IMG/VR virus record: IMGVR_UViG_3300032050_000036
Location: 49,499-113,498 of that record
Length of the DNA: 64,000 nucleotides
Origin: a virus
Strand: one strand, 5' to 3'
Shown: positions 1 to 64,000 of the stretch, one piece after another
Numbering within the stretch: position 1 is the stretch's first letter
How the letters are laid out: the number at the start of each line of letters is the position of its first letter
Translations under genes and position numbers: made by a program
Notes under the pieces: model-generated
The model's input: only the letters and a program-made list of their open reading frames with translations
What the model was told of the DNA's origin: nothing
Database searches by the model: none

Positions 1-1
1 T

Positions 2-130
2 TGCGGACACCATTATAATAAGGCAATGGATAACGCAATTGGATATGACAGTATGATGAAGTTTGCCATAGAAATTGTAGACGAAAGAGAACGTCTAATA
101 GAAAATAAATTAGTAGGTAGTGAAAATTAA
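2..130 (+). CDS. 3' end of hypothetical protein (CGHH motif), partial
   Basis: Open frame from window edge: CGHHYNKAM...VGSEN*; TAA overlaps the next ATG. Confidence 0.6.
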   Translation, partial: CGHHYNKAMDNAIGYDSMMKFAIEIVDERERLIENKLVGSEN

Positions 131-549
131 TGTATGAGTATAGAGTAAAAAACTTAACAAAAATTGTTGATGGCGATACAATCGATGTTGATATAGATCT
201 TGGGTTTAACATATCATATTCTCAAAGAGTTCGTCTTGCTGGAATAGATACCCCAGAATCAAGAACGGCAGATAAAATTGAAAAAAATTTAGGTCTTGAG
301 TCAAAAGAATATCTCAAAAACAAACTAAAGGATGCCAAAACAATAATAATTAAAACAGAAAAGCCAGACTCTTCGGAAAAGTATGGTCGTATTTTAGGTT
401 GGATTTATGCTGATGGAGACACGATTTCTATCAATGACCATATGATTGAAGACGGGTATGCTTGGGGATACTTGGGTGATACTAAGGTAAAAGATTTTGC
501 TGCGCTTGCTGCACAAAGAGAAAAGGCTAAAAATGGAAGAAATAAGTGA
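130..549 (+). CDS. Thermonuclease (SNase-like) family nuclease
   Basis: VDGDT, RVRLAGIDTPE, KYGRILG motifs. Confidence 0.9.
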   Translation: MYEYRVKNLTKIVDGDTIDVDIDLGFNISYSQRVRLAGIDTPESRTADKIEKNLGLESKEYLKNKLKDAKTIIIKTEKPDSSEKYGRILGWIYADGDTISINDHMIEDGYAWGYLGDTKVKDFAALAAQREKAKNGRNK

Positions 550-856
550 TTTTGATAAACTTTTGTTATCTGGAGTAATTGAACCAGCAGCGCTTGATTC
601 AAATACTGGGGAAATGCTTTATACTTTTTCTAAAAATTTAGAAGAAACAAATCCAGCATTACATAAATTAGTTATTGATAATTTTTATAAAACTTCTATT
701 AAACTTTGGGAATTAGGATTTTTAAATATGGATATAACAAATAGCAATCCATTAGTAGCATTAACGCCTTTTGCATTCAATGAAAATAAAATTAACCAAT
801 TGGATGAAGATTTACAGTTTGCCCTATCAGAAATCAAAAGAGGTTTAAATCAATAG
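533..856 (+). CDS. Hypothetical protein
   Basis: ORF in operon; ATG at 533 preferred over track start. Confidence 0.7.
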   Translation: MEEISDFDKLLLSGVIEPAALDSNTGEMLYTFSKNLEETNPALHKLVIDNFYKTSIKLWELGFLNMDITNSNPLVALTPFAFNENKINQLDEDLQFALSEIKRGLNQ

Positions 857-875
857 GGGAGTATAATTAGTGGTT

Positions 876-1304
876 ATGGACTATCTAATTGGATTTTTTA
901 TATGCATTTTTGTATTATATACTGTTGCAAAATTACAAATAAAATATAATATTTTAAAAGATCAAAAAGTTAAACCAATAAGGTATAGTCAAAGCCATGT
1001 GCACTCTCTTGTATTTCCTTTATTGCCAAAACCAGAAAAAATAAAAAAAATAATTAAAAGTCAGGCCTCTATTATTGATAAACAAAATCATATAAAAGTT
1101 ATAATAATGGATAATAAAGCGTATTGGATTAAAGATAATACATTTTATACAGCAGAAATGTCAATAGATGGAACTGTAGATAAGGATAGTACAACAAGAG
1201 TTGACACGGATAGTATGAGTAAGGTACAATTAGATAAGATGTTGTTCATTGTAGATAAACTTCGAGAAGGGACTTTTGATGATAGTGGGAGTGCAGGGGA
1301 CTAG
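876..1304 (+). CDS. Hypothetical protein with N-terminal membrane anchor
   Basis: Hydrophobic N-terminus; TATAAT at 862-867 just upstream. Confidence 0.7.
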   Translation: MDYLIGFFICIFVLYTVAKLQIKYNILKDQKVKPIRYSQSHVHSLVFPLLPKPEKIKKIIKSQASIIDKQNHIKVIIMDNKAYWIKDNTFYTAEMSIDGTVDKDSTTRVDTDSMSKVQLDKMLFIVDKLREGTFDDSGSAGD

Positions 1305-1629
1305 TAGTTTTGATGACTACCAGATCTTTCTTCGTGCTATTGGTGTTGCTCTTTCCAGTATAAGTAATCAGGATCCGTACTTTTATATATACACTGCTGG
1401 ACCAGCCAAGGTTAACTCTATGGTTATGGAGTTTGTAAACGTATCTGAGCGAAGCATGAAGTCACGTGGTCTTAAGATAAAGATGTATAAAGTTCCTCCA
1501 TCATGGATAGAGGAAAATATTTCTGACTTTAACTATTTAGCATTTCTTTCTAAACCGAAAGAGACAACATCTAGATTGGTTAAAGTGGCAGAAGAAAATA
1601 ATGTAGAAGTAGGAATATTTAGATACTAG
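1279..1629 (+). CDS. Hypothetical protein (possible SLOG/Rossmann-like fold)
   Basis: MIVGVQGTSSFDDY start; overlaps previous ORF. Confidence 0.6.
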   Translation: MIVGVQGTSSFDDYQIFLRAIGVALSSISNQDPYFYIYTAGPAKVNSMVMEFVNVSERSMKSRGLKIKMYKVPPSWIEENISDFNYLAFLSKPKETTSRLVKVAEENNVEVGIFRY

Positions 1630-1637
1630 GAGAAAAG

Positions 1638-1856
1638 ATGATAGTAAAAACATTAGAAGAGATGGAAAGCATAGTTTCAAATAATAAAAATTTATTTTGG
1701 GACGGATGGACCGTAGTAAGTAGACATCAATCAAATAAAGCAAAATCTTCTAAAGATGGAATATATCTAAATAATAAATGGTATATATCTAAAAGATTTG
1801 AACCGAATAGGGATGGATGGGACATACCAGAAAGACTTATCCATCAATATGCATAA
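1638..1856 (+). CDS. Hypothetical protein
   Basis: AGGAG RBS; LFWDGWTVV motif. Confidence 0.7.
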   Translation: MIVKTLEEMESIVSNNKNLFWDGWTVVSRHQSNKAKSSKDGIYLNNKWYISKRFEPNRDGWDIPERLIHQYA

Positions 1857-2130
1857 AAATAAATGGAAAGATAATGCGTTGTGTTTAGATTATGATACTA
1901 ATTTGTTTTTTGATAAATATGAAGAAGAGGTTTCATTTAGAGGTGCAATAGATAAGTTATGTCTTGAGTGTCCAGTTATAAAGACTTGCTTTGCAGTAGG
2001 AGTATCCGCTAAAGAGTGGGGTGTCTGGGGTGGTGTTTACTTGTCATCTGGAGAAGTCTCAAAAGAGTTTAATGAGCACAAAACAGAAGAAGTTTGGTCT
2101 GATATATGGAAAAAAATGGTGATAGACTAA
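1849..2130 (+). CDS. whiB: WhiB-family Fe-S transcription factor
   Basis: W...ALC...LFF...CLECPVIKTC...GVWGG: four Cys plus G(V/I)WGG turn. Confidence 0.92.
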   Translation: MHKNKWKDNALCLDYDTNLFFDKYEEEVSFRGAIDKLCLECPVIKTCFAVGVSAKEWGVWGGVYLSSGEVSKEFNEHKTEEVWSDIWKKMVID

Positions 2131-2134
2131 AAAT

Positions 2135-3499
2135 ATGGCAAAAATAATTATTTTTGATTTAGATGGGGTTTTAATAGATAGCAAAGATATTCACTATAAC
2201 GCACTAAATAAAGCATTATGTGATATTGATGCTAAATATAAAATATCTTTTGAGGATCATATTAAAATATATAATGGTTTGCCTACTAAAGAAAAACTAA
2301 AAATACTTTCAGAAAAAACTAATTTAGATAAAAGTACATTTGATATTATTAATAAAAATAAACAAAGTTATACATTCGACATGCTTAACGATGTTTCTGA
2401 AGATATAGAATTAATAGAGTTATTTAAATTAATTAAAAATAATAATATAAAAATATGTGTTGCTAGTAATAGTATAAGAAAAACAGTTGAACTAATTTTA
2501 ACTAAGTTAAATATTATTGATCTAGTAGATTATATTGTTAGTAATGAAGATGTAAAAAATCCAAAACCATCCCCCGAGATGTATTGGAAGTGCATGTCAG
2601 AATTCAATACAATACCAAAAGATGTTGTTATATTTGAAGATAGCATAATTGGTAAAATTGCCGTTCTAGATAGTGGTGCCAGCCTTGTTGAGATTAAAGA
2701 TAGAAAAGATCTAACCTTAGAAAAAATAAATAATGCTATAAATATTTTAAAATATTCCAAACATTCTGTCTTAAATAAAAAAATAAATATTGTAATACCA
2801 ATGGCTGGAAAAGGTAGCAGATTTTTAGATGCAGGTTTTTCATTTCCAAAACCATTAATAGATATAAATGGTATGCCAATGATAGAGTTAGTTGTAAATA
2901 ATATTGCACTAGAAGGAAACTATATATTTATAGTAAGAAAAGATCATTATGAAAAATATAATTTGCTTGAAATGTTAACAAGAATTGTTCCCGATTGCAA
3001 AATTATAACTGTTGACGAGGAGCAAAGCGGGGCAGCATCAACCTGCTTATATGCAAAAAATTACATAAATACAGAGGATCCGTTATTTATTATAAATTCT
3101 GATCAATATATAGATTGGAATCCTAAAGAATTTTTATACAATAATGTAATAAAAAATTTAGACGGATCAATATTGTTGTTTAAGTCTACTCATCCAAAAT
3201 GGTCTTATGCAAAATTAGATGAATTCGGCATGGTAGTAGAAGTTGCCGAAAAGGTAGTTATAAGTGACAATGCTACTGTCGGTGGATATTACTGGGGAAG
3301 TGGACACAATTTTGTTAAATACGCAGAACAAATGATAGAAAAAAATATTCGTGTAAATAATGAATTTTATGTGTGTCCAGTATACAATGAGGCAATAAAA
3401 GATAACAAAAAAATTGGATCATATTTTATTAATAAAATGTATGGATTGGGCACACCAGAAGATTTAGAAAAGTTTATGAGGTTTTATAATAATGATTAA
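2135..3499 (+). CDS. HAD phosphatase fused to sugar-phosphate nucleotidyltransferase-like domain
   Basis: FDLDGV, KPSP, FEDS (HAD); IPMAGKGSRF...PKPLI, GLGTPEDL (NTase). Confidence 0.88.
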   Translation: MAKIIIFDLDGVLIDSKDIHYNALNKALCDIDAKYKISFEDHIKIYNGLPTKEKLKILSEKTNLDKSTFDIINKNKQSYTFDMLNDVSEDIELIELFKLIKNNNIKICVASNSIRKTVELILTKLNIIDLVDYIVSNEDVKNPKPSPEMYWKCMSEFNTIPKDVVIFEDSIIGKIAVLDSGASLVEIKDRKDLTLEKINNAINILKYSKHSVLNKKINIVIPMAGKGSRFLDAGFSFPKPLIDINGMPMIELVVNNIALEGNYIFIVRKDHYEKYNLLEMLTRIVPDCKIITVDEEQSGAASTCLYAKNYINTEDPLFIINSDQYIDWNPKEFLYNNVIKNLDGSILLFKSTHPKWSYAKLDEFGMVVEVAEKVVISDNATVGGYYWGSGHNFVKYAEQMIEKNIRVNNEFYVCPVYNEAIKDNKKIGSYFINKMYGLGTPEDLEKFMRFYNND

Positions 3500-3932
3500 A
3501 ATATCACATAGAGGAAATCTTTATGGTAAAAACACATCAAGGGAAAATTCTCCAGAATATATTATTGAGGCCATAAATGCTGGATATGACGTTGAAATAG
3601 ATTTTTGGGTTATAAATAATAAAATGTATTTGGGACATGACGAGCCTACATATGAAGTAGATATGTATTTTATAAATTCTTATATTAAAAAGTTATGGCT
3701 TCATTGTAAAAATTTAGAAGCCTTAGACTTAGTTTTGTCAATGCCAAAATATTATAATGCGTTTTGGCATCAAGAAGATAATTTTACAATAACTACAAAT
3801 CATTTTATATGGACATATCCTGGAATGCCAGTTAAATCAAAAAGTATTTTAGTACACAAAGATATGCCGACCAAAAATATTCTAGATCAAGAGATGGCTG
3901 GCATTTGTAGTGATTTTATAGGTAGGATATAA
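3492..3932 (+). CDS. GDPD/PI-PLC-like phosphodiesterase
   Basis: ISHRGN, EN, DVEID, LGHD, GICSD motifs. Confidence 0.8.
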   Translation: MIKISHRGNLYGKNTSRENSPEYIIEAINAGYDVEIDFWVINNKMYLGHDEPTYEVDMYFINSYIKKLWLHCKNLEALDLVLSMPKYYNAFWHQEDNFTITTNHFIWTYPGMPVKSKSILVHKDMPTKNILDQEMAGICSDFIGRI

Positions 3933-3933
3933 A

Positions 3934-4524
3934 ATGGAAAATAGAATATTATATGGACATAAAACTCAGCCAAAATTATTAGAAAATTTTAATTTTAAAT
4001 ATATAAAAAATTTTGATATTTTTAAAATTAAAAACGAAATATTATTATTTGATAAAGAGTGGAATGAAGACTCCTCTAGACAAGAAAAATATGCTGCTCA
4101 TTCTAAAACATTTTCTTATTTTTGTTATGATTATTCAGAGTTTTCTCAACAAGATGAAGCATATACACTACAAACCAAAACAACAAATGATAAAGTATTG
4201 GAACTAGTAGAGCCTATCATTAAAGATTTGGAAGAAATTCATAAAGGTAAAAGAGGAAAAGTTCTTTTTATAAAATTGCCGTCTCGGTGCGAAATTAATA
4301 TACACAGAGATAGAGGATATTATTTAGGAATAATAAGAAGGCATCATATACCAATAATAACCAACAATGAATGTATTTTTGAGGTTAACTGTGATATGCT
4401 TAATATGTTGGAGGGAGAGTGTTGGGAAATAAATAATTCAAAATATCATTATGTTAACAATAATGGTGAAACAGATAGAGTTCATCTAATGATAGATATT
4501 ATTCCTAACAAATTTATAAAATGA
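3934..4524 (+). CDS. Aspartyl/asparaginyl beta-hydroxylase-like 2OG-Fe(II) oxygenase
   Basis: HRD, RHHIPI, WEINN..HYV.N...RVHLMID. Confidence 0.85.
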   Translation: MENRILYGHKTQPKLLENFNFKYIKNFDIFKIKNEILLFDKEWNEDSSRQEKYAAHSKTFSYFCYDYSEFSQQDEAYTLQTKTTNDKVLELVEPIIKDLEEIHKGKRGKVLFIKLPSRCEINIHRDRGYYLGIIRRHHIPIITNNECIFEVNCDMLNMLEGECWEINNSKYHYVNNNGETDRVHLMIDIIPNKFIK

Positions 4525-5282
4525 TAATACAAATTATAGGGCTTCCTGGCTCTGGTAAAACAGAATTAGCAAAAGCATTAAAAGAACGTATAAATGCCAT
4601 CCATCTTAATGCAGATGAAGTTCGTGCTACAGTAAATTCTGATCTTGGATTTAGCCATGAAGATAGAATTGAACAAGCAAGACGAATGGGTGAAATGGCT
4701 CGCCTGATATCAAAACAGGGAGTTGCTCCCGTTGTTGTAGATTTTGTTTGCCCTACAGAATTAACTCGTGCAGCGTTTGGTAGACCAGACATTTTGATCT
4801 ACATGGAAACAATTGACGAAGGTAGATTTGAAGATACTAATAAAATGTTTGAAACCCCAAGTGATTTTGATATGGCTTTTATCAGTCATGAATGGAATGC
4901 AAACGAAAAAGCAACAGTAATAATTAAACAGTTTAACTTACATGATTGGTCTGCGCCCACAACACTAATGCTAGGCAGGTATCAACCATGGCACGAAGGT
5001 CACCATGCATTGTATAAAGAGGCGGGGAAGCGAACAGATCAGGTACTTCTTGGAGTACGTAATACATACAATACAAGCGAAAAAGACCCACTAACATTTG
5101 ATCAGGTAAAGAATTATATCTCAAAGGATGAATTCATGGATGGTGCGATGGTATTAAGGCTGCCTAATATTACAAACATTGTTTATGGTCGTGATGTTGG
5201 ATATAAGATTGAGCAAGTAGATTTGGGGGCAGAGATTCATGCTATATCGGCTACGCAAAAACGTAAAGAAATGGGTATCTAA
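4521..5282 (+). CDS. Adenylylsulfate kinase-like P-loop kinase fused to HxGH nucleotidyltransferase domain
   Basis: GLPGSGKT, ADEVR...DLGFSHEDR; GRYQPWHEGH and ISAT. Confidence 0.85.
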   Translation: MIIQIIGLPGSGKTELAKALKERINAIHLNADEVRATVNSDLGFSHEDRIEQARRMGEMARLISKQGVAPVVVDFVCPTELTRAAFGRPDILIYMETIDEGRFEDTNKMFETPSDFDMAFISHEWNANEKATVIIKQFNLHDWSAPTTLMLGRYQPWHEGHHALYKEAGKRTDQVLLGVRNTYNTSEKDPLTFDQVKNYISKDEFMDGAMVLRLPNITNIVYGRDVGYKIEQVDLGAEIHAISATQKRKEMGI

Positions 5283-5327
5283 GTTGTGGGACTGGTTTAC
5301 TAAACCAAATAATATGGAGTGGCCATC

Positions 5328-5531
5328 ATGAATGTATCCAAACAAAGATCAGCACTAAAGGCCATTACTTGGCGGATTATTGGAACAGCAGATACTTTTT
5401 TATTGTCATGGCTAATAACAAAGGAACCAGTTACTGCTGGAGCAATCGCTAGTCTTGAAGTTATTACTAAGACTATTCTTTATTACTTGCATGAACGTGG
5501 ATGGAATAAAATACAGTGGGGTAGAAAATAA
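5328..5531 (+). CDS. DUF2061-like small membrane protein
   Basis: RSALKAITWR...YYLHERGW. Confidence 0.85.
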   Translation: MNVSKQRSALKAITWRIIGTADTFLLSWLITKEPVTAGAIASLEVITKTILYYLHERGWNKIQWGRK

Positions 5532-5767
5532 TGTATACACAAGAGATGGCTCGTGCTTTCAGATCTTTAGATCATTTTTGCCCTAAAGGATTTAAATTAA
5601 CTATTATAGATAATGATAATTTTATTACAGTAAAGGCTGCTGAAAAAGATTTCGTTTCGCTACTTGACAGAGATAAGAGACTTGCTGTAGAATATATGAT
5701 AAGGGTTAAAAAGGCTTTAGAAGATAATGGAGCCATAGTTTTATTAACTAGGGAAGGTGGATCATAA
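5531..5767 (+). CDS. Hypothetical protein
   Basis: Translationally coupled ORF. Confidence 0.7.
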   Translation: MYTQEMARAFRSLDHFCPKGFKLTIIDNDNFITVKAAEKDFVSLLDRDKRLAVEYMIRVKKALEDNGAIVLLTREGGS

Positions 5768-5897
5768 AACCTAAACTTATAATGCCTTTAATCGCATTTC
5801 TTGCGCTTGTGGCAACAATATCATTTTGGATTAAACAGTTGACAAAAATTGAAGACTTTGATATATTTGGAGATATAGAAGACGAGGAAGATCTATA

Positions 5898-6395
5898 ATG
5901 CAAACATTTTTACCACAATCGGATTATCGTGTATCTGCTGCTATTTTAGATAGTAAGCGTTTAAATAAGCAAATCTTAGAATGTTATCAAATTCTCAATG
6001 TGCTATCTGGTAAATCTCCTACTGGTGGTTGGCGTAATCATCCAGCAGTTCTGATGTGGAAAGGATTTGAGCGAGGACTTTGGAACTATGTTCAGGCTAT
6101 GATTTTAGAAGCCAAACGCCGTGGTATTAAAACAGAAAATAACGAAATTAATCTTAATAAATTAAAAGACTTATGCTGGGATAATTGGGGCAATCAAATA
6201 CCTAATTATTTTCAAGATGAAAATAAGTTAATTCGTATTATAACTACTCATCGTGCTAATTTATTTAATAAAGATCCACTGTATTACGCATCATTTCAAT
6301 ATGCTACAACTAGTTTAAACAATTTGCCATGCTGTCCTAATCGTAAAGAACCATGCAAGTATTATTGGCCAACACACGAGGCATCTTATGCTTGA
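5898..6395 (+). CDS. Pyrimidine-dimer DNA glycosylase / endonuclease V-like protein
   Basis: MQTFLP...LDSKRLNKQILE...HPAVLMW...HRANL. Confidence 0.85.
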   Translation: MQTFLPQSDYRVSAAILDSKRLNKQILECYQILNVLSGKSPTGGWRNHPAVLMWKGFERGLWNYVQAMILEAKRRGIKTENNEINLNKLKDLCWDNWGNQIPNYFQDENKLIRIITTHRANLFNKDPLYYASFQYATTSLNNLPCCPNRKEPCKYYWPTHEASYA

Positions 6396-6795
6396 TTTGC
6401 TAATTTTTATATTGGTTGTTTTAGTAATTACTGGTATTTTAATAGAAAACATTAGGATAAAAAATAATAACAGAGAATTATTATTTTCATTGACACAATT
6501 AAGCCTAGACAATGATGCAATAAAGAAAAAAATAACATCATCAGAAGATGTTGAAAAGGATCATCTTATAAAGTTTTTATCTGAAACTAGAGAAGATTCA
6601 TATCAATTTATAGAAAAGTTTCAACAAGAACTTAAAAATTTTAAAAAAGAATTACATCCGCATGTTGCATACTATAATGAATTTGGAATTCTTTCGGAAC
6701 AGTATGATATTTATTCTAGCATGTCTAAAAAATTTGTTGAATATTATGAAAAATTATTAAAGTTTTTACCAGAAGAAAAAAATAATGGACGCTAG
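6388..6795 (+). CDS. Hypothetical membrane-anchored protein
   Basis: N-terminal TM segment; coupled ORF. Confidence 0.7.
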   Translation: MLDLLIFILVVLVITGILIENIRIKNNNRELLFSLTQLSLDNDAIKKKITSSEDVEKDHLIKFLSETREDSYQFIEKFQQELKNFKKELHPHVAYYNEFGILSEQYDIYSSMSKKFVEYYEKLLKFLPEEKNNGR

Positions 6796-6970
6796 AGGAA
6801 TACCAACATGCTCTTGTCCTCAATGTGGTTGTCCATATTTTAAGGCTGTAATTCAGTTCGATCCTACAGATTATGAGATAGGATTATATTTTTTGGACGG
6901 GGAATGTAAAGATTGTGGAACATTGGTAACACTACCAACTCCAATAGACAAGATAAAGGAAAAGGAATAA
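6785..6970 (+). CDS. Small zinc-ribbon protein
   Basis: CPQCG...CKDCG. Confidence 0.7.
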   Translation: MDARGIPTCSCPQCGCPYFKAVIQFDPTDYEIGLYFLDGECKDCGTLVTLPTPIDKIKEKE

Positions 6971-7128
6971 TGAAAGAAATATTGTTGTCAATTATTACTG
7001 GTTTTGGATGCGGTGTAATTTTTGCAGCATTTAAATTGCCAGTCCCAGCGCCACCAGTATTTGCTGGAGTTGCTGGTATAATAGGGTTATGGCTTGGCTA
7101 TGATGTCATAACCAAAGTCATATCCTAG
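6970..7128 (+). CDS. XapX/DUF1427-like small membrane protein
   Basis: LPVPAPP..AGVAGI.GLWLGY; AAGGA RBS. Confidence 0.8.
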   Translation: MKEILLSIITGFGCGVIFAAFKLPVPAPPVFAGVAGIIGLWLGYDVITKVIS

Positions 7129-7137
7129 GAGGAAAAA

Positions 7138-7431
7138 ATGAACATGTTAAAAGAAGAGCACAAAAAGATGCTCGCATCGTACGGACGCTCTGTCCTTGCT
7201 GGTGTTGCAGCACTGTATGTTGCTGGAGTAACTGATCCAAAAGAACTTTGGGCAGCACTTGTAGCAGCGATTGCCCCAGTGGCACTAAGAGCGTTGAATC
7301 CAAACGATTCAGCATTTGGCCGTATGCCTGCAGCAAAGGCTGTAGATGAAGCACTGAAGGCAATTAAGAAGCCAGTAAAGAAATCTGCAAAAAAGTCTTC
7401 TGGTGGCGGATCTACACACAATATGCTATAA
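7138..7431 (+). CDS. Holin-like membrane protein
   Basis: AGGAGG RBS; two hydrophobic helices, basic C-terminal tail. Confidence 0.55.
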   Translation: MNMLKEEHKKMLASYGRSVLAGVAALYVAGVTDPKELWAALVAAIAPVALRALNPNDSAFGRMPAAKAVDEALKAIKKPVKKSAKKSSGGGSTHNML

Positions 7432-7449
7432 AGCATTAAGTATAAGATT

Positions 7450-7482
7450 AGGCGGTTGTTATATTTGACAGCCGCTTTTTCT
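7450..7482 (+). terminator. Intrinsic terminator
   Basis: GGCGGTTGT/ACAGCCGC hairpin followed by T-run. Confidence 0.75.
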
Positions 7483-7550
7483 TATGCTATAATAAAAACA
7501 TACCTGCCCGAAGGGGGGTATACATTGAACTCGCTTAACAAGGAGGAAAC

Positions 7551-7970
7551 ATGGTAAGTTCATTTGCATTGGATCTTTTTAAGGATCCATTTTTTATTGG
7601 TTTCAACAGAGAGTTGGACCGTTTTTCTAATATCCATCGTGAGGCAACTCGTCAATCTTATCCACCATATGATGTGGTAAAACTTGATGAGGACACTTAC
7701 AAGTTATCTTTGGCCATTGCTGGTTTCAGCAAGGACGAAGTTGAGGTTTCTGTGGATAATGGAAGTTTAATTATCAAGGGTGAGAAAACCGAAGAAGAGA
7801 ACACTAATGTTCTACATAAGGGTATCGCAACTCGCAAATTCACACGCACCTTTGCTCTTGGAGAGTATATGGAGGTTGATCGTGCTGAAATGGCAGACGG
7901 TATTCTTAGCGTCTTTGTGGAAAGAAACATCCCCGAAGAAAAGAAACCAAAAACTATTAAAATCAAGTAA
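7551..7970 (+). CDS. Small heat-shock protein (Hsp20/IbpA-like)
   Basis: YPPYD, AIAGF, HKGIATRKFTRTF, DGIL. Confidence 0.95.
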   Translation: MVSSFALDLFKDPFFIGFNRELDRFSNIHREATRQSYPPYDVVKLDEDTYKLSLAIAGFSKDEVEVSVDNGSLIIKGEKTEEENTNVLHKGIATRKFTRTFALGEYMEVDRAEMADGILSVFVERNIPEEKKPKTIKIK

Positions 7971-7990
7971 ATAAAAGTATTGTCATACTG

Positions 7991-8018
7991 CCACCTGAGC
8001 ATGTGGATAAAAGGCTCA
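7991..8018 (+). ncRNA. H-type pseudoknot motif copy 1 (3' of hsp20)
   Basis: CCAC-CTGAGCAT-GTGG-ATAAAAG-GCTCA. Confidence 0.65.
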
Positions 8019-8081
8019 TTATTCATTTATAATTTGCTTTAAATTAATATACATTTTAAAAACATAAGATACTCTTATAAC

Positions 8082-9095
8082 ATGAAACTTAAAGTCTTTA
8101 TTATTTCTTTAGTGCTTTTATTAGGCACTTTTACTAATTCAGCAGCACAAGCAACAGATTTAAAAGGTGCTGGATCTACCTTCTCTGCAAACTTTATAGA
8201 TAAGTGCAGAGTAATGTATGGACAACAAACAGGAAAAGTTTTAAACTATACACCAAATGGTTCTGGAGCAGGAAGAAATTTTTTTAATAATAAACTTGTA
8301 GATTTTGCTGTATCAGATACACCATACTCAAGTCTGGATAGAAAACCTTCTGAAAACTTTGTATATGTTCCATTGGTTGCTGGTCCAGTAGCAGTTGTTT
8401 ATAATCTAAAAGACTATAGAATAACTCTCAAACTAACCAAGCAAGTAGTAGCAAAAATATTTGCTGGAGAAATTACAATGTGGAACGATCCAGAAATTCA
8501 AAAACTTAATGTTGGAAAATTACCAAAGACAAAAATAACAGTATTGTATAGAATAGATGGATCTGGCACTTCTGAAGTGTTTACATCTTACCTAAATTCA
8601 GTTGCTCCAAACATTTGGACTAAACCAGGAAACAAAACTTTCTCAACAGCATTTCCAGGTAATATAAATAATTATGTTGGAGCGTTTCAATCTGCAAGCG
8701 GATCAACTCAGATTGCATTTTTGCAGTCTACACTTAATGGATCTATTTCATATAATGAAGTTTCTTATGCTAAAGGATTTAAGTCTGCTTCAATTGAAAA
8801 TGAGGCTGGTAGATTTACTAATCCTACCCCTTCTGCAGCAGCATCATTTTTATCTAACTTTAAATTTAACCAAGATGGGTCTGCCGTATTAGATTATAAA
8901 AATACTAATAAACTTGCATATAACATATCAACTTTTGCATATGGTGTTGCCTATACTAATAGTGGATCAAATGCTGCAACAGTTAGAGAGTTTTTGACAT
9001 TTGCTATAACAAAATGTAATAAAATAGAAGGATATGCTCCAATTACTGGAAATGCCCTTAAAGTTGCAAAAGCACAAATAGCAAAGATAAAGTAG
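8082..9095 (+). CDS. pstS: Phosphate ABC transporter substrate-binding protein
   Basis: GAGSTF, GSGAG, DFAVSD, R.DGSGTS motifs; signal peptide. Confidence 0.92.
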   Translation: MKLKVFIISLVLLLGTFTNSAAQATDLKGAGSTFSANFIDKCRVMYGQQTGKVLNYTPNGSGAGRNFFNNKLVDFAVSDTPYSSLDRKPSENFVYVPLVAGPVAVVYNLKDYRITLKLTKQVVAKIFAGEITMWNDPEIQKLNVGKLPKTKITVLYRIDGSGTSEVFTSYLNSVAPNIWTKPGNKTFSTAFPGNINNYVGAFQSASGSTQIAFLQSTLNGSISYNEVSYAKGFKSASIENEAGRFTNPTPSAAASFLSNFKFNQDGSAVLDYKNTNKLAYNISTFAYGVAYTNSGSNAATVREFLTFAITKCNKIEGYAPITGNALKVAKAQIAKIK

Positions 9096-9107
9096 TATAA
9101 TTGTAAT

Positions 9108-9187
9108 AGTCCTCCGTAGGACCTTGGGATGATTAGTTACCATCTTATTTAACCTGGCCATCGTGCCTGAATTTCCTGCGGGGGATT
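9108..9187 (+). ncRNA. Putative structured small RNA
   Basis: 14-bp terminal stem 9108-9121/9174-9187 enclosing two hairpins; TATAAT at 9096-9101. Confidence 0.6.
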
Positions 9188-9216
9188 TATAATTCCCCTG
9201 TATAATAATCTTATCT

Positions 9217-9480
9217 ATGACTGACAAAGAACTTCATAGGCAAAAACAGGCTTACAAGAAAAGACTGACAGAAATAAAACAGTCTAGCGGATGTGTAGAC
9301 TGCGGAGAAACAAATCCAATTGTTTTAGATTTTGATCATCTTAAAGACAAAAAATATAATGTTTCAAGAATGATTCACGATGGATTTTCCTGGAAGGCTA
9401 TCAAAAAAGAAATAGATAAGTGTGAAGTTGTTTGTGCTAATTGTCACAGGATAAGAACTCACTATAGGCTTATTAATTAA
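9217..9480 (+). CDS. HNH endonuclease
   Basis: CVDC, LDFDH, CANCH. Confidence 0.88.
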   Translation: MTDKELHRQKQAYKKRLTEIKQSSGCVDCGETNPIVLDFDHLKDKKYNVSRMIHDGFSWKAIKKEIDKCEVVCANCHRIRTHYRLIN

Positions 9481-9485
9481 TTATT

Positions 9486-9662
9486 TTAAGAATTTTTAAT
9501 ATCTGTAATTATTGCATCTGCAAGTTCTTTACTAAAATGTACGTGCCCCGAGGCCAATTTTTCAAATGCTGGTGATAATTTTACAATAATGTTATTTTTT
9601 GTAATTTCCATTATTTGGTGTACAAGAATTTCTGCCTGTTGCTGTGATGTTAGTTCTTCCAT
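9486..9662 (-). CDS. Small hypothetical protein (58 aa, not in ORF track)
   Basis: MEELTSQQQAEIL...; TGATATAAT 6 nt before ATG. Confidence 0.6.
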   Translation of the reverse strand: MEELTSQQQAEILVHQIMEITKNNIIVKLSPAFEKLASGHVHFSKELADAIITDIKNS

Positions 9663-9699
9663 CTCTCAATTATATCATTAATATGGTATACTATTATCT

Positions 9700-10779
9700 A
9701 TGCCATATCGTATAGGTGCTAAGGGGTCATCGGGTTGCTCTGGATACCCTGCTGTAAAGGACACAGGAGAGGTTATGGGCTGCCATAAGACTCGTCGTGA
9801 GGCTGCAGCACAGATCTATGCTATAAACCGCTCTGAGGGCAATATAGGCAAGGCTATGGTCAAAGAGGGCGACATGGTAATGGCTCCACACGAAGAAGAA
9901 ATGTATGTTGGTCGTGTAGTTCATGTAATGACAGAGGGCATGCTTGGTATGCCAGGATCAGAATATTCTCTTGAGGCATCAGCAGAAGAGCCTGCTATTT
10001 TAATTCAACTATTTGAAATGGAAGAAGGAGAATTAGAAGAAACAGAATATTTTGTTGGAGCAATGGCAAAAGATGTAATGGTTTTACCATCAATTGATTC
10101 AGGAGAAAGCATGGATAAAGCATATACAGGATGCGGATGTCCAATGTGTAAAGAATTAGATGTAACATGTGAGCAATGTCCACAATGCCAATCTGGAGAA
10201 ATGAAATCAGATTGTTGTGCTAATGTAGTTAAGCAAGCACCATGTTGGGATGGATATGTACAAAGGGGAATGAAGCCAGGAGAAAATGGTAAACCAGTTC
10301 CTAATTGTGTTCCAGCAGAAAAGGCTGATGATCTTTGGGAAGATTCTGATGATGTAGTGTATGAAACTGATTCAATGTCAAAAGCGGAAGGCTATTCTCC
10401 ACCAGCAGGTGCAAGAGCAGCAGCACGTAAAGCAATTAAATTTAAGGAACAAGGCAAGGCAAAAGGTGCGGGTACATCAGTAGGATGGACTCGTGCAGGA
10501 CAGTTGGCAAGAGGAGAAACATTGTCTCTTAGCACTGTTAAAAGAATGTACTCTTATTTTTCTCGTCATGAGGTTGATAAAAAGGGGAAGGATTGGGCTA
10601 ATCAATCAAATCCGTCCAATGGGTACATAATGTGGTTGGCATGGGGTGGGGATGCTGGCTATTCTTGGTCACGTCGTATCGTGAATGCAGAAAAGGATAA
10701 GGCTTTATTTGCTGACACCTTTAACTCTATAGAAAAACAAAGCAAGAGAATTCGTGGTAGTGGTAATGGCTTCTGGTAA
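9700..10779 (+). CDS. Multi-module phage protein, possibly head-associated
   Basis: Modules MPY..GC..GCH, CWDGY..GMK, and GWTRAGQLA..TVKRMYSYF.RH. Confidence 0.65.
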   Translation: MPYRIGAKGSSGCSGYPAVKDTGEVMGCHKTRREAAAQIYAINRSEGNIGKAMVKEGDMVMAPHEEEMYVGRVVHVMTEGMLGMPGSEYSLEASAEEPAILIQLFEMEEGELEETEYFVGAMAKDVMVLPSIDSGESMDKAYTGCGCPMCKELDVTCEQCPQCQSGEMKSDCCANVVKQAPCWDGYVQRGMKPGENGKPVPNCVPAEKADDLWEDSDDVVYETDSMSKAEGYSPPAGARAAARKAIKFKEQGKAKGAGTSVGWTRAGQLARGETLSLSTVKRMYSYFSRHEVDKKGKDWANQSNPSNGYIMWLAWGGDAGYSWSRRIVNAEKDKALFADTFNSIEKQSKRIRGSGNGFW

Positions 10780-10921
10780 ATCTTCTGGAAAATACAGAAC
10801 AAAACATCCGTTTAACCCTATTCAAATTAAAGACGGAATGATAGTTCGTCTAAGAAAAGATGGTACCATAAAAGCCGTGCTTGGCAAGTATGGCGAATAT
10901 GGCAAAAAAAATAAAAATTAA
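10766..10921 (+). CDS. Small basic hypothetical protein (51 aa)
   Basis: MASGKSSGKY...IVRLRKDGT; overlaps previous stop. Confidence 0.55.
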   Translation: MASGKSSGKYRTKHPFNPIQIKDGMIVRLRKDGTIKAVLGKYGEYGKKNKN

Positions 10922-11073
10922 TTATTTTGCTCTTTGTTAATTAAGTCTACTATTTCTTTTGCATATTTGTCATAATCTATTTCAATAATAAAATTTCCGT
11001 CAATTAATTTATGAATTTTAATTTCTTTTCCTATTTCAAATAAAATATTTTTAATTTTATCTTCTATATTCAT
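10918..11073 (-). CDS. Small hypothetical protein (51 aa)
   Basis: ATGA overlap with GT61 stop. Confidence 0.55.
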   Translation of the reverse strand: MNIEDKIKNILFEIGKEIKIHKLIDGNFIIEIDYDKYAKEIVDLINKEQNN

Positions 11074-12134
11074 AATAAGTTTTTGTTTTTTTCTAATTCC
11101 GAAAGAATTTCATCAATATGTACTGCCCCTAAGCCATACTGTTTTCTGTCTGGAATAATGTAAACATTTTCAGTTGCTACATTTTTAATTAATGAATCAA
11201 AAAACCAATAGAAGTCCCTATTCGTTGTTATCATAAATACTTTTGTATCTGGATGTGCAAATATAGCATTATAACATCCAGTGCCATCTATTGATGCTAT
11301 ATGTGTTGCAGAAGAATATATATAAACCTGTTCTTCTAAAGTTAAGTCTTCATTATAGACTAATTCATAGCCCATATCAATAAAAAAGTTATCTATTTTA
11401 ATATTATCTGAGTGTATTCTATTTTGAAAATTTTGAGTAAATGCCTCTTCACCAACACGCATAACATATTCCCAAAATCTGTCTCCCTCTTCTTTACTCA
11501 TTTCATTATTTTTATATCTATAATAATTTTCTTTCCATTTTATATAAATTTGATCTGATTTTGATCTCGATATAAAAATTTTTTTATTAGGTGTTTGATT
11601 TTTATATTTTTTTAATTTATCTATGACACAATTACTGAGGTCAAACTGATGAGAAAAATCTTCATGACTAGTGTTATGAATTGGACCATTAGAAGGAACT
11701 ACATTTCTTAAACAGGGAATGAAAAAATTATAAAGATAATATACATTTTCAAATATAATTTTTTGATCAGAAATTATAACTATTTCATCCATCGAAGGAT
11801 TATAAATATTTACTAAACTTTTAAAAAGTCCAGAAAGGTCATTCAAAAATACTTCTTTGTTAATATCATCTTCTCGTTCTACAGTAAAAATTAACTTTAA
11901 ATCTTTTATATATTTTTTTAAGAATTCATATTGTCCTAGGCACTCTTGAACTATATGAAAGTATTGCCAATTTGATAATGATATAATAAAAACATTACCA
12001 TTAACAACTACTGGATCCTTTTTGGAATCATAATTTACTAAAACGTTGTTGACTTTATAAATTTTACTTTTTATACCTGGAACATCTATATATTCTATAG
12101 AATCCCACTTAGTCTTAAAAATCTTATCAGACAT
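11070..12134 (-). CDS. Glycosyltransferase family 61 (DUF563)-like
   Basis: YFH, KIFISR, LTLEEQV..YSSA..I...GTG..N.IF. Confidence 0.8.
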   Translation of the reverse strand: MSDKIFKTKWDSIEYIDVPGIKSKIYKVNNVLVNYDSKKDPVVVNGNVFIISLSNWQYFHIVQECLGQYEFLKKYIKDLKLIFTVEREDDINKEVFLNDLSGLFKSLVNIYNPSMDEIVIISDQKIIFENVYYLYNFFIPCLRNVVPSNGPIHNTSHEDFSHQFDLSNCVIDKLKKYKNQTPNKKIFISRSKSDQIYIKWKENYYRYKNNEMSKEEGDRFWEYVMRVGEEAFTQNFQNRIHSDNIKIDNFFIDMGYELVYNEDLTLEEQVYIYSSATHIASIDGTGCYNAIFAHPDTKVFMITTNRDFYWFFDSLIKNVATENVYIIPDRKQYGLGAVHIDEILSELEKNKNLL

Positions 12135-12459
12135 TTTTTGTTACAACAACCTTATCATTAGGCAAACTTGGAGTTTTTACACAAACAACTGAACACTCTG
12201 TTATAAAATTTACATCCGTTATTTCGTACGGCTCCAATATAAAAACATCGCCAGATATTAATTTTTTACCATTTAGAATCATTTCTCCAGATATTAACAA
12301 GTTTATTTCATATGCTATCTCTTGATAATGAAGGTCCCAATTTTCTCCAGCAGTATGTATTCTCCATGAAACTTCAAAATCTTTTGACTGAAAGGCAGCC
12401 TTTTCAAAATCTCCAATAAACCATCCCTTTTCAGTATTTTCAATTCTGCTAATCTTCAT
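12127..12459 (-). CDS. Cupin-fold protein
   Basis: GWFIGDF, HYQ...E, VKTPS..DK. Confidence 0.75.
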   Translation of the reverse strand: MKISRIENTEKGWFIGDFEKAAFQSKDFEVSWRIHTAGENWDLHYQEIAYEINLLISGEMILNGKKLISGDVFILEPYEITDVNFITECSVVCVKTPSLPNDKVVVTKNV

Positions 12460-13556
12460 AAACCTAATTTATCCCATTCAGTCTCTTCAAATCCTTGATC
12501 AGTTATAAGGTTTATAGAAGTAGCACGATCCCTATCTGACTCTAAATGTTTATCATTAATTAAAATTCTTTCGCCACTAGTTACTCCCATCACTAACTGA
12601 TCCCAGCAAAGACCTAGGTCTGTTAGTTGTTTTTCTGTTAGCATCCTTGCAGATTCTTTCCTAGCAGTCGTTAGAATTATCTTATGACCCTTAGAGTCCC
12701 ATTCATTAAACTTATCTATTACGCCTTTTAATGCTATGGCTGGTTCAAATCCGACATAACTAAATCTATGGACATGTTTAATTATTGTTCCATCTATATC
12801 ACAAAAAATAGTTTTAGGTTTTTCAGTATAGTATTCTCTTAGTTTACTGGAATATACTTCTAAATCTTGCGGGGTTCCAAGAGATATATAACCATTTCTT
12901 GGCATTTTAAAGGGAAGTATGTTAAGACCTTCTTCTATTAAATAATTATAAGTGGAGGAAATATAACATTCGCTAAATCCTTTTAGTCTATACTCTGAAA
13001 TTAATTTTTTTGCTGATCTTATAAAATCAGAACCACGCCTCCAATAATGTATACCTACAAGCGCATCCTCACTTATAACCTTTTTTTCTTCAATATTTAC
13101 AATCCTGTTGTTATCTATAACTGCAAAACTATTCTTAATGTCATTAGATTTAAAAATAGCAACTGACCCATCGCAATATGCAGATCTTGATAGTTCTAAA
13201 AATTTATCTGAATCCCACCTTAAAAGTTGATCACAGTTTGTTATTATTAATTCATCGTTGTTGTCTATATATTCTTTTGCATAAAGGGCTGCATCTGCAG
13301 CACCATATTGATCGTTATCTAAACATATTTCTATACAATCTGGCTTTAATTTTTTTAATATAGAAGACAGCCTATTGTTATGCTCAGGGTTTTCATATTT
13401 TCTTGTAATAAATATATATTGACCCACTATATTTAAAGAATCAACGGCATGCTCAATTAAATGTTTTTTATCTACCATGATTAATGGTTTTGGTTCTTGT
13501 ACCCCTGCATTTTTGAAGCGGGAACCCAGTCCAGCCATTGGTATAACTATATTCAA
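12456..13556 (-). CDS. Nucleotidyltransferase-like domain fused to HAD-like domain
   Basis: IPMAGLGSRF..PKPLI, LGTPQDL; CDIDGT, TAR, INDK; TTG start after AGGAG. Confidence 0.85.
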   Translation of the reverse strand: MNIVIPMAGLGSRFKNAGVQEPKPLIMVDKKHLIEHAVDSLNIVGQYIFITRKYENPEHNNRLSSILKKLKPDCIEICLDNDQYGAADAALYAKEYIDNNDELIITNCDQLLRWDSDKFLELSRSAYCDGSVAIFKSNDIKNSFAVIDNNRIVNIEEKKVISEDALVGIHYWRRGSDFIRSAKKLISEYRLKGFSECYISSTYNYLIEEGLNILPFKMPRNGYISLGTPQDLEVYSSKLREYYTEKPKTIFCDIDGTIIKHVHRFSYVGFEPAIALKGVIDKFNEWDSKGHKIILTTARKESARMLTEKQLTDLGLCWDQLVMGVTSGERILINDKHLESDRDRATSINLITDQGFEETEWDKLGL

Positions 13557-13589
13557 GAAAAACTCCTTCTTCTGTTATAATTGTATCAT

Positions 13590-14669
13590 ATGAAACTTCA
13601 GTATGGCAATCAAGATCCAGATATTTATTCTTTTGAAAGTGCTTCGCTAAAGGGCTTTCCATTATTTGAAATACCTTCAGTTCATATTAAAAATCTTAAA
13701 TTCAGCAATCAACCTGAAGAAGACTATGAGTATATTTCAGGAAAGGTATTTTTAGTTCCAGCAGCAAATGATTTTTATCATGCCCTAACAGATACTATGG
13801 CCCATTATGAATCTTTAAAAACAGTTTATCCAGATTTAAAAATAATTTTTTGTTCTAATGACAATATGTACACTATAGATAGATATATTGGCATAAACAG
13901 AAAATACATGCTAGAAATTTTAAAAATTTATAATATAGAATATAAAGATATTCTTGATATAAAAAACAAAAATTATATATTTGAAGAGGTAATACATTTG
14001 CCACATAGATCGCAATGGCACCAAGACAGGATTGTTCCTTTTGAAATACAACAAAATCTAAAAAATTTTACTCACGATGAGACTTGGTCTTATAGAAAAT
14101 TTATGATAAATTCTTTAAAACAAAAATTTTATAATCAAATAATTGATAAAGAACCTAAAAAAATATATGCATCACGTATGCCATATAAGACTAATCCTAT
14201 AGATTATTCAAAATTATCTGACGAAGATCAAAGATATTGGAATTTTAGATCACAAGAAATAAATAGACAATATAAAGATGAAGAAAAACTTATAGATTAT
14301 TTTTTAAATAAAGGCTATGAAGTGTTAAATTTTGGAAACATGTCATTAATAGATCAAATAAGTGAATGCTATTATTCGACTGAACTTGCTGGAATCAATG
14401 GATCTAATATTTTTAATTTTATATGGGCAAAGCCAGAAACAAGAACACACATTATTTATGTAACAAATGCATGGAATTATGGTTTTTGGAAATACTTTGA
14501 TTATTGCAAATTGAATTACAAGCAAATAGGATTAAAAGAAGTTCTTAAGGTTGAGTATTTAAATAGAGTTGATACTGGAAAAGCAGTCATTCATCCTCCA
14601 ATAGATTTTGATAAATTATATTTTGCAGACCATAAGGTTTTAATTGATGAACTTGAGAGCCTCCTGTAG
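13590..14669 (+). CDS. Glycosyltransferase family 61 (DUF563)-like
   Basis: FYH, KIYASR, MSLIDQI, GSN..N.IW. Confidence 0.8.
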   Translation: MKLQYGNQDPDIYSFESASLKGFPLFEIPSVHIKNLKFSNQPEEDYEYISGKVFLVPAANDFYHALTDTMAHYESLKTVYPDLKIIFCSNDNMYTIDRYIGINRKYMLEILKIYNIEYKDILDIKNKNYIFEEVIHLPHRSQWHQDRIVPFEIQQNLKNFTHDETWSYRKFMINSLKQKFYNQIIDKEPKKIYASRMPYKTNPIDYSKLSDEDQRYWNFRSQEINRQYKDEEKLIDYFLNKGYEVLNFGNMSLIDQISECYYSTELAGINGSNIFNFIWAKPETRTHIIYVTNAWNYGFWKYFDYCKLNYKQIGLKEVLKVEYLNRVDTGKAVIHPPIDFDKLYFADHKVLIDELESLL

Positions 14670-14729
14670 GATTTGAACCTACGACAATCCGCTTACAAGG
14701 CGGGTACTCTACCACTGAGTTAAGGAGGC
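14658..14729 (-). tRNA. tRNA-Thr(TGT)
   Basis: Cloverleaf GCCTCCT/AGGAGGC, anticodon loop CTTGTAA, GGTTCAAATCC. Confidence 0.92.
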
Positions 14730-14730
14730 G

Positions 14731-14802
14731 TAGCACTAACGGGAATCGAACCCGTCTTTCCGCCGTGAAAGGGCGATGTCCTAACCGATAGACGATAGTG
14801 CC
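14731..14802 (-). tRNA. tRNA-Glu(TTC)
   Basis: GGCACTA/TAGTGCT, loop CTTTCAC, GGTTCGATTCC. Confidence 0.92.
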
Positions 14803-14806
14803 AATA

Positions 14807-15145
14807 TTATATTTTTAATGATCTCATATATGTCCTATGCCTATGGCAGTTAGCACATACTATTTCACATTTTGGTATTTCTTCTAACAATTGTTTCATT
14901 GTACCATTTCTTACAATAGCATTTATGTTAGCCTTTTTAATACCACGCACATGATCGAAATCTAATTGATGTGGAGGGTATGATATTTCACATTCTAAGC
15001 ATATTGAATTATTTAGTTTATAGTTTAAAACATATAGGTTTCTTTCATTTCTTTTATCTTTAGATCTTTTTATAGTTAAAGATTTGTTTCTTTCGTACCA
15101 GGCTTTTTTGGCAGCCTTTTGTTGTAAACTATCCTTATATGGCAT
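14807..15145 (-). CDS. HNH endonuclease within tRNA cluster
   Basis: CLEC, LDFDH, CANCH. Confidence 0.88.
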   Translation of the reverse strand: MPYKDSLQQKAAKKAWYERNKSLTIKRSKDKRNERNLYVLNYKLNNSICLECEISYPPHQLDFDHVRGIKKANINAIVRNGTMKQLLEEIPKCEIVCANCHRHRTYMRSLKI

Positions 15146-15160
15146 ACTTCTCCCTTCAAG

Positions 15161-15234
15161 CGATGCGTACGAGACTTGAACTCGTGACCTCCACCGTGAC
15201 AGGGTGGCGTTCTAACCAACTGAACTAACGCACC
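15161..15234 (-). tRNA. tRNA-Asp(GTC)
   Basis: GGTGCGT/ACGCATC, loop CTGTCAC. Confidence 0.92.
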
Positions 15235-15238
15235 TTCG

Positions 15239-15311
15239 CTGGTCTGGCAGGTCTCGATCCTGCGACATCTCGATTAACAGTCGAGTGTTCTACCAACTGA
15301 ACTACAGACCA
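15239..15311 (-). tRNA. tRNA-Asn(GTT)
   Basis: TGGTCTG/CAGACCA, loop CTGTTAA; T-loop ATCGAGA. Confidence 0.88.
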
Positions 15312-15326
15312 ATTATTATATTGTAG

Positions 15327-15399
15327 CACCCTCGATTGGATTCGAACCAACGACAAACGGATTAGAAGTCCGCTACTCTATCCACTGAGTTACAAGGGT
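15327..15399 (-). tRNA. tRNA-Arg(TCT)
   Basis: ACCCTTG/CGAGGGT, loop CTTCTAA. Confidence 0.92.
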
Positions 15400-15406
15400 A
15401 TATTTG

Positions 15407-15480
15407 TAGAGCAGGTAGGACTTGAACCTACGATAGCCGAATTATGAGTTCGGGGCCTTGACCAACTTGGCTACTGCTCC
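15407..15480 (-). tRNA. tRNA with CAT anticodon (elongator Met or Ile2)
   Basis: GGAGCAG/CTGCTCT, loop CTCATAA; lacks initiator hallmarks. Confidence 0.88.
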
Positions 15481-15492
15481 TTGAATATTTAA

Positions 15493-15735
15493 TTATATGT
15501 TATGACCTGACTCATTGTCAAGTTTTGGCGGTATAGAATATTTATCATTCTTCGTAATACTATTAAGAAGATTCATTATTCTTAAACAATCATCATGTCT
15601 CCACCATGTATAACAGTATAGTCTTTCATCATCCTCAATCATATTAGGACAAGACTTATACTCTTCAATGATCTGGTCTATAATGACTTTCTGTGCCTTT
15701 TTACAGCCATTACAGGGACAGGCCCAATTAGACAC
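15493..15735 (-). CDS. Cys-containing hypothetical protein
   Basis: WACPCNGC; GTG start inferred. Confidence 0.55.
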   Translation of the reverse strand: MSNWACPCNGCKKAQKVIIDQIIEEYKSCPNMIEDDERLYCYTWWRHDDCLRIMNLLNSITKNDKYSIPPKLDNESGHNI

Positions 15736-15919
15736 CTTTAACCTTTTTAATAGCATCAACAGCAAGCATTTTCATTCCTACAGCATTCAATTGAGCACCG
15801 TTGTTTTCGGTAGGAATGTTTTTAATTGCTTCAATAATCTTATCTTTAACGGCCTTAACTATTTTATGTGTTCCATTACATTCAGGATAATCTGTTGAAA
15901 ATCCACAACCACATGGCAT
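15728..15919 (-). CDS. CDGSH-type iron-sulfur domain protein
   Basis: CGCGFSTDYPECNGTH fits CxCxxSxxxPxCDG(S/T)H. Confidence 0.75.
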   Translation of the reverse strand: MPCGCGFSTDYPECNGTHKIVKAVKDKIIEAIKNIPTENNGAQLNAVGMKMLAVDAIKKVKGV

Positions 15920-15920
15920 A

Positions 15921-16286
15921 TTATTTCTCCTTTTTCATTAGTCTAAAGGCATCGCCTGTTTCTTCATCTTCGTAATCCCATATAAAAGCATTGATAAAAT
16001 CTGGTTTTTCCCAATAAGGCACACCTTCAGAATCGTAATCGTTCCATCCATCTCCGCTCATATCAAAACTAAATTCATAGAATGTGCCAAACCTATAGTA
16101 TATTGGCCAAGTCATCTTCCAGATAGTCGAATGTAGTTTATAACCCCAACCAAAATTTTCTAACTCGTCGTAATATGAAATACGTAAAATAGCCCAACCA
16201 GATATATCTCCGCATAAGTTAGCAAGCCAGCGTAATGGTGGGCGGGATTTGTCAATTCTTAAACTATTGTCTATGTGGTCCGCCAC
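15921..16286 (-). CDS. Hypothetical protein
   Basis: ORF track; coupled to neighbours. Confidence 0.6.
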   Translation of the reverse strand: MADHIDNSLRIDKSRPPLRWLANLCGDISGWAILRISYYDELENFGWGYKLHSTIWKMTWPIYYRFGTFYEFSFDMSGDGWNDYDSEGVPYWEKPDFINAFIWDYEDEETGDAFRLMKKEK

Positions 16287-16431
16287 GAACTAACTCCCAT
16301 TCTCCAGTTTCTTTTGCAACAAAAACATCTCCAGTTTCCCTATCTACAAGCATATATTTTTCAGGACACTTTGTTTTTAATGTTACCACAACTGATTTTT
16401 CTAATTCTTGAAATTCTATACGGTTTCTCAT
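16264..16431 (-). CDS. Hypothetical protein
   Basis: AGGAG RBS before MRNRIEF; TKCPEKY.LVDRETG. Confidence 0.65.
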   Translation of the reverse strand: MRNRIEFQELEKSVVVTLKTKCPEKYMLVDRETGDVFVAKETGEWELVRGGPHRQ

Positions 16432-17305
16432 TTTGCCAAAACTCCTAATAAAAATCCAACAAGGGCAGAGAGTATTCCAACGGTCCAATAATAAGTTTTT
16501 GTTAGATATCCCAAAACTATGTCTTTAACAACATCTTTTGGCACCTCTATTTGATAGCCTTCATAATCTGGATCGTCAAACTTATATGATTTCACTTATG
16601 CTCCTTCATGTGTCTATTAAGTGTATCATGGGCAAATATGCCTGAGCGCACTTCGATTTCTTTTTTACAAATATCGCATATTACAAATTTACCTGGCATA
16701 TGTCCATTATATCTAAAAGTCGGTAGTTTGTAAAGTTCGGCGGAAAATAGAAGTAATAAACCTATCTATGACCTAGACGGTCAATATGGTTTAGTAACTA
16801 TTCTATCCGACTATTCCAAAGAATAAGATAGCCCCTATAATAACGATAGCAGACAATAAAATCTTAATTTTTGTTTCTTTAGGCCATTCTTCTGTATTCA
16901 TTCCCATGGTTTCTCCTATCCAGCATGCATCCAAGTAAAATGTTTTTTACATACATCTATGACAATACCAGTATCTTTTTCTGGCTGAGTAAACTCTGCT
17001 TTATTGTTGCAATAAAAACATTTCATCTATTTATTATAACATATTGGACAATTTAATATATTGGGAGTTCCTGATGTTGCGTAAAATGTTACGCCACAAT
17101 TATGGCAGAGAACCTTAATCTTTAATTTATTCATCATACTCTCCCAACTCTTTTAATATTTGTTCTGCCAAATCTTTGGCGATCTTGTCTTTATGTTTGC
17201 CCTTTATGTAGTCATAAATAATATCAGAAATAATATCAACCTTAGATTCTTTAGATAACATGGTTTCTCCATTATACGGGTATTTTGCGAGGGTATAATG
17301 AGGCC

Positions 17306-17623
17306 ATGGACCCTACTATCCTATATATAGTATATCACCAAGGATATAATGCCATTAAGGTGGGTATAGGGGATATTGCTGGTAAAAGGTTTAAAGCCCA
17401 TAGGACCAAAGGGTGGGAACTGGTTTGTTATTGGTATTTTCAAAATAGGCGGGATGCAAAAAGAGTCGAATCTATAGTACTACAAACCCTAAGAGAGAGA
17501 TATGGACATTATCTGGATAAGGGGGATATGCCATATGGGGGATATACGGAGACATTTAATGCCAAGAAAATAACCAAGAGAAGGTTAATTGGTTTGGTCA
17601 ATAGGGCTATAAGGGGATCTTGA
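17306..17623 (+). CDS. GIY-YIG/T5orf172-like nuclease
   Basis: ILYIV...IKVGI...R...E...GYTETF; TATAAT 6 nt before ATG. Confidence 0.65.
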   Translation: MDPTILYIVYHQGYNAIKVGIGDIAGKRFKAHRTKGWELVCYWYFQNRRDAKRVESIVLQTLRERYGHYLDKGDMPYGGYTETFNAKKITKRRLIGLVNRAIRGS

Positions 17624-17646
17624 TATCCCCGCTTTTTTATACCCTA

Positions 17647-17754
17647 TTATCCCCAAGATCTCATTACAGAAATTAATACAAGAAGATAGGCCACCCATCC
17701 TGTGATAAATCCGTATATGAATATTGCTGGTTTGCTAATTAAAAGTTTCTTCAT
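17647..17754 (-). CDS. Small membrane peptide (35 aa)
   Basis: MKKLLISKPAIFIYGFITGWVAYLLVL; TATAAT 6 nt before ATG. Confidence 0.5.
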   Translation of the reverse strand: MKKLLISKPAIFIYGFITGWVAYLLVLISVMRSWG

Positions 17755-17774
17755 TTAACCATTATACATGGAAG

Positions 17775-17795
17775 TTATCCACAGGTTTATCCACA
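17775..17795 (+). promoter_or_regulatory. Tandem DnaA boxes
   Basis: TTATCCACA at 17775 and 17787. Confidence 0.7.
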
Positions 17796-17833
17796 GAAAT
17801 ATCTTACTGATTATATTATTGGATAGGGTTAAA

Positions 17834-17859
17834 GTGGAGTAAAGTGGAGGATAGTGGAG
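17834..17859 (+). promoter_or_regulatory. MraZ-type binding repeat
   Basis: GTGGAG x3 with 4-nt spacers. Confidence 0.55.
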
Positions 17860-18132
17860 CATGGAGCGCTTTTTAAGGCGGGGATCGTAATGTCAAACCA
17901 TAAACCCTATATCCCAAACCATATATCCTTCAAACCCTTATACCATATATGCCCCATATCTGTCAAACCATGTATAAAAGGTTTGGCATTATACATTCAA
18001 AACCATGGTTTGTCAAGTATCTTCGTAAAGGAATTTGAATGAAAAATTGCCAAAAGTCTGGGAAAATTCTGATAATTTCGTAATATGTTTTATTATGCCA
18101 AAAAATGTTTTAAAACCAGGAAATATGGTTTG

Positions 18133-18327
18133 TTATTGGTTATTAGGGGGATTGGAGTTGGTATCTTTTTCTATACCGTCCTTAAGAACGGGCGGTACAA
18201 AAGAAAAGTAATTAGACAAACCAATCTTATGGGTAATAGAAACAAATGTATTCCAAACCTGGTCTTGTCCTTTATTGTATGCTACTGGATCTGATTTTCT
18301 AAGGTTTGAAAAGTGTCTTGGACTCAT
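18133..18327 (-). CDS. Hypothetical protein
   Basis: TGTTACAAT 6 nt before ATG. Confidence 0.55.
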   Translation of the reverse strand: MSPRHFSNLRKSDPVAYNKGQDQVWNTFVSITHKIGLSNYFSFVPPVLKDGIEKDTNSNPPNNQ

Positions 18328-18621
18328 ATATTAATTGTAACACTCTTTATACCGCCCAAACTTTCAGCGATTTTTTGGACGGCGTTCGTAATGTCTTTTT
18401 ATCCTGTGTTTTGCGCTGGGCGCCCCAAATTTGGCGGGGGATAAAAAGATACCGTAATACTACCTATATAAGTATACATAGATACAATGGTTTGACAAAC
18501 AAAATATATTATGCTACATGGTTTGGGAAAAATATGGTTTGATCGTAATCTGGGAAAAATGGTTTGGTATCGTAATGGTTTGTTAACAAAGAAAAATGCA
18601 CCGACCCGTTTTCAGGGCTTT

Positions 18622-18897
18622 TTACGAATTGTCAAATCCTAAAAGCAATTCATCAAGACTAGAGTATCCTGTATCTTTGACACCAAGTGACTCTAAAAAT
18701 AAGTCCCATGTTTCATTTACATATCGTGTAGCCATTTCAGAAGCAGGAATAATTTCTTGTGAAATAGAAAACGCTAATGGCAAACCAATGTCGTTGTATT
18801 CGATAAAATCTTCAAACTCAGACTCACCTTTATAATTTAACCACAAGTCTGCCAAAATATTACATCTGCTAGAAAAGTCTGTATTGGTGTTGCTCAT
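18622..18897 (-). CDS. Hypothetical protein
   Basis: GAGGAG RBS; YNDIGLPLAF. Confidence 0.7.
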   Translation of the reverse strand: MSNTNTDFSSRCNILADLWLNYKGESEFEDFIEYNDIGLPLAFSISQEIIPASEMATRYVNETWDLFLESLGVKDTGYSSLDELLLGFDNS

Positions 18898-19081
18898 TGT
18901 ATTTCTCCTCTTTGTGGTATTGTGCGCTTTCTGCGATAGTGATAAGTCTGTTGTAGGAAACTGTTGGTGCGATTACTGCTAAATACTCGCCTACCTGCTC
19001 AATGTCAAGGCGAAGGTCAGATACGATAGCGGAAATACGCATGGCAACTTTCTCCTCGTCAGTTAGTCTGTGTTTTCTCAT
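18869..19081 (-). CDS. Hypothetical protein
   Basis: AAGGAG RBS before MRKHRL. Confidence 0.7.
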   Translation of the reverse strand: MRKHRLTDEEKVAMRISAIVSDLRLDIEQVGEYLAVIAPTVSYNRLITIAESAQYHKEEKYNEQHQYRLF

Positions 19082-19179
19082 AGTTCTCCTTATAGTCATT
19101 GTATCAAATAAGATGTGGGGGCGCAAGTAGAAGAAAGGTGCTACCTACGCCCCCTTATTACGGAGGGGACCCAACCCTC

Positions 19180-19536
19180 CTAGGATGTGACCGTCGTCAC
19201 AAGACTGTGATAGTTAATAAAATCTTGTATAGTATGTATACCAGTGTCATCAGTTACAGTCTTATTAATTAAATCAATTAGCACGGGATGGTCCATGAAT
19301 CCCAGGTCGTTAGGATTGCAGGCATAAATTCCATACCCCGTCTCGTCCATAATATTATCCTTGATTAGATAACTAACAGCCATACGTACATAGTATGACT
19401 CATCACCTAGGCGTGGTGCTGCATGCTGCAGGGCTGCTGCCAGGTCTGTATACATAGAGTATTCACCCCAATGGCTGTATAAGGCCACTGCCTGGTCTTC
19501 TGACTGCTTAAAAACGAATGTACAACGTGCTCCCAT
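19180..19536 (-). CDS. Hypothetical early protein
   Basis: GAAAGGA RBS; TTGACA-17-TACACT promoter at 19569-19597; LYSHWG. Confidence 0.75.
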   Translation of the reverse strand: MGARCTFVFKQSEDQAVALYSHWGEYSMYTDLAAALQHAAPRLGDESYYVRMAVSYLIKDNIMDETGYGIYACNPNDLGFMDHPVLIDLINKTVTDDTGIHTIQDFINYHSLVTTVTS

Positions 19537-19735
19537 GGTGGGTCCTTTCGATAGTTGGGTTTTCTTCTAGTGTATCAAATTTTAGGTCTAATGTCAATTG
19601 CTCGTACATCATGCCTCCTCAAAAGCAACTACAGATAGATCTGAAAGTACTTCGCTCCAGATCTCTCCCTCTCCAGCCTCTGATTCAACCACAAATTTCA
19701 TATAGGTCCCAGAAGGCTCGTGTATTACTTCAATA

Positions 19736-20032
19736 TTATACTGTGGCATTGTCTTCCCTTTCTGCTATAGCAAATGATAATTGATAAGTTAATTGATAAA
19801 CTGCAGCAAGAGCGTCACATTGTCCCTCCCAGTACTTACGTTCCATAGATTCTAAAGCGTCGCTATAGTCATTGGCTTCCTCTATACGCTGCGCTTCTTC
19901 TAGTTCTAGTTGAGCCTCATACATCCAGTTCTTCATCTCACCATGAATGATATCCAAGGCTGAAATATTTTCATCTACCATATGCTGCAGGTGCTCATCT
20001 AGATTGTAATCTGGATTAAAGTTTGTTTGCAT
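19736..20032 (-). CDS. Hypothetical protein
   Basis: GGAG RBS before MQTNF. Confidence 0.65.
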   Translation of the reverse strand: MQTNFNPDYNLDEHLQHMVDENISALDIIHGEMKNWMYEAQLELEEAQRIEEANDYSDALESMERKYWEGQCDALAAVYQLTYQLSFAIAEREDNATV

Positions 20033-20222
20033 GCTCTTCTCCAATCTGTATAAAATGGCGGGTAGCAATAGCCTGCCCACCCAACCAGTTAAATTCAAAA
20101 TCTAACTCTAGGAACTCTTTAGAATTCATATCTAAATCTTCCATTTGTTTTTCTATCTCTTCTTTGTCTTGCTCAATAGAAATGAGATGTGCTTTCATGT
20201 ATTCAATTAGGTAATTAGACAT
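20016..20222 (-). CDS. Hypothetical protein
   Basis: Coupled ORF. Confidence 0.65.
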   Translation of the reverse strand: MSNYLIEYMKAHLISIEQDKEEIEKQMEDLDMNSKEFLELDFEFNWLGGQAIATRHFIQIGEEHANKL

Positions 20223-20955
20223 CGACTTGGTCCATTCTATAGTTGGGTATATATTCCTCAGTTAAGTATACTTTATGGATGTCGCAATCTGCAACTGCTT
20301 CTAAGTCTGCCTCGCCTAGATAGTGACAAGAATCACAGATTTCTCCACAATCGTTATCACAGTATTCTAATGTATTAATTTCATCACAATCTCTACATTT
20401 GTTTTCATAGTTAGAATCTTGAATGATAACTCCAGCAAGATATTCTGTCTCACCACCCCAACCTGTTTCTTCCTCATAAGACAAGGTAATGTTTAGGTTT
20501 GGATAATCAAAAGATAGTCTTTGTATAGCAGGATGTGGCGGAGACCAAGCGGTATTAAACTTATACTGTAAAGAGGTTTCGTCTTCTTCGTATAACTCAG
20601 TCTCAGGATAATCTTCTCCGTCACGAACTGATACATCCCACTTAGTTCCCCACTCACGAACATTAAAGTCATACCAGCATTTACCCTTAAACTGTAATTG
20701 CTCTGCCATGGGCAGGGTATGGTCAGGTTGCTTCATATAATCTTCATCACTAATACCTGCTTGTATATGATTATAGATATTATGGAAAGCAAATATAGGG
20801 TTAGAGTATGAAGTCTCAGTTAACTCCATTTGTCTTGTTTCCATATTAAACTGGTCATGCATTTTAGTAAATGGTTGGTTAAGTTGTGCCTTAACCTTAG
20901 CAATGTCTTGTTCATTGCCTTCGATAGTTAGATAGTTGTAACACCAATTTGGCAT
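20215..20955 (-). CDS. DUF1281/Api92-like ferredoxin-domain protein
   Basis: MPNWCYN, WGTKWD, FNTAWSPP; TTGACA-17-TAGAAT promoter. Confidence 0.8.
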   Translation of the reverse strand: MPNWCYNYLTIEGNEQDIAKVKAQLNQPFTKMHDQFNMETRQMELTETSYSNPIFAFHNIYNHIQAGISDEDYMKQPDHTLPMAEQLQFKGKCWYDFNVREWGTKWDVSVRDGEDYPETELYEEDETSLQYKFNTAWSPPHPAIQRLSFDYPNLNITLSYEEETGWGGETEYLAGVIIQDSNYENKCRDCDEINTLEYCDNDCGEICDSCHYLGEADLEAVADCDIHKVYLTEEYIPNYRMDQVDV

Positions 20956-21170
20956 TATGGGTCCTTTCTGTGGGTTCTTGTATTATTCTAGCAAATTAGG
21001 TAGGGTATGTCAAACACGTCCCTCTGCCAATAGTCCTAGTAAGAAGTCCTCTAGATCTCTAAGTACTGATACATCTTCCTCTGCAAACTTAGTATCCTTA
21101 ATATGGTGATGGATAGAATAATTTAATATCATAGCCATATTTTCTACCTGCTCTGTTGTATATCCTAGCA

Positions 21171-21401
21171 TTATGCATTCTCCTTTTCCATAAGAATATT
21201 ATAGGCGGCAAGGCTGGTTATGTCAATATTTATTTCTCTACCAGGGTATTTATTAATTAGGAAATTAACTGCATCTCCTGCTGATTTAAAGTCACTATAG
21301 TTTTCTGAATATCCATATCCTTGTATAGTTATTTCCCAGCAATCAATCCCACCAGGTGAGACAGAGTATTCCATTTCATATATTTGTGCATTTAGGGTCA
21401 T
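21171..21401 (-). CDS. Hypothetical protein
   Basis: TTGATT-17-TATGAT promoter immediately upstream. Confidence 0.65.
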   Translation of the reverse strand: MTLNAQIYEMEYSVSPGGIDCWEITIQGYGYSENYSDFKSAGDAVNFLINKYPGREINIDITSLAAYNILMEKENA

Positions 21402-21545
21402 GGTTTAATCATATCAAAATCTAGGGGAAAAATCAAGTTCTACGTAATAAAAAAAATTCATGACATTTTTAGTCGGTTACGTAATAAAAGTTTTTGATGA
21501 TATTTTTAGTCGGCCACTTTTTTGATCTTTTGTCAAATAAAAAAT

Positions 21546-21573
21546 TGAGCAGTTTATACTCATGCTCAGGAGT
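21546..21573 (-). ncRNA. H-type pseudoknot motif copy 2
   Basis: ACTC-CTGAGCAT-GAGT-ATAAAC-TGCTCA. Confidence 0.7.
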
Positions 21574-21582
21574 TGAATTAGA

Positions 21583-22590
21583 TTAAACTAATTCTAAAGT
21601 GTTGCGAACAACATTTAGCAAACGATTTTTTTCTGCTGTGATAGCAGGGTCAAAACCACTTGAACCCATTAGGATTGATTCAGTAAGACCACGCTTACCA
21701 CCACGATACCAATCGATTCTTTCTGTGAGTGCGTTCCAAGCACCCCAAGCAGTATTGGCAATCATGCCATTGAATTCGCCTGTGTAAATATCATTGATTA
21801 AATCAACTTTATTTGTCCACTTAGAAAGTGCGCCTTTCTTAGTTTCATCAGGCTTAGGATACGCAGCCAAAACAATATCATTGAATTGTTGCGCTGTGAT
21901 TTCTTTTTCAATCATGAGTTGCGCCATGATAGAAAATTCGTCCATGTAAGCATTAGCAACAGCAAGAGCCTCACGAGCCTGTTGAACTTTACCCTCAGCA
22001 GATTGTGTGTGACGAATCTTGAATGATTGCTTTACGCCATTGTTTTTCTTAGTGCGACCAAGAGCAACAGCGAGAGTGTTAGCGCATACAACACGAACAG
22101 GTGTCACGCTTGCTTGAATAGCAACAGAACCATCGTGTGATGTATTAACAAGAAGATAAGTCTTAACCTTATCCGCTACACCATTAGGGTCAAGAACAGT
22201 CTCACGCTCAAGAGCAAGAGAACCGAAAACAACACGACCACTACGCAATGAGCCAGCAGTCTCCCAACGACCTCCGCCATCAAGAATTGCATCACCAAAA
22301 GTGAATAGTTCTTCATTTTGTAGTGGGACATAGCGTTCACCAACAACGCCTAAGACATCAACTTGATTTGCGGTGAATGGATTATCACGCACAACATATT
22401 GATAAGATTTATCAGATGTAAGAGTAGATGGGATTTCTACATCTTCAAGACGAACATTCCAACCATCAAGGTTAGCGAGTTCCAACATTTTTTCAGTAGT
22501 GACTTCCTCCTGAAAAACAGTTCCTAAACCATGCCAAGCAGGTTCACGGAATGAAGCGAAAGAATTAGCAGATTCTAATTCATGAGCCAT
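21583..22590 (-). CDS. DUF932 (TIGR03299-like) phage/plasmid protein
   Basis: MAHE..PAWHGLG, ETAGSL, NTSHDGS, PVRVVCANTL; GAAAGGA RBS. Confidence 0.88.
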   Translation of the reverse strand: MAHELESANSFASFREPAWHGLGTVFQEEVTTEKMLELANLDGWNVRLEDVEIPSTLTSDKSYQYVVRDNPFTANQVDVLGVVGERYVPLQNEELFTFGDAILDGGGRWETAGSLRSGRVVFGSLALERETVLDPNGVADKVKTYLLVNTSHDGSVAIQASVTPVRVVCANTLAVALGRTKKNNGVKQSFKIRHTQSAEGKVQQAREALAVANAYMDEFSIMAQLMIEKEITAQQFNDIVLAAYPKPDETKKGALSKWTNKVDLINDIYTGEFNGMIANTAWGAWNALTERIDWYRGGKRGLTESILMGSSGFDPAITAEKNRLLNVVRNTLELV

Positions 22591-22621
22591 ATTTATTTCC
22601 TTTCTATTTTTAGTTATTCTT

Positions 22622-22643
22622 ATCTTAGCACAACGGGCTGACA
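22622..22643 (-). promoter_or_regulatory. PafBC/RecA-NDp-type promoter
   Basis: TGTCAG-cccgttgtgc-TAAGAT. Confidence 0.65.
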
Positions 22644-22733
22644 AAAGCAAATCCTGGAATTTGGGCGTTTTGATCGTAACTACGTAAAACGGACATTTTA
22701 GGACAAAACGGGCCGACCACTTTTTTGAGGAAG

Positions 22734-22763
22734 TGAGCAGTTTACGTGGACGTGCTCAGGTCC
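22734..22763 (-). ncRNA. H-type pseudoknot motif copy 3
   Basis: GGAC-CTGAGCAC-GTCC-ACGTAAAC-TGCTCA. Confidence 0.7.
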
Positions 22764-22843
22764 CTCACGGTCTCTTTGAAAGAAAGGATGAAAGAAGAGA
22801 TCCGTGCACATTGCGTGGCCTTTCATGAACCACGCAAATTTAT

Positions 22844-23254
22844 TTAGATGTCGATGTTGTCGACGCTTGCAGAAACATGTGTTACATGATTCATATCATA
22901 TGTGATTGCTTCAAAATCAATATCATTAATTATTGATTCTGCGTCTTCACCTGCAGGAACTTCAATTGTTAAATAGTAAGTTACGGTAACCTCTGCTTCA
23001 ACTTCCTTGGTAAGTTCGAATGCACCAATCTCAGAAAGTTCAACAGCCTGCTCTTCAGTGATGTTGCCATTCTCTAGATTCTCCATGGTCCATTCATGTA
23101 GACCAGTTGACATTGCATTTAGTGCAGCAGCAGTGCTAAAGTCACGCTGTACAACACGAGCATGAGACTCTTCTACAGTCTTTACTCGCTCCTCTAGTTG
23201 CTTGATTGTATTACGAAGATATTCCTCCGTAGCATTAATTACATTAGTTTCCAT
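22844..23254 (-). CDS. Hypothetical early protein
   Basis: GAAAGGA RBS. Confidence 0.7.
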   Translation of the reverse strand: METNVINATEEYLRNTIKQLEERVKTVEESHARVVQRDFSTAAALNAMSTGLHEWTMENLENGNITEEQAVELSEIGAFELTKEVEAEVTVTYYLTIEVPAGEDAESIINDIDFEAITYDMNHVTHVSASVDNIDI

Positions 23255-23516
23255 CTGTGATATCCTTTCCTAGACTATCAAATTCGTTTATTTCATTAAT
23301 CATAGCATCCATTTCACTTTCTGTCAATAAAACATTAGTGACCAATGTTGCTGTAAGAGATGAGAGTAGCGCAGAATATTTAAATAACATCTGTGCGAAA
23401 TCATTATCTGACATTTCATTTCTTGCGTGTAGTAGTTGTGAAGCAATAGCCATTGACATATCGTCATGGACTGCGTCTTTAGTTGCTTCTTGTATTGCTA
23501 TAGCGGTTGCTATCAT
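23244..23516 (-). CDS. Hypothetical early protein
   Basis: GAAAGGA RBS before MIATA. Confidence 0.7.
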   Translation of the reverse strand: MIATAIAIQEATKDAVHDDMSMAIASQLLHARNEMSDNDFAQMLFKYSALLSSLTATLVTNVLLTESEMDAMINEINEFDSLGKDITDGN

Positions 23517-23542
23517 CTTAGTTTCCTTTCTTTCTAATACTA

Positions 23543-23564
23543 AGTTTAGCATTGGGTTCTGACA
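23543..23564 (-). promoter_or_regulatory. PafBC/RecA-NDp-type promoter
   Basis: TGTCAG-aacccaatgc-TAAACT; TTGACA also upstream. Confidence 0.65.
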
Positions 23565-23581
23565 TTTGTCAAGTTGGAGGT

Positions 23582-23609
23582 GGGGCAGTTTTACATCATA
23601 CCCAGGATG
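23582..23609 (-). ncRNA. H-type pseudoknot motif copy 4
   Basis: CATC-CTGGGTAT-GATG-TAAAAC-TGCCC; compensatory change in stem 2. Confidence 0.7.
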
Positions 23610-23735
23610 ATCCCTCTAGGAATACCCGCAAGGACTTTCGTCACTTCATTTGTTAGCGGGGCTTATCAAGAGAGAAACCTGTTGTGGCGGGGGTAATTAC
23701 GATTACACACCCGAAACCCGCCACAATTATTTAGA

Positions 23736-24158
23736 TTACAAGTATCTTGCGATAGCGTTGTAAGTAGAAGTAGAAACTACTTCCTCATCTGTCATCTTGA
23801 GAATACGAATTGCGTTCTCAATTTCATCTTTTTGCTCACGATACTGCCACTCATGAATAGACACATAGTCTTTCTTGGGTTCATCAGGTAGCGTGATAGT
23901 TCCAGCAGGTAGAGAGAAAGATACTTGGATTTCGTTATTGTATCTCTTATGAGCAGATAAGTCCTCTGCCTTAGCAATTTTATCAAGTGCTAATTTAGCG
24001 ACTTCCTTGTTCCAAGCCTTTACTGCCTTGTCGTGCTTTGCTTCGTTCGCCTCTTGTGAAGCGAAGTCTTTATTTAGTTTATCAAGTGCGCTTTCTAGTG
24101 CCTTGATAACCTTAGTTGTAGCGATTTTTACATTTATCGCTTTGCCATTTCTAGCCAT
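23736..24158 (-). CDS. Hypothetical early protein
   Basis: GAAAGGA RBS; TTGATT-17-TAGACT promoter. Confidence 0.75.
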   Translation of the reverse strand: MARNGKAINVKIATTKVIKALESALDKLNKDFASQEANEAKHDKAVKAWNKEVAKLALDKIAKAEDLSAHKRYNNEIQVSFSLPAGTITLPDEPKKDYVSIHEWQYREQKDEIENAIRILKMTDEEVVSTSTYNAIARYL

Positions 24159-24221
24159 TTATTTATCCTTTCTTAGTGGGTTGTTATTTATAGTCTAGCA
24201 TTTTTACTGCTAGAAATCAAG

Positions 24222-24251
24222 TGAGCAGTTTTAGTAGCCATGCTCAGGGCT
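24222..24251 (-). ncRNA. H-type pseudoknot motif copy 5
   Basis: AGCC-CTGAGCAT-GGCT-ACTAAAAC-TGCTCA. Confidence 0.7.
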
Positions 24252-24267
24252 TTTCCTGTATTAGGAA

Positions 24268-24435
24268 TTACTTTGCTGTCCAAGTTGTCCAGCGAGGTGA
24301 GCCATTGACATCAAGTTTTACACGAACGCTTGTTCCGTCTTGATTTGGCTTGATTTCGGTAATAACGCCTGTCACCTTTGACTTCTGTGAGGTGTAGGTG
24401 TCGCCTACCTTGTAAGTTGCTGTTGCTACTGCCAT
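24268..24435 (-). CDS. Small SH3-like early protein (paralog A1)
   Basis: AAGGAG RBS; TYKVGD..SKVTG.I; TTGACA-17-CATAAT promoter. Confidence 0.7.
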   Translation of the reverse strand: MAVATATYKVGDTYTSQKSKVTGVITEIKPNQDGTSVRVKLDVNGSPRWTTWTAK

Positions 24436-24534
24436 TTCTTTCTCCTTTGTTAGTTGGTTGTTATTACTTGTATTATTATGACATTTTTGAGAGATAATGT
24501 CAAGCCGAAACCTGACATTTCTCACATTTTGAGA

Positions 24535-24702
24535 TTAGTGTGTTTTTACCATAGCAAATCTAGTTTGATTATTTGCCAAGCGAAGCATGACCTTAGTTAC
24601 ATTTTGACGCATTGGAACGAACTTCTCAATACGACCTGTAACACCTGTCTTGCTGGTAGTAAATAAATCTCCTACCTGATAAGTGTATCCGCCTAGTGTC
24701 AT
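24535..24702 (-). CDS. Small SH3-like early protein (paralog A2)
   Basis: GAAAGGA RBS; TYQVGD..TGVTG.I. Confidence 0.7.
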   Translation of the reverse strand: MTLGGYTYQVGDLFTTSKTGVTGRIEKFVPMRQNVTKVMLRLANNQTRFAMVKTH

Positions 24703-24924
24703 TTGCGTTTTTCCTTTCTGTTTGGGTCTTAGTATTAGTTTAGCATAAAAATACAAGAAATACAATTCGGGGAGCGTTTTGGGGGTCTTTTTAATGTGAT
24801 CTTAATTACAGGGTCGTAACTTGACAAATTGGGTTTTGCGGGCCGACCACTTTTGCGGGGGATTTATTGAGAAATAAAAAAGTAAAGTATTAACCATGCT
24901 ATGAATAAATACTCTACACGCATT

Positions 24925-25644
24925 TTATTTTTTACTCGCACTAAATACAATATCTGCTTTATTGTGAACACACAATCCACATGTCACACAAGCAGAGCCA
25001 TTAGTAGAAATAAGCGGTATACGTTTTGCATTTTCAGGACACTTAGCGCCAGGTTTCGAAATTAATTCTTTCATAGTTTCTTGACCTACCGCAAAATTTT
25101 GTGCAAGGTATGCCATACGTACACCGTGTTGTTGTTTTAACTCTACGGCTGTTTTGATATTCTCACTATCTGCAGAGAAATATAAACTAAGGTTATCAAT
25201 ATTCTTTAGCATTTCTGCAGCAATCTTTACACGGGTGTATACCCAAAATTGTACGTCAGGATTATTTAAGATTACGTGTTTCCATGCGAATGCGTATTCC
25301 TTACTAAAGAAATCGCCATCCCAGTGAATGCGAAATAACTTAGGAGCCTCTCGCTTATCACAATCTTTCTTGAAATCATTAATCATATCTTGCAGCAGAT
25401 TTTCCATAGTATCATGGTCTGCGTCTTTTAATAAATTCCAGTTATGGAGTAGAGTTTCTCTTACTCCCTTATAGACTTTTTCAAGTTTTCCTGCGTAGCA
25501 TACCTTAGAGCATACAGAGGTCTCACCAGGACAGGAGTAAGCCTTGCCACTAGGCAATCCAAAAGTGTTGGCAATTGTTGGGGTCTTTCCGTTTCTTGAG
25601 ACAGCATTGGCCACCTTCCTATCATTAGAGCGTTTTAATTTCAT
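24925..25644 (-). CDS. Gene product 88 (GP88)-like Cys-rich protein
   Basis: SCPG...CSKVCYA, FRIHWDGDF, FWVYTR, C..CGLC. Confidence 0.8.
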   Translation of the reverse strand: MKLKRSNDRKVANAVSRNGKTPTIANTFGLPSGKAYSCPGETSVCSKVCYAGKLEKVYKGVRETLLHNWNLLKDADHDTMENLLQDMINDFKKDCDKREAPKLFRIHWDGDFFSKEYAFAWKHVILNNPDVQFWVYTRVKIAAEMLKNIDNLSLYFSADSENIKTAVELKQQHGVRMAYLAQNFAVGQETMKELISKPGAKCPENAKRIPLISTNGSACVTCGLCVHNKADIVFSASKK

Positions 25645-25889
25645 TGCTCATCCCTTTCTTTCATTGATAATTCTATCATTTTTTTATTGCTTTGTCTAGT
25701 ATAAACACGCTTGCTATTTACGGCAGAGGCTGCGTTAGATCTACGCAATTCTTGAATGCGCCTTAATTCTTCTTTACTCTTCCTAAACATAATTTAATAA
25801 TATCATAAACAAACAAAAATCACAAATTTAGGGAGGTTCTACTTAATCTACGTAAAACGGACATTTGGTGCAAATTGGTCGGGCGGTTT

Positions 25890-26117
25890 TTACTCTACAA
25901 AAACATACCATTCAATTTTTGTATCATCAAGAACAAAGTATTCTTCTTCATCATCAAAGTCATCTGCTAAAACTAAATTAAATCCTTCTTTAGTTTCGCT
26001 AATTTCTTTTACAGTTAAATACTGATCTTCAATTTTAATTAGATCACCTTCCGCCAATTGGTTTGGCAGAAGATAATCAGCAAAGACAAGTTCCATACTC
26101 ATCATTGTAGCAGACAT
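25890..26117 (-). CDS. Hypothetical protein
   Basis: Coupled ORF. Confidence 0.6.
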   Translation of the reverse strand: MSATMMSMELVFADYLLPNQLAEGDLIKIEDQYLTVKEISETKEGFNLVLADDFDDEEEYFVLDDTKIEWYVFVE

Positions 26118-26327
26118 TTAGCGAATGCTCACCTCTCCACTACGATAAAAAGTTTTTGTATACATTTTTCCTGTTGGGTCTGATAAGTTATAAGTTGCGT
26201 ATTCTTTAGCATCACCAAAGTCTACGCATTTAGTCCAAGCATCTACCGCTTCAAGCATATCTGATACTCGCAGGGTATTTACCAATTCTCCGTCATACAA
26301 AGTAGTAACTGAGTAAGTGTATTCCAT
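26118..26327 (-). CDS. Hypothetical protein
   Basis: GAGGA RBS before MEYTY. Confidence 0.65.
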   Translation of the reverse strand: MEYTYSVTTLYDGELVNTLRVSDMLEAVDAWTKCVDFGDAKEYATYNLSDPTGKMYTKTFYRSGEVSIR

Positions 26328-26328
26328 T

Positions 26329-26628
26329 TTAGTATTCCTCTCTTTCAATAATCCACGCATCTAGGTGGTGTGCTTCAATAATAGCATGAGCAGGGGCTAA
26401 ATCGCTACCCTTCCAAGATATGCCTTCAGGAAGTTTTATGGGTAAATCCCAAAGTCCAGCATCATTTACCGCATCTATAGCCTCAATACAAGGTCTAATC
26501 ATAGTTTTAGGAACGGGCGGGTAGTGATTAGCAGATAAGTGTATTCCTATCTGAGTTTCAATATCTAAGTGTATTCCCATATCCTCTAATACACCACTAG
26601 CCATTTCGTTAGCCATATTACTTCCCAT
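26329..26628 (-). CDS. Hypothetical protein
   Basis: HL..NHYPPVP, HHLD.W. Confidence 0.7.
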   Translation of the reverse strand: MGSNMANEMASGVLEDMGIHLDIETQIGIHLSANHYPPVPKTMIRPCIEAIDAVNDAGLWDLPIKLPEGISWKGSDLAPAHAIIEAHHLDAWIIEREEY

Positions 26629-26840
26629 TATCGTGCTTCTCCGCTCATTAGTAGTTCAGGCTCACTTATCAAGCCATTATCAAAAATAACATCTCCGTCA
26701 TCATCTAGGATTAGTCCATAAGGATTACAAATACAATCCTCAAAATCGTAGTCCTCGCCATTACCAAAGTAATCAACGCCTCTACCATTACAAAAATCGC
26801 AGTTTCTAATCTGCCTTAGTGCGTATTCCAATTTATCCAT
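26628..26840 (-). CDS. Small Cys protein (paralog C1)
   Basis: CDFCNGRG...CIC; GAAAGGA RBS. Confidence 0.7.
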   Translation of the reverse strand: MDKLEYALRQIRNCDFCNGRGVDYFGNGEDYDFEDCICNPYGLILDDDGDVIFDNGLISEPELLMSGEAR

Positions 26841-26868
26841 TTTTTATTTCCTTTCTTTCAATACTGAA

Positions 26869-26890
26869 ATCCTATCAGATAGGGCTGACA
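26869..26890 (-). promoter_or_regulatory. PafBC/RecA-NDp-type promoter
   Basis: TGTCAG-ccctatctga-TAGGAT. Confidence 0.65.
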
Positions 26891-26932
26891 AAATCAAATC
26901 TGACACGCCCTGTCCGATATGTCCGTTTTGTC

Positions 26933-27430
26933 CTACCATGAGGACTGATAATAGAATGATAGATTTTCAAAGTCAGGTCTATCAATAAGAGGCTGTAATT
27001 GATTAATGGTATCCATTAGGTCTTTCCAATACCATTCGTCAATATCAGTACCGCCAAAGAAAAATCCTTCTCTAGGTGGCAGGATATTAGGGTCTTTATT
27101 GGTAATCGCTAGAGTACAGTCATTTACCAATTGTTTTAGGTGCTTATGCGCTACATAGTACTCACCGCAGTCATCTTCGCCACGCTGTACAGTATTAACA
27201 AACCAATTGTGTATCTGATTACACTTGCGCCAATAGGCTACATTTACAGATACATCTACGCCATAGATACTTTCTTCATCTACAAGCGTATCAACACCAG
27301 CAGCATTTACTACATCATTCCATTGTGGAATGGTAGCCTCTGAATATTTAGTATCGCTATCTCGATCTAATTTACTCCAGTCAATTTTATTAATGTGCTT
27401 ACGAGCACTTAAATACATATCTAATCCCAT
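26933..27430 (-). CDS. Conserved phage hypothetical protein
   Basis: MGLDMYL..YWRK.NQIH.WF..GFFFG..YQSSW. Confidence 0.8.
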   Translation of the reverse strand: MGLDMYLSARKHINKIDWSKLDRDSDTKYSEATIPQWNDVVNAAGVDTLVDEESIYGVDVSVNVAYWRKCNQIHNWFVNTVQRGEDDCGEYYVAHKHLKQLVNDCTLAITNKDPNILPPREGFFFGGTDIDEWYWKDLMDTINQLQPLIDRPDFENLSFYYQSSW

Positions 27431-27448
27431 TTTATTTATTTTCCTTTC

Positions 27449-27649
27449 TTATAGGTCTGATACTTTTACAGCAATAGTAGCCCATTTAGAGCCATTGAAA
27501 CGAATTGAATAGGCTTGATAATCTGTACCTACCCATACATCATCACGCTTTTCAGCAAAGTTTATTTCTCCACCCTGATATTTACGGGCAAAAGAAGTAG
27601 GTCTATAATACTGGCCTACAAGTAAATCTTCAATTGAATAACTTCTCAT
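27449..27649 (-). CDS. Small early protein (paralog B1)
   Basis: YSIEDLLVGQYYR; GAAAGGA RBS. Confidence 0.7.
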   Translation of the reverse strand: MRSYSIEDLLVGQYYRPTSFARKYQGGEINFAEKRDDVWVGTDYQAYSIRFNGSKWATIAVKVSDL

Positions 27650-27768
27650 TGAATTTCCTTTCTTTATTTTCAGGCTTCTAGCCTATCATTTTTATCTTAT
27701 AAAATCAAATCGACACGCCGTAATTTAAGAAAAAATTCGGGTGTGTTTTTAATCACATCTTAACAGCC

Positions 27769-27789
27769 TGTGGATAACTCTGTGGATAA
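27769..27789 (-). promoter_or_regulatory. Tandem DnaA boxes
   Basis: TGTGGATAA at 27769 and 27781. Confidence 0.7.
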
Positions 27790-27792
27790 GTG

Positions 27793-27814
27793 GCCGACGC
27801 TGTCGGGCGTGTCG
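27793..27814. repeat. 22-bp dispersed repeat (second copy 29653-29674)
   Basis: GCCGACGCTGTCGGGCGTGTCG identical at both sites. Confidence 0.9.
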
Positions 27815-27992
27815 GAATTAGTTGAAAGTTGAACTATTGTTTAGCAGCGCAAGCAAAACATTTTAGATCTGCGACAAAAATTCTACCGCAGACCTCGCAT
27901 GTTTTAAATTTAGTTTTCTTTTGTCGCAAGTTTTATCGTGTAATAAATAGAAGCGATAAGAAAAATTTGAACAAGTGTAGTTAGAAATCTAG

Positions 27993-28184
27993 TCATGCGA
28001 TAATTCCTAACTCATCAACACCGCAAGCCTTTTCAAATCTTGCTTTATCGAATAATTCATTTTTGGTTCCAAAATAAGTTGAGAAACCTTCCACCAAATC
28101 CTCATAGACCTGCGGATGAATTTCATCTTTTACATCCGCAAGAATTGAAGCGATAGCCTTGAAGTGTGTTTTAGTTAGCGACAT
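27993..28184 (-). CDS. Small conserved phage protein
   Basis: T..HF..IA.....N..FD..RF..AC. Confidence 0.7.
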   Translation of the reverse strand: MSLTKTHFKAIASILADVKDEIHPQVYEDLVEGFSTYFGTKNELFDKARFEKACGVDELGIIA

Positions 28185-28187
28185 TTT

Positions 28188-28439
28188 TTATTCCTGTTCT
28201 GCTAGTAGAATATAAGAATGAGTTGCGCCTTCATTTATTCTTTCAAGTTCAGCAAGCAATTCATCACGAGTAAAGAGTGAAGCGTCTCCAATTAAATCTC
28301 TAACTGCTTCAATATTCATCTGAGTAAATACTGGAGCAGGCACATTTTTAAGCATGCCTACGAATGGCGAATGGTCAGCGATACGAGAAACGAAATTTAC
28401 TCCGTTTGCGGTAAATGGGTAGTCTGTATAGTTTTTCAT
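28188..28439 (-). CDS. Hypothetical early protein
   Basis: AAAGGA RBS; TTGACA-17-TACAAT promoter. Confidence 0.7.
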   Translation of the reverse strand: MKNYTDYPFTANGVNFVSRIADHSPFVGMLKNVPAPVFTQMNIEAVRDLIGDASLFTRDELLAELERINEGATHSYILLAEQE

Positions 28440-28552
28440 TTATTTATTTTCCTTTTCTTTCGTTTTTACTATTGTAGCGATTTTCTCTAAGTTTGTCAAT
28501 TGTTGCGCTTTGCGCTGGCTCTCAACAAGAGCCTTGAATTCATCTAATTTCA

Positions 28553-28753
28553 TTAGTCATTATTCCTAACTGCTACTGTGCGGTAGGTATAACGACCAAC
28601 CTCACTACGAACACGAACAAGATACGCTTCAGCGTTTTCATACCATACGCAAGCAGGGTGTTTTTCTGCTTCTACAATTTCTCCAACAAGAGAATTGGAA
28701 CGATAAGTTTTGCCTACTAATAGGCTTGGGATTGAGTATAAATTAGCACTCAT
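28553..28753 (-). CDS. Small early protein (paralog B2)
   Basis: YSIPSLLVGKTYR. Confidence 0.7.
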   Translation of the reverse strand: MSANLYSIPSLLVGKTYRSNSLVGEIVEAEKHPACVWYENAEAYLVRVRSEVGRYTYRTVAVRNND

Positions 28754-28785
28754 TTTTTTACCTTCTTTCATTTTCTTACCCTGTA

Positions 28786-28807
28786 AGTTTAGCATTTTTA
28801 TCTGACA
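28786..28807 (-). promoter_or_regulatory. PafBC/RecA-NDp-type promoter
   Basis: TGTCAG-N10-TAAACT. Confidence 0.65.
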
Positions 28808-29096
28808 AAATCAAATCCAAAATGCGGATAAATCGGACATTTTTTAAATTATTTTTGTGGGAAAAATCACATCCCACGTAACACGACACGCCCGAGTACG
28901 GGGGTCGGCGAGTTTTATCAGCATGTCAAGATCAACATACCGCTTTTTATTTTTATTTATCAAACTCAAACTTTATTTTTACATTGTCTACCATGAATGG
29001 CAAAGTGTTATCAAGCAACGCCTGAATATTTTCAGTTAGATAGTCGTTATCTGTTTGATAAGTTATTGTGATTTTATAGTCCATTATTTATTTTCC

Positions 29097-29306
29097 TTAG
29101 TCTAAGAAAACTGCGCCTTTAGCAGTTTTATGATTAGCACATACATTACCACGAGGAATCTCTACATGGCAAACAAAGCAAAGCATTTTTACTTTTGCTT
29201 TATTTATGATTGCCCATTCAAGGTCAATCTTAGTTTCAACACTAGCATTTTCTAGCGATACCCAACCAGCACCGCTTTTATTCATTTCAAATATTTCAAT
29301 AGACAT
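29097..29306 (-). CDS. Small zinc-finger protein
   Basis: CFVC...CANH. Confidence 0.6.
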   Translation of the reverse strand: MSIEIFEMNKSGAGWVSLENASVETKIDLEWAIINKAKVKMLCFVCHVEIPRGNVCANHKTAKGAVFLD

Positions 29307-29308
29307 TA

Positions 29309-29503
29309 TTACAACACCCAACTTTCATTTGTATAAGATAACCACTCTCCGAGTGTCATCAAACCTTTATACTCATTACACTTTCCGCAGAAAGTATTTC
29401 CTGCGTAGTCATCACAAAAAACGCAAACGATTTGATTTGCTTCCTCATCGGAAACATTTGCGAGAGTAATCTCTCGGATTTCATATTTATTTATTGTAGT
29501 CAT
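29309..29503 (-). CDS. Small zinc-finger protein
   Basis: CVFC...CGKC; GAAAGG RBS. Confidence 0.7.
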   Translation of the reverse strand: MTTINKYEIREITLANVSDEEANQIVCVFCDDYAGNTFCGKCNEYKGLMTLGEWLSYTNESWVL

Positions 29504-29538
29504 TTTAGACCACCTTTCTTTTTTTATCTAATACGAGT

Positions 29539-29560
29539 ATTCTAGCAGGGGGGTCTGACA
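29539..29560 (-). promoter_or_regulatory. PafBC/RecA-NDp-type promoter
   Basis: TGTCAG-acccccctgc-TAGAAT. Confidence 0.7.
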
Positions 29561-29593
29561 TTTTTGGGGGTATAAAACGGACATTTTGGACTT

Positions 29594-29625
29594 TGTGAGG
29601 CACATCACATGTGACGTAAGCCACA
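29594..29625. promoter_or_regulatory. Two adjacent CRP/GlxR-type sites
   Basis: TGTGA-ggcaca-TCACA then TGTGA-cgtaag-CCACA. Confidence 0.65.
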
Positions 29626-29786
29626 CGTAAAAAGGTACAAAACGGACATTTAGCCGACGCTGTCGGGCGTGTCGCAGCGAGGTAGAAAATGTGTCCTAAT
29701 TCACACACGACACGCCGTGTTAGGACTTGACTTTTTGAGATTTATGTGATAGGATACTATTGTATTTTTAGAAAGGATATGTAGTT

Positions 29787-29954
29787 ATGTTATCAGATAA
29801 AACAATAGAAAAAATCGTTTATGAGTATCAGCATGGAGGCGTTCAGGCATATCACCCTGAAATCTCACTATCTGAGAGAAAGGCTCTCCTCAAGTACCTA
29901 TGGAGCCTACCATCTAAGTGTGCTCCAGAGTGTGAGGTAACTCACAAAAATTGA
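29787..29954 (+). CDS. Small early protein (55 aa, not in track)
   Basis: GAAAGGA RBS; TTGACT-17-TAGGAT promoter. Confidence 0.65.
   Translation: MLSDKTIEKIVYEYQHGGVQAYHPEISLSERKALLKYLWSLPSKCAPECEVTHKN
29931..29946. promoter_or_regulatory. CRP/GlxR-type site
   Basis: TGTGA-ggtaac-TCACA. Confidence 0.65.
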
Positions 29955-29984
29955 TGGACGACACGCCCGAAAAACAGGGCAAAA

Positions 29985-30006
29985 TGTCAGTGGTAGGGTA
30001 TAGCAT
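29985..30006 (+). promoter_or_regulatory. PafBC/RecA-NDp-type promoter
   Basis: TGTCAGTG-gtagggta-TAGCAT. Confidence 0.75.
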
Positions 30007-30042
30007 ACAGGTATTAGATAGAAAAAAAGAAAGGAAGTCAAA

Positions 30043-30195
30043 ATGACTAACACATACGAAAAACTTCACCCAATCTGCTCTACATGCGGACATGTCAATT
30101 CTTTTGAAAGTTGGGAAATGATTTGCCCAACAGATAAGACATACAAGACACGAGAGGTCTTGACCTTCACAGAGTCAGGCTACTATGTGAAGTAA
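30043..30195 (+). CDS. Small Cys protein (50 aa, not in track)
   Basis: GAAAGGA RBS; CSTCG. Confidence 0.65.
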   Translation: MTNTYEKLHPICSTCGHVNSFESWEMICPTDKTYKTREVLTFTESGYYVK

Positions 30196-30201
30196 ATCAC
30201 A
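30186..30201. promoter_or_regulatory. CRP/GlxR-type site
   Basis: TGTGA-agtaaa-TCACA. Confidence 0.65.
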
Positions 30202-30229
30202 CAAAAGGGGTAGCCACAGACCCCCAAAA

Positions 30230-30251
30230 TGTCAGTGGCAGGGGATAGAAT
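30230..30251 (+). promoter_or_regulatory. PafBC/RecA-NDp-type promoter
   Basis: TGTCAGTG-gcagggga-TAGAAT. Confidence 0.75.
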
Positions 30252-30279
30252 AAGATTACTAAATAGAAAGGATAACTAA

Positions 30280-30456
30280 ATGAAAACACTTAGTTACACA
30301 GCAGAAAAAGATAACACTCTTGTTTCTGTATCAAATCGCCTTATGGTTAGCGAGTATCAAATAAATAACCTACTAGATAGCCTAGTAGCAAATGGCTACA
30401 CTATCCTCACCACAGAGGTGAATGACGGAGATTACTCCCCACATTGGCAAGGCTAA
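30280..30456 (+). CDS. Small early protein (58 aa, not in track)
   Basis: GAAAGGA RBS. Confidence 0.65.
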   Translation: MKTLSYTAEKDNTLVSVSNRLMVSEYQINNLLDSLVANGYTILTTEVNDGDYSPHWQG

Positions 30457-30460
30457 CCCT

Positions 30461-30482
30461 TGTCAGTGCTACCTGATACACT
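30461..30482 (+). promoter_or_regulatory. PafBC/RecA-NDp-type promoter
   Basis: (T)TGTCAGTG-ctacctga-TACACT. Confidence 0.75.
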
Positions 30483-30506
30483 TACATTATTAGAAAGGAT
30501 AAATAA

Positions 30507-30623
30507 ATGATAAACACACTAACTAGAATAAACTGCGATGAGTGCCACGGGCACGGAGTTATCTTTTGGGGTAACGATGAGGATTATGATGTAGAACCTT
30601 GCGAGTGTGTGGCTAATGGCTAA
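30507..30623 (+). CDS. Small Cys protein (paralog C2, 38 aa)
   Basis: GAAAGGA RBS; CDECHGHG..GNDEDYD..CEC. Confidence 0.65.
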   Translation: MINTLTRINCDECHGHGVIFWGNDEDYDVEPCECVANG

Positions 30624-30730
30624 CTACTCAGCAGAACAACTACGCAGAAAGGCTCACCTTGCTAGAGGTGGAACACTTGCCAACTATGACCGCTCACATT
30701 ATGATAAAATAACAATAGGAGAAAATAAAA

Positions 30731-30928
30731 ATGATACCAATCAGACTAACAACAACTAACGGAGAGAGTAAGACAATGAACCTTCCAAATAGAGAAACAG
30801 TAGAAACTTTTATTACTACTTTCTCTAGTTCATTACCATTAGGCTATGCTGTATGTATAGACGCACCTCTCATTGGAATACACAATGGGTGGTTATTTGG
30901 AAAAAAGGAGCCAGCAGTACAAAAGTAA
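30731..30928 (+). CDS. Hypothetical protein
   Basis: AGGAG RBS. Confidence 0.65.
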   Translation: MIPIRLTTTNGESKTMNLPNRETVETFITTFSSSLPLGYAVCIDAPLIGIHNGWLFGKKEPAVQK

Positions 30929-30941
30929 ATCCTCCCCCTAG

Positions 30942-30991
30942 TAGTGAGCACAGAAAATAGATCCTTCAAAGTTGTGCTCACTATTTTTTTT
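30942..30991 (+). terminator. Intrinsic terminator closing rightward early arm
   Basis: TAGTGAGCAC/GTGCTCACTA stem then T8. Confidence 0.75.
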
Positions 30992-31081
30992 GTTTTATTT
31001 TTATTATTTCTGTATCATACATATTAGCAAAAAATTCAGATTTTTGTCATTTTGGTTTTGGGTATGCTGTATAATAAATAC

Positions 31082-31471
31082 ATGATATTCCATAAGCACA
31101 TGCTAGTAAACGCAAAAGTGTCTAATCCCATACGATCAGAAGATGAGGCGGTAGAGTTTCTAAAAGACTTAGTTCGCAGGGTAGACATGAAGATCATTAA
31201 AGGACCATTTGCTTCATATGTAGATGCTCCTGGCAACAAAGGTTTAACAGCAATCGTTATGATTGAAACAAGTCACATAGCATTTCACATCTGGGACGAG
31301 GTAGATCCAGGATTACTACAATTCGACCTATACACATGCGGTAGCCTAGATAAATTCACGGTACTTAATGCATTAAATCAAAGATTTGACATTAAGGCCA
31401 TTGACTGGGTTATCTATGACAGAGAGAATGGTTTCGTAGTTGAAGACATCTATATGTCGGAGAATCGCTAA
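31082..31471 (+). CDS. speD: S-adenosylmethionine decarboxylase proenzyme-like
   Basis: GLTAIVMIETSHIAFHIW, DLYTCG. Confidence 0.8.
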   Translation: MIFHKHMLVNAKVSNPIRSEDEAVEFLKDLVRRVDMKIIKGPFASYVDAPGNKGLTAIVMIETSHIAFHIWDEVDPGLLQFDLYTCGSLDKFTVLNALNQRFDIKAIDWVIYDRENGFVVEDIYMSENR

Positions 31472-31613
31472 TGTCAGAATCGCAAAAAATTTCAGAAATT
31501 GATAATATGGGTCGTGAAAAGTTTTGGGAAGATTTAGGAAGACCAGAAAACGATGGTTTGGCACTTAAGATATTTAAAGAAGAATGTTGCGAAAACTGTT
31601 CTTGTAAAAATAA

Positions 31614-32294
31614 TTAATTTACTTTAGTTTTCTTAATAAGGTCTACAATACTTAGACTGTCATTTTCTGCTAGAAGTTCTCTTAATCCAAATGAAACTTT
31701 TCTATGTTCTAATTCAAACCAATGAAACATAGGCATAGTATGTCTACGTGTTGGGCCATTAGGATTTTCTAAAACCTTTAATACCTCATGCTTAAAGTGA
31801 CAGGGAAAAAATACACATGTTCCCTTTTTAGGTTTGATAGTAATGTTGTAATCTGGAAAACGAATCTCTCCTCCAAGGTATTCATCGTTTAGGTACATAA
31901 GGCAGCCTATATCTAAAAATGGCCAATCTGGAGGGGTATCAAGACCATCTGCATGCTCTCCTAAAGCAGCATCTACTTGCCACCTAATAAGTTCATATCC
32001 ACTATGCCCCCTATAGCCTTTGATATCTAATCCTCGATCAAATATAAATCTTTTTGCTGCTTCTAGCATAGAGAGTCTTTCGTATTTATACATTATCTCT
32101 ATAACTTCTTTATCGTCAATTATGGTTTTATATTCTGTAGATTGTCCACCATATATTGGCTCAACATATGCAACATCTTTAAGAGATGTCACTGGAACTT
32201 TTGAGTAGAAAGAGTTAAGAACCTTTAAATCTTCTTCTTTAATAAAATTAGGAGCAACCTGTATCATATGATCATAGTGATATATGTCGTTCAT
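31614..32294 (-). CDS. 2OG-Fe(II) oxygenase, prolyl-4-hydroxylase-like
   Basis: HAD, YLNDEYLGGEI.F, HEV, R motifs. Confidence 0.88.
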   Translation of the reverse strand: MNDIYHYDHMIQVAPNFIKEEDLKVLNSFYSKVPVTSLKDVAYVEPIYGGQSTEYKTIIDDKEVIEIMYKYERLSMLEAAKRFIFDRGLDIKGYRGHSGYELIRWQVDAALGEHADGLDTPPDWPFLDIGCLMYLNDEYLGGEIRFPDYNITIKPKKGTCVFFPCHFKHEVLKVLENPNGPTRRHTMPMFHWFELEHRKVSFGLRELLAENDSLSIVDLIKKTKVN

Positions 32295-32295
32295 T

Positions 32296-32496
32296 TTACC
32301 ACTTCCCTATTGGACATGTTGCTAACTTTAAGGTTGTCTTAAGTTTCATAAAACAACCACATTTCTTACATTTTACCATACGCTTATTAAACCATTCGCA
32401 TGAGTTACATATTTTAAGGCGGGATTCAATTAATTCTCTATCGCTTCTTGGTTGAGAAGGATCAAATAAATCAGAGAATCTAACCTCTTCACTCAT
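32296..32496 (-). CDS. Small Cys-rich protein (DUF6171-like)
   Basis: RLKICNSC...CKKCGCFM..K.....CPIGKW. Confidence 0.75.
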   Translation of the reverse strand: MSEEVRFSDLFDPSQPRSDRELIESRLKICNSCEWFNKRMVKCKKCGCFMKLKTTLKLATCPIGKW

Positions 32497-33497
32497 TACA
32501 AGATATAACCATTATCCTTTAATGTATTATATATCTTATCGCTAATTGCTTCCATCATTGGTCTTTGTTGCTTATGCCACTCTTCAAGTTGAGTTAGATC
32601 TTGGTTTGCAGCCTTAGCCATATCTGTATTTTCTTTTTCAACAGCAGCAACCATTAGTTTAATCGCCTTTGATCTTTTTTCTTTTTCTTCATTGCTTTCT
32701 AGAACTGGGTCTGTAGGCTTAAATTGTCCTACAACTAAATTACCCATTTCTTCTTCTGAAAAATTTCCAGCCATTTCTGTCTCCTTTTTATTTAGTCTAT
32801 CTATTGTATCACTTATTCGTTTTTGTGCAATGCTGTATTGCTCTATAGAAATATCATTATATACATATTTACGATTAAGTTTTATAGATGAAACAGCAGC
32901 AGTGCCTGTTCCACCAAATATATCTGCTACAACATCTCCTGGTTTAGAGTAGTTATCTATTAAAATAGAAGACAGAGATTCTGGGAAACAGTCATAGACA
33001 AATCCTAGGTTATTATATTTTTCTAAATCTTCTTTGTCTGTGTTCCAGGGTAACTGTATGATAAAGTTATTCAACTTTTCATAGTTAGATGATTGTTGAT
33101 TAATTTTATTTAATATAATAATTAATGCAAACTCATCTCCATTTATAACTCTTCCATCATTAATAAAAGAACTGTCTCTATAATCCCAAATTATTGTTTT
33201 ATTAATATATAAATCGGTCTCTTTTATTTTTGCAATAATGTCAAATGAACTGCTATTATTTTTTAATATTATTAATATATTTCCATTATCTTTCAATGCA
33301 TAAGACATATGCTTTAAAGAATTCACAAATAGTTGAAGGTATTCGTCATATTCATTATTTTGTATTTGTCTAGTTAGATCTCCACCATAATGAACTTTAT
33401 TTGACACAAAATAGGGCGGGTGACTTAAAAATAAATCAACACTCTTTGGCTCTAAAAAAAAATCTGTAGCATCTTTATTATATATCAGATTACTCAT
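32496..33497 (-). CDS. N4/N6 DNA methyltransferase-like protein with C-terminal extension
   Basis: SHPPY, IIW, FP..L, DIFGGTGT. Confidence 0.8.
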   Translation of the reverse strand: MSNLIYNKDATDFFLEPKSVDLFLSHPPYFVSNKVHYGGDLTRQIQNNEYDEYLQLFVNSLKHMSYALKDNGNILIILKNNSSSFDIIAKIKETDLYINKTIIWDYRDSSFINDGRVINGDEFALIIILNKINQQSSNYEKLNNFIIQLPWNTDKEDLEKYNNLGFVYDCFPESLSSILIDNYSKPGDVVADIFGGTGTAAVSSIKLNRKYVYNDISIEQYSIAQKRISDTIDRLNKKETEMAGNFSEEEMGNLVVGQFKPTDPVLESNEEKEKRSKAIKLMVAAVEKENTDMAKAANQDLTQLEEWHKQQRPMMEAISDKIYNTLKDNGYIL

Positions 33498-33499
33498 AC

Positions 33500-34267
33500 T
33501 CACCAATCCATTTTATCATAATACGTAACAGAGTATTCTCCACCAAACACTTCAGCATATGAGAAAATATCACACATATATTTCCTGGTTGTTGTCAAAC
33601 CAACTTTATCGGTTTGATATTTATATCCCCTATTCAATGTTTCATGTGAAACCTTCTCTTGAACGAAAGCCTCATTAAGGGTTTGTATATACCGATCTTT
33701 GCCATACCGCTTTGACGTAAAGGATTGGTTTGGATATTTGATTCGTATACCGTCGTCAATTTGTCTGGCATCTTCGGTTTCATAAATAACATATTCCACT
33801 GCAGGACAAACCATCCTATCAGACCATGTTCGCATGTTATCGCTGTAATTATCCATATTGCGTAGGGTTGAATCAGCGTATGCCATGCGTATCATCTCTG
33901 TCGCCGATGTTTTAATTCCTGTTGCGAACGCAATTAAATAAGCGGTTGCGAATGGAAATTTGTCGCTGTACTTAGTTATGCCGAAATGAATATTGGGGTT
34001 AAAACTTTTCGACGACATATTGTCATTTTGTAAACGCATATGATTGCCGATTGAAACATAATCTGGGTGATTCATATCGCAGTCAACAAACAAACAATCT
34101 CTGGGACTAATTCCATCCGAAAGACAAAGAATATTCTTGTCATACGTGCCAACAACTTTTGCTCCGTTATAACGATTTAATAACTGCGCCGAAACAAAAC
34201 CGTCCATATCTGGGGAAATTATTAAATTTGTAGAATACTCCAGTGTGCGTAGTATCTCAGTTTTCAT
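33500..34267 (-). CDS. DHH-like phosphoesterase (tentative)
   Basis: PDMDG, FVDCD, GNH in DHH-family order. Confidence 0.5.
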   Translation of the reverse strand: MKTEILRTLEYSTNLIISPDMDGFVSAQLLNRYNGAKVVGTYDKNILCLSDGISPRDCLFVDCDMNHPDYVSIGNHMRLQNDNMSSKSFNPNIHFGITKYSDKFPFATAYLIAFATGIKTSATEMIRMAYADSTLRNMDNYSDNMRTWSDRMVCPAVEYVIYETEDARQIDDGIRIKYPNQSFTSKRYGKDRYIQTLNEAFVQEKVSHETLNRGYKYQTDKVGLTTTRKYMCDIFSYAEVFGGEYSVTYYDKMDW

Positions 34268-34300
34268 TTTTTTAAAATTCCCCTTATAATATGTTTTGTT

Positions 34301-34555
34301 ATGTCAATCGAATCTTGGGCAGCGTTAATTGTTTCGATATGTACCATTGTAGCATTTGCTGCAGGAAGTATCAAGTGGATGGTAAAACATTATTTAGATG
34401 AACTTAAGCCCAATTCTGGATCTTCAATAAAAGATCAAATTACACGTTTAGAACAAACATCAAAATTAGCAGAAGAAGATAGAAAAGAACTTCACAGAAA
34501 AATAGATAAGATGTTTGATGTTTTGCTAGATCATATATCTAAAACTACCAAATAG
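34301..34555 (+). CDS. Small membrane protein with coiled coil (possible lysis accessory)
   Basis: TM helix, ELKPNSGSSIKDQITRLE. Confidence 0.65.
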   Translation: MSIESWAALIVSICTIVAFAAGSIKWMVKHYLDELKPNSGSSIKDQITRLEQTSKLAEEDRKELHRKIDKMFDVLLDHISKTTK

Positions 34556-34770
34556 TTAATATATATTATATATAAAGAGATTTTATCTCTGAGGGAAAGT
34601 CCCCCCCTCCCCCCATAGATTTTTTATTACATCTACTGGCGAGAAGTGAGTTTTATCTCTAGTGCAAAGTCCCCCACAAACCCTATAAACACTATACCAC
34701 AAACTTTTATCTACTACAAACATTGTAAAGCAATATGTCCGTTTTATACCTTTATGATATACTTTTAATT

Positions 34771-34819
34771 GCTTGCCCCTTCGGTCTGTCTCTCATACCC
34801 ACCGACCTGGGGGCAAGTC
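34771..34819 (+). ncRNA. Putative hairpin small RNA
   Basis: CTTGCCCC/GGGGCAAG and TCGGT/ACCGA stems, CU-rich loop; TGATATACT directly upstream. Confidence 0.45.
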
Positions 34820-34846
34820 CATATTTCGTGGTATAATCTTTCTATT

Positions 34847-35245
34847 ATGGCAAATCTCTGTGCTCCCGAAATTTTTGGTGCTGATCCAGTTACCATTCAG
34901 TGGAGAGCAGTTCGTGGAGATACAGCAACATTAAGAGTAGAATTTTATGAAGACGATGAAGTAACTTACTATAATACAGAGGGTTGGATTTATCGTTGTA
35001 CCGCCTATGATCAGTCAGGAAATGTTTTAGATGCCCTCGATTGTGAGCCAGGAGAAGGTTTTGTAGATATTACTGCCTTTGCCTCTGTTACAAAAAACTG
35101 GGGTAGTGGATATTTAGCAAATGTTGCAGAATTACCATTTGACGTGCAGGTAATTATTCCAGAAGAAATAGAAGACATTGTTTGGACACCAGTTGTTGGA
35201 ACAATTTATGTTATTGGTGATGTTACACCAGGAGGTACTTTATAA
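34847..35245 (+). CDS. Virion adaptor-like protein (BppU-like, tentative)
   Basis: VRGDT..L.V.F, FDVQV, WT...G.I.V..DVT; paralogous to 36866 and 45717. Confidence 0.6.
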   Translation: MANLCAPEIFGADPVTIQWRAVRGDTATLRVEFYEDDEVTYYNTEGWIYRCTAYDQSGNVLDALDCEPGEGFVDITAFASVTKNWGSGYLANVAELPFDVQVIIPEEIEDIVWTPVVGTIYVIGDVTPGGTL

Positions 35246-36129
35246 TGGCAGTTATTAAGATTGTTCCTATGCCAGGCGCAAAAGGAGATCAGGGAGATGC
35301 AGGCTCTGTAGGTCCACAAGGTCCTCAAGGAGAAACTGGTGCAACAGGTTCAGCAGGTGCCGATGCTGTATGGTATTACAATGGTGCTTATAATCCAGGT
35401 GCAGCATATGCAGTTGGCGATATAGTTACATATGAAGGACAAACCTGGTATCGCAAAAATGCAAATGGTGGAAATGTTGGAGATACACCATCTGAAGGAT
35501 TGTTTTGGGATTTAATTGCAGCAAAAGGCGAACCTGGCTTAAATGGTCTTGAAGGAGAAACTGGTCCACAAGGAGAACAGGGAATTCAAGGTGAACAAGG
35601 ACCACAAGGTTTACAGGGAGAGCAAGGATTGCAAGGAATTCCAGGACCTCAAGGAGAACCTGGATCAATTACAAATTTAAAATTTGGATCATTTTTTGAT
35701 ACAACAGTTCAAACTGGCGGATCAATAAAACCATTTGAATTAAACTCAACAGATGTAAGTAATGGAGTTTCTATTGTAGATGGTTCACATATTACAATGA
35801 CAACACTTGGAATTTATAATATTGCATTCTCTGCACAATTACAAAAAACAGGTGGATCTTCTGCAGATATTTATATTTGGTTAAGACATAATGGAGTAGA
35901 TGTTCCAGACACTGCAACAATAATTCATATGGCAAACAATAATACATTTAATGTTGCTGCATGGAACTTCTTTGTTGATTGCAATACACTTCCACAAGAT
36001 TTTCAGTTAATGTGGTATACAGAATCTACAAGCGTTTCTATTGGGGCAATTAGCGATGCTGTTACTCCAGTTGGAGTTCCTTCTATACCGTCGATTATTT
36101 TGACAGTAAACAAAGTCGGAGACCTATAA
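35245..36129 (+). CDS. Collagen-like fibre protein with CBM5/12-like insert
   Basis: Gly-X-Y runs; AYAVGDIVTYEGQTW. Confidence 0.8.
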   Translation: MAVIKIVPMPGAKGDQGDAGSVGPQGPQGETGATGSAGADAVWYYNGAYNPGAAYAVGDIVTYEGQTWYRKNANGGNVGDTPSEGLFWDLIAAKGEPGLNGLEGETGPQGEQGIQGEQGPQGLQGEQGLQGIPGPQGEPGSITNLKFGSFFDTTVQTGGSIKPFELNSTDVSNGVSIVDGSHITMTTLGIYNIAFSAQLQKTGGSSADIYIWLRHNGVDVPDTATIIHMANNNTFNVAAWNFFVDCNTLPQDFQLMWYTESTSVSIGAISDAVTPVGVPSIPSIILTVNKVGDL

Positions 36130-36138
36130 GGTTAATCC

Positions 36139-36858
36139 ATGGCTGTTTCAAAATCCATGGACTTTCCATCAAGTAAAAAATCAAGTTATGCTGCACAAGT
36201 TGTAGAAACTCAAAATACTAATACTGATGTTTTAATTAATTATGTTCCTGTCCCTGGCCCAATGGGACCACAAGGACCTGCTGGGGTACCTGGACCTCAA
36301 GGACCTGCAGGAAAAGACGGGATTCAGGGACCCAAGGGCGAAAGAGGCATACCTGGTAAAGACGGTCTAAGTTCTTTATCTGTATCTGGACAACAGGCAG
36401 GCTGGGGATCATATTTTAATCAAAACAGAAAAGAAATAAGATTAGGAGCAAATCAGGGAGAAGATGGCTGGGTCAGTGTTTGGGTAGATTCAAAGGGTAT
36501 CAATACAAATGAAAAATATTTACCAGAAGGATGCACCAGCCTTTGGAATGAGCATCAAAGAATGCTTAATTTTCATGGCCTTAAAATAGGATGTCAGGTG
36601 TTTGTAACATATAATTTTGAACTTACTACACATAGCAATAATACAGAGGTTTGGCTTAGAACCTTTTTCCCTAAATCTACCACAGAAATTTCACAATATG
36701 TAGCGTCGTTAAAATATCAATATGTTTATAATATGTATGTTACTCAACAATTTTTTATAGAAGATAGTGCAATGTGGTCTTCTGGAGCGATACCTCAAAT
36801 TAGAACTGACTACGACTCCTCATTATTAATGAATTCCATCTACGTTAGCGTGGTATAA
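36139..36858 (+). CDS. Collagen-like virion protein
   Basis: GPMGPQGPAG... triplets. Confidence 0.8.
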   Translation: MAVSKSMDFPSSKKSSYAAQVVETQNTNTDVLINYVPVPGPMGPQGPAGVPGPQGPAGKDGIQGPKGERGIPGKDGLSSLSVSGQQAGWGSYFNQNRKEIRLGANQGEDGWVSVWVDSKGINTNEKYLPEGCTSLWNEHQRMLNFHGLKIGCQVFVTYNFELTTHSNNTEVWLRTFFPKSTTEISQYVASLKYQYVYNMYVTQQFFIEDSAMWSSGAIPQIRTDYDSSLLMNSIYVSVV

Positions 36859-36865
36859 TAATTGC

Positions 36866-37300
36866 ATGGCATTTCCTGGAACATACAATATTTCATACTA
36901 CATGGGGGACACTTACGAGTTTAGGGTATATCCCAAAACAGCAAGTGGAGATGTTTATTCTTTATCTCCATTTGTTTATGATGATGATAACAATCCAGCA
37001 ACTGCTGATTTTGATAGTGCCATTTTTGCTTTTGCAGAAGAAAAAGCAGTAGGAGGTTCAAATCCTCCAGAACCATCGGGCTATCATAAATGTTATGCTA
37101 AAATTTCTGATGATAAGTCATACATAACTTGTGCAATAAGACCAGAAGATGCAGCATATTTAGATCCTACAAAAACATATGTTTATGATGTACAGGTAAG
37201 TAAGCCAGCAGGTGGTGGAGACTATAAAACAGTTATAACTTTAATGACTGGAAGCATAAGTGTTACAGGTCAGGTTATTATTGCTGAGAATATAGGATAA
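36866..37300 (+). CDS. Virion adaptor-like protein
   Basis: YNI..YMGDT, YVYDVQV, TLMTGSISV. Confidence 0.65.
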   Translation: MAFPGTYNISYYMGDTYEFRVYPKTASGDVYSLSPFVYDDDNNPATADFDSAIFAFAEEKAVGGSNPPEPSGYHKCYAKISDDKSYITCAIRPEDAAYLDPTKTYVYDVQVSKPAGGGDYKTVITLMTGSISVTGQVIIAENIG

Positions 37301-37301
37301 A

Positions 37302-37874
37302 ATGGCAGAAGTTGTATTAAGTACAGAAGATTTGGTTGTTTTAGGTGGGCCAGATACCATCAATGTTGAAGTAGACTTCGGGCCACAAGGTGATCGTGGT
37401 AGTTTAATATTTGTAGGAAATGGAAAGCCAGATTTAATAGATATTGGGCAAGACCCCAATGTATTTGATCTTTATATAAACCTTCTTAAAACTGATGACG
37501 AATATTTAATGATTTATCAATATGTAGAATCTTTAGGATCGTTACAGTGGCAAACTTTAACAAAGTTAATTCCTAATACATATGTAACAAATCAAAGCAT
37601 TAATTTTGATACCGTCAATTATTGCTATGTTCCAATTGCATCAATCGTAGATCCTTCATATGTAGGAAATACAGATGCATCTAATTTTAGCGTACAGGTA
37701 ACATTTGGAACTTCGGCAGGGTATCCAATTGTAAGTTCAATCAAAACAGAAGTTGTCACAGTTAGTGGTATAGAAAATTTAAAAATAACATTTTATGCTA
37801 AGGAATTTGACGGAGCCAATTGGATTGACATAACTGGATCTAGAACGGCTAACCTTCACATTTCGGTGGTATAA
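37302..37874 (+). CDS. Virion structural protein
   Basis: DFGPQGDRGS; tail cluster context. Confidence 0.65.
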   Translation: MAEVVLSTEDLVVLGGPDTINVEVDFGPQGDRGSLIFVGNGKPDLIDIGQDPNVFDLYINLLKTDDEYLMIYQYVESLGSLQWQTLTKLIPNTYVTNQSINFDTVNYCYVPIASIVDPSYVGNTDASNFSVQVTFGTSAGYPIVSSIKTEVVTVSGIENLKITFYAKEFDGANWIDITGSRTANLHISVV

Positions 37875-37891
37875 TCTAGGGGGTGATGTAA

Positions 37892-39244
37892 GTGGCAGTT
37901 GAAGATATAGGTAATTTATGGAATACCAAGCAGCCAGGTTATGATGATACGGCTGATATTCAGGCAGCCCTAAAAGCATTTCTGTATGGAAGTTATACTT
38001 ATGACCCTACAAATACAGATCCTACACAACTTCCAAATCCATCATTAGCAAAGCATTTACAAGGTTTGAGTGATAGGTTAACAGACCAGGAAGAACTTGG
38101 AATAGGTTCTGATTATCTTACACTTGCACAGATTGCAGCATTGTCATCTCCAGAAGACGGATATATTGCTATGGCATCTGACTCTAATGGTGGAGCAGTT
38201 GAATCTTTATATGCCTCCGCATTTTACACAAATGAGGCACCTACAACAGACATTGTAGATGGAGTTCTCTGGGTAGATAAAGATTCTGATGCACTTGATA
38301 CTTATGTTTATAATGAAACAGATGATGAGTGGGTAAGAATAAACGATTTAAAAAATATTATTGCAGCAAAGGGAGATTTGCTTGTTGGAACAGCAGCAGA
38401 AGGTCTAGATAATCTTACAGTTGGTGCAAATGGAACAGTCTTAACTGCAGACAACACTCAGCCACTCGGCATTAAATGGGAAGCACCTTCAGTTTATTCA
38501 CAGCCAACACTTGGAACAACAGTAATTGCTTCTGGTGCAACAGTAACTAATGTTAATGGTTTAACAATTAACTCAACAACAATTCCAACATCTAAAACTT
38601 TAGTTGCAACTGATTCAACAGCATATGTTGTGCCACCAATGTCAGGTAATGCAGGAAAATATTTAACAAATGACGGATCAACACCATCATGGGCAACAGT
38701 ATCTTCTTCAAGTGGATTAACTTTAATTACATCTCAAAGTTTTACTAACAGTACATCTGTACAAATTAATAACTGTTTTTCATCAACCTATAGAAATTAT
38801 AGAGTTATGTTATCAATAACAGGAATTTCTGCTCAATCAACAAACGTATACTTTAGATATAGTTCTGGAGGAACTCCAAATAGCAGTGCTATTTATTCAT
38901 TTACCGCATTAGATGGCGGACCAACATCATCTCCAACAGCATCTGCTGGAAGAAATCTTACCGCTACACAATTTGAATGCGGATACTATGATCCAGGATA
39001 CAGCCCAAACAATCAAATGCCATATTACGCAACTATGGATATTTTTGCTCCGTATATTGGACAATATGAAAAAGGCATGCTTGGATTTAGTTGTTCTACA
39101 TATGCTACTGCCCCAATAAATACCTATGTTAAGTTCTGGTCTGGTTGGTGTTTATCTAATGCATCATTTGATGGATTCCAGATAAGGCCACAAGGCGCAG
39201 ATGGAATTACTGGTATTATTAGGGTCTACGGGTACCAGGATTAG
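37892..39244 (+). CDS. Tail fibre-like protein
   Basis: AKGDLLVGT..LTVGANGTVLTAD, GKYLTNDG, C-terminal Y.NYRV..G.IRVYG module. Confidence 0.75.
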   Translation: MAVEDIGNLWNTKQPGYDDTADIQAALKAFLYGSYTYDPTNTDPTQLPNPSLAKHLQGLSDRLTDQEELGIGSDYLTLAQIAALSSPEDGYIAMASDSNGGAVESLYASAFYTNEAPTTDIVDGVLWVDKDSDALDTYVYNETDDEWVRINDLKNIIAAKGDLLVGTAAEGLDNLTVGANGTVLTADNTQPLGIKWEAPSVYSQPTLGTTVIASGATVTNVNGLTINSTTIPTSKTLVATDSTAYVVPPMSGNAGKYLTNDGSTPSWATVSSSSGLTLITSQSFTNSTSVQINNCFSSTYRNYRVMLSITGISAQSTNVYFRYSSGGTPNSSAIYSFTALDGGPTSSPTASAGRNLTATQFECGYYDPGYSPNNQMPYYATMDIFAPYIGQYEKGMLGFSCSTYATAPINTYVKFWSGWCLSNASFDGFQIRPQGADGITGIIRVYGYQD

Positions 39245-39252
39245 GAGATAAC

Positions 39253-39471
39253 ATGACAAATTTAAATGAAACTATTGTTGATGTTGCGAATAATACAGTT
39301 ACTGTTAATGATATATCTGCACAAAAAATTGCAGAACTTGCTTCTGAAGGTGCAAGAATAGAAGAAGAAAGACTTGCAGCAATAGAGGCTAGAAAAAATG
39401 CTAGGGCAGCATTAATTACTAAACTAGGTATTACTGAAGAAGAAGCACAACTTTTATGGGGTGATAATTAA
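39253..39471 (+). CDS. Small fibre-associated protein
   Basis: KLGITEEEA motif after fibre gene. Confidence 0.65.
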   Translation: MTNLNETIVDVANNTVTVNDISAQKIAELASEGARIEEERLAAIEARKNARAALITKLGITEEEAQLLWGDN

Positions 39472-40100
39472 TGTCAACAGTTAGTTCAACTAGTAAAGTA
39501 GCATACATGTATGATCAAACATCAGATACTTGGTATGCAGTTGCTGGTACGGCCAATACAAATGTTGCATATAACTGGCAGGCTGCACATACTTTTGGCT
39601 CTGTTGTAACTGTTAATGATGTTATTCGTGCTAAGGCTGGAGTAAATAGATTTCAAAACTATACCGCCAGAGATGCAGTGATTACTTCTCCAGCAAAAGG
39701 GACTGTATGCTTTGTTGAGCAAACAAATGGCGGTACTGATATAAACCAACTTCAAATTTATAATGGTACATCATGGGTAGGAATGCTTGATACTGCAACT
39801 CTAAGCACTAAAACTGCTGATTATAACTTAGGTCTTGCAGATGCAGGACAAACATTATTAATTGATTCTACTAGCGATAGAACTGTTACTGTTCCACTCA
39901 ATTCTGCTGTACCGTTCGCAAATGGACAAAGAATAGATGTTGTAAGATTAAATACTGGCAATGTAACATTTGCTGGAGCAGTTGGTGTAACAATTAATAG
40001 CAAAAATTCAAACAAGAAAATTGCTGCAAGGTATTCTGGCGCAACTCTTATCAAATATGATACAGATACCTGGGTACTTATTGGCGATTTGACGGCGTAG
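39471..40100 (+). CDS. Tail fibre-like protein
   Basis: C-terminal VTVP.N..V.F..G..YSGATLIK..W.L.GDL shared with 49211 ORF. Confidence 0.75.
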   Translation: MSTVSSTSKVAYMYDQTSDTWYAVAGTANTNVAYNWQAAHTFGSVVTVNDVIRAKAGVNRFQNYTARDAVITSPAKGTVCFVEQTNGGTDINQLQIYNGTSWVGMLDTATLSTKTADYNLGLADAGQTLLIDSTSDRTVTVPLNSAVPFANGQRIDVVRLNTGNVTFAGAVGVTINSKNSNKKIAARYSGATLIKYDTDTWVLIGDLTA

Positions 40101-40108
40101 GTGATCCA

Positions 40109-42217
40109 ATGCTTGGCTGGCTTGGTAAATGGGCGGGATCCAAAGGAATGGGAAAAATCCCAAACCTTATCGGTTTAACAAAACAACAAGCAAGAGAAAC
40201 TTTACAAAACGCTGGATTTAATTATGGACTAGAGAGTGAAGAAGTTCAAGGCAATGAGTCTTTAACAAATAAAGTTAAATCACAAGGCAAAGCACATAAT
40301 GATCTTGTTGATTATGAAACATCAGTAGATTATGTTATTCATACATTTACTTTTACCCCATATTCATTTACACCTACATATTCATTTACCCCTATGACAT
40401 ATTCTTTTACACCAGTTTCATATTCGTTTACTCCACAAGTATATTCTTTTACCCCACAAGTATATTCGTTTACACCACAGGTATATTCGTTTACACCACA
40501 GGTATATTCGTTTACACCAATGACTGTAACTTGTGAACCATGTGAAAATTATGGAAATGTATTGGTAATTCCAACATGTAATGGAGAAGATTCTTATGAG
40601 GGATACTGGCAACCTCAAAGACAAAACTGCTCAGATGGATCAACCGTCGACTGTCCAAATATATTTGTTGGATACGGCAATATTCTTGAGGCTAATTCTA
40701 CATCTTGTGGAGGATCTGGAACTTACTCCTTTACCCCACAAACTTATTCCTTTACACCTTACTCCTTTACGCCTACGCCTTACACATTTACACCTACCTC
40801 TAACAACTGTCCTTCGCCAGGAGCATGGGGCGATTGGGGTCCTTGCGTAGATGGAGTCCAGAAGAGAACACGTACCAACTATGACGATGTTCCAGGCTGT
40901 CCTCCATTTATTGAAGAAGAGACGCAGTCTTGTACTGGAACTTACTCCTTTACGCCTTACTCATTTACACCTTACTCCTTTACGCCTTACACATTTACAC
41001 CTACCTCTAACAACTGTCCTTCGCCAGGAGCATGGGGCGATTGGGGTCCTTGCGTAGATGGAGTCCAGAAGAGAACACGTACTAACTACGATGATGTTAC
41101 AGGATGCCCTCCATTTATCGAAGAAGAGACGCAGTCTTGTGTTGTAGCATACTCCTTTACACCTTACACATTTACACCTACCTCTAACAACTGTCCTGCA
41201 CCAGGAGCATGGAGTGCGTGGGGTCCTTGCATAGATGGAGTCCAGAAGAGAACACGTACTAACTACGATGATGTTACAGGATGCCCTCCATTTATCGAAG
41301 AAGAGACTCAGTCTTGTACTGGAACTTACTCCTTTACACCTTACTCATTTACTCCTTATTCCTTTACTCCTTATTCCTTTACACCAACAGCATATTCCTT
41401 TACTCCTTATTCCTTTACACCAGTTTCTAATGGCTGTCCTGCACCAGGAGCATGGAGTGCGTGGGGTCCTTGCGTAGATGGAGTTCAAACAAGAACACGT
41501 ACTAACTATGATGATCTTCCAGGCTGTCCTCCATTTATCGAAGAAGAGACTCAGTCTTGTGTTGTAGCATACTCCTTTACACCTTACTCCTTTACACCTT
41601 ACTCCTTTACACCTTACTCATTTACTCCTTATTCCTTTACACCAATGACATATTCGTTCACACCTTATTCATTCACGCCTTATTCATTCACGCCTTATTC
41701 ATTCACGCCTTATTCATTCACGCCTTATTCATTCACGCCTACATATGCATTTACACCAGTTTCTAATGGCTGTCCTGCACCAGGAGCATGGAGTGCGTGG
41801 GGTCCTTGCGTAGGTGGAGTGCAGACAAGAACACGTACTAACTACGACGATCTTCCAGGATGTCCTTCATTTATTGAAGAAGAAACACAGTCTTGTGTTG
41901 TAGCATATTCCTTTACTCCTTATTCCTTCACACCTTATGCCTTTACACCTACATATGCATTTACACCAATGACATATTCATTTACACCTTATTCCTTTAC
42001 ACCAGTAGCATATTCATTCACACCTTATTCCTTTACACCAATGACATATTCATTTACACCTTATTCCTTTACACCAACAGCATACTCATTCACGCCTACA
42101 TATGCATTTACACCAACAAGTTCGGGCTGTGCTTGTGCTGGACTAGATAATTGTACTGGCGCATGCTGTGTAGAATGCGGTGGTTTCCTAAGTGGAGGGG
42201 AATGTGTAGGATGCTAA
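40109..42217 (+). CDS. PASTA-like / YSFTP-repeat / thrombospondin-like repeat protein
   Basis: IPNLIGLT...A...L..AG; dozens of Y(S/T/A)FTP; five W..WGPC..G...RTR...C...C modules. Confidence 0.8.
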   Translation: MLGWLGKWAGSKGMGKIPNLIGLTKQQARETLQNAGFNYGLESEEVQGNESLTNKVKSQGKAHNDLVDYETSVDYVIHTFTFTPYSFTPTYSFTPMTYSFTPVSYSFTPQVYSFTPQVYSFTPQVYSFTPQVYSFTPMTVTCEPCENYGNVLVIPTCNGEDSYEGYWQPQRQNCSDGSTVDCPNIFVGYGNILEANSTSCGGSGTYSFTPQTYSFTPYSFTPTPYTFTPTSNNCPSPGAWGDWGPCVDGVQKRTRTNYDDVPGCPPFIEEETQSCTGTYSFTPYSFTPYSFTPYTFTPTSNNCPSPGAWGDWGPCVDGVQKRTRTNYDDVTGCPPFIEEETQSCVVAYSFTPYTFTPTSNNCPAPGAWSAWGPCIDGVQKRTRTNYDDVTGCPPFIEEETQSCTGTYSFTPYSFTPYSFTPYSFTPTAYSFTPYSFTPVSNGCPAPGAWSAWGPCVDGVQTRTRTNYDDLPGCPPFIEEETQSCVVAYSFTPYSFTPYSFTPYSFTPYSFTPMTYSFTPYSFTPYSFTPYSFTPYSFTPYSFTPTYAFTPVSNGCPAPGAWSAWGPCVGGVQTRTRTNYDDLPGCPSFIEEETQSCVVAYSFTPYSFTPYAFTPTYAFTPMTYSFTPYSFTPVAYSFTPYSFTPMTYSFTPYSFTPTAYSFTPTYAFTPTSSGCACAGLDNCTGACCVECGGFLSGGECVGC

Positions 42218-42236
42218 AATATAAAAAGGAGAAAAA

Positions 42237-42431
42237 ATGACAATTCGTAAATATGTTTTTATTATTGATGGAGAGGTAGGGCCAGACTTGCAATTTGATG
42301 ATTCTAAAAGTGAAACAAATGCAGCACTTGCTGCAGCAATGTCTTCTGATCCAAAAGTAATAGAAATACCATTAGACTCGCCAGTAACAATTGGATGGAG
42401 ATGGAATGGTACAGAATTTGTACAAGAATAA
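42237..42431 (+). CDS. Small partner protein of YSFTP gene
   Basis: AAGGAG RBS; FIIDGEV..P..IGWRWNGTEF. Confidence 0.7.
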   Translation: MTIRKYVFIIDGEVGPDLQFDDSKSETNAALAAAMSSDPKVIEIPLDSPVTIGWRWNGTEFVQE

Positions 42432-42437
42432 TTTAAA

Positions 42438-42472
42438 TGATGGGAGAGAGTTTTTTACCCTCTCCCAATCAT
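42438..42472. terminator. Hairpin between convergent genes
   Basis: TGATGGGAGAG/CTCTCCCAATCA. Confidence 0.6.
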
Positions 42473-42473
42473 A

Positions 42474-43037
42474 TTAGTTTGGAAAGTTTAACATTAACTC
42501 TTTAGTTCTTGGTGTAATGCCTTTCCAGGCAATCCAATTTTCACCGCCGTTTGACATGTGAAATGCAACCTGAGCATTTAATACTGGATTAAACAACTCA
42601 TAGTTTGACTCTAAATTAAACTTATCTCTACGTTCAGGACCTAGGTCACCAATCATATTTATTTGAAATAAGCCATAAGAACTATCTTTAGTTCTTTTGC
42701 TAAGGTTTAGCGCCATTGGTCTACCGCCAGATTCTTTCTTGGCAATAGCCCAAGCCTCCCTTAGTTTTTGACCTTCAAAGCCTACTAGGCGTAGTAGATT
42801 TTTTAGGTCTTTGTCAGATAGATTTACAGCATTTTTGTATTTTTCTAACTGATCTTCTTTAGCCTCAGAAACACTTTTGGCCACTTTCGTGGCCTCTATT
42901 GTTTCTTGCAGCACGACAGGCGTACTGTCGTTTAATCGGTTTTCAGAAGCATTAGCCAAGTTTGACCAAACGGAAAACATAGCCAATATGCTGAGTGTTC
43001 CAATGATGTTCCTATTATTATACATAAAGTTAATCAT
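42474..43037 (-). CDS. Secreted lysozyme-like / lytic transglycosylase
   Basis: Signal peptide; AIAKKESGG, SYGLFQIN; AAGGAGG RBS. Confidence 0.85.
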   Translation of the reverse strand: MINFMYNNRNIIGTLSILAMFSVWSNLANASENRLNDSTPVVLQETIEATKVAKSVSEAKEDQLEKYKNAVNLSDKDLKNLLRLVGFEGQKLREAWAIAKKESGGRPMALNLSKRTKDSSYGLFQINMIGDLGPERRDKFNLESNYELFNPVLNAQVAFHMSNGGENWIAWKGITPRTKELMLNFPN

Positions 43038-43144
43038 AGTTTCCTCCTTAGAAACGTAATGACACCTTGTTAAAGGGTGTCATATTACTTCTTAGTATAA
43101 CACAATTTAAAGACCATAGTCAAATAATGCTATAATTGATTTCT

Positions 43145-43660
43145 ATGGCCGAAATAACTAATAATTATGGACTCACATATCCAGAATCTTCTGATCCTGT
43201 AAATGTACATAATGATATTAAAAAATTAGCAGATGATGTTGATGATGCTATTTCTTCTCTTGATGCCTCAAATGTGCGGGTAAAAGTAATAAATAACTCA
43301 GGATCAACTATAGGTGCAGCAAAACCAGTATATGCAGTCGGACATGAGAACAATAAAACAGAAATTGAATTATTTACATCATCATTATCTGATAACTACC
43401 CTTTACTTGGTTTAACAAAAACATCTTTAATAAATGGAGCAAGTGGAGAAGTTGTTGTTGCTGGAGTTTTAACAAATGTAAATACAAGCAGTTTTTCAGA
43501 CGGAGAACTATTATATGTAGACTCTTCTGGCGTTCTTACAACCACTATAACAGGTGGTGCAGTAGGAATAGTCGCAGTATCAAGTACAACAAATGGAGTA
43601 ATTGTTGTTCAGGCAAAAGGCAACGGTACTTGGGGAGCACTAAAGAAAGGACTATCATAG
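43145..43660 (+). CDS. Virion structural protein
   Basis: LTYP...VNVH.D...LA; TGCTATAAT upstream. Confidence 0.65.
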   Translation: MAEITNNYGLTYPESSDPVNVHNDIKKLADDVDDAISSLDASNVRVKVINNSGSTIGAAKPVYAVGHENNKTEIELFTSSLSDNYPLLGLTKTSLINGASGEVVVAGVLTNVNTSSFSDGELLYVDSSGVLTTTITGGAVGIVAVSSTTNGVIVVQAKGNGTWGALKKGLS

Positions 43661-44691
43661 TGAAAAAAAAGACAGCACTTGTTTTTGGAGCAGGCGGTTT
43701 TATAGGATCACATATGGTCAAAAGACTAAAACAAGAAAATTATTGGGTTCGTGGTGTTGATCTAAAATATCCAGAATTTGAAAAGTCACATGCAGATGAA
43801 TTTATAGTTAGAGATCTCTCTGATTATGAAAATGTAGAAAAGGTTATTCAATTTAAAGGATATGCAGGTAATTTTTATTATAATGTTTTTCCAAAATTTA
43901 TAGATTCTTTTGATGAAATTTATCAATTTGCAGCAGATATGGGCGGAGCAGGATATATCTTTACTGGAGATAATGATGCAAATATTATGGAAAATTCTGG
44001 ATTAATAAATTTAAATCTTTTAAGAGCACAGAATAAATTAAATATTAAAAAAAATATTAATAAAACAAAAATTTTTTATAGTAGTTCTGCATGCATTTAT
44101 CCATCTCACATTCAAGAATCAGAAAATAATAATGGATTAAAAGAAGCAGATGCATATCCAGCCAACCCTGATAGCGAATACGGCTGGGAAAAACTTTTTA
44201 GTGAAAGACTATTTTTATCATTTAATAAAAATTATAATATACCAATAGCAATAGCACGATACCATAATATTTATGGTCCAGGCGGTACTTGGCAGGGGGG
44301 TAAAGAAAAGGCCCCTGCTGCAATATGTAGAAAAGTTATACAAGCAAAAGATACAGTAGAAGTTTGGGGAAATGGAAAGCAGACCAGATCATTTTTATAT
44401 ATTGATGATTGTATAGATGCTACAAGGAAATTAATGCAGTCTAACTTTACTGGCCCTATTAACATTGGCTCTGAAGAGATGGTTAGTATTAATGAGTTAG
44501 TTGACATAGCATGTTCTATAGAAAATAAAAAAATTATTAAAAAACATGTAGTTGGTCCAGTGGGAGTTCGTGGAAGAAATTCTAACAATGACTTAATTAG
44601 ATCTGAATTAAATTGGGACTATAAAACTTCTTTAAGGGATGGAATTAAAAAAACATATGACTGGATCAAACAACAAAACCAAATATTCTAA
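43660..44691 (+). CDS. NAD-dependent epimerase, GDP-mannose 3,5-epimerase-like
   Basis: GAGGFIG, AADMGGAG, SSACIY, YGWEK, EKAPAA, GVRGRNS. Confidence 0.9.
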   Translation: MKKKTALVFGAGGFIGSHMVKRLKQENYWVRGVDLKYPEFEKSHADEFIVRDLSDYENVEKVIQFKGYAGNFYYNVFPKFIDSFDEIYQFAADMGGAGYIFTGDNDANIMENSGLINLNLLRAQNKLNIKKNINKTKIFYSSSACIYPSHIQESENNNGLKEADAYPANPDSEYGWEKLFSERLFLSFNKNYNIPIAIARYHNIYGPGGTWQGGKEKAPAAICRKVIQAKDTVEVWGNGKQTRSFLYIDDCIDATRKLMQSNFTGPINIGSEEMVSINELVDIACSIENKKIIKKHVVGPVGVRGRNSNNDLIRSELNWDYKTSLRDGIKKTYDWIKQQNQIF

Positions 44692-45709
44692 TTTTATATT
44701 CTATAAACTACATCACGCTGGTTTAATAAACAGGTTATATAGTTTACAATGTGCAATTGGAATATCACATATAATGAATAGGCAATTAGTTTTATATAAC
44801 CTTAAAGACAGAAATGGAAAATATTTAGATGATCCATCTGTACACTATATAAAAAATTATAATTTATCTTATGGAGCAAAAAGTAATATTATTAATAATA
44901 TTGAATATACAAAATTTTTTGATTTAATAGATTATGATGAAGAAAAAATTTTTGATAAAATTAACTATTACACAATTTCAAAATTTTATGATAATGAATA
45001 TACCTATACACATCCACTACATAATTCTTTTATAACTGTTTCAGAAACCTCTGAAGATAAAAATTTATTTAACGCTTTTGAAATTGATTTAACAAAAGAT
45101 GAACCATATCATTTTAAAGGCGACAACTTATCCAACTATTCTACATTATTTTTAAATAGAACAAAAGAATTAGACATTGCTTTGTCTAGTACAATGTTTA
45201 AAAAAGAATACCATGAATTTGCAGAATTGGTTAGTAAAAGTTTGGGTAAATATAACTGTATCCATGTTAGGCTTACTGATCATAAACATAACTTTAATGT
45301 TACAGAAAATAATTTAATTGATGCAATAGAAAATTTAAACAATTTACCAATTATAGTTTGTACAGATGAGCCAGAACACGAAATGTTTAAAAATAAAAAT
45401 ATTAAACTTATAGATGATATTATTGTAAACAATTTTTCAAAAGAGTTCAAAGATTTATCTATCAACTCAGAGATAGTTTTTGGATTGGTATCACTTTTAA
45501 TTGCATCAAAATCTCAAGATTTTATAGGAACATATTTTAGTACATTCACATCATATATTCATAGGCAACACTACCAAAGAGACATAATCAAGCCTGCAAA
45601 ATTTTTAGGAAGGTCTGATTTATCTGAGTCAGGATCACCATGGTCTTGGGTAGGCATAGGAAAGCAAGGAATAGCAAGAGACTGGCCAGAGTCAAGACTT
45701 ATGATATAA
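44657..45709 (+). CDS. O-fucosyltransferase-like (GT-B) protein
   Basis: GLIN, IHVRLTD, CTDE, FIGTYFSTFT. Confidence 0.72.
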   Translation: MTGSNNKTKYSNFIFYKLHHAGLINRLYSLQCAIGISHIMNRQLVLYNLKDRNGKYLDDPSVHYIKNYNLSYGAKSNIINNIEYTKFFDLIDYDEEKIFDKINYYTISKFYDNEYTYTHPLHNSFITVSETSEDKNLFNAFEIDLTKDEPYHFKGDNLSNYSTLFLNRTKELDIALSSTMFKKEYHEFAELVSKSLGKYNCIHVRLTDHKHNFNVTENNLIDAIENLNNLPIIVCTDEPEHEMFKNKNIKLIDDIIVNNFSKEFKDLSINSEIVFGLVSLLIASKSQDFIGTYFSTFTSYIHRQHYQRDIIKPAKFLGRSDLSESGSPWSWVGIGKQGIARDWPESRLMI

Positions 45710-45716
45710 TTCCATT

Positions 45717-46106
45717 ATGGCTACCTTTCGAAATCAAACTACAGATAGTTATGCACTAGGCTCAACTCCACCAGAAATAAGATGGACTATAGTTAGAGGA
45801 GACTCTGCAGCATTTAGAGTTTATGTTACAGATGACGAAAGAAATCCACTACTCATGGAAGATTGGCAAGTTGATATGGACATATATCGTCCATCTACAG
45901 ATGAGGTTGTTTTATCCTTAGAACCACAACCAATTGAATTTCAAGATAGTGAAGGTAGTTTTACTGTTTCTCTGACATCAGTGCAGTCTGAAATTTTAGA
46001 AACAGGAGATGTTTTTGATATACAACTTACAGAACTTAATTCTGGCACCAGAGTTTGGACGGTAGCCAAAGGTTCAATGGTTATTATTGAAGACATAACA
46101 GATTAA
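45717..46106 (+). CDS. Virion adaptor-like protein
   Basis: VRGDS..F.V, FDIQL, VWT..G......DIT. Confidence 0.65.
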   Translation: MATFRNQTTDSYALGSTPPEIRWTIVRGDSAAFRVYVTDDERNPLLMEDWQVDMDIYRPSTDEVVLSLEPQPIEFQDSEGSFTVSLTSVQSEILETGDVFDIQLTELNSGTRVWTVAKGSMVIIEDITD

Positions 46107-46351
46107 TGACAGCAAGTTTAAAACCAATATCTGATCAAGTATATAGAACAACACATCGTATAGCACATGCTCAAATAAAACCACTTGAAGAGCGGTATGT
46201 AAAAATAAATGACATAACATCTAAGGTAATAGTAGAAGAAATAGTCCCATTCAAAGTACAGTTTATAAATGTTGGAGTTTTTGGTTTTTCTAAAGACAAT
46301 CCAGCAGGAGTTGGAGTTGCAGTTATTGGTTACAGTAACTACATTCTTTAA
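46106..46351 (+). CDS. Hypothetical protein
   Basis: Coupled ORF. Confidence 0.6.
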   Translation: MTASLKPISDQVYRTTHRIAHAQIKPLEERYVKINDITSKVIVEEIVPFKVQFINVGVFGFSKDNPAGVGVAVIGYSNYIL

Positions 46352-46382
46352 TAAATAATAAAAAAGGAGTTATAATAAGGCC

Positions 46383-46829
46383 ATGGCAAAAATATCAATC
46401 CCCAATTTGAAGACTAAGTTTGAGACTGGAGATCGTCCATCTCAACAAGATTATGAAGATTTAATTGACTCAGCCTCTGCTCGTTCCACAGATCTTGGAT
46501 CTATGGGGAACAATGAAAATACAATTTATGGACTTGAGAATCCAACAGTAGTTGATAATTTTGATGCCACAGAGTGGCGTATGGTTAAGTACATTGTTTC
46601 AATCGCTAAAACAACAGCAGGAGACAATAAATTTTATGCAACAGAATTGACCATACTTGTAGACGGTACAAATGTAAACGTCTCTGAGTATGGAACAATA
46701 GACAATGATGGGAATATTGGCACCATTAGCGTCTCCAGGGCTGGAAATACAGTATCCTTAACGGTTACTCCAGACCCTGCAATTAAGCCAGTCACAGTTC
46801 GTTACGCACGAATTGGACTTAAGGCATAA
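46383..46829 (+). CDS. Virion structural protein
   Basis: LK..FETGD.P...Y.DLIDS; KY.V..SEYG module shared with next ORF. Confidence 0.7.
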   Translation: MAKISIPNLKTKFETGDRPSQQDYEDLIDSASARSTDLGSMGNNENTIYGLENPTVVDNFDATEWRMVKYIVSIAKTTAGDNKFYATELTILVDGTNVNVSEYGTIDNDGNIGTISVSRAGNTVSLTVTPDPAIKPVTVRYARIGLKA

Positions 46830-46845
46830 CTAAGGAGATAAAAAA

Positions 46846-48666
46846 ATGGCAACAGTCACAAAAGACTTTAAGGTAAAGAATGGTCTGATTGTTGAAGGCA
46901 CAACAGGTACCATCAACAACCACGATATTCTTACTAAAAAGACAGACGATCAAAATTATATCGTCAACTTAATTGGTGGAACAGCCACCTCAGCAAATGA
47001 AGCAAATAAGGTTGTAAAGCGTGATGCTTCAGGCAACTTTGCTGCTGGAACAGTAACAGCAGACCTTGTTGGTGATGTAACTGGTAACGCAGACACAGCA
47101 ACAGCATTGGAAACTTCTCGTACAATTGAACTTACTGGAGATGTAACAGGTTCTGTATCTTTTAATGGTACAGCAAATGTTCAAATCTCAACAACACTAA
47201 ATGGATCATTTGCAACAGATGCAGAAGTTGCTACCGCAAAAGGCGAAGCAATTGATGCAGCAGCAGAATATACAGATGATGAAATTTCAGCACTTGATCT
47301 TTCACTTAAGGCTTATGCTGATCAAGCAGAAGCAGATGCAATCTCAACAGCAGCAGCAGATGCCACAACAAAGGCTAACAATGCCAAGTCTGGCGCAGAA
47401 GCAACCGCAGCAGCAGCACTTGCAAGTGCAGTTTCTGATTTAGAAGATTATGCAGATGCTGCAGAAGCAGATGCTAAGGCATATACAGATACTCGTGAAG
47501 GACTAATCACAACTGCTTATCAGGCATATGCTGATCAGGCAGAGTCAGACGCTGTAACAACAGCAAACGCTTATGCTGATCAAAAAGTTGCAGACCTTGT
47601 AGATTCTGCTCCAGCACTTCTCGACACACTTAATGAACTTGCAGCAGCAATCGGAGACGATGCTAACTTTGCAACTAACCTCGCTACATCGGTAGGAGAA
47701 AAGGTTGCTAAATCTGGCGACACAATGTCTGGCGATCTTAATATGGGAAGCAACAAGGTTACAAGCCTTGCAGCACCAACAGCAAATGGCGATGCAGCAA
47801 ACAAGTTATATGTAGATAATGCTCAGTCAGCAGCAGAAGATTATGCAGATTCTCTTGCTCCAAACTATGATCCAGCAGGTTCAGCAGCAACAGCACAGTC
47901 AAACGCAGAATCATTTGCTACAACTGCAGCAAATAACGCTCAGGATGCAGCAGAAGATTATGCAGATAGCCTTGCTGTAAATTATGACGCAGCAGGATCT
48001 GCTTCGGCAGCACAAACTGCAGCACAGTCTTACGCAGATGGTCTTGATTCAACAACAAATACTCGTATTGATAATCTTGATACAGACGATGTTGTAGAAG
48101 GTTCAAACCTTTACTATACAACTGCTCGTGCAAAGACAGATGCAGCAGCACTTCTAACAAGTGCAACATTAACAAATATTCAGATTACTGGAAACGGATC
48201 TGGTCTAACAATTACTGCAGAAAACGGTGTTGCAGATTCTGATACAGATGATCTTGAAGAAGGTTCAACAAACCTTTACTTTACAGATGCTCGTGCAGTA
48301 TCTGCTCTTGAGGCAGTCACACCTGACTTCCCTGCAGTAGAAATTGCAAATGTTGCAAAGCAGGTAGCAGCATCTGCAACTGTAGCAACTGCAAGTACAA
48401 ATACAGCAGTCTCATGGGCTGTAGCAGATTATAAGTCTGCTGAGTTTCTTGTTAAGATTGCTCAGGGTACACATACAGAGGTTTCGAAGGTAATTCTTAC
48501 CCTTGATACATCAGACAACATTGCAATTACAGAATATGCGATGGTAGGAACAAATGGCTCACTTGGATCTGTTTCAGCAGATGTAAGTGGTTCAGATGTA
48601 CGCCTTCGTGTAACAACTGACCTCAACAACTCAGCAGTTGCTGTCGTCGGAACACTTTTAAAGTAA
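46846..48666 (+). CDS. Tail fibre protein
   Basis: KDFKVKNGL, GNADTAT.L, APALLDTLNELAAA, EGS.NLY.T..RA repeats. Confidence 0.8.
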   Translation: MATVTKDFKVKNGLIVEGTTGTINNHDILTKKTDDQNYIVNLIGGTATSANEANKVVKRDASGNFAAGTVTADLVGDVTGNADTATALETSRTIELTGDVTGSVSFNGTANVQISTTLNGSFATDAEVATAKGEAIDAAAEYTDDEISALDLSLKAYADQAEADAISTAAADATTKANNAKSGAEATAAAALASAVSDLEDYADAAEADAKAYTDTREGLITTAYQAYADQAESDAVTTANAYADQKVADLVDSAPALLDTLNELAAAIGDDANFATNLATSVGEKVAKSGDTMSGDLNMGSNKVTSLAAPTANGDAANKLYVDNAQSAAEDYADSLAPNYDPAGSAATAQSNAESFATTAANNAQDAAEDYADSLAVNYDAAGSASAAQTAAQSYADGLDSTTNTRIDNLDTDDVVEGSNLYYTTARAKTDAAALLTSATLTNIQITGNGSGLTITAENGVADSDTDDLEEGSTNLYFTDARAVSALEAVTPDFPAVEIANVAKQVAASATVATASTNTAVSWAVADYKSAEFLVKIAQGTHTEVSKVILTLDTSDNIAITEYAMVGTNGSLGSVSADVSGSDVRLRVTTDLNNSAVAVVGTLLK

Positions 48667-48696
48667 TAAAATAAATAAAAAGAGGGAGTGGTAATC

Positions 48697-49152
48697 TTGG
48701 CAACAGTCAATAAGGACTTCAAGGTTAAAAATGGACTTATCGTCACTGGTGGCGGTTCGTTTGGAGGAACGGTAGTTGTAGGAACTCCTACAGATTCTAC
48801 CCACGCTGCTACTAAGGCATATGTTGACTCAGTAGTTGGCGGTATGGAAGTTGGGGCTACCGCTCCCTCTACACCAGATAATGGTGATTTATGGTTTGAC
48901 ACATTAACATCAAGAGTTAATGTTTATTATTCTGGCTCATGGTTAACTATGGCCACAATAGATGATACATTAAATCTTCCACAACATATACACGATACAG
49001 CAATTGACGGTACTGGTTTTATAGTATCTCAGTTTGTAAGTGGTGGCAGTTTTAATGACCCACAGGGTTCTTCTATAGATGGAGGATCTTATAATACCAA
49101 CTCATGGACTTTGGTTTATGATGGTGGTACTGCAACAGATAACTTCAATTAA
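48697..49152 (+). CDS. Virion structural protein
   Basis: N-terminus duplicates 46846 (ATV.KDFKVKNGL); TTG start inferred. Confidence 0.7.
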   Translation: MATVNKDFKVKNGLIVTGGGSFGGTVVVGTPTDSTHAATKAYVDSVVGGMEVGATAPSTPDNGDLWFDTLTSRVNVYYSGSWLTMATIDDTLNLPQHIHDTAIDGTGFIVSQFVSGGSFNDPQGSSIDGGSYNTNSWTLVYDGGTATDNFN

Positions 49153-49210
49153 AATTGATGTTATAATACAATCATAAAACTGGTAGAAATACCATAAGGA
49201 GAGAAAAAAT

Positions 49211-51166
49211 ATGGCAACAAGAATGCAACAAAGAAGAGGAACCGCAGCACAATGGACTGCTGCAGACCCAATTTTGGCAGCAGGAGAAATCGGATTTGAG
49301 ACTGACACTGGTAAGTTTAAGATTGGTAATGGTTCGTCTATTTGGTCTGCTCTCTCCTATTTTGCAGATTCACAAGATTTTAGTTCAGCAAACGTAGTAA
49401 TGAACTCAGAAAAGGGTTCAGCAAACGGAGTTGCTCCACTAAATGCTGATGGATTAATTCCTTTGGCATACATGGCAAAACTTATTGAAGGAACATCCGT
49501 TAACCTAGATACATTTGCAGAAGTTGCAACAGCAATTGAAGCATTACAAGAACATGAAGCAGCAACAACACAAATTCATGGCATTACAGACACATCAGAT
49601 TTGGTGATTAGTTCACAACTTTCTTCAGCAATATCAGTTCATAACTTACTTACAGAAAATATACATGGAATTGAAGATACTGCTGAACTTGCTACAAAGG
49701 ATTATGCTGATACAGCAGCAGCAACAGCAGCATCATCTGCACAATCAACAGCACAATCATTTGCTACAACTGCAGCAAATAATGCACAATCTGCAGCAGA
49801 AGATTATGCAGATTCTGTGTCTTCAACTGGAATAACTGCACACAATGCAGTTACAACTAACGTACACGGAATTCTAGATACAGCAGACTTGGCACTTTTG
49901 TCAGATGTTTCTGACGCACAATCTGCAGCAGAAGATTATGCAGATTCTGTGTCTTCAACTGGAATAACTGCACACAATGCAGTTACAACTAACGTACACG
50001 GAATTCTAGATACTACTCAACTTGCTACAAAAGCATACGCTGATGCAGCAGCGTCTGCTGTTTCTGACGATCTAGACTCTCACGCTAATGATACTACAGG
50101 AATTCATGGAATTACTGATACCTCATTACTTGTGACAACAGATGGGTCTCAAACATTAACAAATAAAACTCTTACGTCTCCAGTAATAAATACACCAACA
50201 GGAATTACTAAAAGTGATGTTGGTCTTGAAAATGTAAACAATACCTCAGATGCAGACAAGCCCATATCAACTGCTACACAAACAGCACTTGACTTAAAGG
50301 CTGCCATAGCATCACCAGCACTTACTGGAACACCAACTGCGCCAACTGCAACAGCAGGAACAAATACAACTCAGATTGCTACTACTGCATATGCAGATAC
50401 TGCTGTGTCTAGTGCTATCACAAATCATAACTCTGATACAGAAAACGTACATGGAATTGCAGATACAGCAGATTTAGTTCTTACAAATGATGCTCGTTTG
50501 TCTGATGAAAGAACACCAGTAGATGGATCTGTTACAACAGCAAAGATTGCAACAGGTGGAATTGCACAGTCAGCAGTTACAAATCTTACAACAGACTTGG
50601 CTGCAAAGGCTACTTTGGTATCACCAGCACTTACTGGAACACCAACTGCGCCAACTGCAACACTTGGAACCAATACAACACAAATTGCTACTACTGCGTT
50701 TGTTAAGGCTGAAGTTGATGCATTAGTTGCTGCAGCCCCAGGAGCATTAAATACTCTTGATGAACTTGCAGCAGCATTGGGAGATGATGCTAACTTTGCA
50801 AGTACAGTTACAGCATCCTTGGCTACAAAAGCAAGTACAACAGACCTAAATAATGCTCTTTTGTATTCATTTAATAATGAAACTGCAAGTTATACTCTTG
50901 CACTATCAGATGCAACAAACATGGTAGAGATGGAATCTTCTTCTTCTACCACAGTAACAGTGCCACCTAATGCATCTGTAGCATTTTCAATTGGAGCAAC
51001 AATTGATATTTTCCAAAAAGGCACAGGACAAGTAACAATCGCAGAAGGATCTGGTGTTACAATTTATGCAACTCCAGGTAAAAAACTTCGTACACAATAT
51101 TCAGGCGCAACTCTAATAAAAAGAGATACGAACACTTGGATATTGACAGGCGATCTTTCAGCATAA
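49211..51166 (+). CDS. Tail fibre with Mtd/hyaluronidase-type N-terminal domain
   Basis: QRRGT..W...P.L..GEIG.ETDTGKFKIG.G; VHGI.DT repeats; SPALTGTPTAPT. Confidence 0.85.
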   Translation: MATRMQQRRGTAAQWTAADPILAAGEIGFETDTGKFKIGNGSSIWSALSYFADSQDFSSANVVMNSEKGSANGVAPLNADGLIPLAYMAKLIEGTSVNLDTFAEVATAIEALQEHEAATTQIHGITDTSDLVISSQLSSAISVHNLLTENIHGIEDTAELATKDYADTAAATAASSAQSTAQSFATTAANNAQSAAEDYADSVSSTGITAHNAVTTNVHGILDTADLALLSDVSDAQSAAEDYADSVSSTGITAHNAVTTNVHGILDTTQLATKAYADAAASAVSDDLDSHANDTTGIHGITDTSLLVTTDGSQTLTNKTLTSPVINTPTGITKSDVGLENVNNTSDADKPISTATQTALDLKAAIASPALTGTPTAPTATAGTNTTQIATTAYADTAVSSAITNHNSDTENVHGIADTADLVLTNDARLSDERTPVDGSVTTAKIATGGIAQSAVTNLTTDLAAKATLVSPALTGTPTAPTATLGTNTTQIATTAFVKAEVDALVAAAPGALNTLDELAAALGDDANFASTVTASLATKASTTDLNNALLYSFNNETASYTLALSDATNMVEMESSSSTTVTVPPNASVAFSIGATIDIFQKGTGQVTIAEGSGVTIYATPGKKLRTQYSGATLIKRDTNTWILTGDLSA

Positions 51167-51193
51167 ATAATTTAAATATAAAAGGAGAATAAT

Positions 51194-52342
51194 ATGCCAA
51201 TTAGAGGTAGAGGTAAGAGCAGGGGTGGAAGTTCAAAGACACGTCTAAATGGAACTATCCCTTGTACTCCAAAAAACATTACTGTTCAGGATGTTGGAAC
51301 AGGTCGTGCATTCAATAATGGTGCTATTCAAGTAACTTTTACTGTAGACAGTGAATGTACACCAGCAACATCCTTTACAGCAACAGCAAGTACTGGACAA
51401 TCAGTAACTGGCTCTTCTTCTCCTTTATTAATTACAGGAATAGCAACTGGCGCTACTCCTACGGTTACAGTAAAAGCAACCAATCAGTATGGAGACTCTT
51501 TGTCTTCATCAGCAACTGCAGCAGTAACAATTACTACTGTACCAGCAACGCCTTCTGCTCCATCCGCATCTTCTCCAACTCCATCTTCTGCTCCAAACGT
51601 TGCTGGATCAACAACAGATTCAGTATCTTGGGCAGCGCCAGCAAATGGTGGAAAAGCAATAACTAGTTACGACTGGTTATCTTCAGACTCTAAATCTGGA
51701 AATACGTCTTCAACATCAGTTTCTGTAAATCAAGAAGGTGGTACATCTCAAAGTTATCAGGTTAGAGCATGTAATGCAAATGGATGCGGCTCTTACTCTG
51801 CATCATCATCACCAGCAACCACTACATTTACATTTACACCATACTCATTCACTCCATACTCATTTACACCATATTCATTTACACCATACTCATTTACACC
51901 ATATTCGTTTACACCATACTCATTCACTCCATACTCATTTACACCATATTCATTTACACCGATTTATTCATTTACACCATATTCATTTACTCCATACTCA
52001 TTTACACCTGTATACTCATTTACACCTATGTATACATTTACTCCATATTCATTTACGCCATACTCGTTTACACCTACGTACTCATTTACACCTGTGTATT
52101 CATTTGTTCCTTATTCATTTACACCATATGCATTCACACCTATGGCCTACTCGTTTACACCTTTGTATACATTTACACCTACGTACGCATTTACACCTAT
52201 GACCTACACATTTACACCATATGCGTTCACACCTATGACCTACGCATTTACACCATATTCGTTCACACCTATGGCAGCAGCAGGATGTAACCCAGCATGC
52301 TATGCCCCTTATTTCTGCTATAACGGATCTTGTATATATTAA
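51194..52342 (+). CDS. Fibronectin-III / YSFTP-repeat protein
   Basis: VSW.AP.NGG..IT.Y...Y.VRA.N..G; about 28 YxFTP units; Cys-rich tip. Confidence 0.8.
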   Translation: MPIRGRGKSRGGSSKTRLNGTIPCTPKNITVQDVGTGRAFNNGAIQVTFTVDSECTPATSFTATASTGQSVTGSSSPLLITGIATGATPTVTVKATNQYGDSLSSSATAAVTITTVPATPSAPSASSPTPSSAPNVAGSTTDSVSWAAPANGGKAITSYDWLSSDSKSGNTSSTSVSVNQEGGTSQSYQVRACNANGCGSYSASSSPATTTFTFTPYSFTPYSFTPYSFTPYSFTPYSFTPYSFTPYSFTPYSFTPIYSFTPYSFTPYSFTPVYSFTPMYTFTPYSFTPYSFTPTYSFTPVYSFVPYSFTPYAFTPMAYSFTPLYTFTPTYAFTPMTYTFTPYAFTPMTYAFTPYSFTPMAAAGCNPACYAPYFCYNGSCIY

Positions 52343-52351
52343 TTTAAAAAC

Positions 52352-52390
52352 AAAACCTCCTTATGATATACTGTTATAAGGAGGTTTTTT
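52352..52390 (+). terminator. 13-bp hairpin terminator containing a -10 box and the next RBS
   Basis: AAAACCTCCTTAT/ATAAGGAGGTTTT. Confidence 0.7.
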
Positions 52391-53050
52391 ATGCAAAATA
52401 ATCTTGCTATTGCAATTTTAGCCGATGATGAAGTTTTTGATATATTAGATTTTGATTATGCACCAGAAGATCAAAAAAATAGAGTTATAAACGGGTTTAA
52501 TAATAACCCAACTGGCCTTGATATTACTGGACTAAAAGGTATTGGCTTAGGATCTAGATTAGTTTCTGGAGGTTTTGATAATTCTTTTTTAATATCACCG
52601 CCTCATATGAATAAAGATGATAAAAATGTTTATGCTTTTTTATCTGAAGATAAAGTTTTTTTAATAGTTGCCATAGCAAAAGACAATAAAGAAAAAGCAG
52701 AAGTTTGGGAAAATGCATTTAAAACAGAAGTTACTGGAATTATAATAAATAATCGTGATACTACCAAAATTGGAGATTTTTGGGACGGTACAAATTTTGT
52801 AAAAAGTACAAATACTAATAAAGAAACACCGTGGCAGACATGGAAGAAAAACTTAGGAACTACCAGGCCTTGGGATATAGTTAATCCTCAAAAAGAAAAG
52901 GTGTCTGAAGACGAATCAAATCGTAGACTAGATATATGCAAACAATGTCCAGAGTTAATACAGATAACAAATCAATGCAAAAAGTGTGGATGTATTATGC
53001 CAATAAAGGTTAAACTAAAAGAGGCGGTATGTCCAATTGGTAAGTGGTAG
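52391..53050 (+). CDS. Partner protein of YSFTP gene with C-terminal DUF6171-like Cys domain
   Basis: IGDFWDGTNF; RLDICKQC..CKKCGC..CPIGKW. Confidence 0.75.
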   Translation: MQNNLAIAILADDEVFDILDFDYAPEDQKNRVINGFNNNPTGLDITGLKGIGLGSRLVSGGFDNSFLISPPHMNKDDKNVYAFLSEDKVFLIVAIAKDNKEKAEVWENAFKTEVTGIIINNRDTTKIGDFWDGTNFVKSTNTNKETPWQTWKKNLGTTRPWDIVNPQKEKVSEDESNRRLDICKQCPELIQITNQCKKCGCIMPIKVKLKEAVCPIGKW

Positions 53051-53095
53051 TTTGTATATAAAAAATATAACTAAAATTAAATTAAGAGGAATAAA

Positions 53096-53881
53096 ATGAA
53101 AAACATTTATTTTTTACATATTCCAAAAACTGCGGGTACTTTTATAGATAGTGCAATTATAAAAGGCTTAGATAAGGAAAACATACCTCATTATGCAAAT
53201 AAAAGTTCTGAATTTCCACATAAAATAAATTTTGAAGAAGTAAGATATATTTCTGGTCACTTTGGAACATATCCTATTAAAAATAGTAGTTACTTAGATT
53301 TTTTTACAATATTGCGAAATCCGCTAGACCTATCTATTAGTTATTTTAATTTTGTATATAATATTAAGTATGATCATATATATAGTAATATTAAAGGATA
53401 CAAAAATAGATTAATAAAATATTTGTTAAATGACGAAAATACTAAAATATATAATAATATACAGTCTAGGTTTTTATCAAATTCAGCAGATAGTAGTATA
53501 TTTTATCCAAATAATAAAACCAGAGAAGAATTAGAGACAAATTCAGATTCTAATAACCCTATGTGGTTTGTTGATAATAAAAATACATCTTTTGATAATG
53601 CAGTAAAAACTATAGATGCTTGTTCTCTTGTTGGGTCAGTAGAAAACTTAGAAAGTTTTTGTGAAAAATTAAGTAAATATTTTTTATTTAACTTAGGCGT
53701 AAATATAGAATTTGAGACAAACAAAAAAGTAAACGAGTCATTTGCTATAGATAATGGTATTAGGTATACAACTGAAGATGCTATAAATTTATTGTCAAAG
53801 GAAGTAATTGAAGAGTTTATTTTAAACAATAAACTAGATTATTTAGTTTATTCTTATGCATTAAGGCACGATTTAATATGA
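53096..53881 (+). CDS. Sulfotransferase family protein
   Basis: FLHIPKTAGT, GHF, LRNP...IS.F, N.LD..VY. Confidence 0.85.
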   Translation: MKNIYFLHIPKTAGTFIDSAIIKGLDKENIPHYANKSSEFPHKINFEEVRYISGHFGTYPIKNSSYLDFFTILRNPLDLSISYFNFVYNIKYDHIYSNIKGYKNRLIKYLLNDENTKIYNNIQSRFLSNSADSSIFYPNNKTREELETNSDSNNPMWFVDNKNTSFDNAVKTIDACSLVGSVENLESFCEKLSKYFLFNLGVNIEFETNKKVNESFAIDNGIRYTTEDAINLLSKEVIEEFILNNKLDYLVYSYALRHDLI

Positions 53882-53902
53882 TATACTTAATAGGAGGTAT
53901 AT

Positions 53903-54613
53903 ATGAATAAGATAACTTTTACACCAGCATTTCCAGAACTAAAAAATGTTGTTCCGTTACCAGAACCAGCAACAAAAAATGTTCCTAATTGGTATAAGGA
54001 GCAACCTGCAAAAATAGATAATGAAATACAAAATGGTGTCATGAAGTTGACCGTAAAGAAATGTCAGTCTTTTTTTGATGCCATGGCAATAGGATATACA
54101 CTAAAGATGCCAGTAGATATATATGTAGATACAACAGATGGAAAGCAAGAATTTCAAATACCAAAAGATTTAGATGCTCATAAAGCAAAAATTATTAGTT
54201 TCCACTCTAAAGAACAGGTAAGCCATTTGCCTATTGACACAGATATATACATAGATCATATATTTAGAGTGCATCCAAACTGGATGGCTTCAACTCCACA
54301 AGGATATAGTTGTTTTTTTATAAGTCCAATACATTCTGCAATATCTCCACTAAAAGCAGTAGAAGCAATAATAGACACGGATAATTTTTGGTCTGATGGA
54401 CACCTATCTTTTTTTGTAAAGAAAAACTTTAAAGGTATCCTTAAGCAAGGAACCCCACTAATTCAAGTTTTTCCTTTTAAGAGAGATGACTGGGAGATGT
54501 CTATTAATAAAGAAGTTAATTCTGAAGAGATTAGTGAACAAAGAATTATGCTAAGATCTACTTTTGAAAATGGATATAAGATGAAGTATTGGGTAAAAAA
54601 ACTTTTTAAGTAA
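53903..54613 (+). CDS. Conserved phage hypothetical protein
   Basis: P.WYK, TVKKC..F.DAM..GY, TP.GYS, IDTD, GTP.IQ..PFKR..W. Confidence 0.75.
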   Translation: MNKITFTPAFPELKNVVPLPEPATKNVPNWYKEQPAKIDNEIQNGVMKLTVKKCQSFFDAMAIGYTLKMPVDIYVDTTDGKQEFQIPKDLDAHKAKIISFHSKEQVSHLPIDTDIYIDHIFRVHPNWMASTPQGYSCFFISPIHSAISPLKAVEAIIDTDNFWSDGHLSFFVKKNFKGILKQGTPLIQVFPFKRDDWEMSINKEVNSEEISEQRIMLRSTFENGYKMKYWVKKLFK

Positions 54614-54702
54614 CACTCAATCTAAATAATAGCATTAGAGTTTGTGTAAATTAAAAACTCTGGTATACTTTATAAACAACAGTTTTCAATTAGGAGAAAT
54701 AC

Positions 54703-56733
54703 ATGTCTGATTTTTTTAGTTTTCGTTTATCTGAAGAGTTCATAAGTGAGTATAAAACAAAGGAACCTCCATTTGGTTTTACAGATGCAGGTGGTAATTC
54801 ATTAGGAGAGATTACTTTTATCCGTACCTACTCACGCATGAAGGAAGATGGAACTAAAGAAAGATGGCATGAGGTTTGTCGTAGAGTAATCGAGGGTATG
54901 TATTCAGCACAGAAAAATCATGCCAAAGAAAACAGGCTGCCCTGGAATGACTATAAGGCACAGTCATCTGCTAAGGAAGCATATCAACGTCTATTTGAAT
55001 TAAAATGGACTCCTCCAGGAAGAGGCCTTTGGTCTTTCGGAACTGCCTTAACTATGGAAAAGAAAAATTCTGCTGCATTGCAAAATTGCGCTATGGTATC
55101 TACAAAAGACATAGACCGTAATGATCCAGGACAATTATTTGGTTGGGTAATGGACGCATTGATGATGGGCGTTGGAGTTGGATTTGATACTTTGGGCGGG
55201 GAGAAAAATCTACCTATTTATGACCCTACAGAACCACCACAAGTATATGAAATACCAGATACCCGTGAAGGTTGGGTAGAGTCTGTTAGATTACTCATTA
55301 ACTCATATTTAAAGCCTAATATGTATATTCAAGAGTTTAACTATGACCTTATTAGGCCATTAGGTGCCCCTATAAAGGGTTTTGGAGGCACTGCAAGCGG
55401 TCCTGCACCACTTATACAGTTGCACAAGCAGATAAGGTCTGTAATCGGCGGTAGAGCAGGAGAAACCCTTGACTCAAGAGCAATAGTAGATATTGTAAAT
55501 CTCATTGGTACCTGTGTTGTATCAGGAAATGTTAGAAGATCTGCCACATTGGCTTTAGGTGCAGCAGAAGATAAAGATTTTATGAATTTGAAGAACGCTG
55601 AGGTTTTTCCAGAGCGTAATTCATTTGATCCAGAAAATCCAGGTTGGGCATGGATGTCTAATAACTCTATTGCTGCGACGGTAGGGACAAGGTACGAAGA
55701 CTACGTAGACCTAATCGTTAATAACGGAGAACCAGGATTTATCTGGCTTGATGTAGCACGTAACTATGGTCGTTTAGCAGATCCAAAGGATGGCAAAGAC
55801 TATCGTGTTATGGGCTTCAATCCGTGTGCGGAGCAGCCATTGGAATCATACGAATTGTGCACCTTGGTCGAGGTACATTTAAATCGTCATGAATCTAAGG
55901 AGGATTTCCTACGGACACTCAAGTTTGCATATTTGTATGGAAAGACAGTTACATTAATTCCAACACACTGGCAACAGACAAACGGAATTATGCAACGAAA
56001 TCGTCGTATTGGTACTTCCCTTACAGGTATTGCATCCTTCTCAGACAAATTTGGCTTGCCTGTTGTGCGTGAATGGATGGACGAAGGATATAAGACTATT
56101 CGTAAATATGATCATTCTTATTCTGAATGGTTATGTGTTCGTGAATCCATTAGAGTCACAACTGTTAAGCCATCAGGGTCTGTATCAATTCTTTCTGGCG
56201 CAACTCCAGGAGTTCACTGGGCACCAGGAGGAGATTATTTCTTAAGAGCAATTCGATTTGGGAATACCGACCCAATGATTCACTTGTTCAAGGCTGCTGG
56301 ATATTTGATGGAGGCTGACCTTGTTTCTGCGAATACAACTGTCGTATATTTCCCAGTTCACTCTGGACATCCAAGATCTGAAAAAGATGTTACATTGTTT
56401 GAGAAGATTGCGCTTGCTGCTACTGCTCAGAAATATTGGTCAGATAACGGCGTGTCTGTAACGCTTTCATTTGACAAAGAAACTGAAGCAAAGCATGTTG
56501 CGCCTGCGCTCCATATGTACGAGGGACAATTAAAAGCAGTTTCATTCCTTCCAATGGGGAATCACACATATCCTCAACAACCATATACTCAGATAACCGA
56601 AGAAGAATATAATGCTTATATTGGTCAAATCAAAAAGATAGACTGGTCTGCTATTTACGACGGTGTAGAGAATTTAGAGGCACAAGGCGAAATGTACTGT
56701 ACAACTGACGCTTGTGAAATAAAAATATCTTAG
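54703..56733 (+). CDS. nrdJ: Class II (B12-dependent) ribonucleotide reductase, monomeric type
   Basis: PPGRGLW, NC, GNVRRSA, NPCAEQ, VKPSGS, C-terminal CTTDAC. Confidence 0.93.
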   Translation: MSDFFSFRLSEEFISEYKTKEPPFGFTDAGGNSLGEITFIRTYSRMKEDGTKERWHEVCRRVIEGMYSAQKNHAKENRLPWNDYKAQSSAKEAYQRLFELKWTPPGRGLWSFGTALTMEKKNSAALQNCAMVSTKDIDRNDPGQLFGWVMDALMMGVGVGFDTLGGEKNLPIYDPTEPPQVYEIPDTREGWVESVRLLINSYLKPNMYIQEFNYDLIRPLGAPIKGFGGTASGPAPLIQLHKQIRSVIGGRAGETLDSRAIVDIVNLIGTCVVSGNVRRSATLALGAAEDKDFMNLKNAEVFPERNSFDPENPGWAWMSNNSIAATVGTRYEDYVDLIVNNGEPGFIWLDVARNYGRLADPKDGKDYRVMGFNPCAEQPLESYELCTLVEVHLNRHESKEDFLRTLKFAYLYGKTVTLIPTHWQQTNGIMQRNRRIGTSLTGIASFSDKFGLPVVREWMDEGYKTIRKYDHSYSEWLCVRESIRVTTVKPSGSVSILSGATPGVHWAPGGDYFLRAIRFGNTDPMIHLFKAAGYLMEADLVSANTTVVYFPVHSGHPRSEKDVTLFEKIALAATAQKYWSDNGVSVTLSFDKETEAKHVAPALHMYEGQLKAVSFLPMGNHTYPQQPYTQITEEEYNAYIGQIKKIDWSAIYDGVENLEAQGEMYCTTDACEIKIS

Positions 56734-56753
56734 TATGATAAAATAGACTCATA

Positions 56754-59700
56754 ATGTCTAGCCCATCTAATTTATACGCAGAGAAAATATATGCAGAGCA
56801 TCCACAGTTTTTATGGGCGCTTGATGATCAGGCTGACTATGTTTCTATAATTTCAGAAGCACAAAGAAATACTTCCATATGGACAATAGAAAATGGGTCT
56901 TCTATATCAACAGAAGAATTAATAGATGCTCCATTTGCAGATAGCATAATTAATAAAATTACTCCAACTGCTGTTTTAGGAGAAACATTTTCTACAACAT
57001 TGATTAGTCCAGAAATAGTAAGTGTTGATGAACTTAATCAAATACTCAAAACATTTTCTGTAGGATCTTACTTTTATACAGCAAGTCCGTATGGACTCAG
57101 TGTAGAAATTGGATATCGGTATTATGACGATGCACTAGAATCTTTTGTTGATGTTTTAAAAAGTTATGATGCATCAATACAGAATAAATGGTATTTTCTT
57201 TCAGAAACTTTTAGTCCAGAATTTAGTGAATCTACAATCAAATTAGTTATAAAAATTAACTATATAGGAAACTCTCAAGAATTAACAGATTATAGTTTTT
57301 ATATCAATGGAATAACTTTTGGTCAATGGGCAGAAGAATTTCAGTCAAGTTCTCTGGGGGTTTCTCCGATATCTTTGCCATCAACAATAGCGCTTCCATC
57401 CTCAAATGTCGTTGAGGCATCAGCCTACGGTCTTTTAGAGTATAGCGGGTATTACTTTGTAAACAATAATTCTTTAGTTGCTAAAAATTTTGGAATTCCA
57501 ATGGTATTTGGATCTCAAAATGTAACTAAGTTATACGAAAATGAAAATAGTCCAAGCGTAATTATTCCATCAAATGGCATGCTATCGAATGGCGGTAGAT
57601 ATAAAGAATTTACTTTAGAGTTTTGGATAAGAACTAATAATTCATCATCAGTATCAAGAAGGATAGTTGGCCCAATTGCTTCAGATGATGGTATATATTT
57701 AGATGGACCATTTTTGGTATTAAAGATAAACAATGAATACGCTTCCTATTATATCGGTCAGTGGGAAAGACCAATGCTTATCGATTGGAGATATTCTACA
57801 AATAATTCAGCAGTTTTGTTAAATGGAGAAGAAGTAATATCTTTATCCTTAAATAGTCAAACTTTAACATTGCCAGACAAATTAAATAATGACAACAAAG
57901 ATCAGGATTGGATTGGTTTTTATGCATACACAGATATACAGCCAATAGAAATAGATTGTGTTGCAATATATCCATATCTAGTCCCATCTTTAGTTGCCAA
58001 AAGAAGATTTGTTTATGGACAAGGGGTGCAATATCCAGAGAACCTTAATGCTTCTTATGGAGGAAGTACCGTTCTGTTCGACTACTCTTTTGCTGACTAT
58101 ACTAAAAATTATAATTATCCAGACTTAGGATCATGGAGTCAGGCATCAATTGATAACGTTCTAATAGAAAATAATTACCTTACATCAATAAATTTTGAAA
58201 CGCCTAAAATTTTTACAGACTCTTCTATAAAAACAGAATCTAATCTTTTAGCAGATTGTGCAGTTATACAAAATGAAGATTCTTTATTTTTAGATTTAAA
58301 ACCAACAGAAGAATGGAACAATATAAATTCATATTTATACTTTAATAATTTTTCTTTAAATGGAGAATTAGCACACGCATTTTACGGAATATTTAAAAAA
58401 CCATCTGGATTTTCTGGAACACAGGTTTTAATAAGATTAGAAGATCAGTATTCAAATTATTTTTCAATAGAATGCGTAAATGACGACGTCAGGTATATAT
58501 TAAAGTATGGAGATAGTAATCCAGAAACAATATATGAATCTTTGTCTGTTGCAAATGGAGAAATTTTTACTGTTGGTTTAGAAATAGATATATTTAGAGA
58601 CTACTTTGGCAATAATGTAACATCATTTTTTACAAATTCAAACTTGTCTATGTATGTGGGAGGAACTAAAAACTTTAATAATACATTTACAGGAAATATA
58701 TATAAGGTGGCTATTTGTTCAGAAAAAAATGTAAAAGATATTTCAAATTTATTCAATATAATTGGTGTCCCTAAAGACTATGAAAATATATTTAGCCTGT
58801 ACGCCCCTGGAGTACAATATGACGGAGGAGATGCAGATCAAGACTTTTGGAATTATTATTTAGGATCAAATCCTGAAGACTTTTCTCCATCTTCTTTTAT
58901 TAACACTAAACTTTCAGAGCATATTCCAAGTTGTGGAATCGTTCCCAAAAATTATTTTGATAATTTTTATATAGACATAGATACAAAGGGTTCTTGGAAA
59001 GATTATGTACCACTATCTTATTTTGGACAATATATAACAGATGAATATGGCAACAGTAAATTTGGATTAGATTTTATTCAGTTTAATGTTAATTATCCAG
59101 CACCAACTAAATTTAAAGAAACAGAAACTATAGACGAAGACGGATGGCCATATTCAGAACTTTCACAGCAATATTCATACCCAATACAAAGATCATATGA
59201 ATCGTTAGATAATTACTTATACACAGGCTATGTAGATTATCAAGATTTATCAGAAAAGTCAATTAAAACATATTCTTATGACACATCTAATGCAATTTTA
59301 AAAACATATATAACTTTTGAATATTTGGAAACTGGCGCAAATTCTTCAGATGGATTTTTTTTAAAAACAGAAGACGTTCCTAAAAATGGTGTGATTGCTC
59401 CAGGCTCAGATTGGGTTAATACTAGATATGAGGTTGTTGATAATGTAATCATATATCCTCCAAATGGAGTAGACTTTAATAAGATAGCAATAGTAATTAC
59501 TTTAGATTTTGAAATAAATGGAGTTTCCTACAAACCAATAAAAATTAAAAATCTACAACTTGCCTCTCAGGCATTTAACTATAATACCGCAAATAATGTT
59601 GGCACTAGATTTGGAACTAAAGTTTATCCATATCTGAATACTGGATATTATTATAATTATAAGTCTAAAAATCCCTTCACTATATATAAGGGGTCATCTC

Positions 59701-60455
59701 CATACCTGTATTTAACAAGACACTCTGGCCTAGAAATGAGGGGAGACTATGATCCATTAGTCAACAGGGGGGTAGCAATTCCAATAAATACGAATAAAAC
59801 TCAAGATTATGAAGTTATGGCCATGCAGTCTTTAATTAGATTTAATGGTGATTTTTTCCCTTATGCTCCAACTCAAATAATGCAAATAAATGCAAAGGGG
59901 AAAACAATTAAACTTTATATGGTTGCAAATCATCCAACAGGGAAAAGAGCAAAGATATATGCCATAGATGCAAATACTGGAGCATTGTATAACGGAATAG
60001 TTTTTTATATTAATGGAAAAGTTGTTAAAGAGCCAATTTTAAATATAAATGAATGGATTATGCTAGGAATAGGATTCCCAAGCATTCTTAATTTTAAATC
60101 TTATTCTGGATCTATAATGATTAATGGACCTATTATTTTTAATAGCCTTTCGTATTATCAAACTACAAATTTACAAGCAATTCAAACAGTTACAAAAAGA
60201 CCTTGGGCAAGGGTAAAATTTGCTGTAGACGGAGTTTTTGATTGGGAGTACTGGAATGACTATTTTGTATGGCAAGGAGTATTGGTTCAGTCTTCGGTTA
60301 GTTATTATGGAGTAAATCCAGCAGATCTATATAAAGCATATACTGGAACTAATAAGATTATTGTGGATGATAGTCGTGTTTTTAGTATAGAGGCATACGA
60401 ATATTCTATGCTTAAGGATATTTCTTGGCAATCGCAAATATCTGACGCAGTATAA
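56754..60455 (+). CDS. Large virion/tail protein with LamG-like segment
   Basis: 1233 aa; HP...W.LDD, FTLEFW. Confidence 0.7.
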   Translation: MSSPSNLYAEKIYAEHPQFLWALDDQADYVSIISEAQRNTSIWTIENGSSISTEELIDAPFADSIINKITPTAVLGETFSTTLISPEIVSVDELNQILKTFSVGSYFYTASPYGLSVEIGYRYYDDALESFVDVLKSYDASIQNKWYFLSETFSPEFSESTIKLVIKINYIGNSQELTDYSFYINGITFGQWAEEFQSSSLGVSPISLPSTIALPSSNVVEASAYGLLEYSGYYFVNNNSLVAKNFGIPMVFGSQNVTKLYENENSPSVIIPSNGMLSNGGRYKEFTLEFWIRTNNSSSVSRRIVGPIASDDGIYLDGPFLVLKINNEYASYYIGQWERPMLIDWRYSTNNSAVLLNGEEVISLSLNSQTLTLPDKLNNDNKDQDWIGFYAYTDIQPIEIDCVAIYPYLVPSLVAKRRFVYGQGVQYPENLNASYGGSTVLFDYSFADYTKNYNYPDLGSWSQASIDNVLIENNYLTSINFETPKIFTDSSIKTESNLLADCAVIQNEDSLFLDLKPTEEWNNINSYLYFNNFSLNGELAHAFYGIFKKPSGFSGTQVLIRLEDQYSNYFSIECVNDDVRYILKYGDSNPETIYESLSVANGEIFTVGLEIDIFRDYFGNNVTSFFTNSNLSMYVGGTKNFNNTFTGNIYKVAICSEKNVKDISNLFNIIGVPKDYENIFSLYAPGVQYDGGDADQDFWNYYLGSNPEDFSPSSFINTKLSEHIPSCGIVPKNYFDNFYIDIDTKGSWKDYVPLSYFGQYITDEYGNSKFGLDFIQFNVNYPAPTKFKETETIDEDGWPYSELSQQYSYPIQRSYESLDNYLYTGYVDYQDLSEKSIKTYSYDTSNAILKTYITFEYLETGANSSDGFFLKTEDVPKNGVIAPGSDWVNTRYEVVDNVIIYPPNGVDFNKIAIVITLDFEINGVSYKPIKIKNLQLASQAFNYNTANNVGTRFGTKVYPYLNTGYYYNYKSKNPFTIYKGSSPYLYLTRHSGLEMRGDYDPLVNRGVAIPINTNKTQDYEVMAMQSLIRFNGDFFPYAPTQIMQINAKGKTIKLYMVANHPTGKRAKIYAIDANTGALYNGIVFYINGKVVKEPILNINEWIMLGIGFPSILNFKSYSGSIMINGPIIFNSLSYYQTTNLQAIQTVTKRPWARVKFAVDGVFDWEYWNDYFVWQGVLVQSSVSYYGVNPADLYKAYTGTNKIIVDDSRVFSIEAYEYSMLKDISWQSQISDAV

Positions 60456-60473
60456 TATGGTATACTTTTGGTT

Positions 60474-60878
60474 ATGAAAAAGAATAATCAGCCTCTTTTT
60501 GGTAAAGACGGGAAACCACGTATGCCTGGGCAGATTGGTGAAACCAAGGTTACAGTAATTGATAAAAAATATGACTGGGGCATTTATGTTTGGAAAAAGT
60601 CAAATGGAAGATGGTTTACTGATGGAAATGGTAATATTTTAAATATTCCATCAATGAAAGGTGACCTAGCAAGAATAGCAGAATTAAAACAGGCAGCAGC
60701 ATACTATGGAGAGCCAGACGGGGAGCCATATTTTTTTGCTGGTATGGGAAGAGTAACTGATGAAGAGTACAGTGAGCAAGTAGATAGAATGAAGGCAGGT
60801 TTAATTCCTAACCTCAATGACCTTGGGGCGGTACAGGCAGCAAAAGATACAATTGCAAAATATGGGGATGAAGAGTGA
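60474..60878 (+). CDS. Hypothetical protein preceding portal
   Basis: TGGTATACT 7 nt before ATG. Confidence 0.7.
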   Translation: MKKNNQPLFGKDGKPRMPGQIGETKVTVIDKKYDWGIYVWKKSNGRWFTDGNGNILNIPSMKGDLARIAELKQAAAYYGEPDGEPYFFAGMGRVTDEEYSEQVDRMKAGLIPNLNDLGAVQAAKDTIAKYGDEE

Positions 60879-62467
60879 TGTCAGAAGAAAAAGAATATCT
60901 TATAGGCGCTAGGATTGATAATTTAGTTAATCCACTAGATCAGTTTAAGTCAGAAGATCCATTTAACAAGGCATGGTCTGAACTAAAGTCCTACAATGGT
61001 TTAGATAATAATTTTAGAAGAAGAACTTCTAGGCTTATAGATAAAGCAGACAAAATGAATCCTACACAAGGATATCTTGATAGCGCAAGAGCAGAACAAT
61101 CAGGAATTGACGGAGCAAAGTCAAAAGAGATAAACCCAGGAACAGTTTATCGCAATGGATACGGATTGTTTGATGTAATAACACCGCCATGGAATGTTTA
61201 CGAACTTGCTAACTACTATGACACATCTTTTGCAAACCATGCAGCAATTGATGCTAAGGTCGAAAACATTGTAGGGCTTGGTTATGATTTTGAAGTTTCG
61301 CAAAGCACAATGTTAAGATTAGAATCAAACAAAGACAAAGATCAAGTATCAAGAGCAAGAAATAGAATTGAACGTGCAAAAATTGAAATGCACGAGTGGA
61401 TAGAGTCACTTAACGATGATGATTCTTTTACAACAACAATGATGAAGGTTTATACAGATGTTCAAGCAGTTGGAAACGGTTATCTAGAAGTTGGTCGCAC
61501 TACTCGTGGTGAAATAGGATATATCGGACATATACCAGCAACAACAATGCGTGTTCGTAGATTACGTGATGGCTTTGTCCAAATTATTGGACAGAAGGTT
61601 GTTTACTTTAGAAACTTTGGCGCTAAGAACGCTAACCCCGTTACTTCAGATCCAAGGCCTAATGAAATCATACACTTTAAACAGTACTCGCCTTTAAATA
61701 CTTTTTATGGTGTACCAGATATAATGTCGGCAATAAACTCGCTCCATGGAGACCAGTTAGCGTCACAATATAACATCGACTACTTTAGCAATAAGGCTGT
61801 TCCTCGTTATGTTGTGACACTAAAGGGTGCCAGACTTTCTGCAGATGCCGAAGATAAAATGTTTAGATTTTTACAAACAAGTCTAAAGGGTCAATCTCAC
61901 AGAACTTTATACATACCACTTCCTGGAGACAGTGATACTAATAAGGTTGAATTTAAAATGGAGCCTATTGAAAATGGTGTACAAGAAGGATCATTTGAGA
62001 GATACAGAAATCAAAACCGTGATGACATTTTAGTTGCACATCAGGTTCCTTTATCTAAAATAGGCGGAGGAGATTCTGGTTCTATAGCAGCAGCCTTAGC
62101 CCAAGATCGTACATTTAAAGAGCAAGTTGCTAGACCAGCACAAAAAGAATTAGAAAAAACATTAAATAAAATTATTAAAGAGAAGACAGATGTCTTAGTT
62201 CTTAAGTTTAAAGAACTTACCTTAACTGATGAAATTGCTCAGTCTCAGATATTGGAAAGATATGTAAAAGCACAGGTTATGCTACCAAATGAAGCAAGAT
62301 CTGCTCTAGGATTACCACAAAGGGAAGGAGGGGATGAGCCTTTCCAGCCTAAGCCTCAAGATACAACAGATAGGGCACGGGATGGAGAAAGACTTAATAA
62401 TCAGTCTGATGGAGATGCTACTTTAAGTGGTAGAAATCCAAAAGGTGAGGGTAGATCTACTCCGTAG
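60875..62467 (+). CDS. Portal protein
   Basis: GNGYLE, EIIHF, YGVP, YF.N.AVP, AHQVP, PNEAR..LGL. Confidence 0.92.
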   Translation: MMSEEKEYLIGARIDNLVNPLDQFKSEDPFNKAWSELKSYNGLDNNFRRRTSRLIDKADKMNPTQGYLDSARAEQSGIDGAKSKEINPGTVYRNGYGLFDVITPPWNVYELANYYDTSFANHAAIDAKVENIVGLGYDFEVSQSTMLRLESNKDKDQVSRARNRIERAKIEMHEWIESLNDDDSFTTTMMKVYTDVQAVGNGYLEVGRTTRGEIGYIGHIPATTMRVRRLRDGFVQIIGQKVVYFRNFGAKNANPVTSDPRPNEIIHFKQYSPLNTFYGVPDIMSAINSLHGDQLASQYNIDYFSNKAVPRYVVTLKGARLSADAEDKMFRFLQTSLKGQSHRTLYIPLPGDSDTNKVEFKMEPIENGVQEGSFERYRNQNRDDILVAHQVPLSKIGGGDSGSIAAALAQDRTFKEQVARPAQKELEKTLNKIIKEKTDVLVLKFKELTLTDEIAQSQILERYVKAQVMLPNEARSALGLPQREGGDEPFQPKPQDTTDRARDGERLNNQSDGDATLSGRNPKGEGRSTP

Positions 62468-62468
62468 T

Positions 62469-62489
62469 TTATCCACAAGTTTATTCACA
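62469..62489 (+). promoter_or_regulatory. Tandem DnaA boxes
   Basis: TTATCCACA at 62469 and TTATTCACA at 62481. Confidence 0.65.
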
Positions 62490-62533
62490 ATTTATTAATA
62501 TTTGTGTAAAAAGGCTCTATAATATATACTAGT

Positions 62534-63871
62534 ATGACTATATCTAAAGCCCATTGGGACACCATTGGCGACTCAGTAAGACTTTCCCTTCCATTTGCGA
62601 AGGTTGATAAGGAGAGACGTATTGTCTCTGGCTTTGCTTCACTCGATAACCTTGATAAGCAAGGAGATATAGTTACAGCAGAAGCGTCAATGAAAGCATT
62701 TTCAAAGTTTCGTGGAAACATTCGTGAAATGCATCAGCCATTAGCAGTTGGCAAAATGGTTAACTTTAAAGAGGATAGATATTTTGATCCAGAATCTAAA
62801 AAGTTTTATTCTGGAGTTTTTGTATCAGCATATGTTTCTAAAGGTGCACAAGATACATGGGAAAAGGTTTTGGACGGTACACTAACAGGATTCTCCATCG
62901 GTGGAAGAATGAATAAGTGGGATGACGGCTATGATGAGAAATCAGATTCTACAATTAGAATTATTAAAGATTATGATCTTGTTGAGTTAAGTCTTGTTGA
63001 TTCACCAGCAAATCAATTTGCTAACATTATGTCAGTTGAAAAAGTTGATGGCATTGAGGTTGTTAAAGGTGCAGATGTTGCACTTGAGAATGTTTTTTAT
63101 GATGAAGAATCTGGGATAGTAATGGTTTCAGATCAAGAAACAGTAAAAAGCCCAATTACTGGAAATGAAATGAAGAATATAGGTTTCGTTGAAAAAGAAG
63201 ACAACGAAAAAATGGATATAGTCAAATTCTTAGTAGATAGTGCTAAAGGCATTGATGCTAAGATTTCAAAGGAGGAAAATCCTATGGCAAAAACAAAAAA
63301 GGTTGCTGAAGAAGTAACCGAAATTGAAAAGTCAGAAGAGATCGCTCCAGAGGCAGTTGCTGAAACTCCAGTAGTTGAAACTGAAAACGTAGACGAAGTT
63401 GTTGTAGAAACAACTGAAGTTGTTGAAACAGAAAAGGCTGCAGCATCATCCTCATCATCAAAAGAAGAAGAAGATTCTTCAGCAGATGCTAAGGAAGATG
63501 AAGAAGAGATGAAGGCAAAGAAATCAGATGATGTTATTGTTGAATCAATAGCAGAATTAAAGAATACAATCACATCAGCCTTTAGCGATTTAACTGAAAC
63601 CGTCAAGTCTTTGCAGGCAGAAGTAGAAATGCTTAAGTCTTCAAAAGTTGACACAGAAGCAGTAAAGAGTTCACTAGATGCAGTCGCCAAAGACATTGCT
63701 GCAACAGTAGAACAAGTTAGTAAGTTTGGTAAGCGAGTAGACGCAGTAGAAGCAGATACCGCTTTCCGAAAGTCTGGCGATCTAGGCGAGATCGTACAGG
63801 AACAACCAGAAATGGTTGAAAAATCCCTATGGGGCGGACGTTTCCTCAAAACAGCCGACTTATTTAATTAA
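62534..63871 (+). CDS. Prohead protease with C-terminal scaffold
   Basis: REMH, TGFSIGG, ELSLVD.PAN; acidic coiled-coil tail. Confidence 0.9.
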   Translation: MTISKAHWDTIGDSVRLSLPFAKVDKERRIVSGFASLDNLDKQGDIVTAEASMKAFSKFRGNIREMHQPLAVGKMVNFKEDRYFDPESKKFYSGVFVSAYVSKGAQDTWEKVLDGTLTGFSIGGRMNKWDDGYDEKSDSTIRIIKDYDLVELSLVDSPANQFANIMSVEKVDGIEVVKGADVALENVFYDEESGIVMVSDQETVKSPITGNEMKNIGFVEKEDNEKMDIVKFLVDSAKGIDAKISKEENPMAKTKKVAEEVTEIEKSEEIAPEAVAETPVVETENVDEVVVETTEVVETEKAAASSSSSKEEEDSSADAKEDEEEMKAKKSDDVIVESIAELKNTITSAFSDLTETVKSLQAEVEMLKSSKVDTEAVKSSLDAVAKDIAATVEQVSKFGKRVDAVEADTAFRKSGDLGEIVQEQPEMVEKSLWGGRFLKTADLFN

Positions 63872-63894
63872 GTAATCACTTAGGAGGTGACAAT

Positions 63895-64000
63895 ATGTCG
63901 GAAGAGATTAAGAAAAACCAGCCAGGAGAAACTGGCGAACTAGGCGGAACAGCCCCTGGTCTTTATCAAGGTCAAGGTGCATTCGCTTCAGGTGGTGTTG
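63895..64000 (+). CDS. Probable major capsid protein, N-terminus (partial)
   Basis: AGGAGG RBS; position after protease/scaffold. Confidence 0.6.
   Translation, partial: MSEEIKKNQPGETGELGGTAPGLYQGQGAFASGGV

Follow-up and report, generated by a model that had tools for sequence, protein, structure and literature searches.

The question raised by this locus is what the five short, closely similar elements that follow phage genes on either strand are, and what they may do for the RNAs that carry them. The window, a stretch of 64,000 nucleotides (positions 49,499 to 113,498 of IMG/VR record IMGVR_UViG_3300032050_000036), belongs to a complete phage genome of 113.5 kb. Exactly five copies of the motif NNNC-C-UGAGCA-Y-GNNN-(N)nAAAC-UGCUCA were found, all within the window, and no sixth copy was found across the whole 113.5-kb genome. 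Copy 1 (7991..8018, plus strand; CCAC-C-UGAGCA-U-GUGG-AUAAAA-GGCUCA; 36 bits) begins 20 nt past the stop codon of an hsp20 gene (7551..7970, plus strand; Pfam HSP20, E 1.5e-20), for which a promoter scan returned a perfect sigma-70-like promoter at 7465-7493. Its first stem, S1, pairs 7991-7994 with 8003-8006, L1 is C7995, S2 pairs 7996-8000 with 8014-8018, and L3 is AUAAAA. Copy 2 (21573-21546, minus strand; ACUC-C-UGAGCA-U-GAGU-AUAAAC-UGCUCA; canonical, 47 bits) lies 9 nt past the stop codon of a DUF932 gene (21583..22650, minus strand; Pfam DUF932, E 5e-46; likely start the ATG near 22590), and AUUUUUUAUUUG comes next. Upstream of the same gene is copy 3 (22763-22734, minus strand; GGAC-C-UGAGCA-C-GUCC-ACGUAAAC-UGCUCA, with an 8-nt L3; canonical, 37.2 bits), which starts 80 nt past the stop codon, in the 3' UTR, of a 136-aa gene from the ORF list (22844..23254, minus strand) whose homologue family is common to 22 other loci. 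Copy 4 (23609-23582, minus strand; CAUC-C-UGGGUA-U-GAUG-UAAAAC-UGCCCC; 33.7 bits) lies in the 3' UTR of a 140-aa gene (23736..24158, minus strand), about 125 nt past its stop codon; its covariant S2 pairs GGGUA with UGCCC and leaves a terminal U.C unpaired. Copy 5 (24251-24222, minus strand; AGCC-C-UGAGCA-U-GGCU-ACUAAAAC-UGCUCA, also with an 8-nt L3; canonical, 44.5 bits) is upstream of this 140-aa gene, in the 3' UTR of an 85-aa gene from the ORF list (24268..24525, minus strand), and starts 16 nt past that gene's stop codon.

All five sites named in the original prediction therefore exist, sense to their genes and in 3' UTRs that precede the next promoter-like site as described, and S1 pairs in each with a different sequence. 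The consensus proposed for all five does not hold for copy 1, which reads AAAA-GGCUCA, has A8001.G8013 in place of an A-U pair, and belongs to a recurrent subtype 2. Pairs of TGAGCA and TGCTCA separated by 5 to 20 nt (TGAGCA-N5-20-TGCTCA) occurred three times against 0.07 expected, and a covariance model scored the five sites at 33.7-47 bits, with the next best window match at 12.9 bits. The bare geometry of a 4-bp stem plus a 6-bp loop-to-tail pairing had 188 matches in this genome and is common by chance, so that the case is carried by the shared sequence and by the family outside this genome rather than by the five copies alone.

A pattern specifying only S2 and the loops, with S1 left free, yielded 131 IMG/VR matches, and S1 paired at four of four positions in 102 of these and at three of four in another 24, where the random expectation for complete pairing is about 2%. 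In an alignment of 133 copies, 98% of cells pair, double changes occur in 7 of 10 pairs, and the covariation score was reached by 0 of 500 shuffles; the covariance anticipated in the original prediction is thus present in both stems. Compensatory swaps are also seen at orthologous sites following DUF932 genes, where S1 reads AAUC, ACUC, AGUC or AUUC with the matching partners, or changes from GAGC to GAAC as GCUC becomes GUUC. The fold is real and selected: an H-type pseudoknot of about 28-32 nt in which both stems covary. S1 is a 4-bp stem of free sequence with an invariant closing C-G pair; L1 is one invariant C, and S2 has 5-6 bp, mostly UGAGCA with UGCUCA. One junction nucleotide, L2 (U, A or C), separates S2 from S1, and L3 has a 5' part of variable length and an invariant 3' part, AAA(C). 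Besides the closing pair, the invariant unpaired bases (the L1 C and the AAA-C that ends L3) all lie at the helical junction. Positions +1 to +3 almost never hold a G, which there would prolong S2 into L1 and S1.

Because TGAGCA...TGCTCA is an inverted repeat, and because copies lie near promoters in the window, a site acting in DNA, either as a protein operator or as a single-stranded hairpin for replication or recombination, was considered; the presence of the motif in phage Labelle and its absence from the close relative Patience also looks cassette-like. The S2 mispairs, counted in matches of a model in which S2 was not encoded as paired, comprise 21 G-U and 0 A-C, so it is the sense RNA strand, and only that strand, that folds. 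The half-site spacer varies from 10 to 19 nt, a nested covarying stem is irrelevant to a duplex operator, and on either strand of this genome the copies are oriented as the genes are. A function in DNA is accordingly regarded as highly improbable.

The scope of five copies had been understated. At least 200 phage contigs of IMG/VR contain the motif, as do cultured phages that infect Mycobacterium, Paracoccus and Erwinia, hosts that belong to the Actinomycetota, Alphaproteobacteria and Gammaproteobacteria; matches by BLAST only extend to phages of Synechococcus, Vibrio and Lentibacter and to phages of Cyanobacteria and Bacillota. Single copies are present in otherwise unrelated cultured phages. 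The predicted covariation in S2 of copy 4 is genuine, the GGGUA/UGCCC variant recurs in 51 other IMG/VR phage contigs, and subtype 2 recurs in 38 IMG/VR contigs with S1 covarying. The family had not been recognized from the sequence, and no Rfam family, including the preQ1 and known ribozyme models, matched 71-76-nt slices even at E 10; no paper describing the motif was found in a literature search. The five copies are members of a very large, undescribed tailed-phage family of compact H-type RNA pseudoknots. The original observation is thus confirmed, its structural reading being supported by large outside samples, and its functional interpretation is partly supported.

The clustering of invariant unpaired bases at the helical junction might suggest a pocket between S1 and S2 that binds either a small ligand or some universal host factor, in which case many phage genes would answer one signal. 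The subtypes differ by two adjacent junction bases that change together (AC-U to AA-G), a paired change resembling the specificity switches of riboswitch variants, and the topology equals that of the preQ1-I aptamer (Rfam RF00522), which has a similar size (about 30-34 nt) and likewise an A-rich tail, its conserved core lying at the P1/P2 junction. In preQ1-I, however, a 4-6-nt loop holds the recognition C where the phage motif has the single variable L2 nucleotide, and the aptamer occupies 5' leaders of queuosine genes, whereas the phage motif, which the Rfam preQ1 models do not match, is found at gene ends in many copies per genome and comes after, not before, the gene with which it travels. 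No expression platform is evident, as S2b does not overlap a Shine-Dalgarno (SD) sequence and no alternative terminator or antiterminator is apparent, and the long S2 is predicted to be stable without ligand (-4 to -5 kcal/mol). At the copy 5 site, relatives carry either subtype 1 or subtype 2 with flanks unchanged, so the subtypes look interchangeable. A sensor or binding site is on this evidence quite unlikely.

Placement across the family bears more directly on function. Ninety percent of copies fall between genes, and the orientation is sense relative to each flanking ORF in about 83%. The pattern matched in frame only by chance, in high-GC bacterial contigs and without the AAAC at the end of the loop, and no genuine copy falls within an ORF. 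Among 202 copies, S1 never starts 0-3 nt after the stop codon; two copies have a spacing of 4 nt and 73 a spacing of 5-11 nt, with a peak at 5-6 nt. The knot lies downstream of hsp20 homologues in 20 of 21 loci and of DUF932 homologues in 18 of 24, with a next gene that varies, although these association figures are inflated because the loci were ascertained by containing the motif. Opposite-strand neighbours are equally frequent upstream and downstream (28 each) and therefore lend no extra support to an end-of-operon role. On the downstream side, a same-strand tRNA starts 4-14 nt after the knot in 17 of 167 copies; one more has a tRNA 254 nt downstream, and only one has a tRNA upstream. A start codon follows at 12-40 nt in about a third of copies, and an SD sequence can begin just 2-9 nt past the knot; since so many copies stand this close to a start codon, a role for the downstream gene is not cleanly separable in compact genomes.

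A termination element, as originally suggested, would be an unusual terminator for host or phage RNA polymerase. In the window, every copy has a stop codon before it and a promoter-like site after it, and the transcription units that end in a knot are devoid of canonical terminators: a search of 21100-24600 gave no site resembling an intrinsic terminator, and none follows the window copies. A U run follows copy 2 and a minority of the family. The statement that GC hairpins are absent holds for the sequence after each pseudoknot, but GC-rich hairpins precede copy 3 (GCGUGG...CCACGC, 22812..22834, minus strand) and copy 4 (a long one, GUGGCGGG...CCCGCCAC, 23684..23724, minus strand); both were read from the sequence, lie in the 3' UTR and are without U tails. 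In the family as a whole, structure is frequent in the 44 nt that precede the knot (mean z -1.2). Transcription must nevertheless pass the knot in copies with a tRNA, or an SD sequence and start codon, within 4-40 nt, because no room is left for a promoter; U content at +1 to +8 is only about 40%, most copies having no U tract, and the motif occurs alike in phages that use the host RNA polymerase and in Autographiviridae, which have their own. Termination is thus disfavoured and considered very unlikely. The further suggestion of a mimic of pseudoknotted type III antitoxin RNAs, or more broadly a decoy of a host RNA targeted by a defence nuclease, would suit a small pseudoknot found here in the early region, and pseudo-ToxI RNAs are known from phages (PMC3475682). 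This proposal is unsupported and hardly probable: the copies are single and dispersed without tandem arrays, the knot travels with the end of the upstream gene, and near-identical sequence across phages of Actinomycetota, Alpha- and Gammaproteobacteria (by BLAST only, also Cyanobacteria and Bacillota) contrasts with the system-specific nature of antitoxin RNAs.

The spacing after the stop codon invites a reading in terms of translation. The minimum of 4-5 nt and peak at 5-6 nt match the spacing of frameshift and readthrough pseudoknots. The knot could thus act on ribosomes ending the upstream gene, against read-on, frameshifting or uncontrolled re-initiation, or, given the nearby SD sequences and start codons, dock on the 30S platform and set the rate of downstream initiation. 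Luteovirid-type frameshift pseudoknots such as that of BWYV are compact H-type folds in which a C of a short L1 enters the S2 major groove, a junction nucleotide is extruded, and an A-rich L3 lies in the S1 minor groove, 5-9 nt after the decoded codon. The phage motif shares the compact fold, the short C-bearing L1, the one junction nucleotide, the A-rich L3 and the spacing, but has a longer S2 and a shorter S1, occurs in several copies per genome in DNA phages, and stands after stop codons in intergenic RNA with no slippery heptamer or extended frame. This comparison also draws on the discussion in PMC10321173, according to which coremin, a motif of similar appearance, makes ribosomes stall and promotes -1 frameshifting. 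In the phage family, only 10 sites have a slippery heptamer at a suitable distance, all of them A/T runs, and no genuine copy is within an ORF. The distance from knot to start codon has no sharp peak, there is no downstream ORF on which the knot could act where a tRNA follows at 4-14 nt, and in the window 64-145 nt and a promoter-like site intervene before the next start, as with TTGACA-18-TAAACT (23543..23572, minus strand), 10 nt after copy 4, and TTGATT-17-TATGAT with TG (21408..21436, minus strand), about 110 nt after copy 2 and ahead of a 76-aa gene (21171-21401). A translation-linked role is considered unlikely.

The abutting tRNAs, and the intercistronic position generally, could instead mark a processing signal, by which cistrons, small RNAs and tRNAs would be separated either at an endonuclease site or through self-cleavage of the knot as a very small ribozyme; the sequence conservation exceeds the apparent need of a passive roadblock. 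Phages are rich in small ribozymes beside tRNAs, and theta ribozymes, which are minimal, HDV-like and self-cleaving, directly abut phage tRNA genes as small pseudoknotted RNAs (PMC10879173). Those ribozymes lie at tRNA 3' ends, whereas the knot, half their size, precedes the 5' end by a variable 4-14 nt and therefore cannot define it. It matches no HDV-type or other known ribozyme model, and in its 28-32 nt the conserved bases are all explicable as loop-helix triples. A processing signal is distinctly improbable.

A structural likeness to a proven roadblock is seen in coremin (xrRNA-C), which with its Watson-Crick variant (xrRNA-WCC) is found in beny-, cucumo- and other plant RNA viruses and mechanically blocks exonuclease and ribosomes (PMC6546385, PMC10321173). 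Its features are arranged as in the phage motif: first a short hairpin with a closing C-G pair, then a one-nt L1, a GAG-type loop strand pairing downstream, and a linker. L1 is C in coremin, with only U tolerated, and invariant C in the phage motif, whose S2a likewise carries GAG; the coremin linker tolerates insertion in its 5' part while A-A-A-C-U is essential, just as the phage L3 has a variable 5' part before an invariant AAA-C-U. Coremin differs in its YGAD tetraloop (or 6-nt loop) where the phage motif has an 8-nt loop, and in a 3-bp, partly non-canonical S2 where the phage motif has 5-6 Watson-Crick pairs. The C after AAA is unpaired in the phage motif but paired in the WCC model. Coremin needs a second hairpin downstream, whereas downstream structure is not enriched across the phage family (z -0.13). 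It also blocks 5'-to-3' Xrn1 in eukaryotes, whereas the phage hosts have no Xrn1, and the tRNA-adjacent phage copies argue, unlike coremin, for protection of the upstream RNA.

Among the functions first offered, 3'-end protection is the best fit to the positional evidence. We therefore favour, at about even confidence and from position alone, a putative role of the knot as a roadblock that works autonomously and caps the upstream RNA at its 3' end. No dedicated partner protein was found, no protein family being common to more than 24 of 121 loci, and the knot would act alone or with universal host enzymes. Bacterial and phage stabilizer hairpins at 3' ends (terminator hairpins, REP elements, T7 RNase III-site hairpins) halt 3' exonucleases and make the lifetimes of neighbouring cistrons differ. 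These are likewise intercistronic or 3'-UTR structures, but simple and sequence-free or host-specific, whereas the phage knot is conserved in sequence across phages of many phyla. Because ordinary hairpins already suffice to block 3' exonucleases in bacteria, a roadblock alone fails to explain the near-invariant loop and S2 sequence. In the 3'-end module of MALAT1 and MEN-beta, a triple-helix ENE precedes a tRNA-like RNA that RNase P cleaves. By analogy, an RNase P cut in the tRNA-adjacent copies would set a 3' end just past a compact, presumably triple-stabilized structure, although the eukaryotic nuclear lncRNAs use a U-A.U triple helix that engages an A-rich tail.

In the proposed roadblock mechanism, the knot would form on the mRNA just past the stop codon, where a structure behind a 5-nt spacer stands exactly at the mRNA entrance of the ribosome as long as the A site holds the stop codon. 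It might be locked by loop-helix triples of the luteovirus type, with the C entering the major groove of S2 and the run of A residues lying along the minor groove of S1. Cleavage farther downstream, whether by RNase P where a tRNA adjoins or by RNase E, Y or III at other places, would leave the knot a few bases from the new 3' end; after RNase P, the tail would be 3-8 nt, probably too short for efficient loading of a 3' exonuclease. Exonucleases working from 3' to 5' would then be stopped, and the upstream message, here that of hsp20, DUF932 and three early genes, may outlive its neighbours and be insulated from them.

All five sites in the window share one architecture on reading of the sequence, that of an H-type RNA pseudoknot of about 30 nt. 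Copy 1 lies on the plus strand at 7991-8018, downstream of hsp20; the other four are on the minus strand, with copy 2 (21573-21546) downstream of a DUF932 gene and copies 3, 4 and 5 (22763-22734, 23609-23582 and 24251-24222) downstream of three small early genes. In this architecture, stem 1 is a 4-bp helix of free sequence with a C-G closing pair, loop 1 is a single C, the 5' strand of stem 2 has six bases (usually UGAGCA), and loop 2 is one junction base. The return strand of stem 1 is followed by loop 3, an A-rich stretch of 6-8 nt ending in AAAC, and then by the 3' strand of stem 2, UGCUCA, which pairs with the hairpin loop. Every copy has the features that define the family, namely a 4-bp stem 1 with C-G closure, loop 1 as C, loop-to-tail pairing in stem 2, and a loop 3 ending in AAA(C/A). 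Stem 1 was CCAC/GUGG, ACUC/GAGU, GGAC/GUCC, CAUC/GAUG and AGCC/GGCU in copies 1-5, different yet paired each time, just as originally observed. The five covarying pseudoknots scored 33.7-47 bits with a covariance model, and the best other match 12.9. The string TGAGCA-N5-20-TGCTCA was observed three times against 0.07 expected. The source virus genome (113.5 kb, 35% G+C) is complete in IMG/VR and has direct terminal repeats; the window covers its right-hand 64 kb. Pattern scans and the covariance model together gave exactly five copies in the whole genome, single and dispersed at 0.6-13 kb from one another. A scan of the genome for generic pseudoknot geometry returned 188 chance matches. Bare geometry is thus common by chance and worthless as evidence, and the five copies alone are weak evidence.

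The IMG/VR collection was searched with a pattern that fixed only stem 2 and the loops and left stem 1 free, and matches were found in at least 120 contigs. Among the 131 matches listed, 92 had the same spacing (24 nt overall) and the unspecified stem 1 paired at all four positions in 102 and at three of four in 24, full pairing being expected by chance in about 2%; dozens of different stem 1 sequences were present in these listed matches. An alignment of 133 copies had 98% paired cells, with changes on both sides in seven of the 10 pairs, and none of 500 shuffles and no slid register came near the observed pairing. The covariance model R1, which was built with stem 1 only and did not encode stem 2 as paired, retrieved 174 copies in 100 loci, with up to five per locus. 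Compensatory variants of stem 2 included UAAGCA/UGCUUA, UGGACA/UGUCCA, UAGACA/UGUCUA, UGAACA/UGUUCA and UGAGUA/UACUCA. Both stems therefore covary in the larger set, in the 133-copy alignment and in the R1 matches. At orthologous sites after DUF932 homologues, stem 1 was AAUC, ACUC, AGUC, AUUC or CAUC and its partner strand always matched, and one relative had GAAC/GUUC where this phage has GAGC/GCUC in an otherwise identical element. The stem 2 mispairs in the R1 matches comprised 21 G-U and no A-C, which means that the sense strand folds and thus favors RNA over duplex DNA. With only one strand folding, a DNA site appears very remote. The H-type pseudoknot reading is supported by these strand-specific mispairs together with the compensatory changes in both stems.

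The unpaired positions were nearly fixed. Loop 1 was C in 150 of 150 copies, the AAA of loop 3 was present in 149-150 of 150, and the C that ends loop 3 in 149 of 150, followed by U; loop 3 varied in length solely on its 5' side, and loop 2 was U, A or C. G was almost absent at positions +1 to +3, where it would extend stem 2 into loop 1 and stem 1 and destroy the pseudoknot. Single-stem energies were -1.5 to -5.4 kcal/mol. The stem 2 covariation first noticed in copy 4 (GGGUA/UGCCC) was borne out, since this form recurs in 51 contigs with a covarying stem 1. The copy 1 form (AAAA-GGCUCA) was found in 38 contigs, again with a covarying stem 1, and has two adjacent junction bases switched together. 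This correlated switch, from AC-U to AA-G, suggests a junction pocket for a ligand or a universal factor, but both subtypes occupy the same orthologous site in relatives, and such a pocket is considered quite unlikely.

As a dispersed family, the five copies stand within their own genome; the scope proves far broader, extending to at least 120 IMG/VR contigs and to cultured phages. Carriers number hundreds of unrelated phage genomes, and the hosts of the cultured ones span two phyla and no fewer than three genera. Single copies were confirmed with the model in Mycobacterium phage Labelle, Paracoccus phage ParKuw1 (Autographiviridae) and Erwinia phage Berlingot (Chaseviridae). BLAST with a 32-nt query gave further matches in Synechococcus phages S-EIVl and S-RIM4, a Vibrio phage group, Lentibacter phages and gut Bacillota phages. 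A 32-nt query had no match in complete E. coli genomes, a search that is insensitive because stem 1 varies, and megablast of window positions 21000-25000 found no match among GenBank phages. In Labelle, the pseudoknot directly follows a stop codon (L243, 2490-2710) and, with about 200 nt and a possible unannotated small ORF, lies between gene 85 and tRNA-Gln. At that site, an unrelated spacer of 55 nt (L244, 2300-2360) is present in the closely related Patience, which has no pseudoknot anywhere in its genome; comparison of the two indicates gain or loss as part of a cassette. Patience had been considered as a cultured carrier with published RNA-seq and was dropped, as the element is absent. 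The Berlingot copy is surrounded by 1.5 kb in which no gene is annotated (L242, 1910-3430) and which looks tRNA-like by eye in one part.

In prokaryote assemblies, 66 of 121 matches failed to pair in stem 1, and only those with the commonest spacing (24 nt) and stem 1 pairing were kept. About 40 well-formed copies were obtained in MAG contigs labelled Saccharibacteria, Actinomycetes, Anaerolineae, Atribacterota, Segatella, Methanobrevibacter and others, beside a roughly equal number of chance matches in high-GC coding DNA. Two well-formed copies came from contigs binned as Methanobrevibacter (L148 and L171), reading UGAC C UGAGCA U GUCA UUUAAAC UGCUCA followed by a U run; should this assignment hold, the motif would extend to viruses of archaea. 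A nearly identical copy is found in a short leader in Saccharibacteria MAG contigs (L157, 3755-3835; also L121, L160 and L206), where a 14-codon upstream ORF (MSSDREQWAGPEHD) stops inside loop 3 and GGGAGG and ATG follow about 20 nt later. A Saccharibacteria example had suggested a coding explanation, in which the motif would encode P-E-H or form a stop/start overlap; it was abandoned, since the copies do not agree on a reading frame. When the 2,743 ORFs of 121 loci were clustered all against all, no protein family extended to more than 24 of the loci, and the large families do no more than identify relatives of this phage. With no widely shared family, a dedicated partner protein is unlikely. 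A decoy function is regarded as exceedingly improbable.

Copies were intergenic in 90% of cases and sense to each neighbour in about 83%. The distance from the stop codon to stem 1 was never 0-3 nt; two copies had 4 nt, 22 had 5 nt and 15 had 6 nt, and of 202 copies 73 fell within 5-11 nt. Five nt is the shortest spacer that lets a ribosome reach the stop codon and leave a folded structure beyond it intact. A role linked to the ribosome is considered unlikely. A -1 frameshift stimulator, which calls for a slippery heptamer 5-9 nt upstream and an open -1 frame through the pseudoknot, was rejected: a heptamer was present at 10 of 218 sites, mostly as A/T runs after stop codons, and no genuine copy was located within an ORF. 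The pseudoknot travels with its upstream gene: in loci that were ascertained by the motif, it was found just downstream of 20 of 21 hsp20 and 18 of 24 DUF932 homologues, and the next gene differed. In the window, hsp20 and copy 1 are followed directly by a gene for a PstS-like periplasmic phosphate-binding protein (8082-9095, plus strand; Pfam PBP_like_2, E 2.5e-34), and the two together are auxiliary genes of a kind that aquatic phages typically carry.

The 44 nt upstream of the pseudoknot were often structured (z -1.2), with recurrent hairpins between hsp20 and the pseudoknot, and the 44 nt downstream were not enriched in structure (mean z -0.13, with 7% of values below -2). In the hsp20 3' UTR of several phage groups, the stop codon is separated from the pseudoknot by a conserved structured element with a covarying hairpin, whose last bases, directly adjoining stem 1, are AGGAU or CUGGUAU (loci L014, L108 and L109, about 58 nt before the pseudoknot; L009, L061 and L078; L037, L057, L097 and L098). 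This element may represent an RNA motif in its own right, or else a longer version of the module.

An SD and a start codon followed 12-40 nt downstream in about a third of copies with no sharp preferred distance, and tRNAs or SDs often began within 4-10 nt of the pseudoknot. A same-strand tRNA began 4-14 nt after stem 2 in 17 of 167 copies, with one more 254 nt downstream; only one tRNA lay upstream in this set. In relatives, tRNA-Asp directly follows the DUF932 copy. No tRNA adjoins a pseudoknot in this phage, which has a cluster of six tRNA genes at 14658-15480 on the minus strand. A promoter-like site was seen 10-110 nt after each pseudoknot in the window. On the minus strand, the stretches that follow copies 2 and 3 (21440-21535 and 22650-22725) contain the repeated words AAAAAAGUGGYCGRC and UUACGUA (twice each) before the next promoters; these words are possibly operator sites unrelated to the pseudoknot.

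Termination, one of the functions first suggested, fared poorly. Positions +1 to +8 were only about 40% U, and tRNAs and SD-start pairs lie downstream without room for a promoter, which implies that polymerase reads through and that the pseudoknot is not a strong terminator. No intrinsic-terminator-like site was found in 21100-24600, where 2.0 were expected, and the GC-rich hairpin directly before a U tract that a Rho-independent terminator requires is lacking. A role as transcription terminator is thus very improbable. The further suggestion of a type III antitoxin mimic was not supported either: ToxI-like and pseudo-ToxI RNAs are defined by tandem repeats of about 34-36 nt specific to one toxin system, whereas these copies are single and dispersed with no tandem array, and their sequence recurs in phages whose hosts belong to several phyla.

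The family had not been recognized from sequence, and no match to it emerged from Rfam 15 at the thresholds tried; the whole window at gathering score and three slices (one of 3 kb, two of 71-76 nt) at E up to 10 gave only tRNAs and noise. Full-text literature searches, literal sequence strings included, found no description of the motif, nor is it mentioned in the passages covered of the Minerva preprint and of the main text of the IMG/VR paper with 10,006 candidates. Among described RNAs, the plant-virus coremin xrRNAs, which stall the 5'-to-3' exonuclease Xrn1, come closest. Coremin hairpin 1 has 3 bp and a YGAD tetraloop or a 6-nt variant (PMC6546385), whereas all aligned copies of the phage element have an 8-nt CUGAGCAY on a 4-bp stem. 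Coremin also needs a second hairpin downstream for exonuclease resistance, and the phage family is without one (z -0.13). Mutational data on coremin describe a C-G-closed hairpin, a non-substitutable one-base loop 1, a GAG-type loop strand that pairs downstream, and a spacer with an insertion-tolerant 5' part and an essential A-A-A-C-U (PMC6546385, PMC10321173). The phage loop 3 likewise has AAA-C then U with length variation on the 5' side, and the order of features is common to both. The phage element lacks both the YGAD loop and the second hairpin, and its C is in a different register; it is consequently not a member of coremin, xrRNA-C or xrRNA-WCC, though it may work similarly.

Other small pseudoknots were more distant. 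BWYV-type frameshift pseudoknots are alike in topology, but their defining context is absent from the phage element. The preQ1-I aptamer (RF00522) is also alike in topology, but its covariance model gave no match at E up to 10; it is located in the 5' leader of a queuosine-related gene with P2 overlapping an SD or terminator, whereas the phage element follows stop codons and keeps the 3' strand of stem 2 separate from the SD. HDV-like theta ribozymes are nested double pseudoknots with a catalytic C and a 5' cleavage site abutting a tRNA 3' end (PMC10879173); the phage element instead precedes tRNA 5' ends and has no HDV-type match in Rfam. A processing signal or ribozyme is improbable. The MALAT1 end module parallels the tRNA-adjacent copies in logic only.

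Capping of gene ends, or of RNA 3' ends, is favored as the most likely function of the pseudoknot, with about even confidence. A cap is the simplest reading to unify polymerase read-through, the tRNA-adjacent copies without a downstream ORF, and the association with the upstream gene. The pseudoknot would fold just outside a terminating ribosome. A downstream cut, by RNase P at a tRNA and by other endonucleases elsewhere, would then put the new 3' end within a few bases of the pseudoknot, which would block 3' exonucleases there. In luteovirus-type pseudoknots, a loop C binds the major groove of stem 2 and a run of A binds the minor groove of stem 1. The invariant loop bases of the phage element are placed likewise, and we infer that sequence conservation mainly serves such triples. 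A stronger proposal is put forward only tentatively: that the element is the first class of exoribonuclease-resistant RNA from prokaryotic viruses, a universal, protein-independent, triplex-locked pseudoknot in phages of most bacterial phyla that sets the lifetimes of individual mRNAs and small RNAs. Its ends would often be made by RNase P at an adjoining tRNA, as a bacterial counterpart of the MALAT1 module, and its structural solution would be common with the plant-virus coremin xrRNAs.

At 30 nt, with near-invariant loops, present in hundreds of phages, and absent from Rfam 15 and from the papers searched, the element is among the more widespread uncatalogued phage RNA motifs. Its likeness to plant-virus xrRNAs and frameshift pseudoknots would make it a compact model for mechanical resistance arising from loop-helix triples. 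Should it prove to cap or insulate 3' ends by itself, it would supply synthetic operons with a tiny portable part for stability and insulation, would lead to better annotation of small RNAs and gene ends in phages, and would explain the unequal expression of neighboring genes in phages with few canonical terminators.

Follow-up and report, generated by a model that had tools for sequence, protein, structure and literature searches.

The spacers between small genes in a freshwater actinobacterial phage genome of 113 kb (35% G+C) carry dense boxes that match host regulator consensus sequences, as an earlier note on this DNA had claimed, and the set is conserved in relatives. We give a probability of roughly 0.6 to the reading that these boxes form working promoter modules read by host factors and do not serve mainly as decoys. 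The phage promoters are built from sites that copy those of host regulators (PafBC, WhiA, CRP-type, DnaA) exactly, so that phage gene expression is probably under the control of host regulators of DNA damage and the cell cycle. We document here which motifs are present, how they are spaced and conserved, and that they are identical to host sites and to published ones.

Layout of the motif-rich region

Motifs were counted in the window, that is, the whole 64-kb stretch of DNA that was analysed, and expectations were taken from dinucleotide-preserving shuffles. All five motifs were found in the window at counts far above chance: eight sites of TGTCAG-N10-TAnnnT (0.85 expected), all of them in 22.6-30.5 kb; eight of GACACGCC (0.22 expected), seven of which lie in 26.9-30.0 kb; four perfect TGTGA-N6-TCACA dyads (0.15 expected); seven of TTATCCACA (1.0 expected), which include two pairs; and five of AAATGTCCGNTTT (0.02 expected), the reverse complement of AAAACGGACA, which itself has six exact copies. 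When the whole 113-kb genome was considered, the 17-31 kb stretch held 8 of 9 PafBC-type sites, 7 of 9 GACACGCC boxes, every CRP dyad, 4 of 7 DnaA boxes and, for the TGTCCG boxes, all five AATGTCCG cores. A divergence of small genes near 29.5-29.8 kb, proposed before, was seen as well, with minus-strand small genes ending at 29503 and plus-strand genes starting at 29787.

Control region and promoters, each with the gene it is predicted to drive:
29504..29786, no strand: control region from which genes diverge, leftward beginning with 29309-29503 and rightward with 29787-29954
29539..29560, minus strand: PafBC-type promoter TGTCAGaccccccTGcTAGAAT, gene 29309-29503
29985..30006, plus strand: PafBC-type promoter TGTCAGTGGtagggtaTAGCAT, gene 30043-30195; CRP dyad start 54 nt and WhiA box 25 nt upstream
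30230..30251, plus strand: PafBC-type promoter TGTCAGTGGcaggggaTAGAAT, gene 30280-30456; CRP dyad start 44 nt upstream
30461..30482, plus strand: PafBC-type promoter, gene 30507-30623
28786..28807, minus strand: PafBC-type promoter with a TTGATT -35 hexamer, gene 28553-28753
26869..26890, minus strand: PafBC-type promoter with a TTGATT -35 hexamer and an adjoining WhiA box, gene 26628-26840
23543..23564, minus strand: PafBC-type promoter, small gene with its start near 23515
22622..22643, minus strand: PafBC-type promoter, DUF932 gene (21583-22650)
29727..29755, plus strand: sigma-A-type promoter TTGACT-N17-TAGGAT, gene 29787-29954; WhiA box just upstream

Other boxes and genes:
26902..29967: seven GACACGCC boxes (WhiA/WhiB2 consensus) at 26902(+), 27712(+), 27806(-), 28885(+), 29666(-), 29709(+) and 29960(+)
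19186..30201, no strand: CRP-type dyads TGTGA-N6-TCACA, perfect at 19186, 29594, 29931 and 30186, with one mismatch at 20322, 24795, 27742, 28856, 29610 and 29690
22686..29651, minus strand: TGTCCG boxes (AAATGTCCGNTTT) at 22686, 25854, 28830, 29574 and 29639
26911-26933, plus strand: TGTCC triple repeat, listed with the TGTCCG boxes
27769..27789, minus strand: TTATCCACA DnaA-box pair (27769/27781), 12 bp apart, upstream of the 27449-27649 promoter, with inverted WhiA boxes on either side
17775..17795, plus strand: second TTATCCACA DnaA-box pair (17775/17787), again with 12-bp spacing, on the left margin of the small-gene region
24925..25644, minus strand: GP88-family gene (PF17338)
20215..20955, minus strand: gene encoding a DUF1281_C domain (Api92-like, ferredoxin-like), preceded by a promoter of consensus form, TTGACA-N17-TAGAAT
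1798..2130, plus strand: phage gene for a WhiB-like (Wbl) protein that has a GVWGG motif and four Cys

The inventory that the earlier note gave for 29540-29760 was correct throughout: one PafBC-type site (29539-29560, minus strand), three CRP-type dyads (perfect at 29594, one mismatch each at 29610 and 29690), GACACGCC at 29666 and 29709, and AAAACGGACA at 29574 and 29639. The whole of 29504..29786 combines two promoters, one PafBC-type and one sigma-A-type, with two WhiA boxes, two TGTCCG boxes and three CRP-type dyads, and its blocks are conserved in four relatives. The conservation check proposed in that note was run, and all motifs were found to be kept in more than 50 related phages.

PafBC-type promoters and their upstream boxes

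A small gene starts 25-40 nt downstream of each of the eight PafBC-type sites. The PafBC label proved right to the base, matching the ChIP consensus tGTCgg(N10)tA(N3)T, in which PafB contacts -23 to -28 (PMC8635444). In a family set of 57 non-redundant related phage loci (962 kb), TGTC[AG]G-N(n)-TAnnnT gave 360 matches at n=10 against 3-89 at other n, and when sites were anchored on the -10 element alone, TGTCAG was the top hexamer at -28 to -23 (175 of 599), the runner-up reaching 10. In a position matrix of the family sites, an extended -10 (TG) is visible as well, together with a ribosome-binding site and a leader rich in A. A -35-like hexamer (TTGACA, at least 4 of 6 positions) is absent in 74% of 352 PafBC-type sites, while about half of the extended -10 subset has one; overall, a quarter to half of the TGTCAG promoters carry such a hexamer and may fire without PafBC. 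At least one upstream box accompanies 55% of the 352 promoters, 8- to 20-fold more than random positions in the same region.

The PafBC-dependent (RecA-NDp) promoters of mycobacteria, including recA P1, have in common with the phage copies the bipartite motif, the spacing and the element at -28 to -23. Published PafBC promoters have no -35-like hexamer; most phage copies lack one as well, but a quarter to half of them have it. The phage copies further differ in that most have an extended -10, none has a LexA box, position 5 of the element is A, which agrees with the freshwater host lineage and not with the mycobacterial consensus, and they stand in a lytic-type phage genome before small genes of unknown function.

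GACACGCC, which the earlier note had left without assignment, is, by sequence identity, the exact 8-bp WhiA/WhiB2 ChIP/IDAP consensus of M. tuberculosis, where both proteins bind the recA promoter (PMC13473873, a 2026 paper). The phage boxes have the GACAC core with the full 8-bp consensus, and CGACACGCC is the most enriched 9-mer of the phage family (188 observed, 0.8 expected in the 57 loci). Relative to TGTCAG, WhiA boxes in the family peak 25 nt upstream on the same strand and 18-19 nt upstream on the opposite strand; they thus lie just upstream of the -35 position in both orientations, as described for WhiA sites, which have variable spacing (PMC10243135). The WhiA/WhiB (WhiB2) promoters of Streptomyces and M. 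tuberculosis likewise carry exact GACACGCC on either strand upstream of -35 with a Wbl protein available, but the phage boxes are predicted sites, are combined with a PafBC element, and their Wbl protein may be phage-encoded. It is possible that the phage Wbl protein is the partner of host WhiA at GACACGCC boxes.

The dyad is strict in its spacing, with 222 family copies at N6 and at most four at any other spacing, and its starts are most frequent at 44, 54 and 65 nt upstream of TGTCAG, approximately 10 bp apart. What the phage promoters share with class I CRP/GlxR-dependent promoters is the TGTGA-N6-TCACA dyad of 16 bp, in which TA is preferred at the centre; counted from inferred start sites, dyad centres fall near -64.5, -74.5 and -85.5, so that successive positions differ by roughly one helical turn. 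Unlike in class I CRP/GlxR promoters, the dyad is not enriched in the candidate hosts of the phage, which makes CRP a candidate binder only.

Boxes in common with candidate hosts

The host comparison covered an order of small freshwater actinobacterial genomes, candidate hosts suggested by a MAG into which a phage contig had been mis-binned. TGTC[AG]G-N10-TAnnnT was found upstream of recA in 27 of 30 genomes of this order, and in the 23 recA upstream regions that have TGTCAG a LexA box comes directly after the motif; a CGACAC(G/A)C box stands 14-18 nt upstream. WhiA-type and PafBC-type boxes thus stand in tandem in the recA promoters of this lineage as they do in the phage, with the phage WhiA box set 8-12 nt farther upstream; the phage has the same order, a WhiA box and then a PafBC element, without the LexA operator. 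The recA loci of the candidate order have 45-52% G+C, versus 35% for the phage. An adjacent pair of WYL genes (pafBC-like) was present in 12 of 13 candidate-order genomes and WhiA in 13 of 13, and a Crp-family gene is present too, whereas genome-wide family searches of the phage found no WYL, Crp-HTH or sigma region-2 gene.

The CRP-type label fared less well than the others. The 16-bp resemblance and the strict N6 speak for it; but no perfect dyad occurs in five candidate host genomes (1.2-1.4 Mb), and one-mismatch dyads are not enriched there (63 sites versus 71 for a control pattern). A host CRP regulon using this dyad is therefore not evident, and the lack of enrichment makes CRP the weakest of the assignments.

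The DnaA label, by contrast, matches oriC of the candidate host lineage, where TTATCCACA boxes are paired 10-12 bp apart at chromosome start and end. This pairing raises the alternative that the DnaA-box pairs, and perhaps nearby boxes, are a replication origin of the phage and have no part in transcription control; the surroundings of the 17775-17795 pair are poor in genes and contain iteron-like TCGTAATG repeats, and both pairs are kept in relatives. We regard this as doubtful though a real contender, since the 27769-27789 pair sits inside a promoter-upstream module between two WhiA boxes and a DnaA box occurs upstream of 17% of PafBC-type promoters in relatives as against 1.2% of random positions; the two roles do not exclude each other.

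Host factors, phage factors or decoys

In the promoter reading, the region would be a control region dependent on host RNA polymerase, its promoters assembled from host transcription-factor sites. The core, TGTCAG at -28 to -23 followed by TGnTAnnnT, has the form that PafBC, an actinobacterial activator turned on by single-stranded DNA, allows sigma-A RNA polymerase to read ('sigma adaptation'). Upstream of this core, GACACGCC boxes would be read by host WhiA plus a Wbl protein, which may be the WhiB of the phage itself, and the putative module would be completed by DnaA-box pairs and by CRP-family dyads of 16 bp, whose positions differ by steps of about 10 bp in the manner of class I activator sites. 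We infer that host proteins bind the motifs and that phage expression is coupled to DNA damage or single-stranded DNA, to cell-cycle state and possibly to cAMP. A more specific version, which we hold tentatively and at somewhat less than even odds, is that this freshwater actinophage family copied host recA P1 (a WhiA box plus a PafBC -26 element, without LexA operator): PafBC triggered by incoming or replicating phage DNA would license phage expression, phage WhiB would recruit host WhiA, and the CRP-type and DnaA boxes would add energy- and replication-state inputs.

In T4 middle promoters, a MotA box at -30 acts with a -10 element through sigma appropriation by AsiA, and activator and co-factor are both phage proteins. 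There an activator box plus a -10 element replaces the -35 and serves phage timing of gene expression, as it would in the present promoters; here, unlike in T4, the box is identical to the site of a host activator, and the phage yielded no WYL or MotA-like protein. It is conceivable, but unlikely, that phage-encoded factors read the boxes, with a MotA/AsiA-like activator at TGTCAG (about -26) defining a middle-gene class and small phage dimers on the 16-bp dyads. The region and the genome are full of small proteins without recognisable family, such factors could be made first from the consensus sigma-A promoters that are also present in the same arm as the motif-rich region, candidate host genomes lack perfect dyads, and the PafBC paper itself draws a parallel to phage-produced transcription factors that capture host transcription (PMC8635444). 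Three of the motifs, however, equal host consensus sites base for base and also occur at the host recA promoter and oriC, and neither genome-wide family searches nor a check of 20 small proteins of the region turned up an HTH, WYL, Crp or sigma domain. Outside the window, a sub-threshold HTH match is the only hint of a phage-encoded DNA-binding domain.

The earlier note had left it between a sensor and a decoy array, and the working-promoter side is favoured because pure decoys fit less well with the fixed N10 to the -10, the downstream Shine-Dalgarno and start codon and the approximately 10-bp dyad phasing. Sites that mainly soak up host PafBC, WhiA, CRP and DnaA during phage replication, blunting the damage response, division and replication initiation, would suit the dense clustering of perfect consensus copies, the four perfect CRP dyads in 11 kb as against none in the five candidate host genomes, and the TGTCCG boxes, which resemble a -26 element yet have no -10 element behind them at any spacing, but are quite improbable given that the PafBC elements stand at exactly N10 from a -10 element and lead on to a ribosome-binding site and a start codon, that WhiA boxes as well as dyads hold fixed, phased positions relative to promoters, and that a genome has only about eight sites of each kind.

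Both PafBC sigma adaptation and WhiA/WhiB co-activation were discovered recently and are known from chromosomal genes only; the library that was searched had no paper linking PafBC or GACACGCC to phage promoters. If the host-factor reading is true, a virus takes over a host alarm pathway triggered by single-stranded DNA as its own switch, several hundred natural variant PafBC/WhiA promoters become available for dissecting both mechanisms, uncultured phages could be assigned to actinobacterial hosts from sequence only, and phage-encoded WhiB proteins, which are widespread and poorly understood, gain a concrete job.

Comparison with the probable terminal-repeat region of BE-cluster phages

None of the motif set was found in NootNoot, one of the Streptomyces BE-cluster phages, whose terminal-repeat region has, as here, leftward small genes, wide spacers and DUF932 homologues. 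Streptomyces phages have GP88 homologues, too. In BE phages, DUF932 gene matches fall at two places per record, which we read as a long terminal repeat. For the present phage, the earlier note took the region to be the first-expressed DNA and possibly such a repeat; consensus sigma-A promoters, however, are found in this arm as well. The repeat of the present contig is 126 bp long and the motif region is single-copy in five complete relatives, figures to be read with the fact that assemblies collapse long terminal repeats.

Recurrence of the motifs in related phage loci

The earlier note had described a region of small genes whose spacers carry host-regulator motifs, and every motif that it named was found in its place, in numbers far above shuffle expectation; its inventory of 29540-29760 was exact. 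Across the whole phage genome the motifs are nearly restricted to 17-31 kb, and the region is laid out as follows:

18.6-29.5 kb, minus strand: small genes
29504..29786: divergent control region
29.8-31.6 kb, plus strand: small genes
29985..30006, rightward: predicted PafBC-type promoter
30230..30251, rightward: predicted PafBC-type promoter
30461..30482, rightward: predicted PafBC-type promoter

Conservation was checked in relatives fetched from IMG/VR with the DUF932 protein (80 loci of 215 matching candidate stretches), which after removal of near-duplicates left 57 loci with DUF932 identity as low as 70%; in these, the corresponding region again carries all the motifs. The spacing within the motifs is strict: the 57 related loci show 360 matches to TGTC[AG]G-N(n)-TAnnnT when n is 10 and 3-89 for other n, and in the phage family TGTGA-N(n)-TCACA reached 222 matches with n=6, no other spacing exceeding 4. 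In a de novo 9-mer scan of the family, CGACACGCC ranked first (observed 188 times, expected 0.8; present in 47 of 58 sequences), followed by the TGTCCG box and GTTATCCACAGG. The hairpin-like element GAGCAGTTT...TGCTCAGG was also among the most enriched 9-mers of the family; it lies at 21547, 22735 and 24223 (plus strand) and, read on the minus strand, stands just 3' of minus-strand genes. The motif set is missing from Streptomyces phage NootNoot (terminal repeat region) and from mycobacteriophages L5 and TM4, and we therefore rejected the idea that it is a general actinophage trait.

Architecture of the promoters and their upstream boxes

In the PafBC-type element, exactly 10 nt separate TGTCAG from TAnnnT, usually with the TG of an extended -10; after this come a leader rich in A, a ribosome-binding site and the start codon. 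Setting the -10 hexamer at -12 to -7 places TGTCAG at -28 to -23, and the element agrees both with the Mycobacterium smegmatis PafBC ChIP consensus, tGTCgg(N10)tA(N3)T, and with the position contacted by the PafB HTH domain, -23 to -28 (PMC8635444). When only a -10 element and a start downstream of it served as anchors, 175 of 599 sites had TGTCAG at this position, by far the highest count; the next hexamer had 10. A -35-like hexamer is also present in a quarter to a half of the TGTCAG promoters, so some of them may not need PafBC. Because PafBC is activated by single-stranded DNA (PMC11804915), the phage promoters could be switched on by infection or by phage replication itself.

At least one upstream box accompanies 55% of 352 unique PafBC-type promoters of the relatives, with each box type far more frequent there than at random positions.

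Boxes upstream of PafBC-type promoters in the relatives
Box: PafBC-type promoters; random positions, same region
Perfect CRP dyad: 30%; 1.7%
WhiA box: 21%; 2.6%
TGTCCG box: 18%; 0.9%
DnaA box: 17%; 1.2%

The CRP-type box is a 16-bp dyad of CRP-family form with a preferred central TA. Dyads most often begin 44, 54 or 65 nt upstream of TGTCAG; the window promoter at 29985 uses the 54-nt position and that at 30230 the 44-nt position. The dyad centres would thus fall near -64.5, -74.5 and -85.5, at intervals of one helical turn, and such phasing is expected for an activator acting from one face of the DNA. WhiA boxes in the phage family are most frequent 25 nt upstream of TGTCAG when the two share a strand, and 18-19 nt upstream when they are on opposite strands. 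Their sequence, GACACGCC, is the exact 8-bp Mycobacterium tuberculosis consensus derived from ChIP-seq of both WhiA and WhiB2 and also from IDAP-seq of WhiA, and both proteins bind the recA promoter in that species (PMC13473873). WhiA recognises GACAC in both orientations and at no fixed distance upstream of the -35 position, with WhiB bridging WhiA to sigma-A (PMC10243135). A small hairpin, CCGACAGCGTCGG or its complement, directly adjoins a WhiA box twice (27790-27805 and 29653-29665) and is kept in relatives.

The TGTCCG box, with consensus aaATGTCCG(A/T)TTTgtcc, has AAATGTC-G in common with the promoter element; we rejected these boxes as promoters because a -10 element is absent at every spacing. 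TTATCCACA is the canonical DnaA box. A pair of DnaA boxes also occurs at 17775-17795 within the gene-poor stretch 17700-18600, together with iteron-like repeats ending in TCGTAATG (17865 and 18366; 18057, 18522 and 18549); both the pair and the repeats recur in relatives, and the stretch is a candidate replication origin. LexA control of the region was rejected, the TCGAAC-N4-GTTCGA box being absent from the window.

Candidate readers of the boxes

The fixed geometry of the boxes argues for functional promoter modules recognised by host factors, a reading to which we give a probability of roughly 0.6. Judged from sequence, PafBC and WhiA would be the best-supported readers, DnaA a plausible one and CRP an uncertain one. 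It is also possible that the boxes serve to titrate the regulators, the decoy role raised in the earlier note, or that phage-encoded factors read them. The sole hint of a phage DNA-binding protein that we found is a 55-aa ORF outside the window (genome 33765-33842, ~15.7 kb before its start) with a sub-threshold match to a sigma-70 region-4-like HTH (E 0.0017). Pfam and PHROGs scans of ~30 region proteins matched only DUF932, GP88, DUF1281_C and an AdoMet-decarboxylase-like family, with no DNA-binding domain; none was found in twenty small region proteins, nor were WYL, Crp-HTH or sigma region-2 genes found in the phage. The earlier note had further taken the region to be the first-expressed DNA, which is not established, since the same leftward arm also contains consensus sigma-A promoters.

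For reading by host factors, the comparison was made with an actinobacterial order having genomes of 1.2-2.2 Mb (mostly 1.2-1.7 Mb), reached through one mis-binned contig in an actinobacterial MAG; these genome sizes are consistent with the freshwater acI (Nanopelagicales) group. The link of the phage to this order, resting on a binning artefact, is weak, and G+C is 35% in the phage versus 45-52% at the candidate-host recA loci. TGTC[AG]G-N10-TAnnnT lies upstream of recA in 27 of 30 genomes of the order and takes the TGTCAG form in 23, typically as TGTCAGtggcgccTGcTACCTT with a LexA box directly after it, and a CGACAC(G/A)C box stands 14-18 nt upstream of TGTCAG. With the same element and upstream box, the phage promoters reproduce the layout of the host recA promoter, minus the LexA operator. 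TG follows the TGTCAG-N10-TAnnnT match at 22 of 38 genome-wide matches in the first five genomes listed, as it does in the three rightward phage promoters. GACACGCC showed no overall enrichment in the candidate host genomes and was present at their recA promoters.

The order also carries WhiA and an adjacent WYL gene pair, which we read as pafBC-like, and its oriC regions contain TTATCCACA pairs 10-12 bp apart that resemble the phage pairs. A Crp-family gene is present, but a perfect CRP dyad is absent from five candidate host genomes and one-mismatch dyads are not enriched, so that the CRP label denotes a resemblance. In four of the candidate host genomes (G008, G013, G015 and G017), TGTCAGTG-type PafBC promoter matches cluster at ~0.39-0.50 Mb, with 5-9 sites within 10-60 kb, which suggests that these streamlined actinobacteria may harbour a PafBC-controlled genomic island.

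Use of host regulators by phages is a known theme. Phage promoters with PafBC or WhiA boxes were not reported in the literature searched, and this combination of boxes, with its copying of the recA promoter, appears to be new.

Phage genome and setting

The window is the final 64 kb of a 113,498-bp IMG/VR virus contig with a G+C content of ~35%, which encodes tail-fibre genes, a ribonucleotide reductase, six tRNAs and a WhiB-like protein. The last contains four Cys and a GVWGG motif, as is typical of Wbl proteins; whiB has been used as a marker of actinobacterial phages (PMC10914622; PMC10202952). The recognisable genes of the small-gene region encode DUF932, GP88 and DUF1281_C proteins, and homologues of the first two are common in Streptomyces and Mycobacterium phages. 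Neither megablast with the region nor tblastn with a 1233-aa protein gave matches in the phage collection. As to the long terminal repeat that the earlier note had considered possible, the 'direct terminal repeat' of the contig is only 126 bp, which we attribute to overlapping ends of a circular assembly, and five complete relatives have the divergent region in single copy, as judged from assembled sequences, in which terminal repeats collapse.

When the phage ribonucleotide reductase was used to look for a host, the only matches were on phage contigs that had been wrongly binned into MAGs from a wide range of phyla, from Lake Mendota and elsewhere, which places the phage in a freshwater setting and limits the host evidence to that (Lake Mendota) origin. 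Close relatives of the reductase are encoded on contigs (L089-L099) in bins labelled Chitinophagaceae, Flavobacterium, Gammaproteobacteria, Bifidobacterium, Luteolibacter, Paceibacteria and others, which were probably contaminated with phage DNA. The interval 34581-34687, upstream of the structural gene block, contains two 37-nt repeats (TTTTATCTCT...AAAGTCCCCC...) with long C-runs, adjoined by an inverted copy of AAAACGGACA at 34736.

Follow-up and report, generated by a model that had tools for sequence, protein, structure and literature searches.

Do the CU-rich hairpins in the 3'UTRs of this phage present the end of 16S rRNA in their loops, and what might such loops act upon? A preliminary description of the locus, which is read on the minus strand, proposed three hairpins with anti-Shine-Dalgarno (anti-SD) loops and took them for 3'UTR-derived small RNAs that block SD-led mRNAs while leaderless genes are immune. 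This interpretation is partly supported. The window, the whole stretch of 64,000 nt that was analysed, is part of a 113.5-kb phage genome (GC 35%). The phage host is probably a freshwater actinobacterium, and we infer both the host and its 16S tail. The 3' end of actinobacterial 16S rRNA is CCUUUCU. Only five CCUUUCU heptamers occur on the sense strand in 113 kb, and two of the five are the loops of the hairpins termed B and T2; strong intergenic hairpins on the sense strand number only about 17 in the whole genome. The structures, covariation, loop conservation, motif enrichment and complementarity described below were computed.

The A-B-pseudoknot module at 22.8 kb

Hairpin B is the central part of a module that is about 105 nt long, non-coding, and composed of two hairpins and an H-type pseudoknot spaced only 2-9 nt apart.

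22844..23254, minus strand: 136-aa ORF of unknown function, whose 3'UTR is the A-B-pseudoknot module
22811..22837, minus strand: hairpin A, stem of 8-10 bp, loop (UU)CAUGAAAG(G)
22766..22806, minus strand: hairpin B, 11-bp stem with one bulge, 18-nt loop CUUUCAUCCUUUCUUUCA
22734..22764, minus strand: H-type pseudoknot, S1 GGAC/GUCC and S2 UGAGCA/UGCUCA, with conserved CCUG and AAACUG

The 136-aa ORF has no Pfam match above the curated cut-off and no PHROG match. The 119-nt 3'UTR that carries the module has a minimum free energy (MFE) of -39.5 kcal/mol (z = -4.1 against shuffled sequence). Matches to the module in IMG/VR number 39, of which 24 are sequence-distinct, and compensatory changes are found at 14 pairs of its stems. 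The covariation score of 0.479 compares with 0.20 for shuffles (0 of 500 reach the observed score) and 0.06-0.15 for slid controls.

The stem of hairpin B (CACGG-A-UCUCUU / AAGAGA-CCGUG) is exactly as first described, with the pseudoknot beginning 2 nt further on. Its loop contains UCCUUUCU, which is identical to the 3' tail of 16S rRNA and complementary to the early SD AGAAAGGA. The loop conservation with stem covariation that had been proposed as a check was found: the 15-nt loop core CUUUCAUCCUUUCUU is unchanged in the 24 distinct sequences, which were retrieved by a search that left out the B loop, and compensatory changes occur at 7/10 pairs of the stem. The loop is also identical in the 8/8 relatives identified from protein only, among them L008, and L147, on the same contig as L008, has an entirely different B stem around an identical loop.

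Hairpin A, which the preliminary description did not mention, starts 7 nt past the stop codon of the 136-aa ORF. Compensatory changes are present at 7/8 of its pairs, and 99% of alignment cells are paired. The loop AUGAAAG resembles an SD and is a 7-nt complement of the 5' half of the B loop; pairing of AUGAAAG with CUUUCAU (7 bp, -6.8 kcal/mol) is present in the 24 variants. The invariance of the A loop across these variants is fixed by the pattern of the wider search, and among the eight relatives found by protein alone AUGAAAGG is present in seven (L001-L007). The eighth, L008, is without hairpin A yet retains UGAAAG just upstream of B. Both loops are invariant across the variants, and there are no loop-loop covariation changes to count.

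Model searches place five copies of the pseudoknot in this genome, including the one listed above, and S1 and S2 covary in relatives. Among 133 distinct contexts of the pseudoknot from related loci and this genome, the preceding hairpin is without the CCUUUC motif in 125. A search with Rfam 15 at the gathering threshold returned tRNAs only, with no match to 6C (RF01066), a terminator or a riboswitch, and at E values up to 10 the region 18900-24400 gave four chance-level matches, none on the hairpins. As judged from sequence, the A-B-pseudoknot module is a structured RNA that has not been catalogued, conserved as strongly as a riboswitch.

The terminator-like hairpin T2 and the third flagged site

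The second hairpin lies in the 3'UTR of an ORF that belongs to a family of unknown function, together with a smaller hairpin at the stop codon.

19180..19536, minus strand: 118-aa ORF, phrog_31860, whose 3'UTR holds hairpin C and T2
19162..19180, minus strand: hairpin C, at the stop codon of the 118-aa ORF, stem GGAGGG / CCCUCC, conserved loop UUGGGUC
19117..19154, minus strand: terminator-like hairpin T2, 14-bp GC-rich stem with three G-U pairs, loop CACCUUUCUU
19098..19106, minus strand: extended -10 promoter TGATACAAT, serving the next unit

T2 (z = -4.7; -24.8 kcal/mol for the hairpin alone) is positioned between the stop codon and the next promoter, and is followed by ACAUCUUAUU and then by the extended -10 promoter, for which the 3' arm of T2 sits at the -35 position. 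The TGATAnAAT-type box is nearly invariant and lies 8-13 nt past the hairpin in all relatives. The hairpin was originally placed at 19118-19153; it is real and conserved, with compensatory changes at 8/11 pairs among 37 stem variants, and is one pair longer than thought. A CCUUUC-type loop is present in 7/37 stem variants, in five different loop contexts with changing inner stems, and is missing from about 30. The G-U pairs of the stem fold only as the minus strand.

T2 has the stable GC-rich stem-loop of an intrinsic (Rho-independent) terminator at the end of a transcription unit, 12-17 bp long, with a U-rich tract in most relatives. It differs from such a terminator in the 4-nt ACAY spacer before the U run: relatives read ACACUUUUU, the spacer followed by 4-8 U, and the window reads ACAUCUUAUUUG, in which the run is interrupted and a simple terminator scan gives no call. 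Conservation of the 3' arm CUUGCGC and of one G-U pair also exceeds the needs of a terminator. T2 is primarily a terminator-like element, and the CCUUUC loop motif is carried in one sub-lineage. Hairpin C, which relatives keep as GAGG-UAGGGUCA-CCUC and similar forms, does not have an anti-SD loop.

The last of the three CU-rich loops originally claimed proved to be part of a stem.

23665..23674, minus strand: claimed third CU-rich loop CUCUCUUGAU, a stem part and not a displayed loop

The MFE fold (z only -1.9) pairs CUCUCUUGAU with AGAGGGA, and in relatives the homologous CCCCUCUC forms the 3' arm of a hairpin, GAGAGGGG/CCCCUCUC. This site was consequently rejected as a loop.

The CCUUUC motif and the early Shine-Dalgarno class

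Among protein-anchored relatives, 26 of 95 distinct sense-strand contexts of CCUUUC lie in a hairpin loop, compared with 5/193 on the antisense strand. The other 19 permutations of C3U3 fall in loops in 0-17% of cases, the next highest being CCCUUU, which overlaps CCCCUUUC loops. CCUUUC is the sole clearly loop-enriched hexamer among these 20 of the same composition on the sense strand of this phage group. Its loops are found in at least four unrelated hairpin families. In addition to B and T2, carriers include a hairpin at the 3' end of a coding sequence (loop UCCUUUC), where stem covariation costs amino-acid changes, and tandem CCUUUCU-loop hairpins that precede the same type of pseudoknot; some phages have a third CCUUUCU past the pseudoknot. 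Taken with this enrichment, B and T2 reveal a conserved unpaired pyrimidine loop motif on covarying hairpins, a feature of base-pairing sRNAs with anti-SD or C-rich seed loops (cuckoo, 6C and RsaE type). From these comparisons both are judged to be functional minus-strand RNA stem-loops at the 3' ends of early units, in which the selected feature appears to be the unpaired CCUUUC(U).

CCUUUCU is the exact complement of the early-gene SD AGAAAGG(A). The assignment of GAAAGGA as an early SD was correct, as 19/28 GAAAGG-N3-13-ATG sites are within 19.5-30.5 kb of the window, the early block, and late genes use GGAGG or AAGGAG. The complementarity of the loops to the early class, and its separation from the GGAGG-led late genes, are both real. 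Duplexes of the B loop with GAAAGG start regions have a mean energy of -11.2 kcal/mol (best -18.7), compared with -7.3 for shuffled loops and -9.7 for the assumed 16S tail. The matches to early start regions are 7-12 nt long, and 2 of 300 loop shuffles reach the observed value. Two start regions are candidate targets.

23514..23540, minus strand: start region of the first gene of the A-B-pseudoknot unit; GAAAGAAAGGA, an 11-nt B-loop complement; putative target
23252..23279, minus strand: start region of the 136-aa ORF; GGAAAGGAU, complement of B-loop AUCCUUUC(U); putative target

At the latter, GGAAAGGAU is conserved in all relatives. The match between loops and targets is limited to the 7-8-nt core. 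Changes at the 3' end of the B loop are not followed by the RBS of the unit's first gene (10 fit and 6 do not), the association between T2 loop class and the RBS type of its own gene is not significant (4/7 vs 2/19), and in G003, a near-complete relative, none of the start regions is a perfect complement of that genome's T2 loop. The share of GAAAGGG SDs is 20% in phages with CCCUUUCU loops versus 8% in those of B type, a weak trend in phylogenetically non-independent data. The complementarity is indistinguishable from mimicry of the 16S tail because the shared 7-8-nt core is also fixed by that tail.

What the loops may do

The reading that we favour, tentatively, is that the CCUUUC(U) loops act by pairing with the GAAAGG SD tracts of early genes. 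The loops probably tune early-gene translation, because the early SD is exactly complementary to CCUUUCU, which is also the 16S end. Pairing with the purine tracts would make early mRNAs less accessible to ribosomes, whether the loop belongs to the same mRNA or to a 3' fragment that survives, and the GGAGG-led late genes would be left alone. Hairpin A may serve as an SD look-alike whose AUGAAAG, through its 7 bp with the B loop's 5' half, masks or pre-arranges the anti-SD half, and the pseudoknot next to B probably forms a stabilising end of the transcript. We infer the pairing in vivo, the translational effect and the stable 3' fragment from the computed features. The A loop could also occupy the B loop intramolecularly, a possibility that counts against pairing with early SDs.

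It is rather unlikely that the role is purely architectural, with the B loop kissing the A loop and packing on the pseudoknot so that the 3' end folds compactly, stops transcription and keeps exonucleases out, T2 a plain terminator, and the anti-SD likeness without regulatory meaning. AUGAAAG and CUUUCAU are perfectly complementary and both invariant (the A loop partly by search pattern), UGAAAG persists upstream of B in L008, the module is tightly packed, and T2 is exactly at the expected terminator site with a U-rich tract in relatives. Kissing accounts, however, for only 7/15 invariant loop bases, and the covariation of freely covarying partners is not seen. The CCUUUC loops of T2, the coding-end hairpin and the tandem hairpins have no complementary loop nearby, and a chance match of an arbitrary 7-mer to the complement of the phage's own early SD is very improbable. 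We also doubt that the loops are protein-binding sites, whether boxB/nut-like for a phage factor in read-through or mRNA stability, or decoys of the 16S tail. A constant loop above a freely covarying stem is what characterises protein-binding hairpins, and, as in the boxB and nut hairpins of lambda, it occurs in nascent RNA ahead of terminators. This location suits termination control, the tandem copies and third CCUUUCU resemble a multi-site sponge, and target covariation was not found. In contrast to lambda, no N-like protein or boxA is known here and the loop coincides with the anti-SD tail. The ORFs neighbouring the hairpins have no informative domains and include no candidate RNA-binding protein, an unrelated protein site is not expected to equal the early-SD complement, and loops of 7 to 18 nt with widely varying flanks are easier to square with base pairing. 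In the decoy variant, the captured agent would be a host factor or nuclease that recognises the 16S 3' tail.

A role as a cis insulator, in which the loop on read-through RNA pairs with the SD of the next gene so that translation comes only from that gene's own promoter, appears quite unlikely. It would suit the DUF932 gene that follows B at a distance of about 170 nt and has the SD AGAAAGGA and its own conserved promoter, but the gene after T2 has the SD AAGGAG, a poor complement of CACCUUUCUU, and the coding-end hairpin is left unexplained. Chance composition without selected function is very improbable: AT-richness of the genome and the spurious third loop speak for it, yet the stems of 24 variants covary around an unchanged loop, the enrichment concerns CCUUUC specifically, and the motif is rare on the sense strand. 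Least credible of all is a small ORF, either antisense with the plus-strand GAAAGG as its RBS or a peptide started by the minus-strand AUG of loop A. A plus-strand ATG does follow GAAAGG, and a 42-codon minus-strand ORF runs through the module. The antisense RBS, raised in the preliminary description as a possible refutation, is excluded; the AUG directly abuts the GG (SD-AUG spacing 0-1 nt), and antisense ORFs end after 7 codons in 3/24 variants. The length of sense ORFs varies between 6 and more than 35 codons, the B loop is read in three different frames, and G-U pairs form on the minus strand only. Across the 24 variants no ORF is conserved on either strand, as frames and lengths differ.

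Several known systems resemble the proposed pairing with early SDs. The cuckoo RNAs of Alphaproteobacteria (CcsR / alpha-r14) carry anti-SD loops on covarying hairpins (PMC4615179). They are likewise modular, rich in compensatory changes and often in tandem, with a pyrimidine anti-SD loop as the sole conserved sequence. Their motif CCUCCUCCC is the anti-SD core, whereas CCUUUCU is the extreme 3' tail; they are cellular, and the phage-encoded elements lack sequence homology to them and come together with an H-type pseudoknot and a partner loop that is SD-like. The actinobacterial 6C sRNA (Rfam RF01066) has C-rich loops that pair with RBSs without a chaperone (PMC6486639). It is from the presumed same host phylum, and its loops repress translation at purine-rich RBSs without Hfq or ProQ, but it is a stand-alone gene with CCCCCC loops against G-rich RBSs, unlike the U-rich loops of the phage 3'UTRs. 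In phages P1 and P7, loops of the c4 antisense RNA, made from the same operon, pair around the RBS and block translation (PMC12197685). The likeness is that of a phage RNA from its targets' own operon with loop pairing near the RBS. The c4 RNA differs in that it lies upstream of its target, is excised (by RNase P), and pairs gene-specifically rather than with a whole SD class. T4 RegB and RegA shut off early genes by acting on the SD/start regions of early mRNAs as a class (PMC3014915). Both are phage devices against early start regions like the one proposed here, but they are proteins (a nuclease and a repressor), whereas the proposed agent is an RNA loop.

A bolder model, which is improbable as it stands, has this clade of freshwater actinophages timing its own early-gene shut-off by RNA, with 3' modules that compete with ribosomes. 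Early mRNAs would end in decay-resistant hairpin and pseudoknot modules displaying the last 7-8 bases of 16S rRNA, and accumulating 3' fragments would compete with ribosomes for AGAAAGGA SDs. Early translation would be turned off, GGAGG-led late and leaderless genes would be untouched, and hairpin A would be a built-in competitor that sets the threshold.

Control of translation in phages is known mostly from proteins (T4 RegA and RegB) and a few gene-specific antisense RNAs. To our knowledge, Actinobacteria are without Hfq and CsrA, and post-transcriptional control there is poorly understood. In a phage clade common in freshwater metagenomes, the genes fall into two SD classes, each pairing with its own part of the 16S tail, and the tail sequence itself recurs in conserved loops where early transcripts end. 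The CCUUUCU motif offers a simple handle for finding further such elements. If the loops do pair with early SDs, they would constitute an RNA-only switch that controls translation of a whole SD class in viruses that infect Actinobacteria.

The hairpin module at 22.8 kb

Directly 3' of the stop codon of a 136-aa ORF, the minus strand carries hairpin A, hairpin B and, 2 bases further on, an H-type pseudoknot. Hairpin B, with its 18-nt loop, is exactly as given in the preliminary description.

Hairpins of the module and genomic copies of the pseudoknot
22811-22837, minus strand: hairpin A, loop UUCAUGAAAGG
22766-22806, minus strand: hairpin B, 18-nt loop
22734-22764, minus strand: pseudoknot of the module, 2 bases 3' of hairpin B
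7993-8016, plus strand: pseudoknot copy
21546-21570, minus strand: pseudoknot copy
~23590-23620, minus strand: pseudoknot copy
24222-24248, minus strand: pseudoknot copy

The loop of hairpin B is unchanged in all eight loci retrieved through the 136-aa protein (at least 56% identity), including one (L008) that lacks hairpin A and has a wholly different B stem. With only the A loop and the pseudoknot start fixed in the pattern, and the B loop left free, a search yielded 24 distinct true instances; the B-loop core CUUUCAUCCUUUCUU is identical in 24 of 24, and variation is confined to the final 2-3 loop bases. Most matches in a 16-mer search of IMG/VR were unrelated, and a match was retained only where a flanking stem, the A loop and the pseudoknot accompanied it. 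Following realignment of the module sequences to a covariance model, compensatory changes were counted in 7 of 8 pairs of hairpin A and 7 of 10 pairs of hairpin B. The covariation score of the module is 0.479, compared with 0.20 in 500 shuffles (none of which reaches 0.479) and 0.06-0.15 with slid partners. Loop conservation combined with stem covariation, the check suggested at the outset, is thus observed for this module.

ORFs running through the module in sense and antisense were rejected, as they are not conserved on either strand; this includes the small antisense ORF that had been named as an alternative, with the plus-strand GAAAGG as its RBS. Neither the gathering threshold nor a relaxed cut-off of E up to 10 gave an Rfam match to the hairpins, and a simple promoter scan found no promoter inside the upstream ORF for an independent sRNA. 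In distant relatives of the 136-aa gene, the stop codon lies inside the stem of a hairpin, UAGUAG-GGGG-CUACUA.

The pseudoknot is dispersed: the genome has five copies, and together with related loci the number of distinct contexts rises to 133. It has the form S1-CC[UGAGCA]-S1'-nUAAAC[UGCUCA], both stems covary, and it is not in Rfam. Copies are found at unit ends just 5' of promoters, often followed by a U-rich tract. A single-stranded tract, CACCUCC or (in tandem-type phages) CCUUUCU, lies immediately 3' of several copies, at 23576-23582 (minus strand) and in the related loci L002, L225, L227 and L376. By sequence, these tracts correspond to other segments of the 16S tail; a terminator's pyrimidine/U tract may be all that they represent.

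The T2 hairpin and other carriers of the CCUUUC motif

The second hairpin of the preliminary description, flagged at 19118-19153, is real and extends over 19117-19154 on the minus strand (T2), with a 14-bp stem, three G-U pairs and the loop CACCUUUCUU. The G-U pairs are possible on the minus strand only, consistent with an RNA from that strand. T2 closes the 3'UTR of a 118-aa ORF, after a small stop-codon hairpin at 19162-19180 (minus strand) with the conserved loop UUGGGUC (UAGGGUCA in relatives). A pyrimidine/U tract and then a nearly invariant extended -10 box, TGATACAAT, lie 3' of T2, which is best called a terminator-like hairpin. The stem measures 12-17 bp in all 37 stem variants, which show compensatory changes in 8 of 11 consensus pairs. 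Conservation of the T2 loop is partial: seven of the 37 variants carry CCUUUC, in five contexts with differing inner stems (CACCUUUCUU, CAUCCUUUC, UUUCCUUUCUU, CCCCUUUCUU and CCCUUUCU), about 20 have GUGGU(G), and several have other loops. Pairing of the class-I T2 loops (GUGGUGGG) with CCCACC 5' of the start codon was considered and set aside, as the distribution does not fit.

The third proposed element, a CU-rich loop at 23665-23674, could not be upheld as a displayed anti-Shine-Dalgarno (anti-SD) loop. The best fold pairs it with AGAGGGA, and its counterpart in relatives is the 3' arm of a hairpin. Two of the three hairpins originally described (22766-22806 and 19117-19154) stand.

CCUUUC is carried by at least four unrelated hairpin families, namely B, T2, a coding-end hairpin and a tandem pair found in locus L053.

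Further carriers in related IMG/VR loci
~3340-3365 in each of L049, L055-L057, L062-L069, L083 and L085: coding-end hairpin
L053:5283-5345, also in L376, L356, L344, L337, L336, L324, L308, L307, L303, L295, L283, L281 and L279: tandem hairpins

The coding-end hairpin has the loop UCCUUUC and lies within the last codons of the 118-aa gene (for example GCAGUG-UCCUUUC-CACUGU). Its stem covaries at the expense of amino-acid changes, and the phages that carry it have GUGGU or some other loop without CCUUUC in T2. A directed search recovered tandem hairpins in at least 13 further contigs, both members of each pair showing a (U/C)CCCUUUCU loop and a covarying stem; as the motif formed part of the query, evidential weight attaches to the stems and the context alone. 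Immediately 3' of the pair comes the same pseudoknot, often followed by a third CCUUUCU, together with an extended -10 promoter. A CCUUUC loop as a general trait of hairpins preceding the pseudoknot was rejected, the motif being present in only 8 of 133 contexts.

Within the genome there are only five sense-strand CCUUUCU heptamers, two of which are the B and T2 loops, and only ~17 strong sense-strand intergenic hairpins. Across 105 protein-anchored related loci, 26 of the 95 distinct sense contexts of CCUUUC place it inside a hairpin loop, compared with 5 of 193 on the antisense strand and 0-17% for the other 19 C3U3 permutations; the highest of these, CCCUUU, overlaps CCCCUUUC loops.

Early and late Shine-Dalgarno classes

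The virus record, of which the window covers bases 49499-113498, comprises 113,498 bp with 35% GC, and its terminal 126 nt repeat the record start, as in a circular assembly. A megablast search of GenBank phages gave zero matches to the region. The closest named phages, reached through a DUF932 protein (~54% identity), are Streptomyces and other actinophages, and dozens of IMG/VR contigs are far closer.

A minus-strand block of small genes spans 14.8-29.5 kb of the window. It contains six tRNA genes, and its promoters are of sigma-70-like and TGTCAG-N10-TAnnnT types; the latter, at 22616-22644, 23543-23572 and elsewhere, are kept in relatives.

Other features of the region
14657-15480, minus strand: tRNA cluster, six genes (Thr, Glu, Asp, Asn, Arg, Met)
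21399-21436, minus strand: TTGATT-N17-TATGAT with TG ahead of the -10 box, ending 6 nt 5' of the ATG of a 76-aa ORF, a candidate leaderless gene
21402-21582, 22651-22733, 24766-24924 and 25791-25889, minus strand: repeated DNA boxes AAAAGTGGTCGGCCCG and AATGTCCGTTTTACGTAG between pseudoknots and promoters, conserved in relatives, which may be operator sites
17262-18132 and 18328-18621, minus strand: large non-coding stretches with many copies of iteron-like CAAACCAT / GGTTTG-type repeats, which may mark a replication origin

The Shine-Dalgarno sequence (SD) of the block is uniform, AGAAAGGA, and 19 of the 28 GAAAGG-N3-13-ATG sites in the genome fall at 19.5-30.5 kb. Across the whole genome, plus-strand late and structural genes have GGAGG, AAGGAG or GAGGUG. 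Actinobacterial 16S rRNA ends in ...CACCUCCUUUCU-3', a tail that is assumed here for the host of this phage. There are two SD classes: the early one pairs with the last 8 nt of the tail and the late one with its core. The CCUUUC motif is the complement of the private early SD of the phage, as had been proposed, and at once a copy of the 16S tail.

Possible roles of the loops

The loops may act by pairing with early SDs, the favoured reading, to which we give somewhat less than an even chance. Predicted duplexes of the B loop with early start regions average -11.2 kcal/mol, reaching -18.7, and are stronger than those of shuffled loops and of the assumed 16S tail. Variation at the 3' end of the B loop is not matched by changes in the RBS of the first gene of the unit (10 lineages fit, 6 misfit), which lends pairing at that site no support. 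T2 loop class is at best weakly associated with the RBS type of its own gene (table [4,7], [2,19]; rows not independent). The share of GAAAGGG among SDs is 20% where phages have CCCUUUCU loops and 8% in B-type phages, a weak trend in data that are not independent. A 10-nt perfect match of the T2 loop in the window to a start region at ~29528 is probably fortuitous. In the relatives G001-G003, matches to the T2 loop are the loops themselves, and no start region in the near-complete G003 matches its own T2 loop.

A purely architectural role is unlikely. It would include an intramolecular kiss: AUGAAAG of the A loop can form 7 bp (-6.8 kcal/mol) with its perfect complement CUUUCAU in the B loop, a complementarity that was initially overlooked. 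The kiss accounts for only half of the invariant B loop and cannot explain the motif in the T2, coding-end or tandem hairpins, which have no complementary neighbour. We are equally doubtful of a protein-binding or decoy role, in which the partner would be either a read-through factor of boxB type or one recognising the 16S tail. The match to both the early SD complement and the 16S tail would be a very unlikely coincidence for an unrelated protein site, which points to a link between the motif and the SD/anti-SD system, the robust part of the interpretation. UCCUU is the MazF-type recognition motif; such recognition was dropped, UCCUU being absent from the T2 and tandem loops. Insulation of read-through transcripts in cis seems distinctly improbable, and chance and coding readings, taken jointly, have very little probability. 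The original interpretation of the hairpins, as sources of 3'UTR-derived sRNAs that block SD-led mRNAs and spare leaderless genes, is a plausible hypothesis.

Among known systems, the cuckoo/CcsR family is nearest in kind to these phage hairpins; its modular hairpins show many compensatory changes and have an aSD-like loop motif as their sole conserved sequence (PMC4615179). The 6C sRNA illustrates that loop-to-RBS pairing in Actinobacteria can repress translation without a chaperone (PMC6486639), the P1/P7 c4 RNA is a phage precedent in which an RBS is masked by an RNA of the same operon (PMC12197685), and in T4 the proteins RegA and RegB provide an analogue of early shut-off across a whole class (PMC3014915). 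By sequence, the phage hairpins are not members of the cuckoo/CcsR, 6C or c4 families (Rfam, E up to 10). Unlike all of these systems, they draw on the far 3' end of the tail instead of the CCUCC core, reside in phage 3'UTRs, are coupled to a dispersed pseudoknot and to a partner loop resembling an SD, and have loops that match a dedicated early SD class. In the proposed mechanism, the loops would pair with early SDs and spare the GGAGG-led late genes, because the CCUCC core is missing from both the B and the T2 loop.
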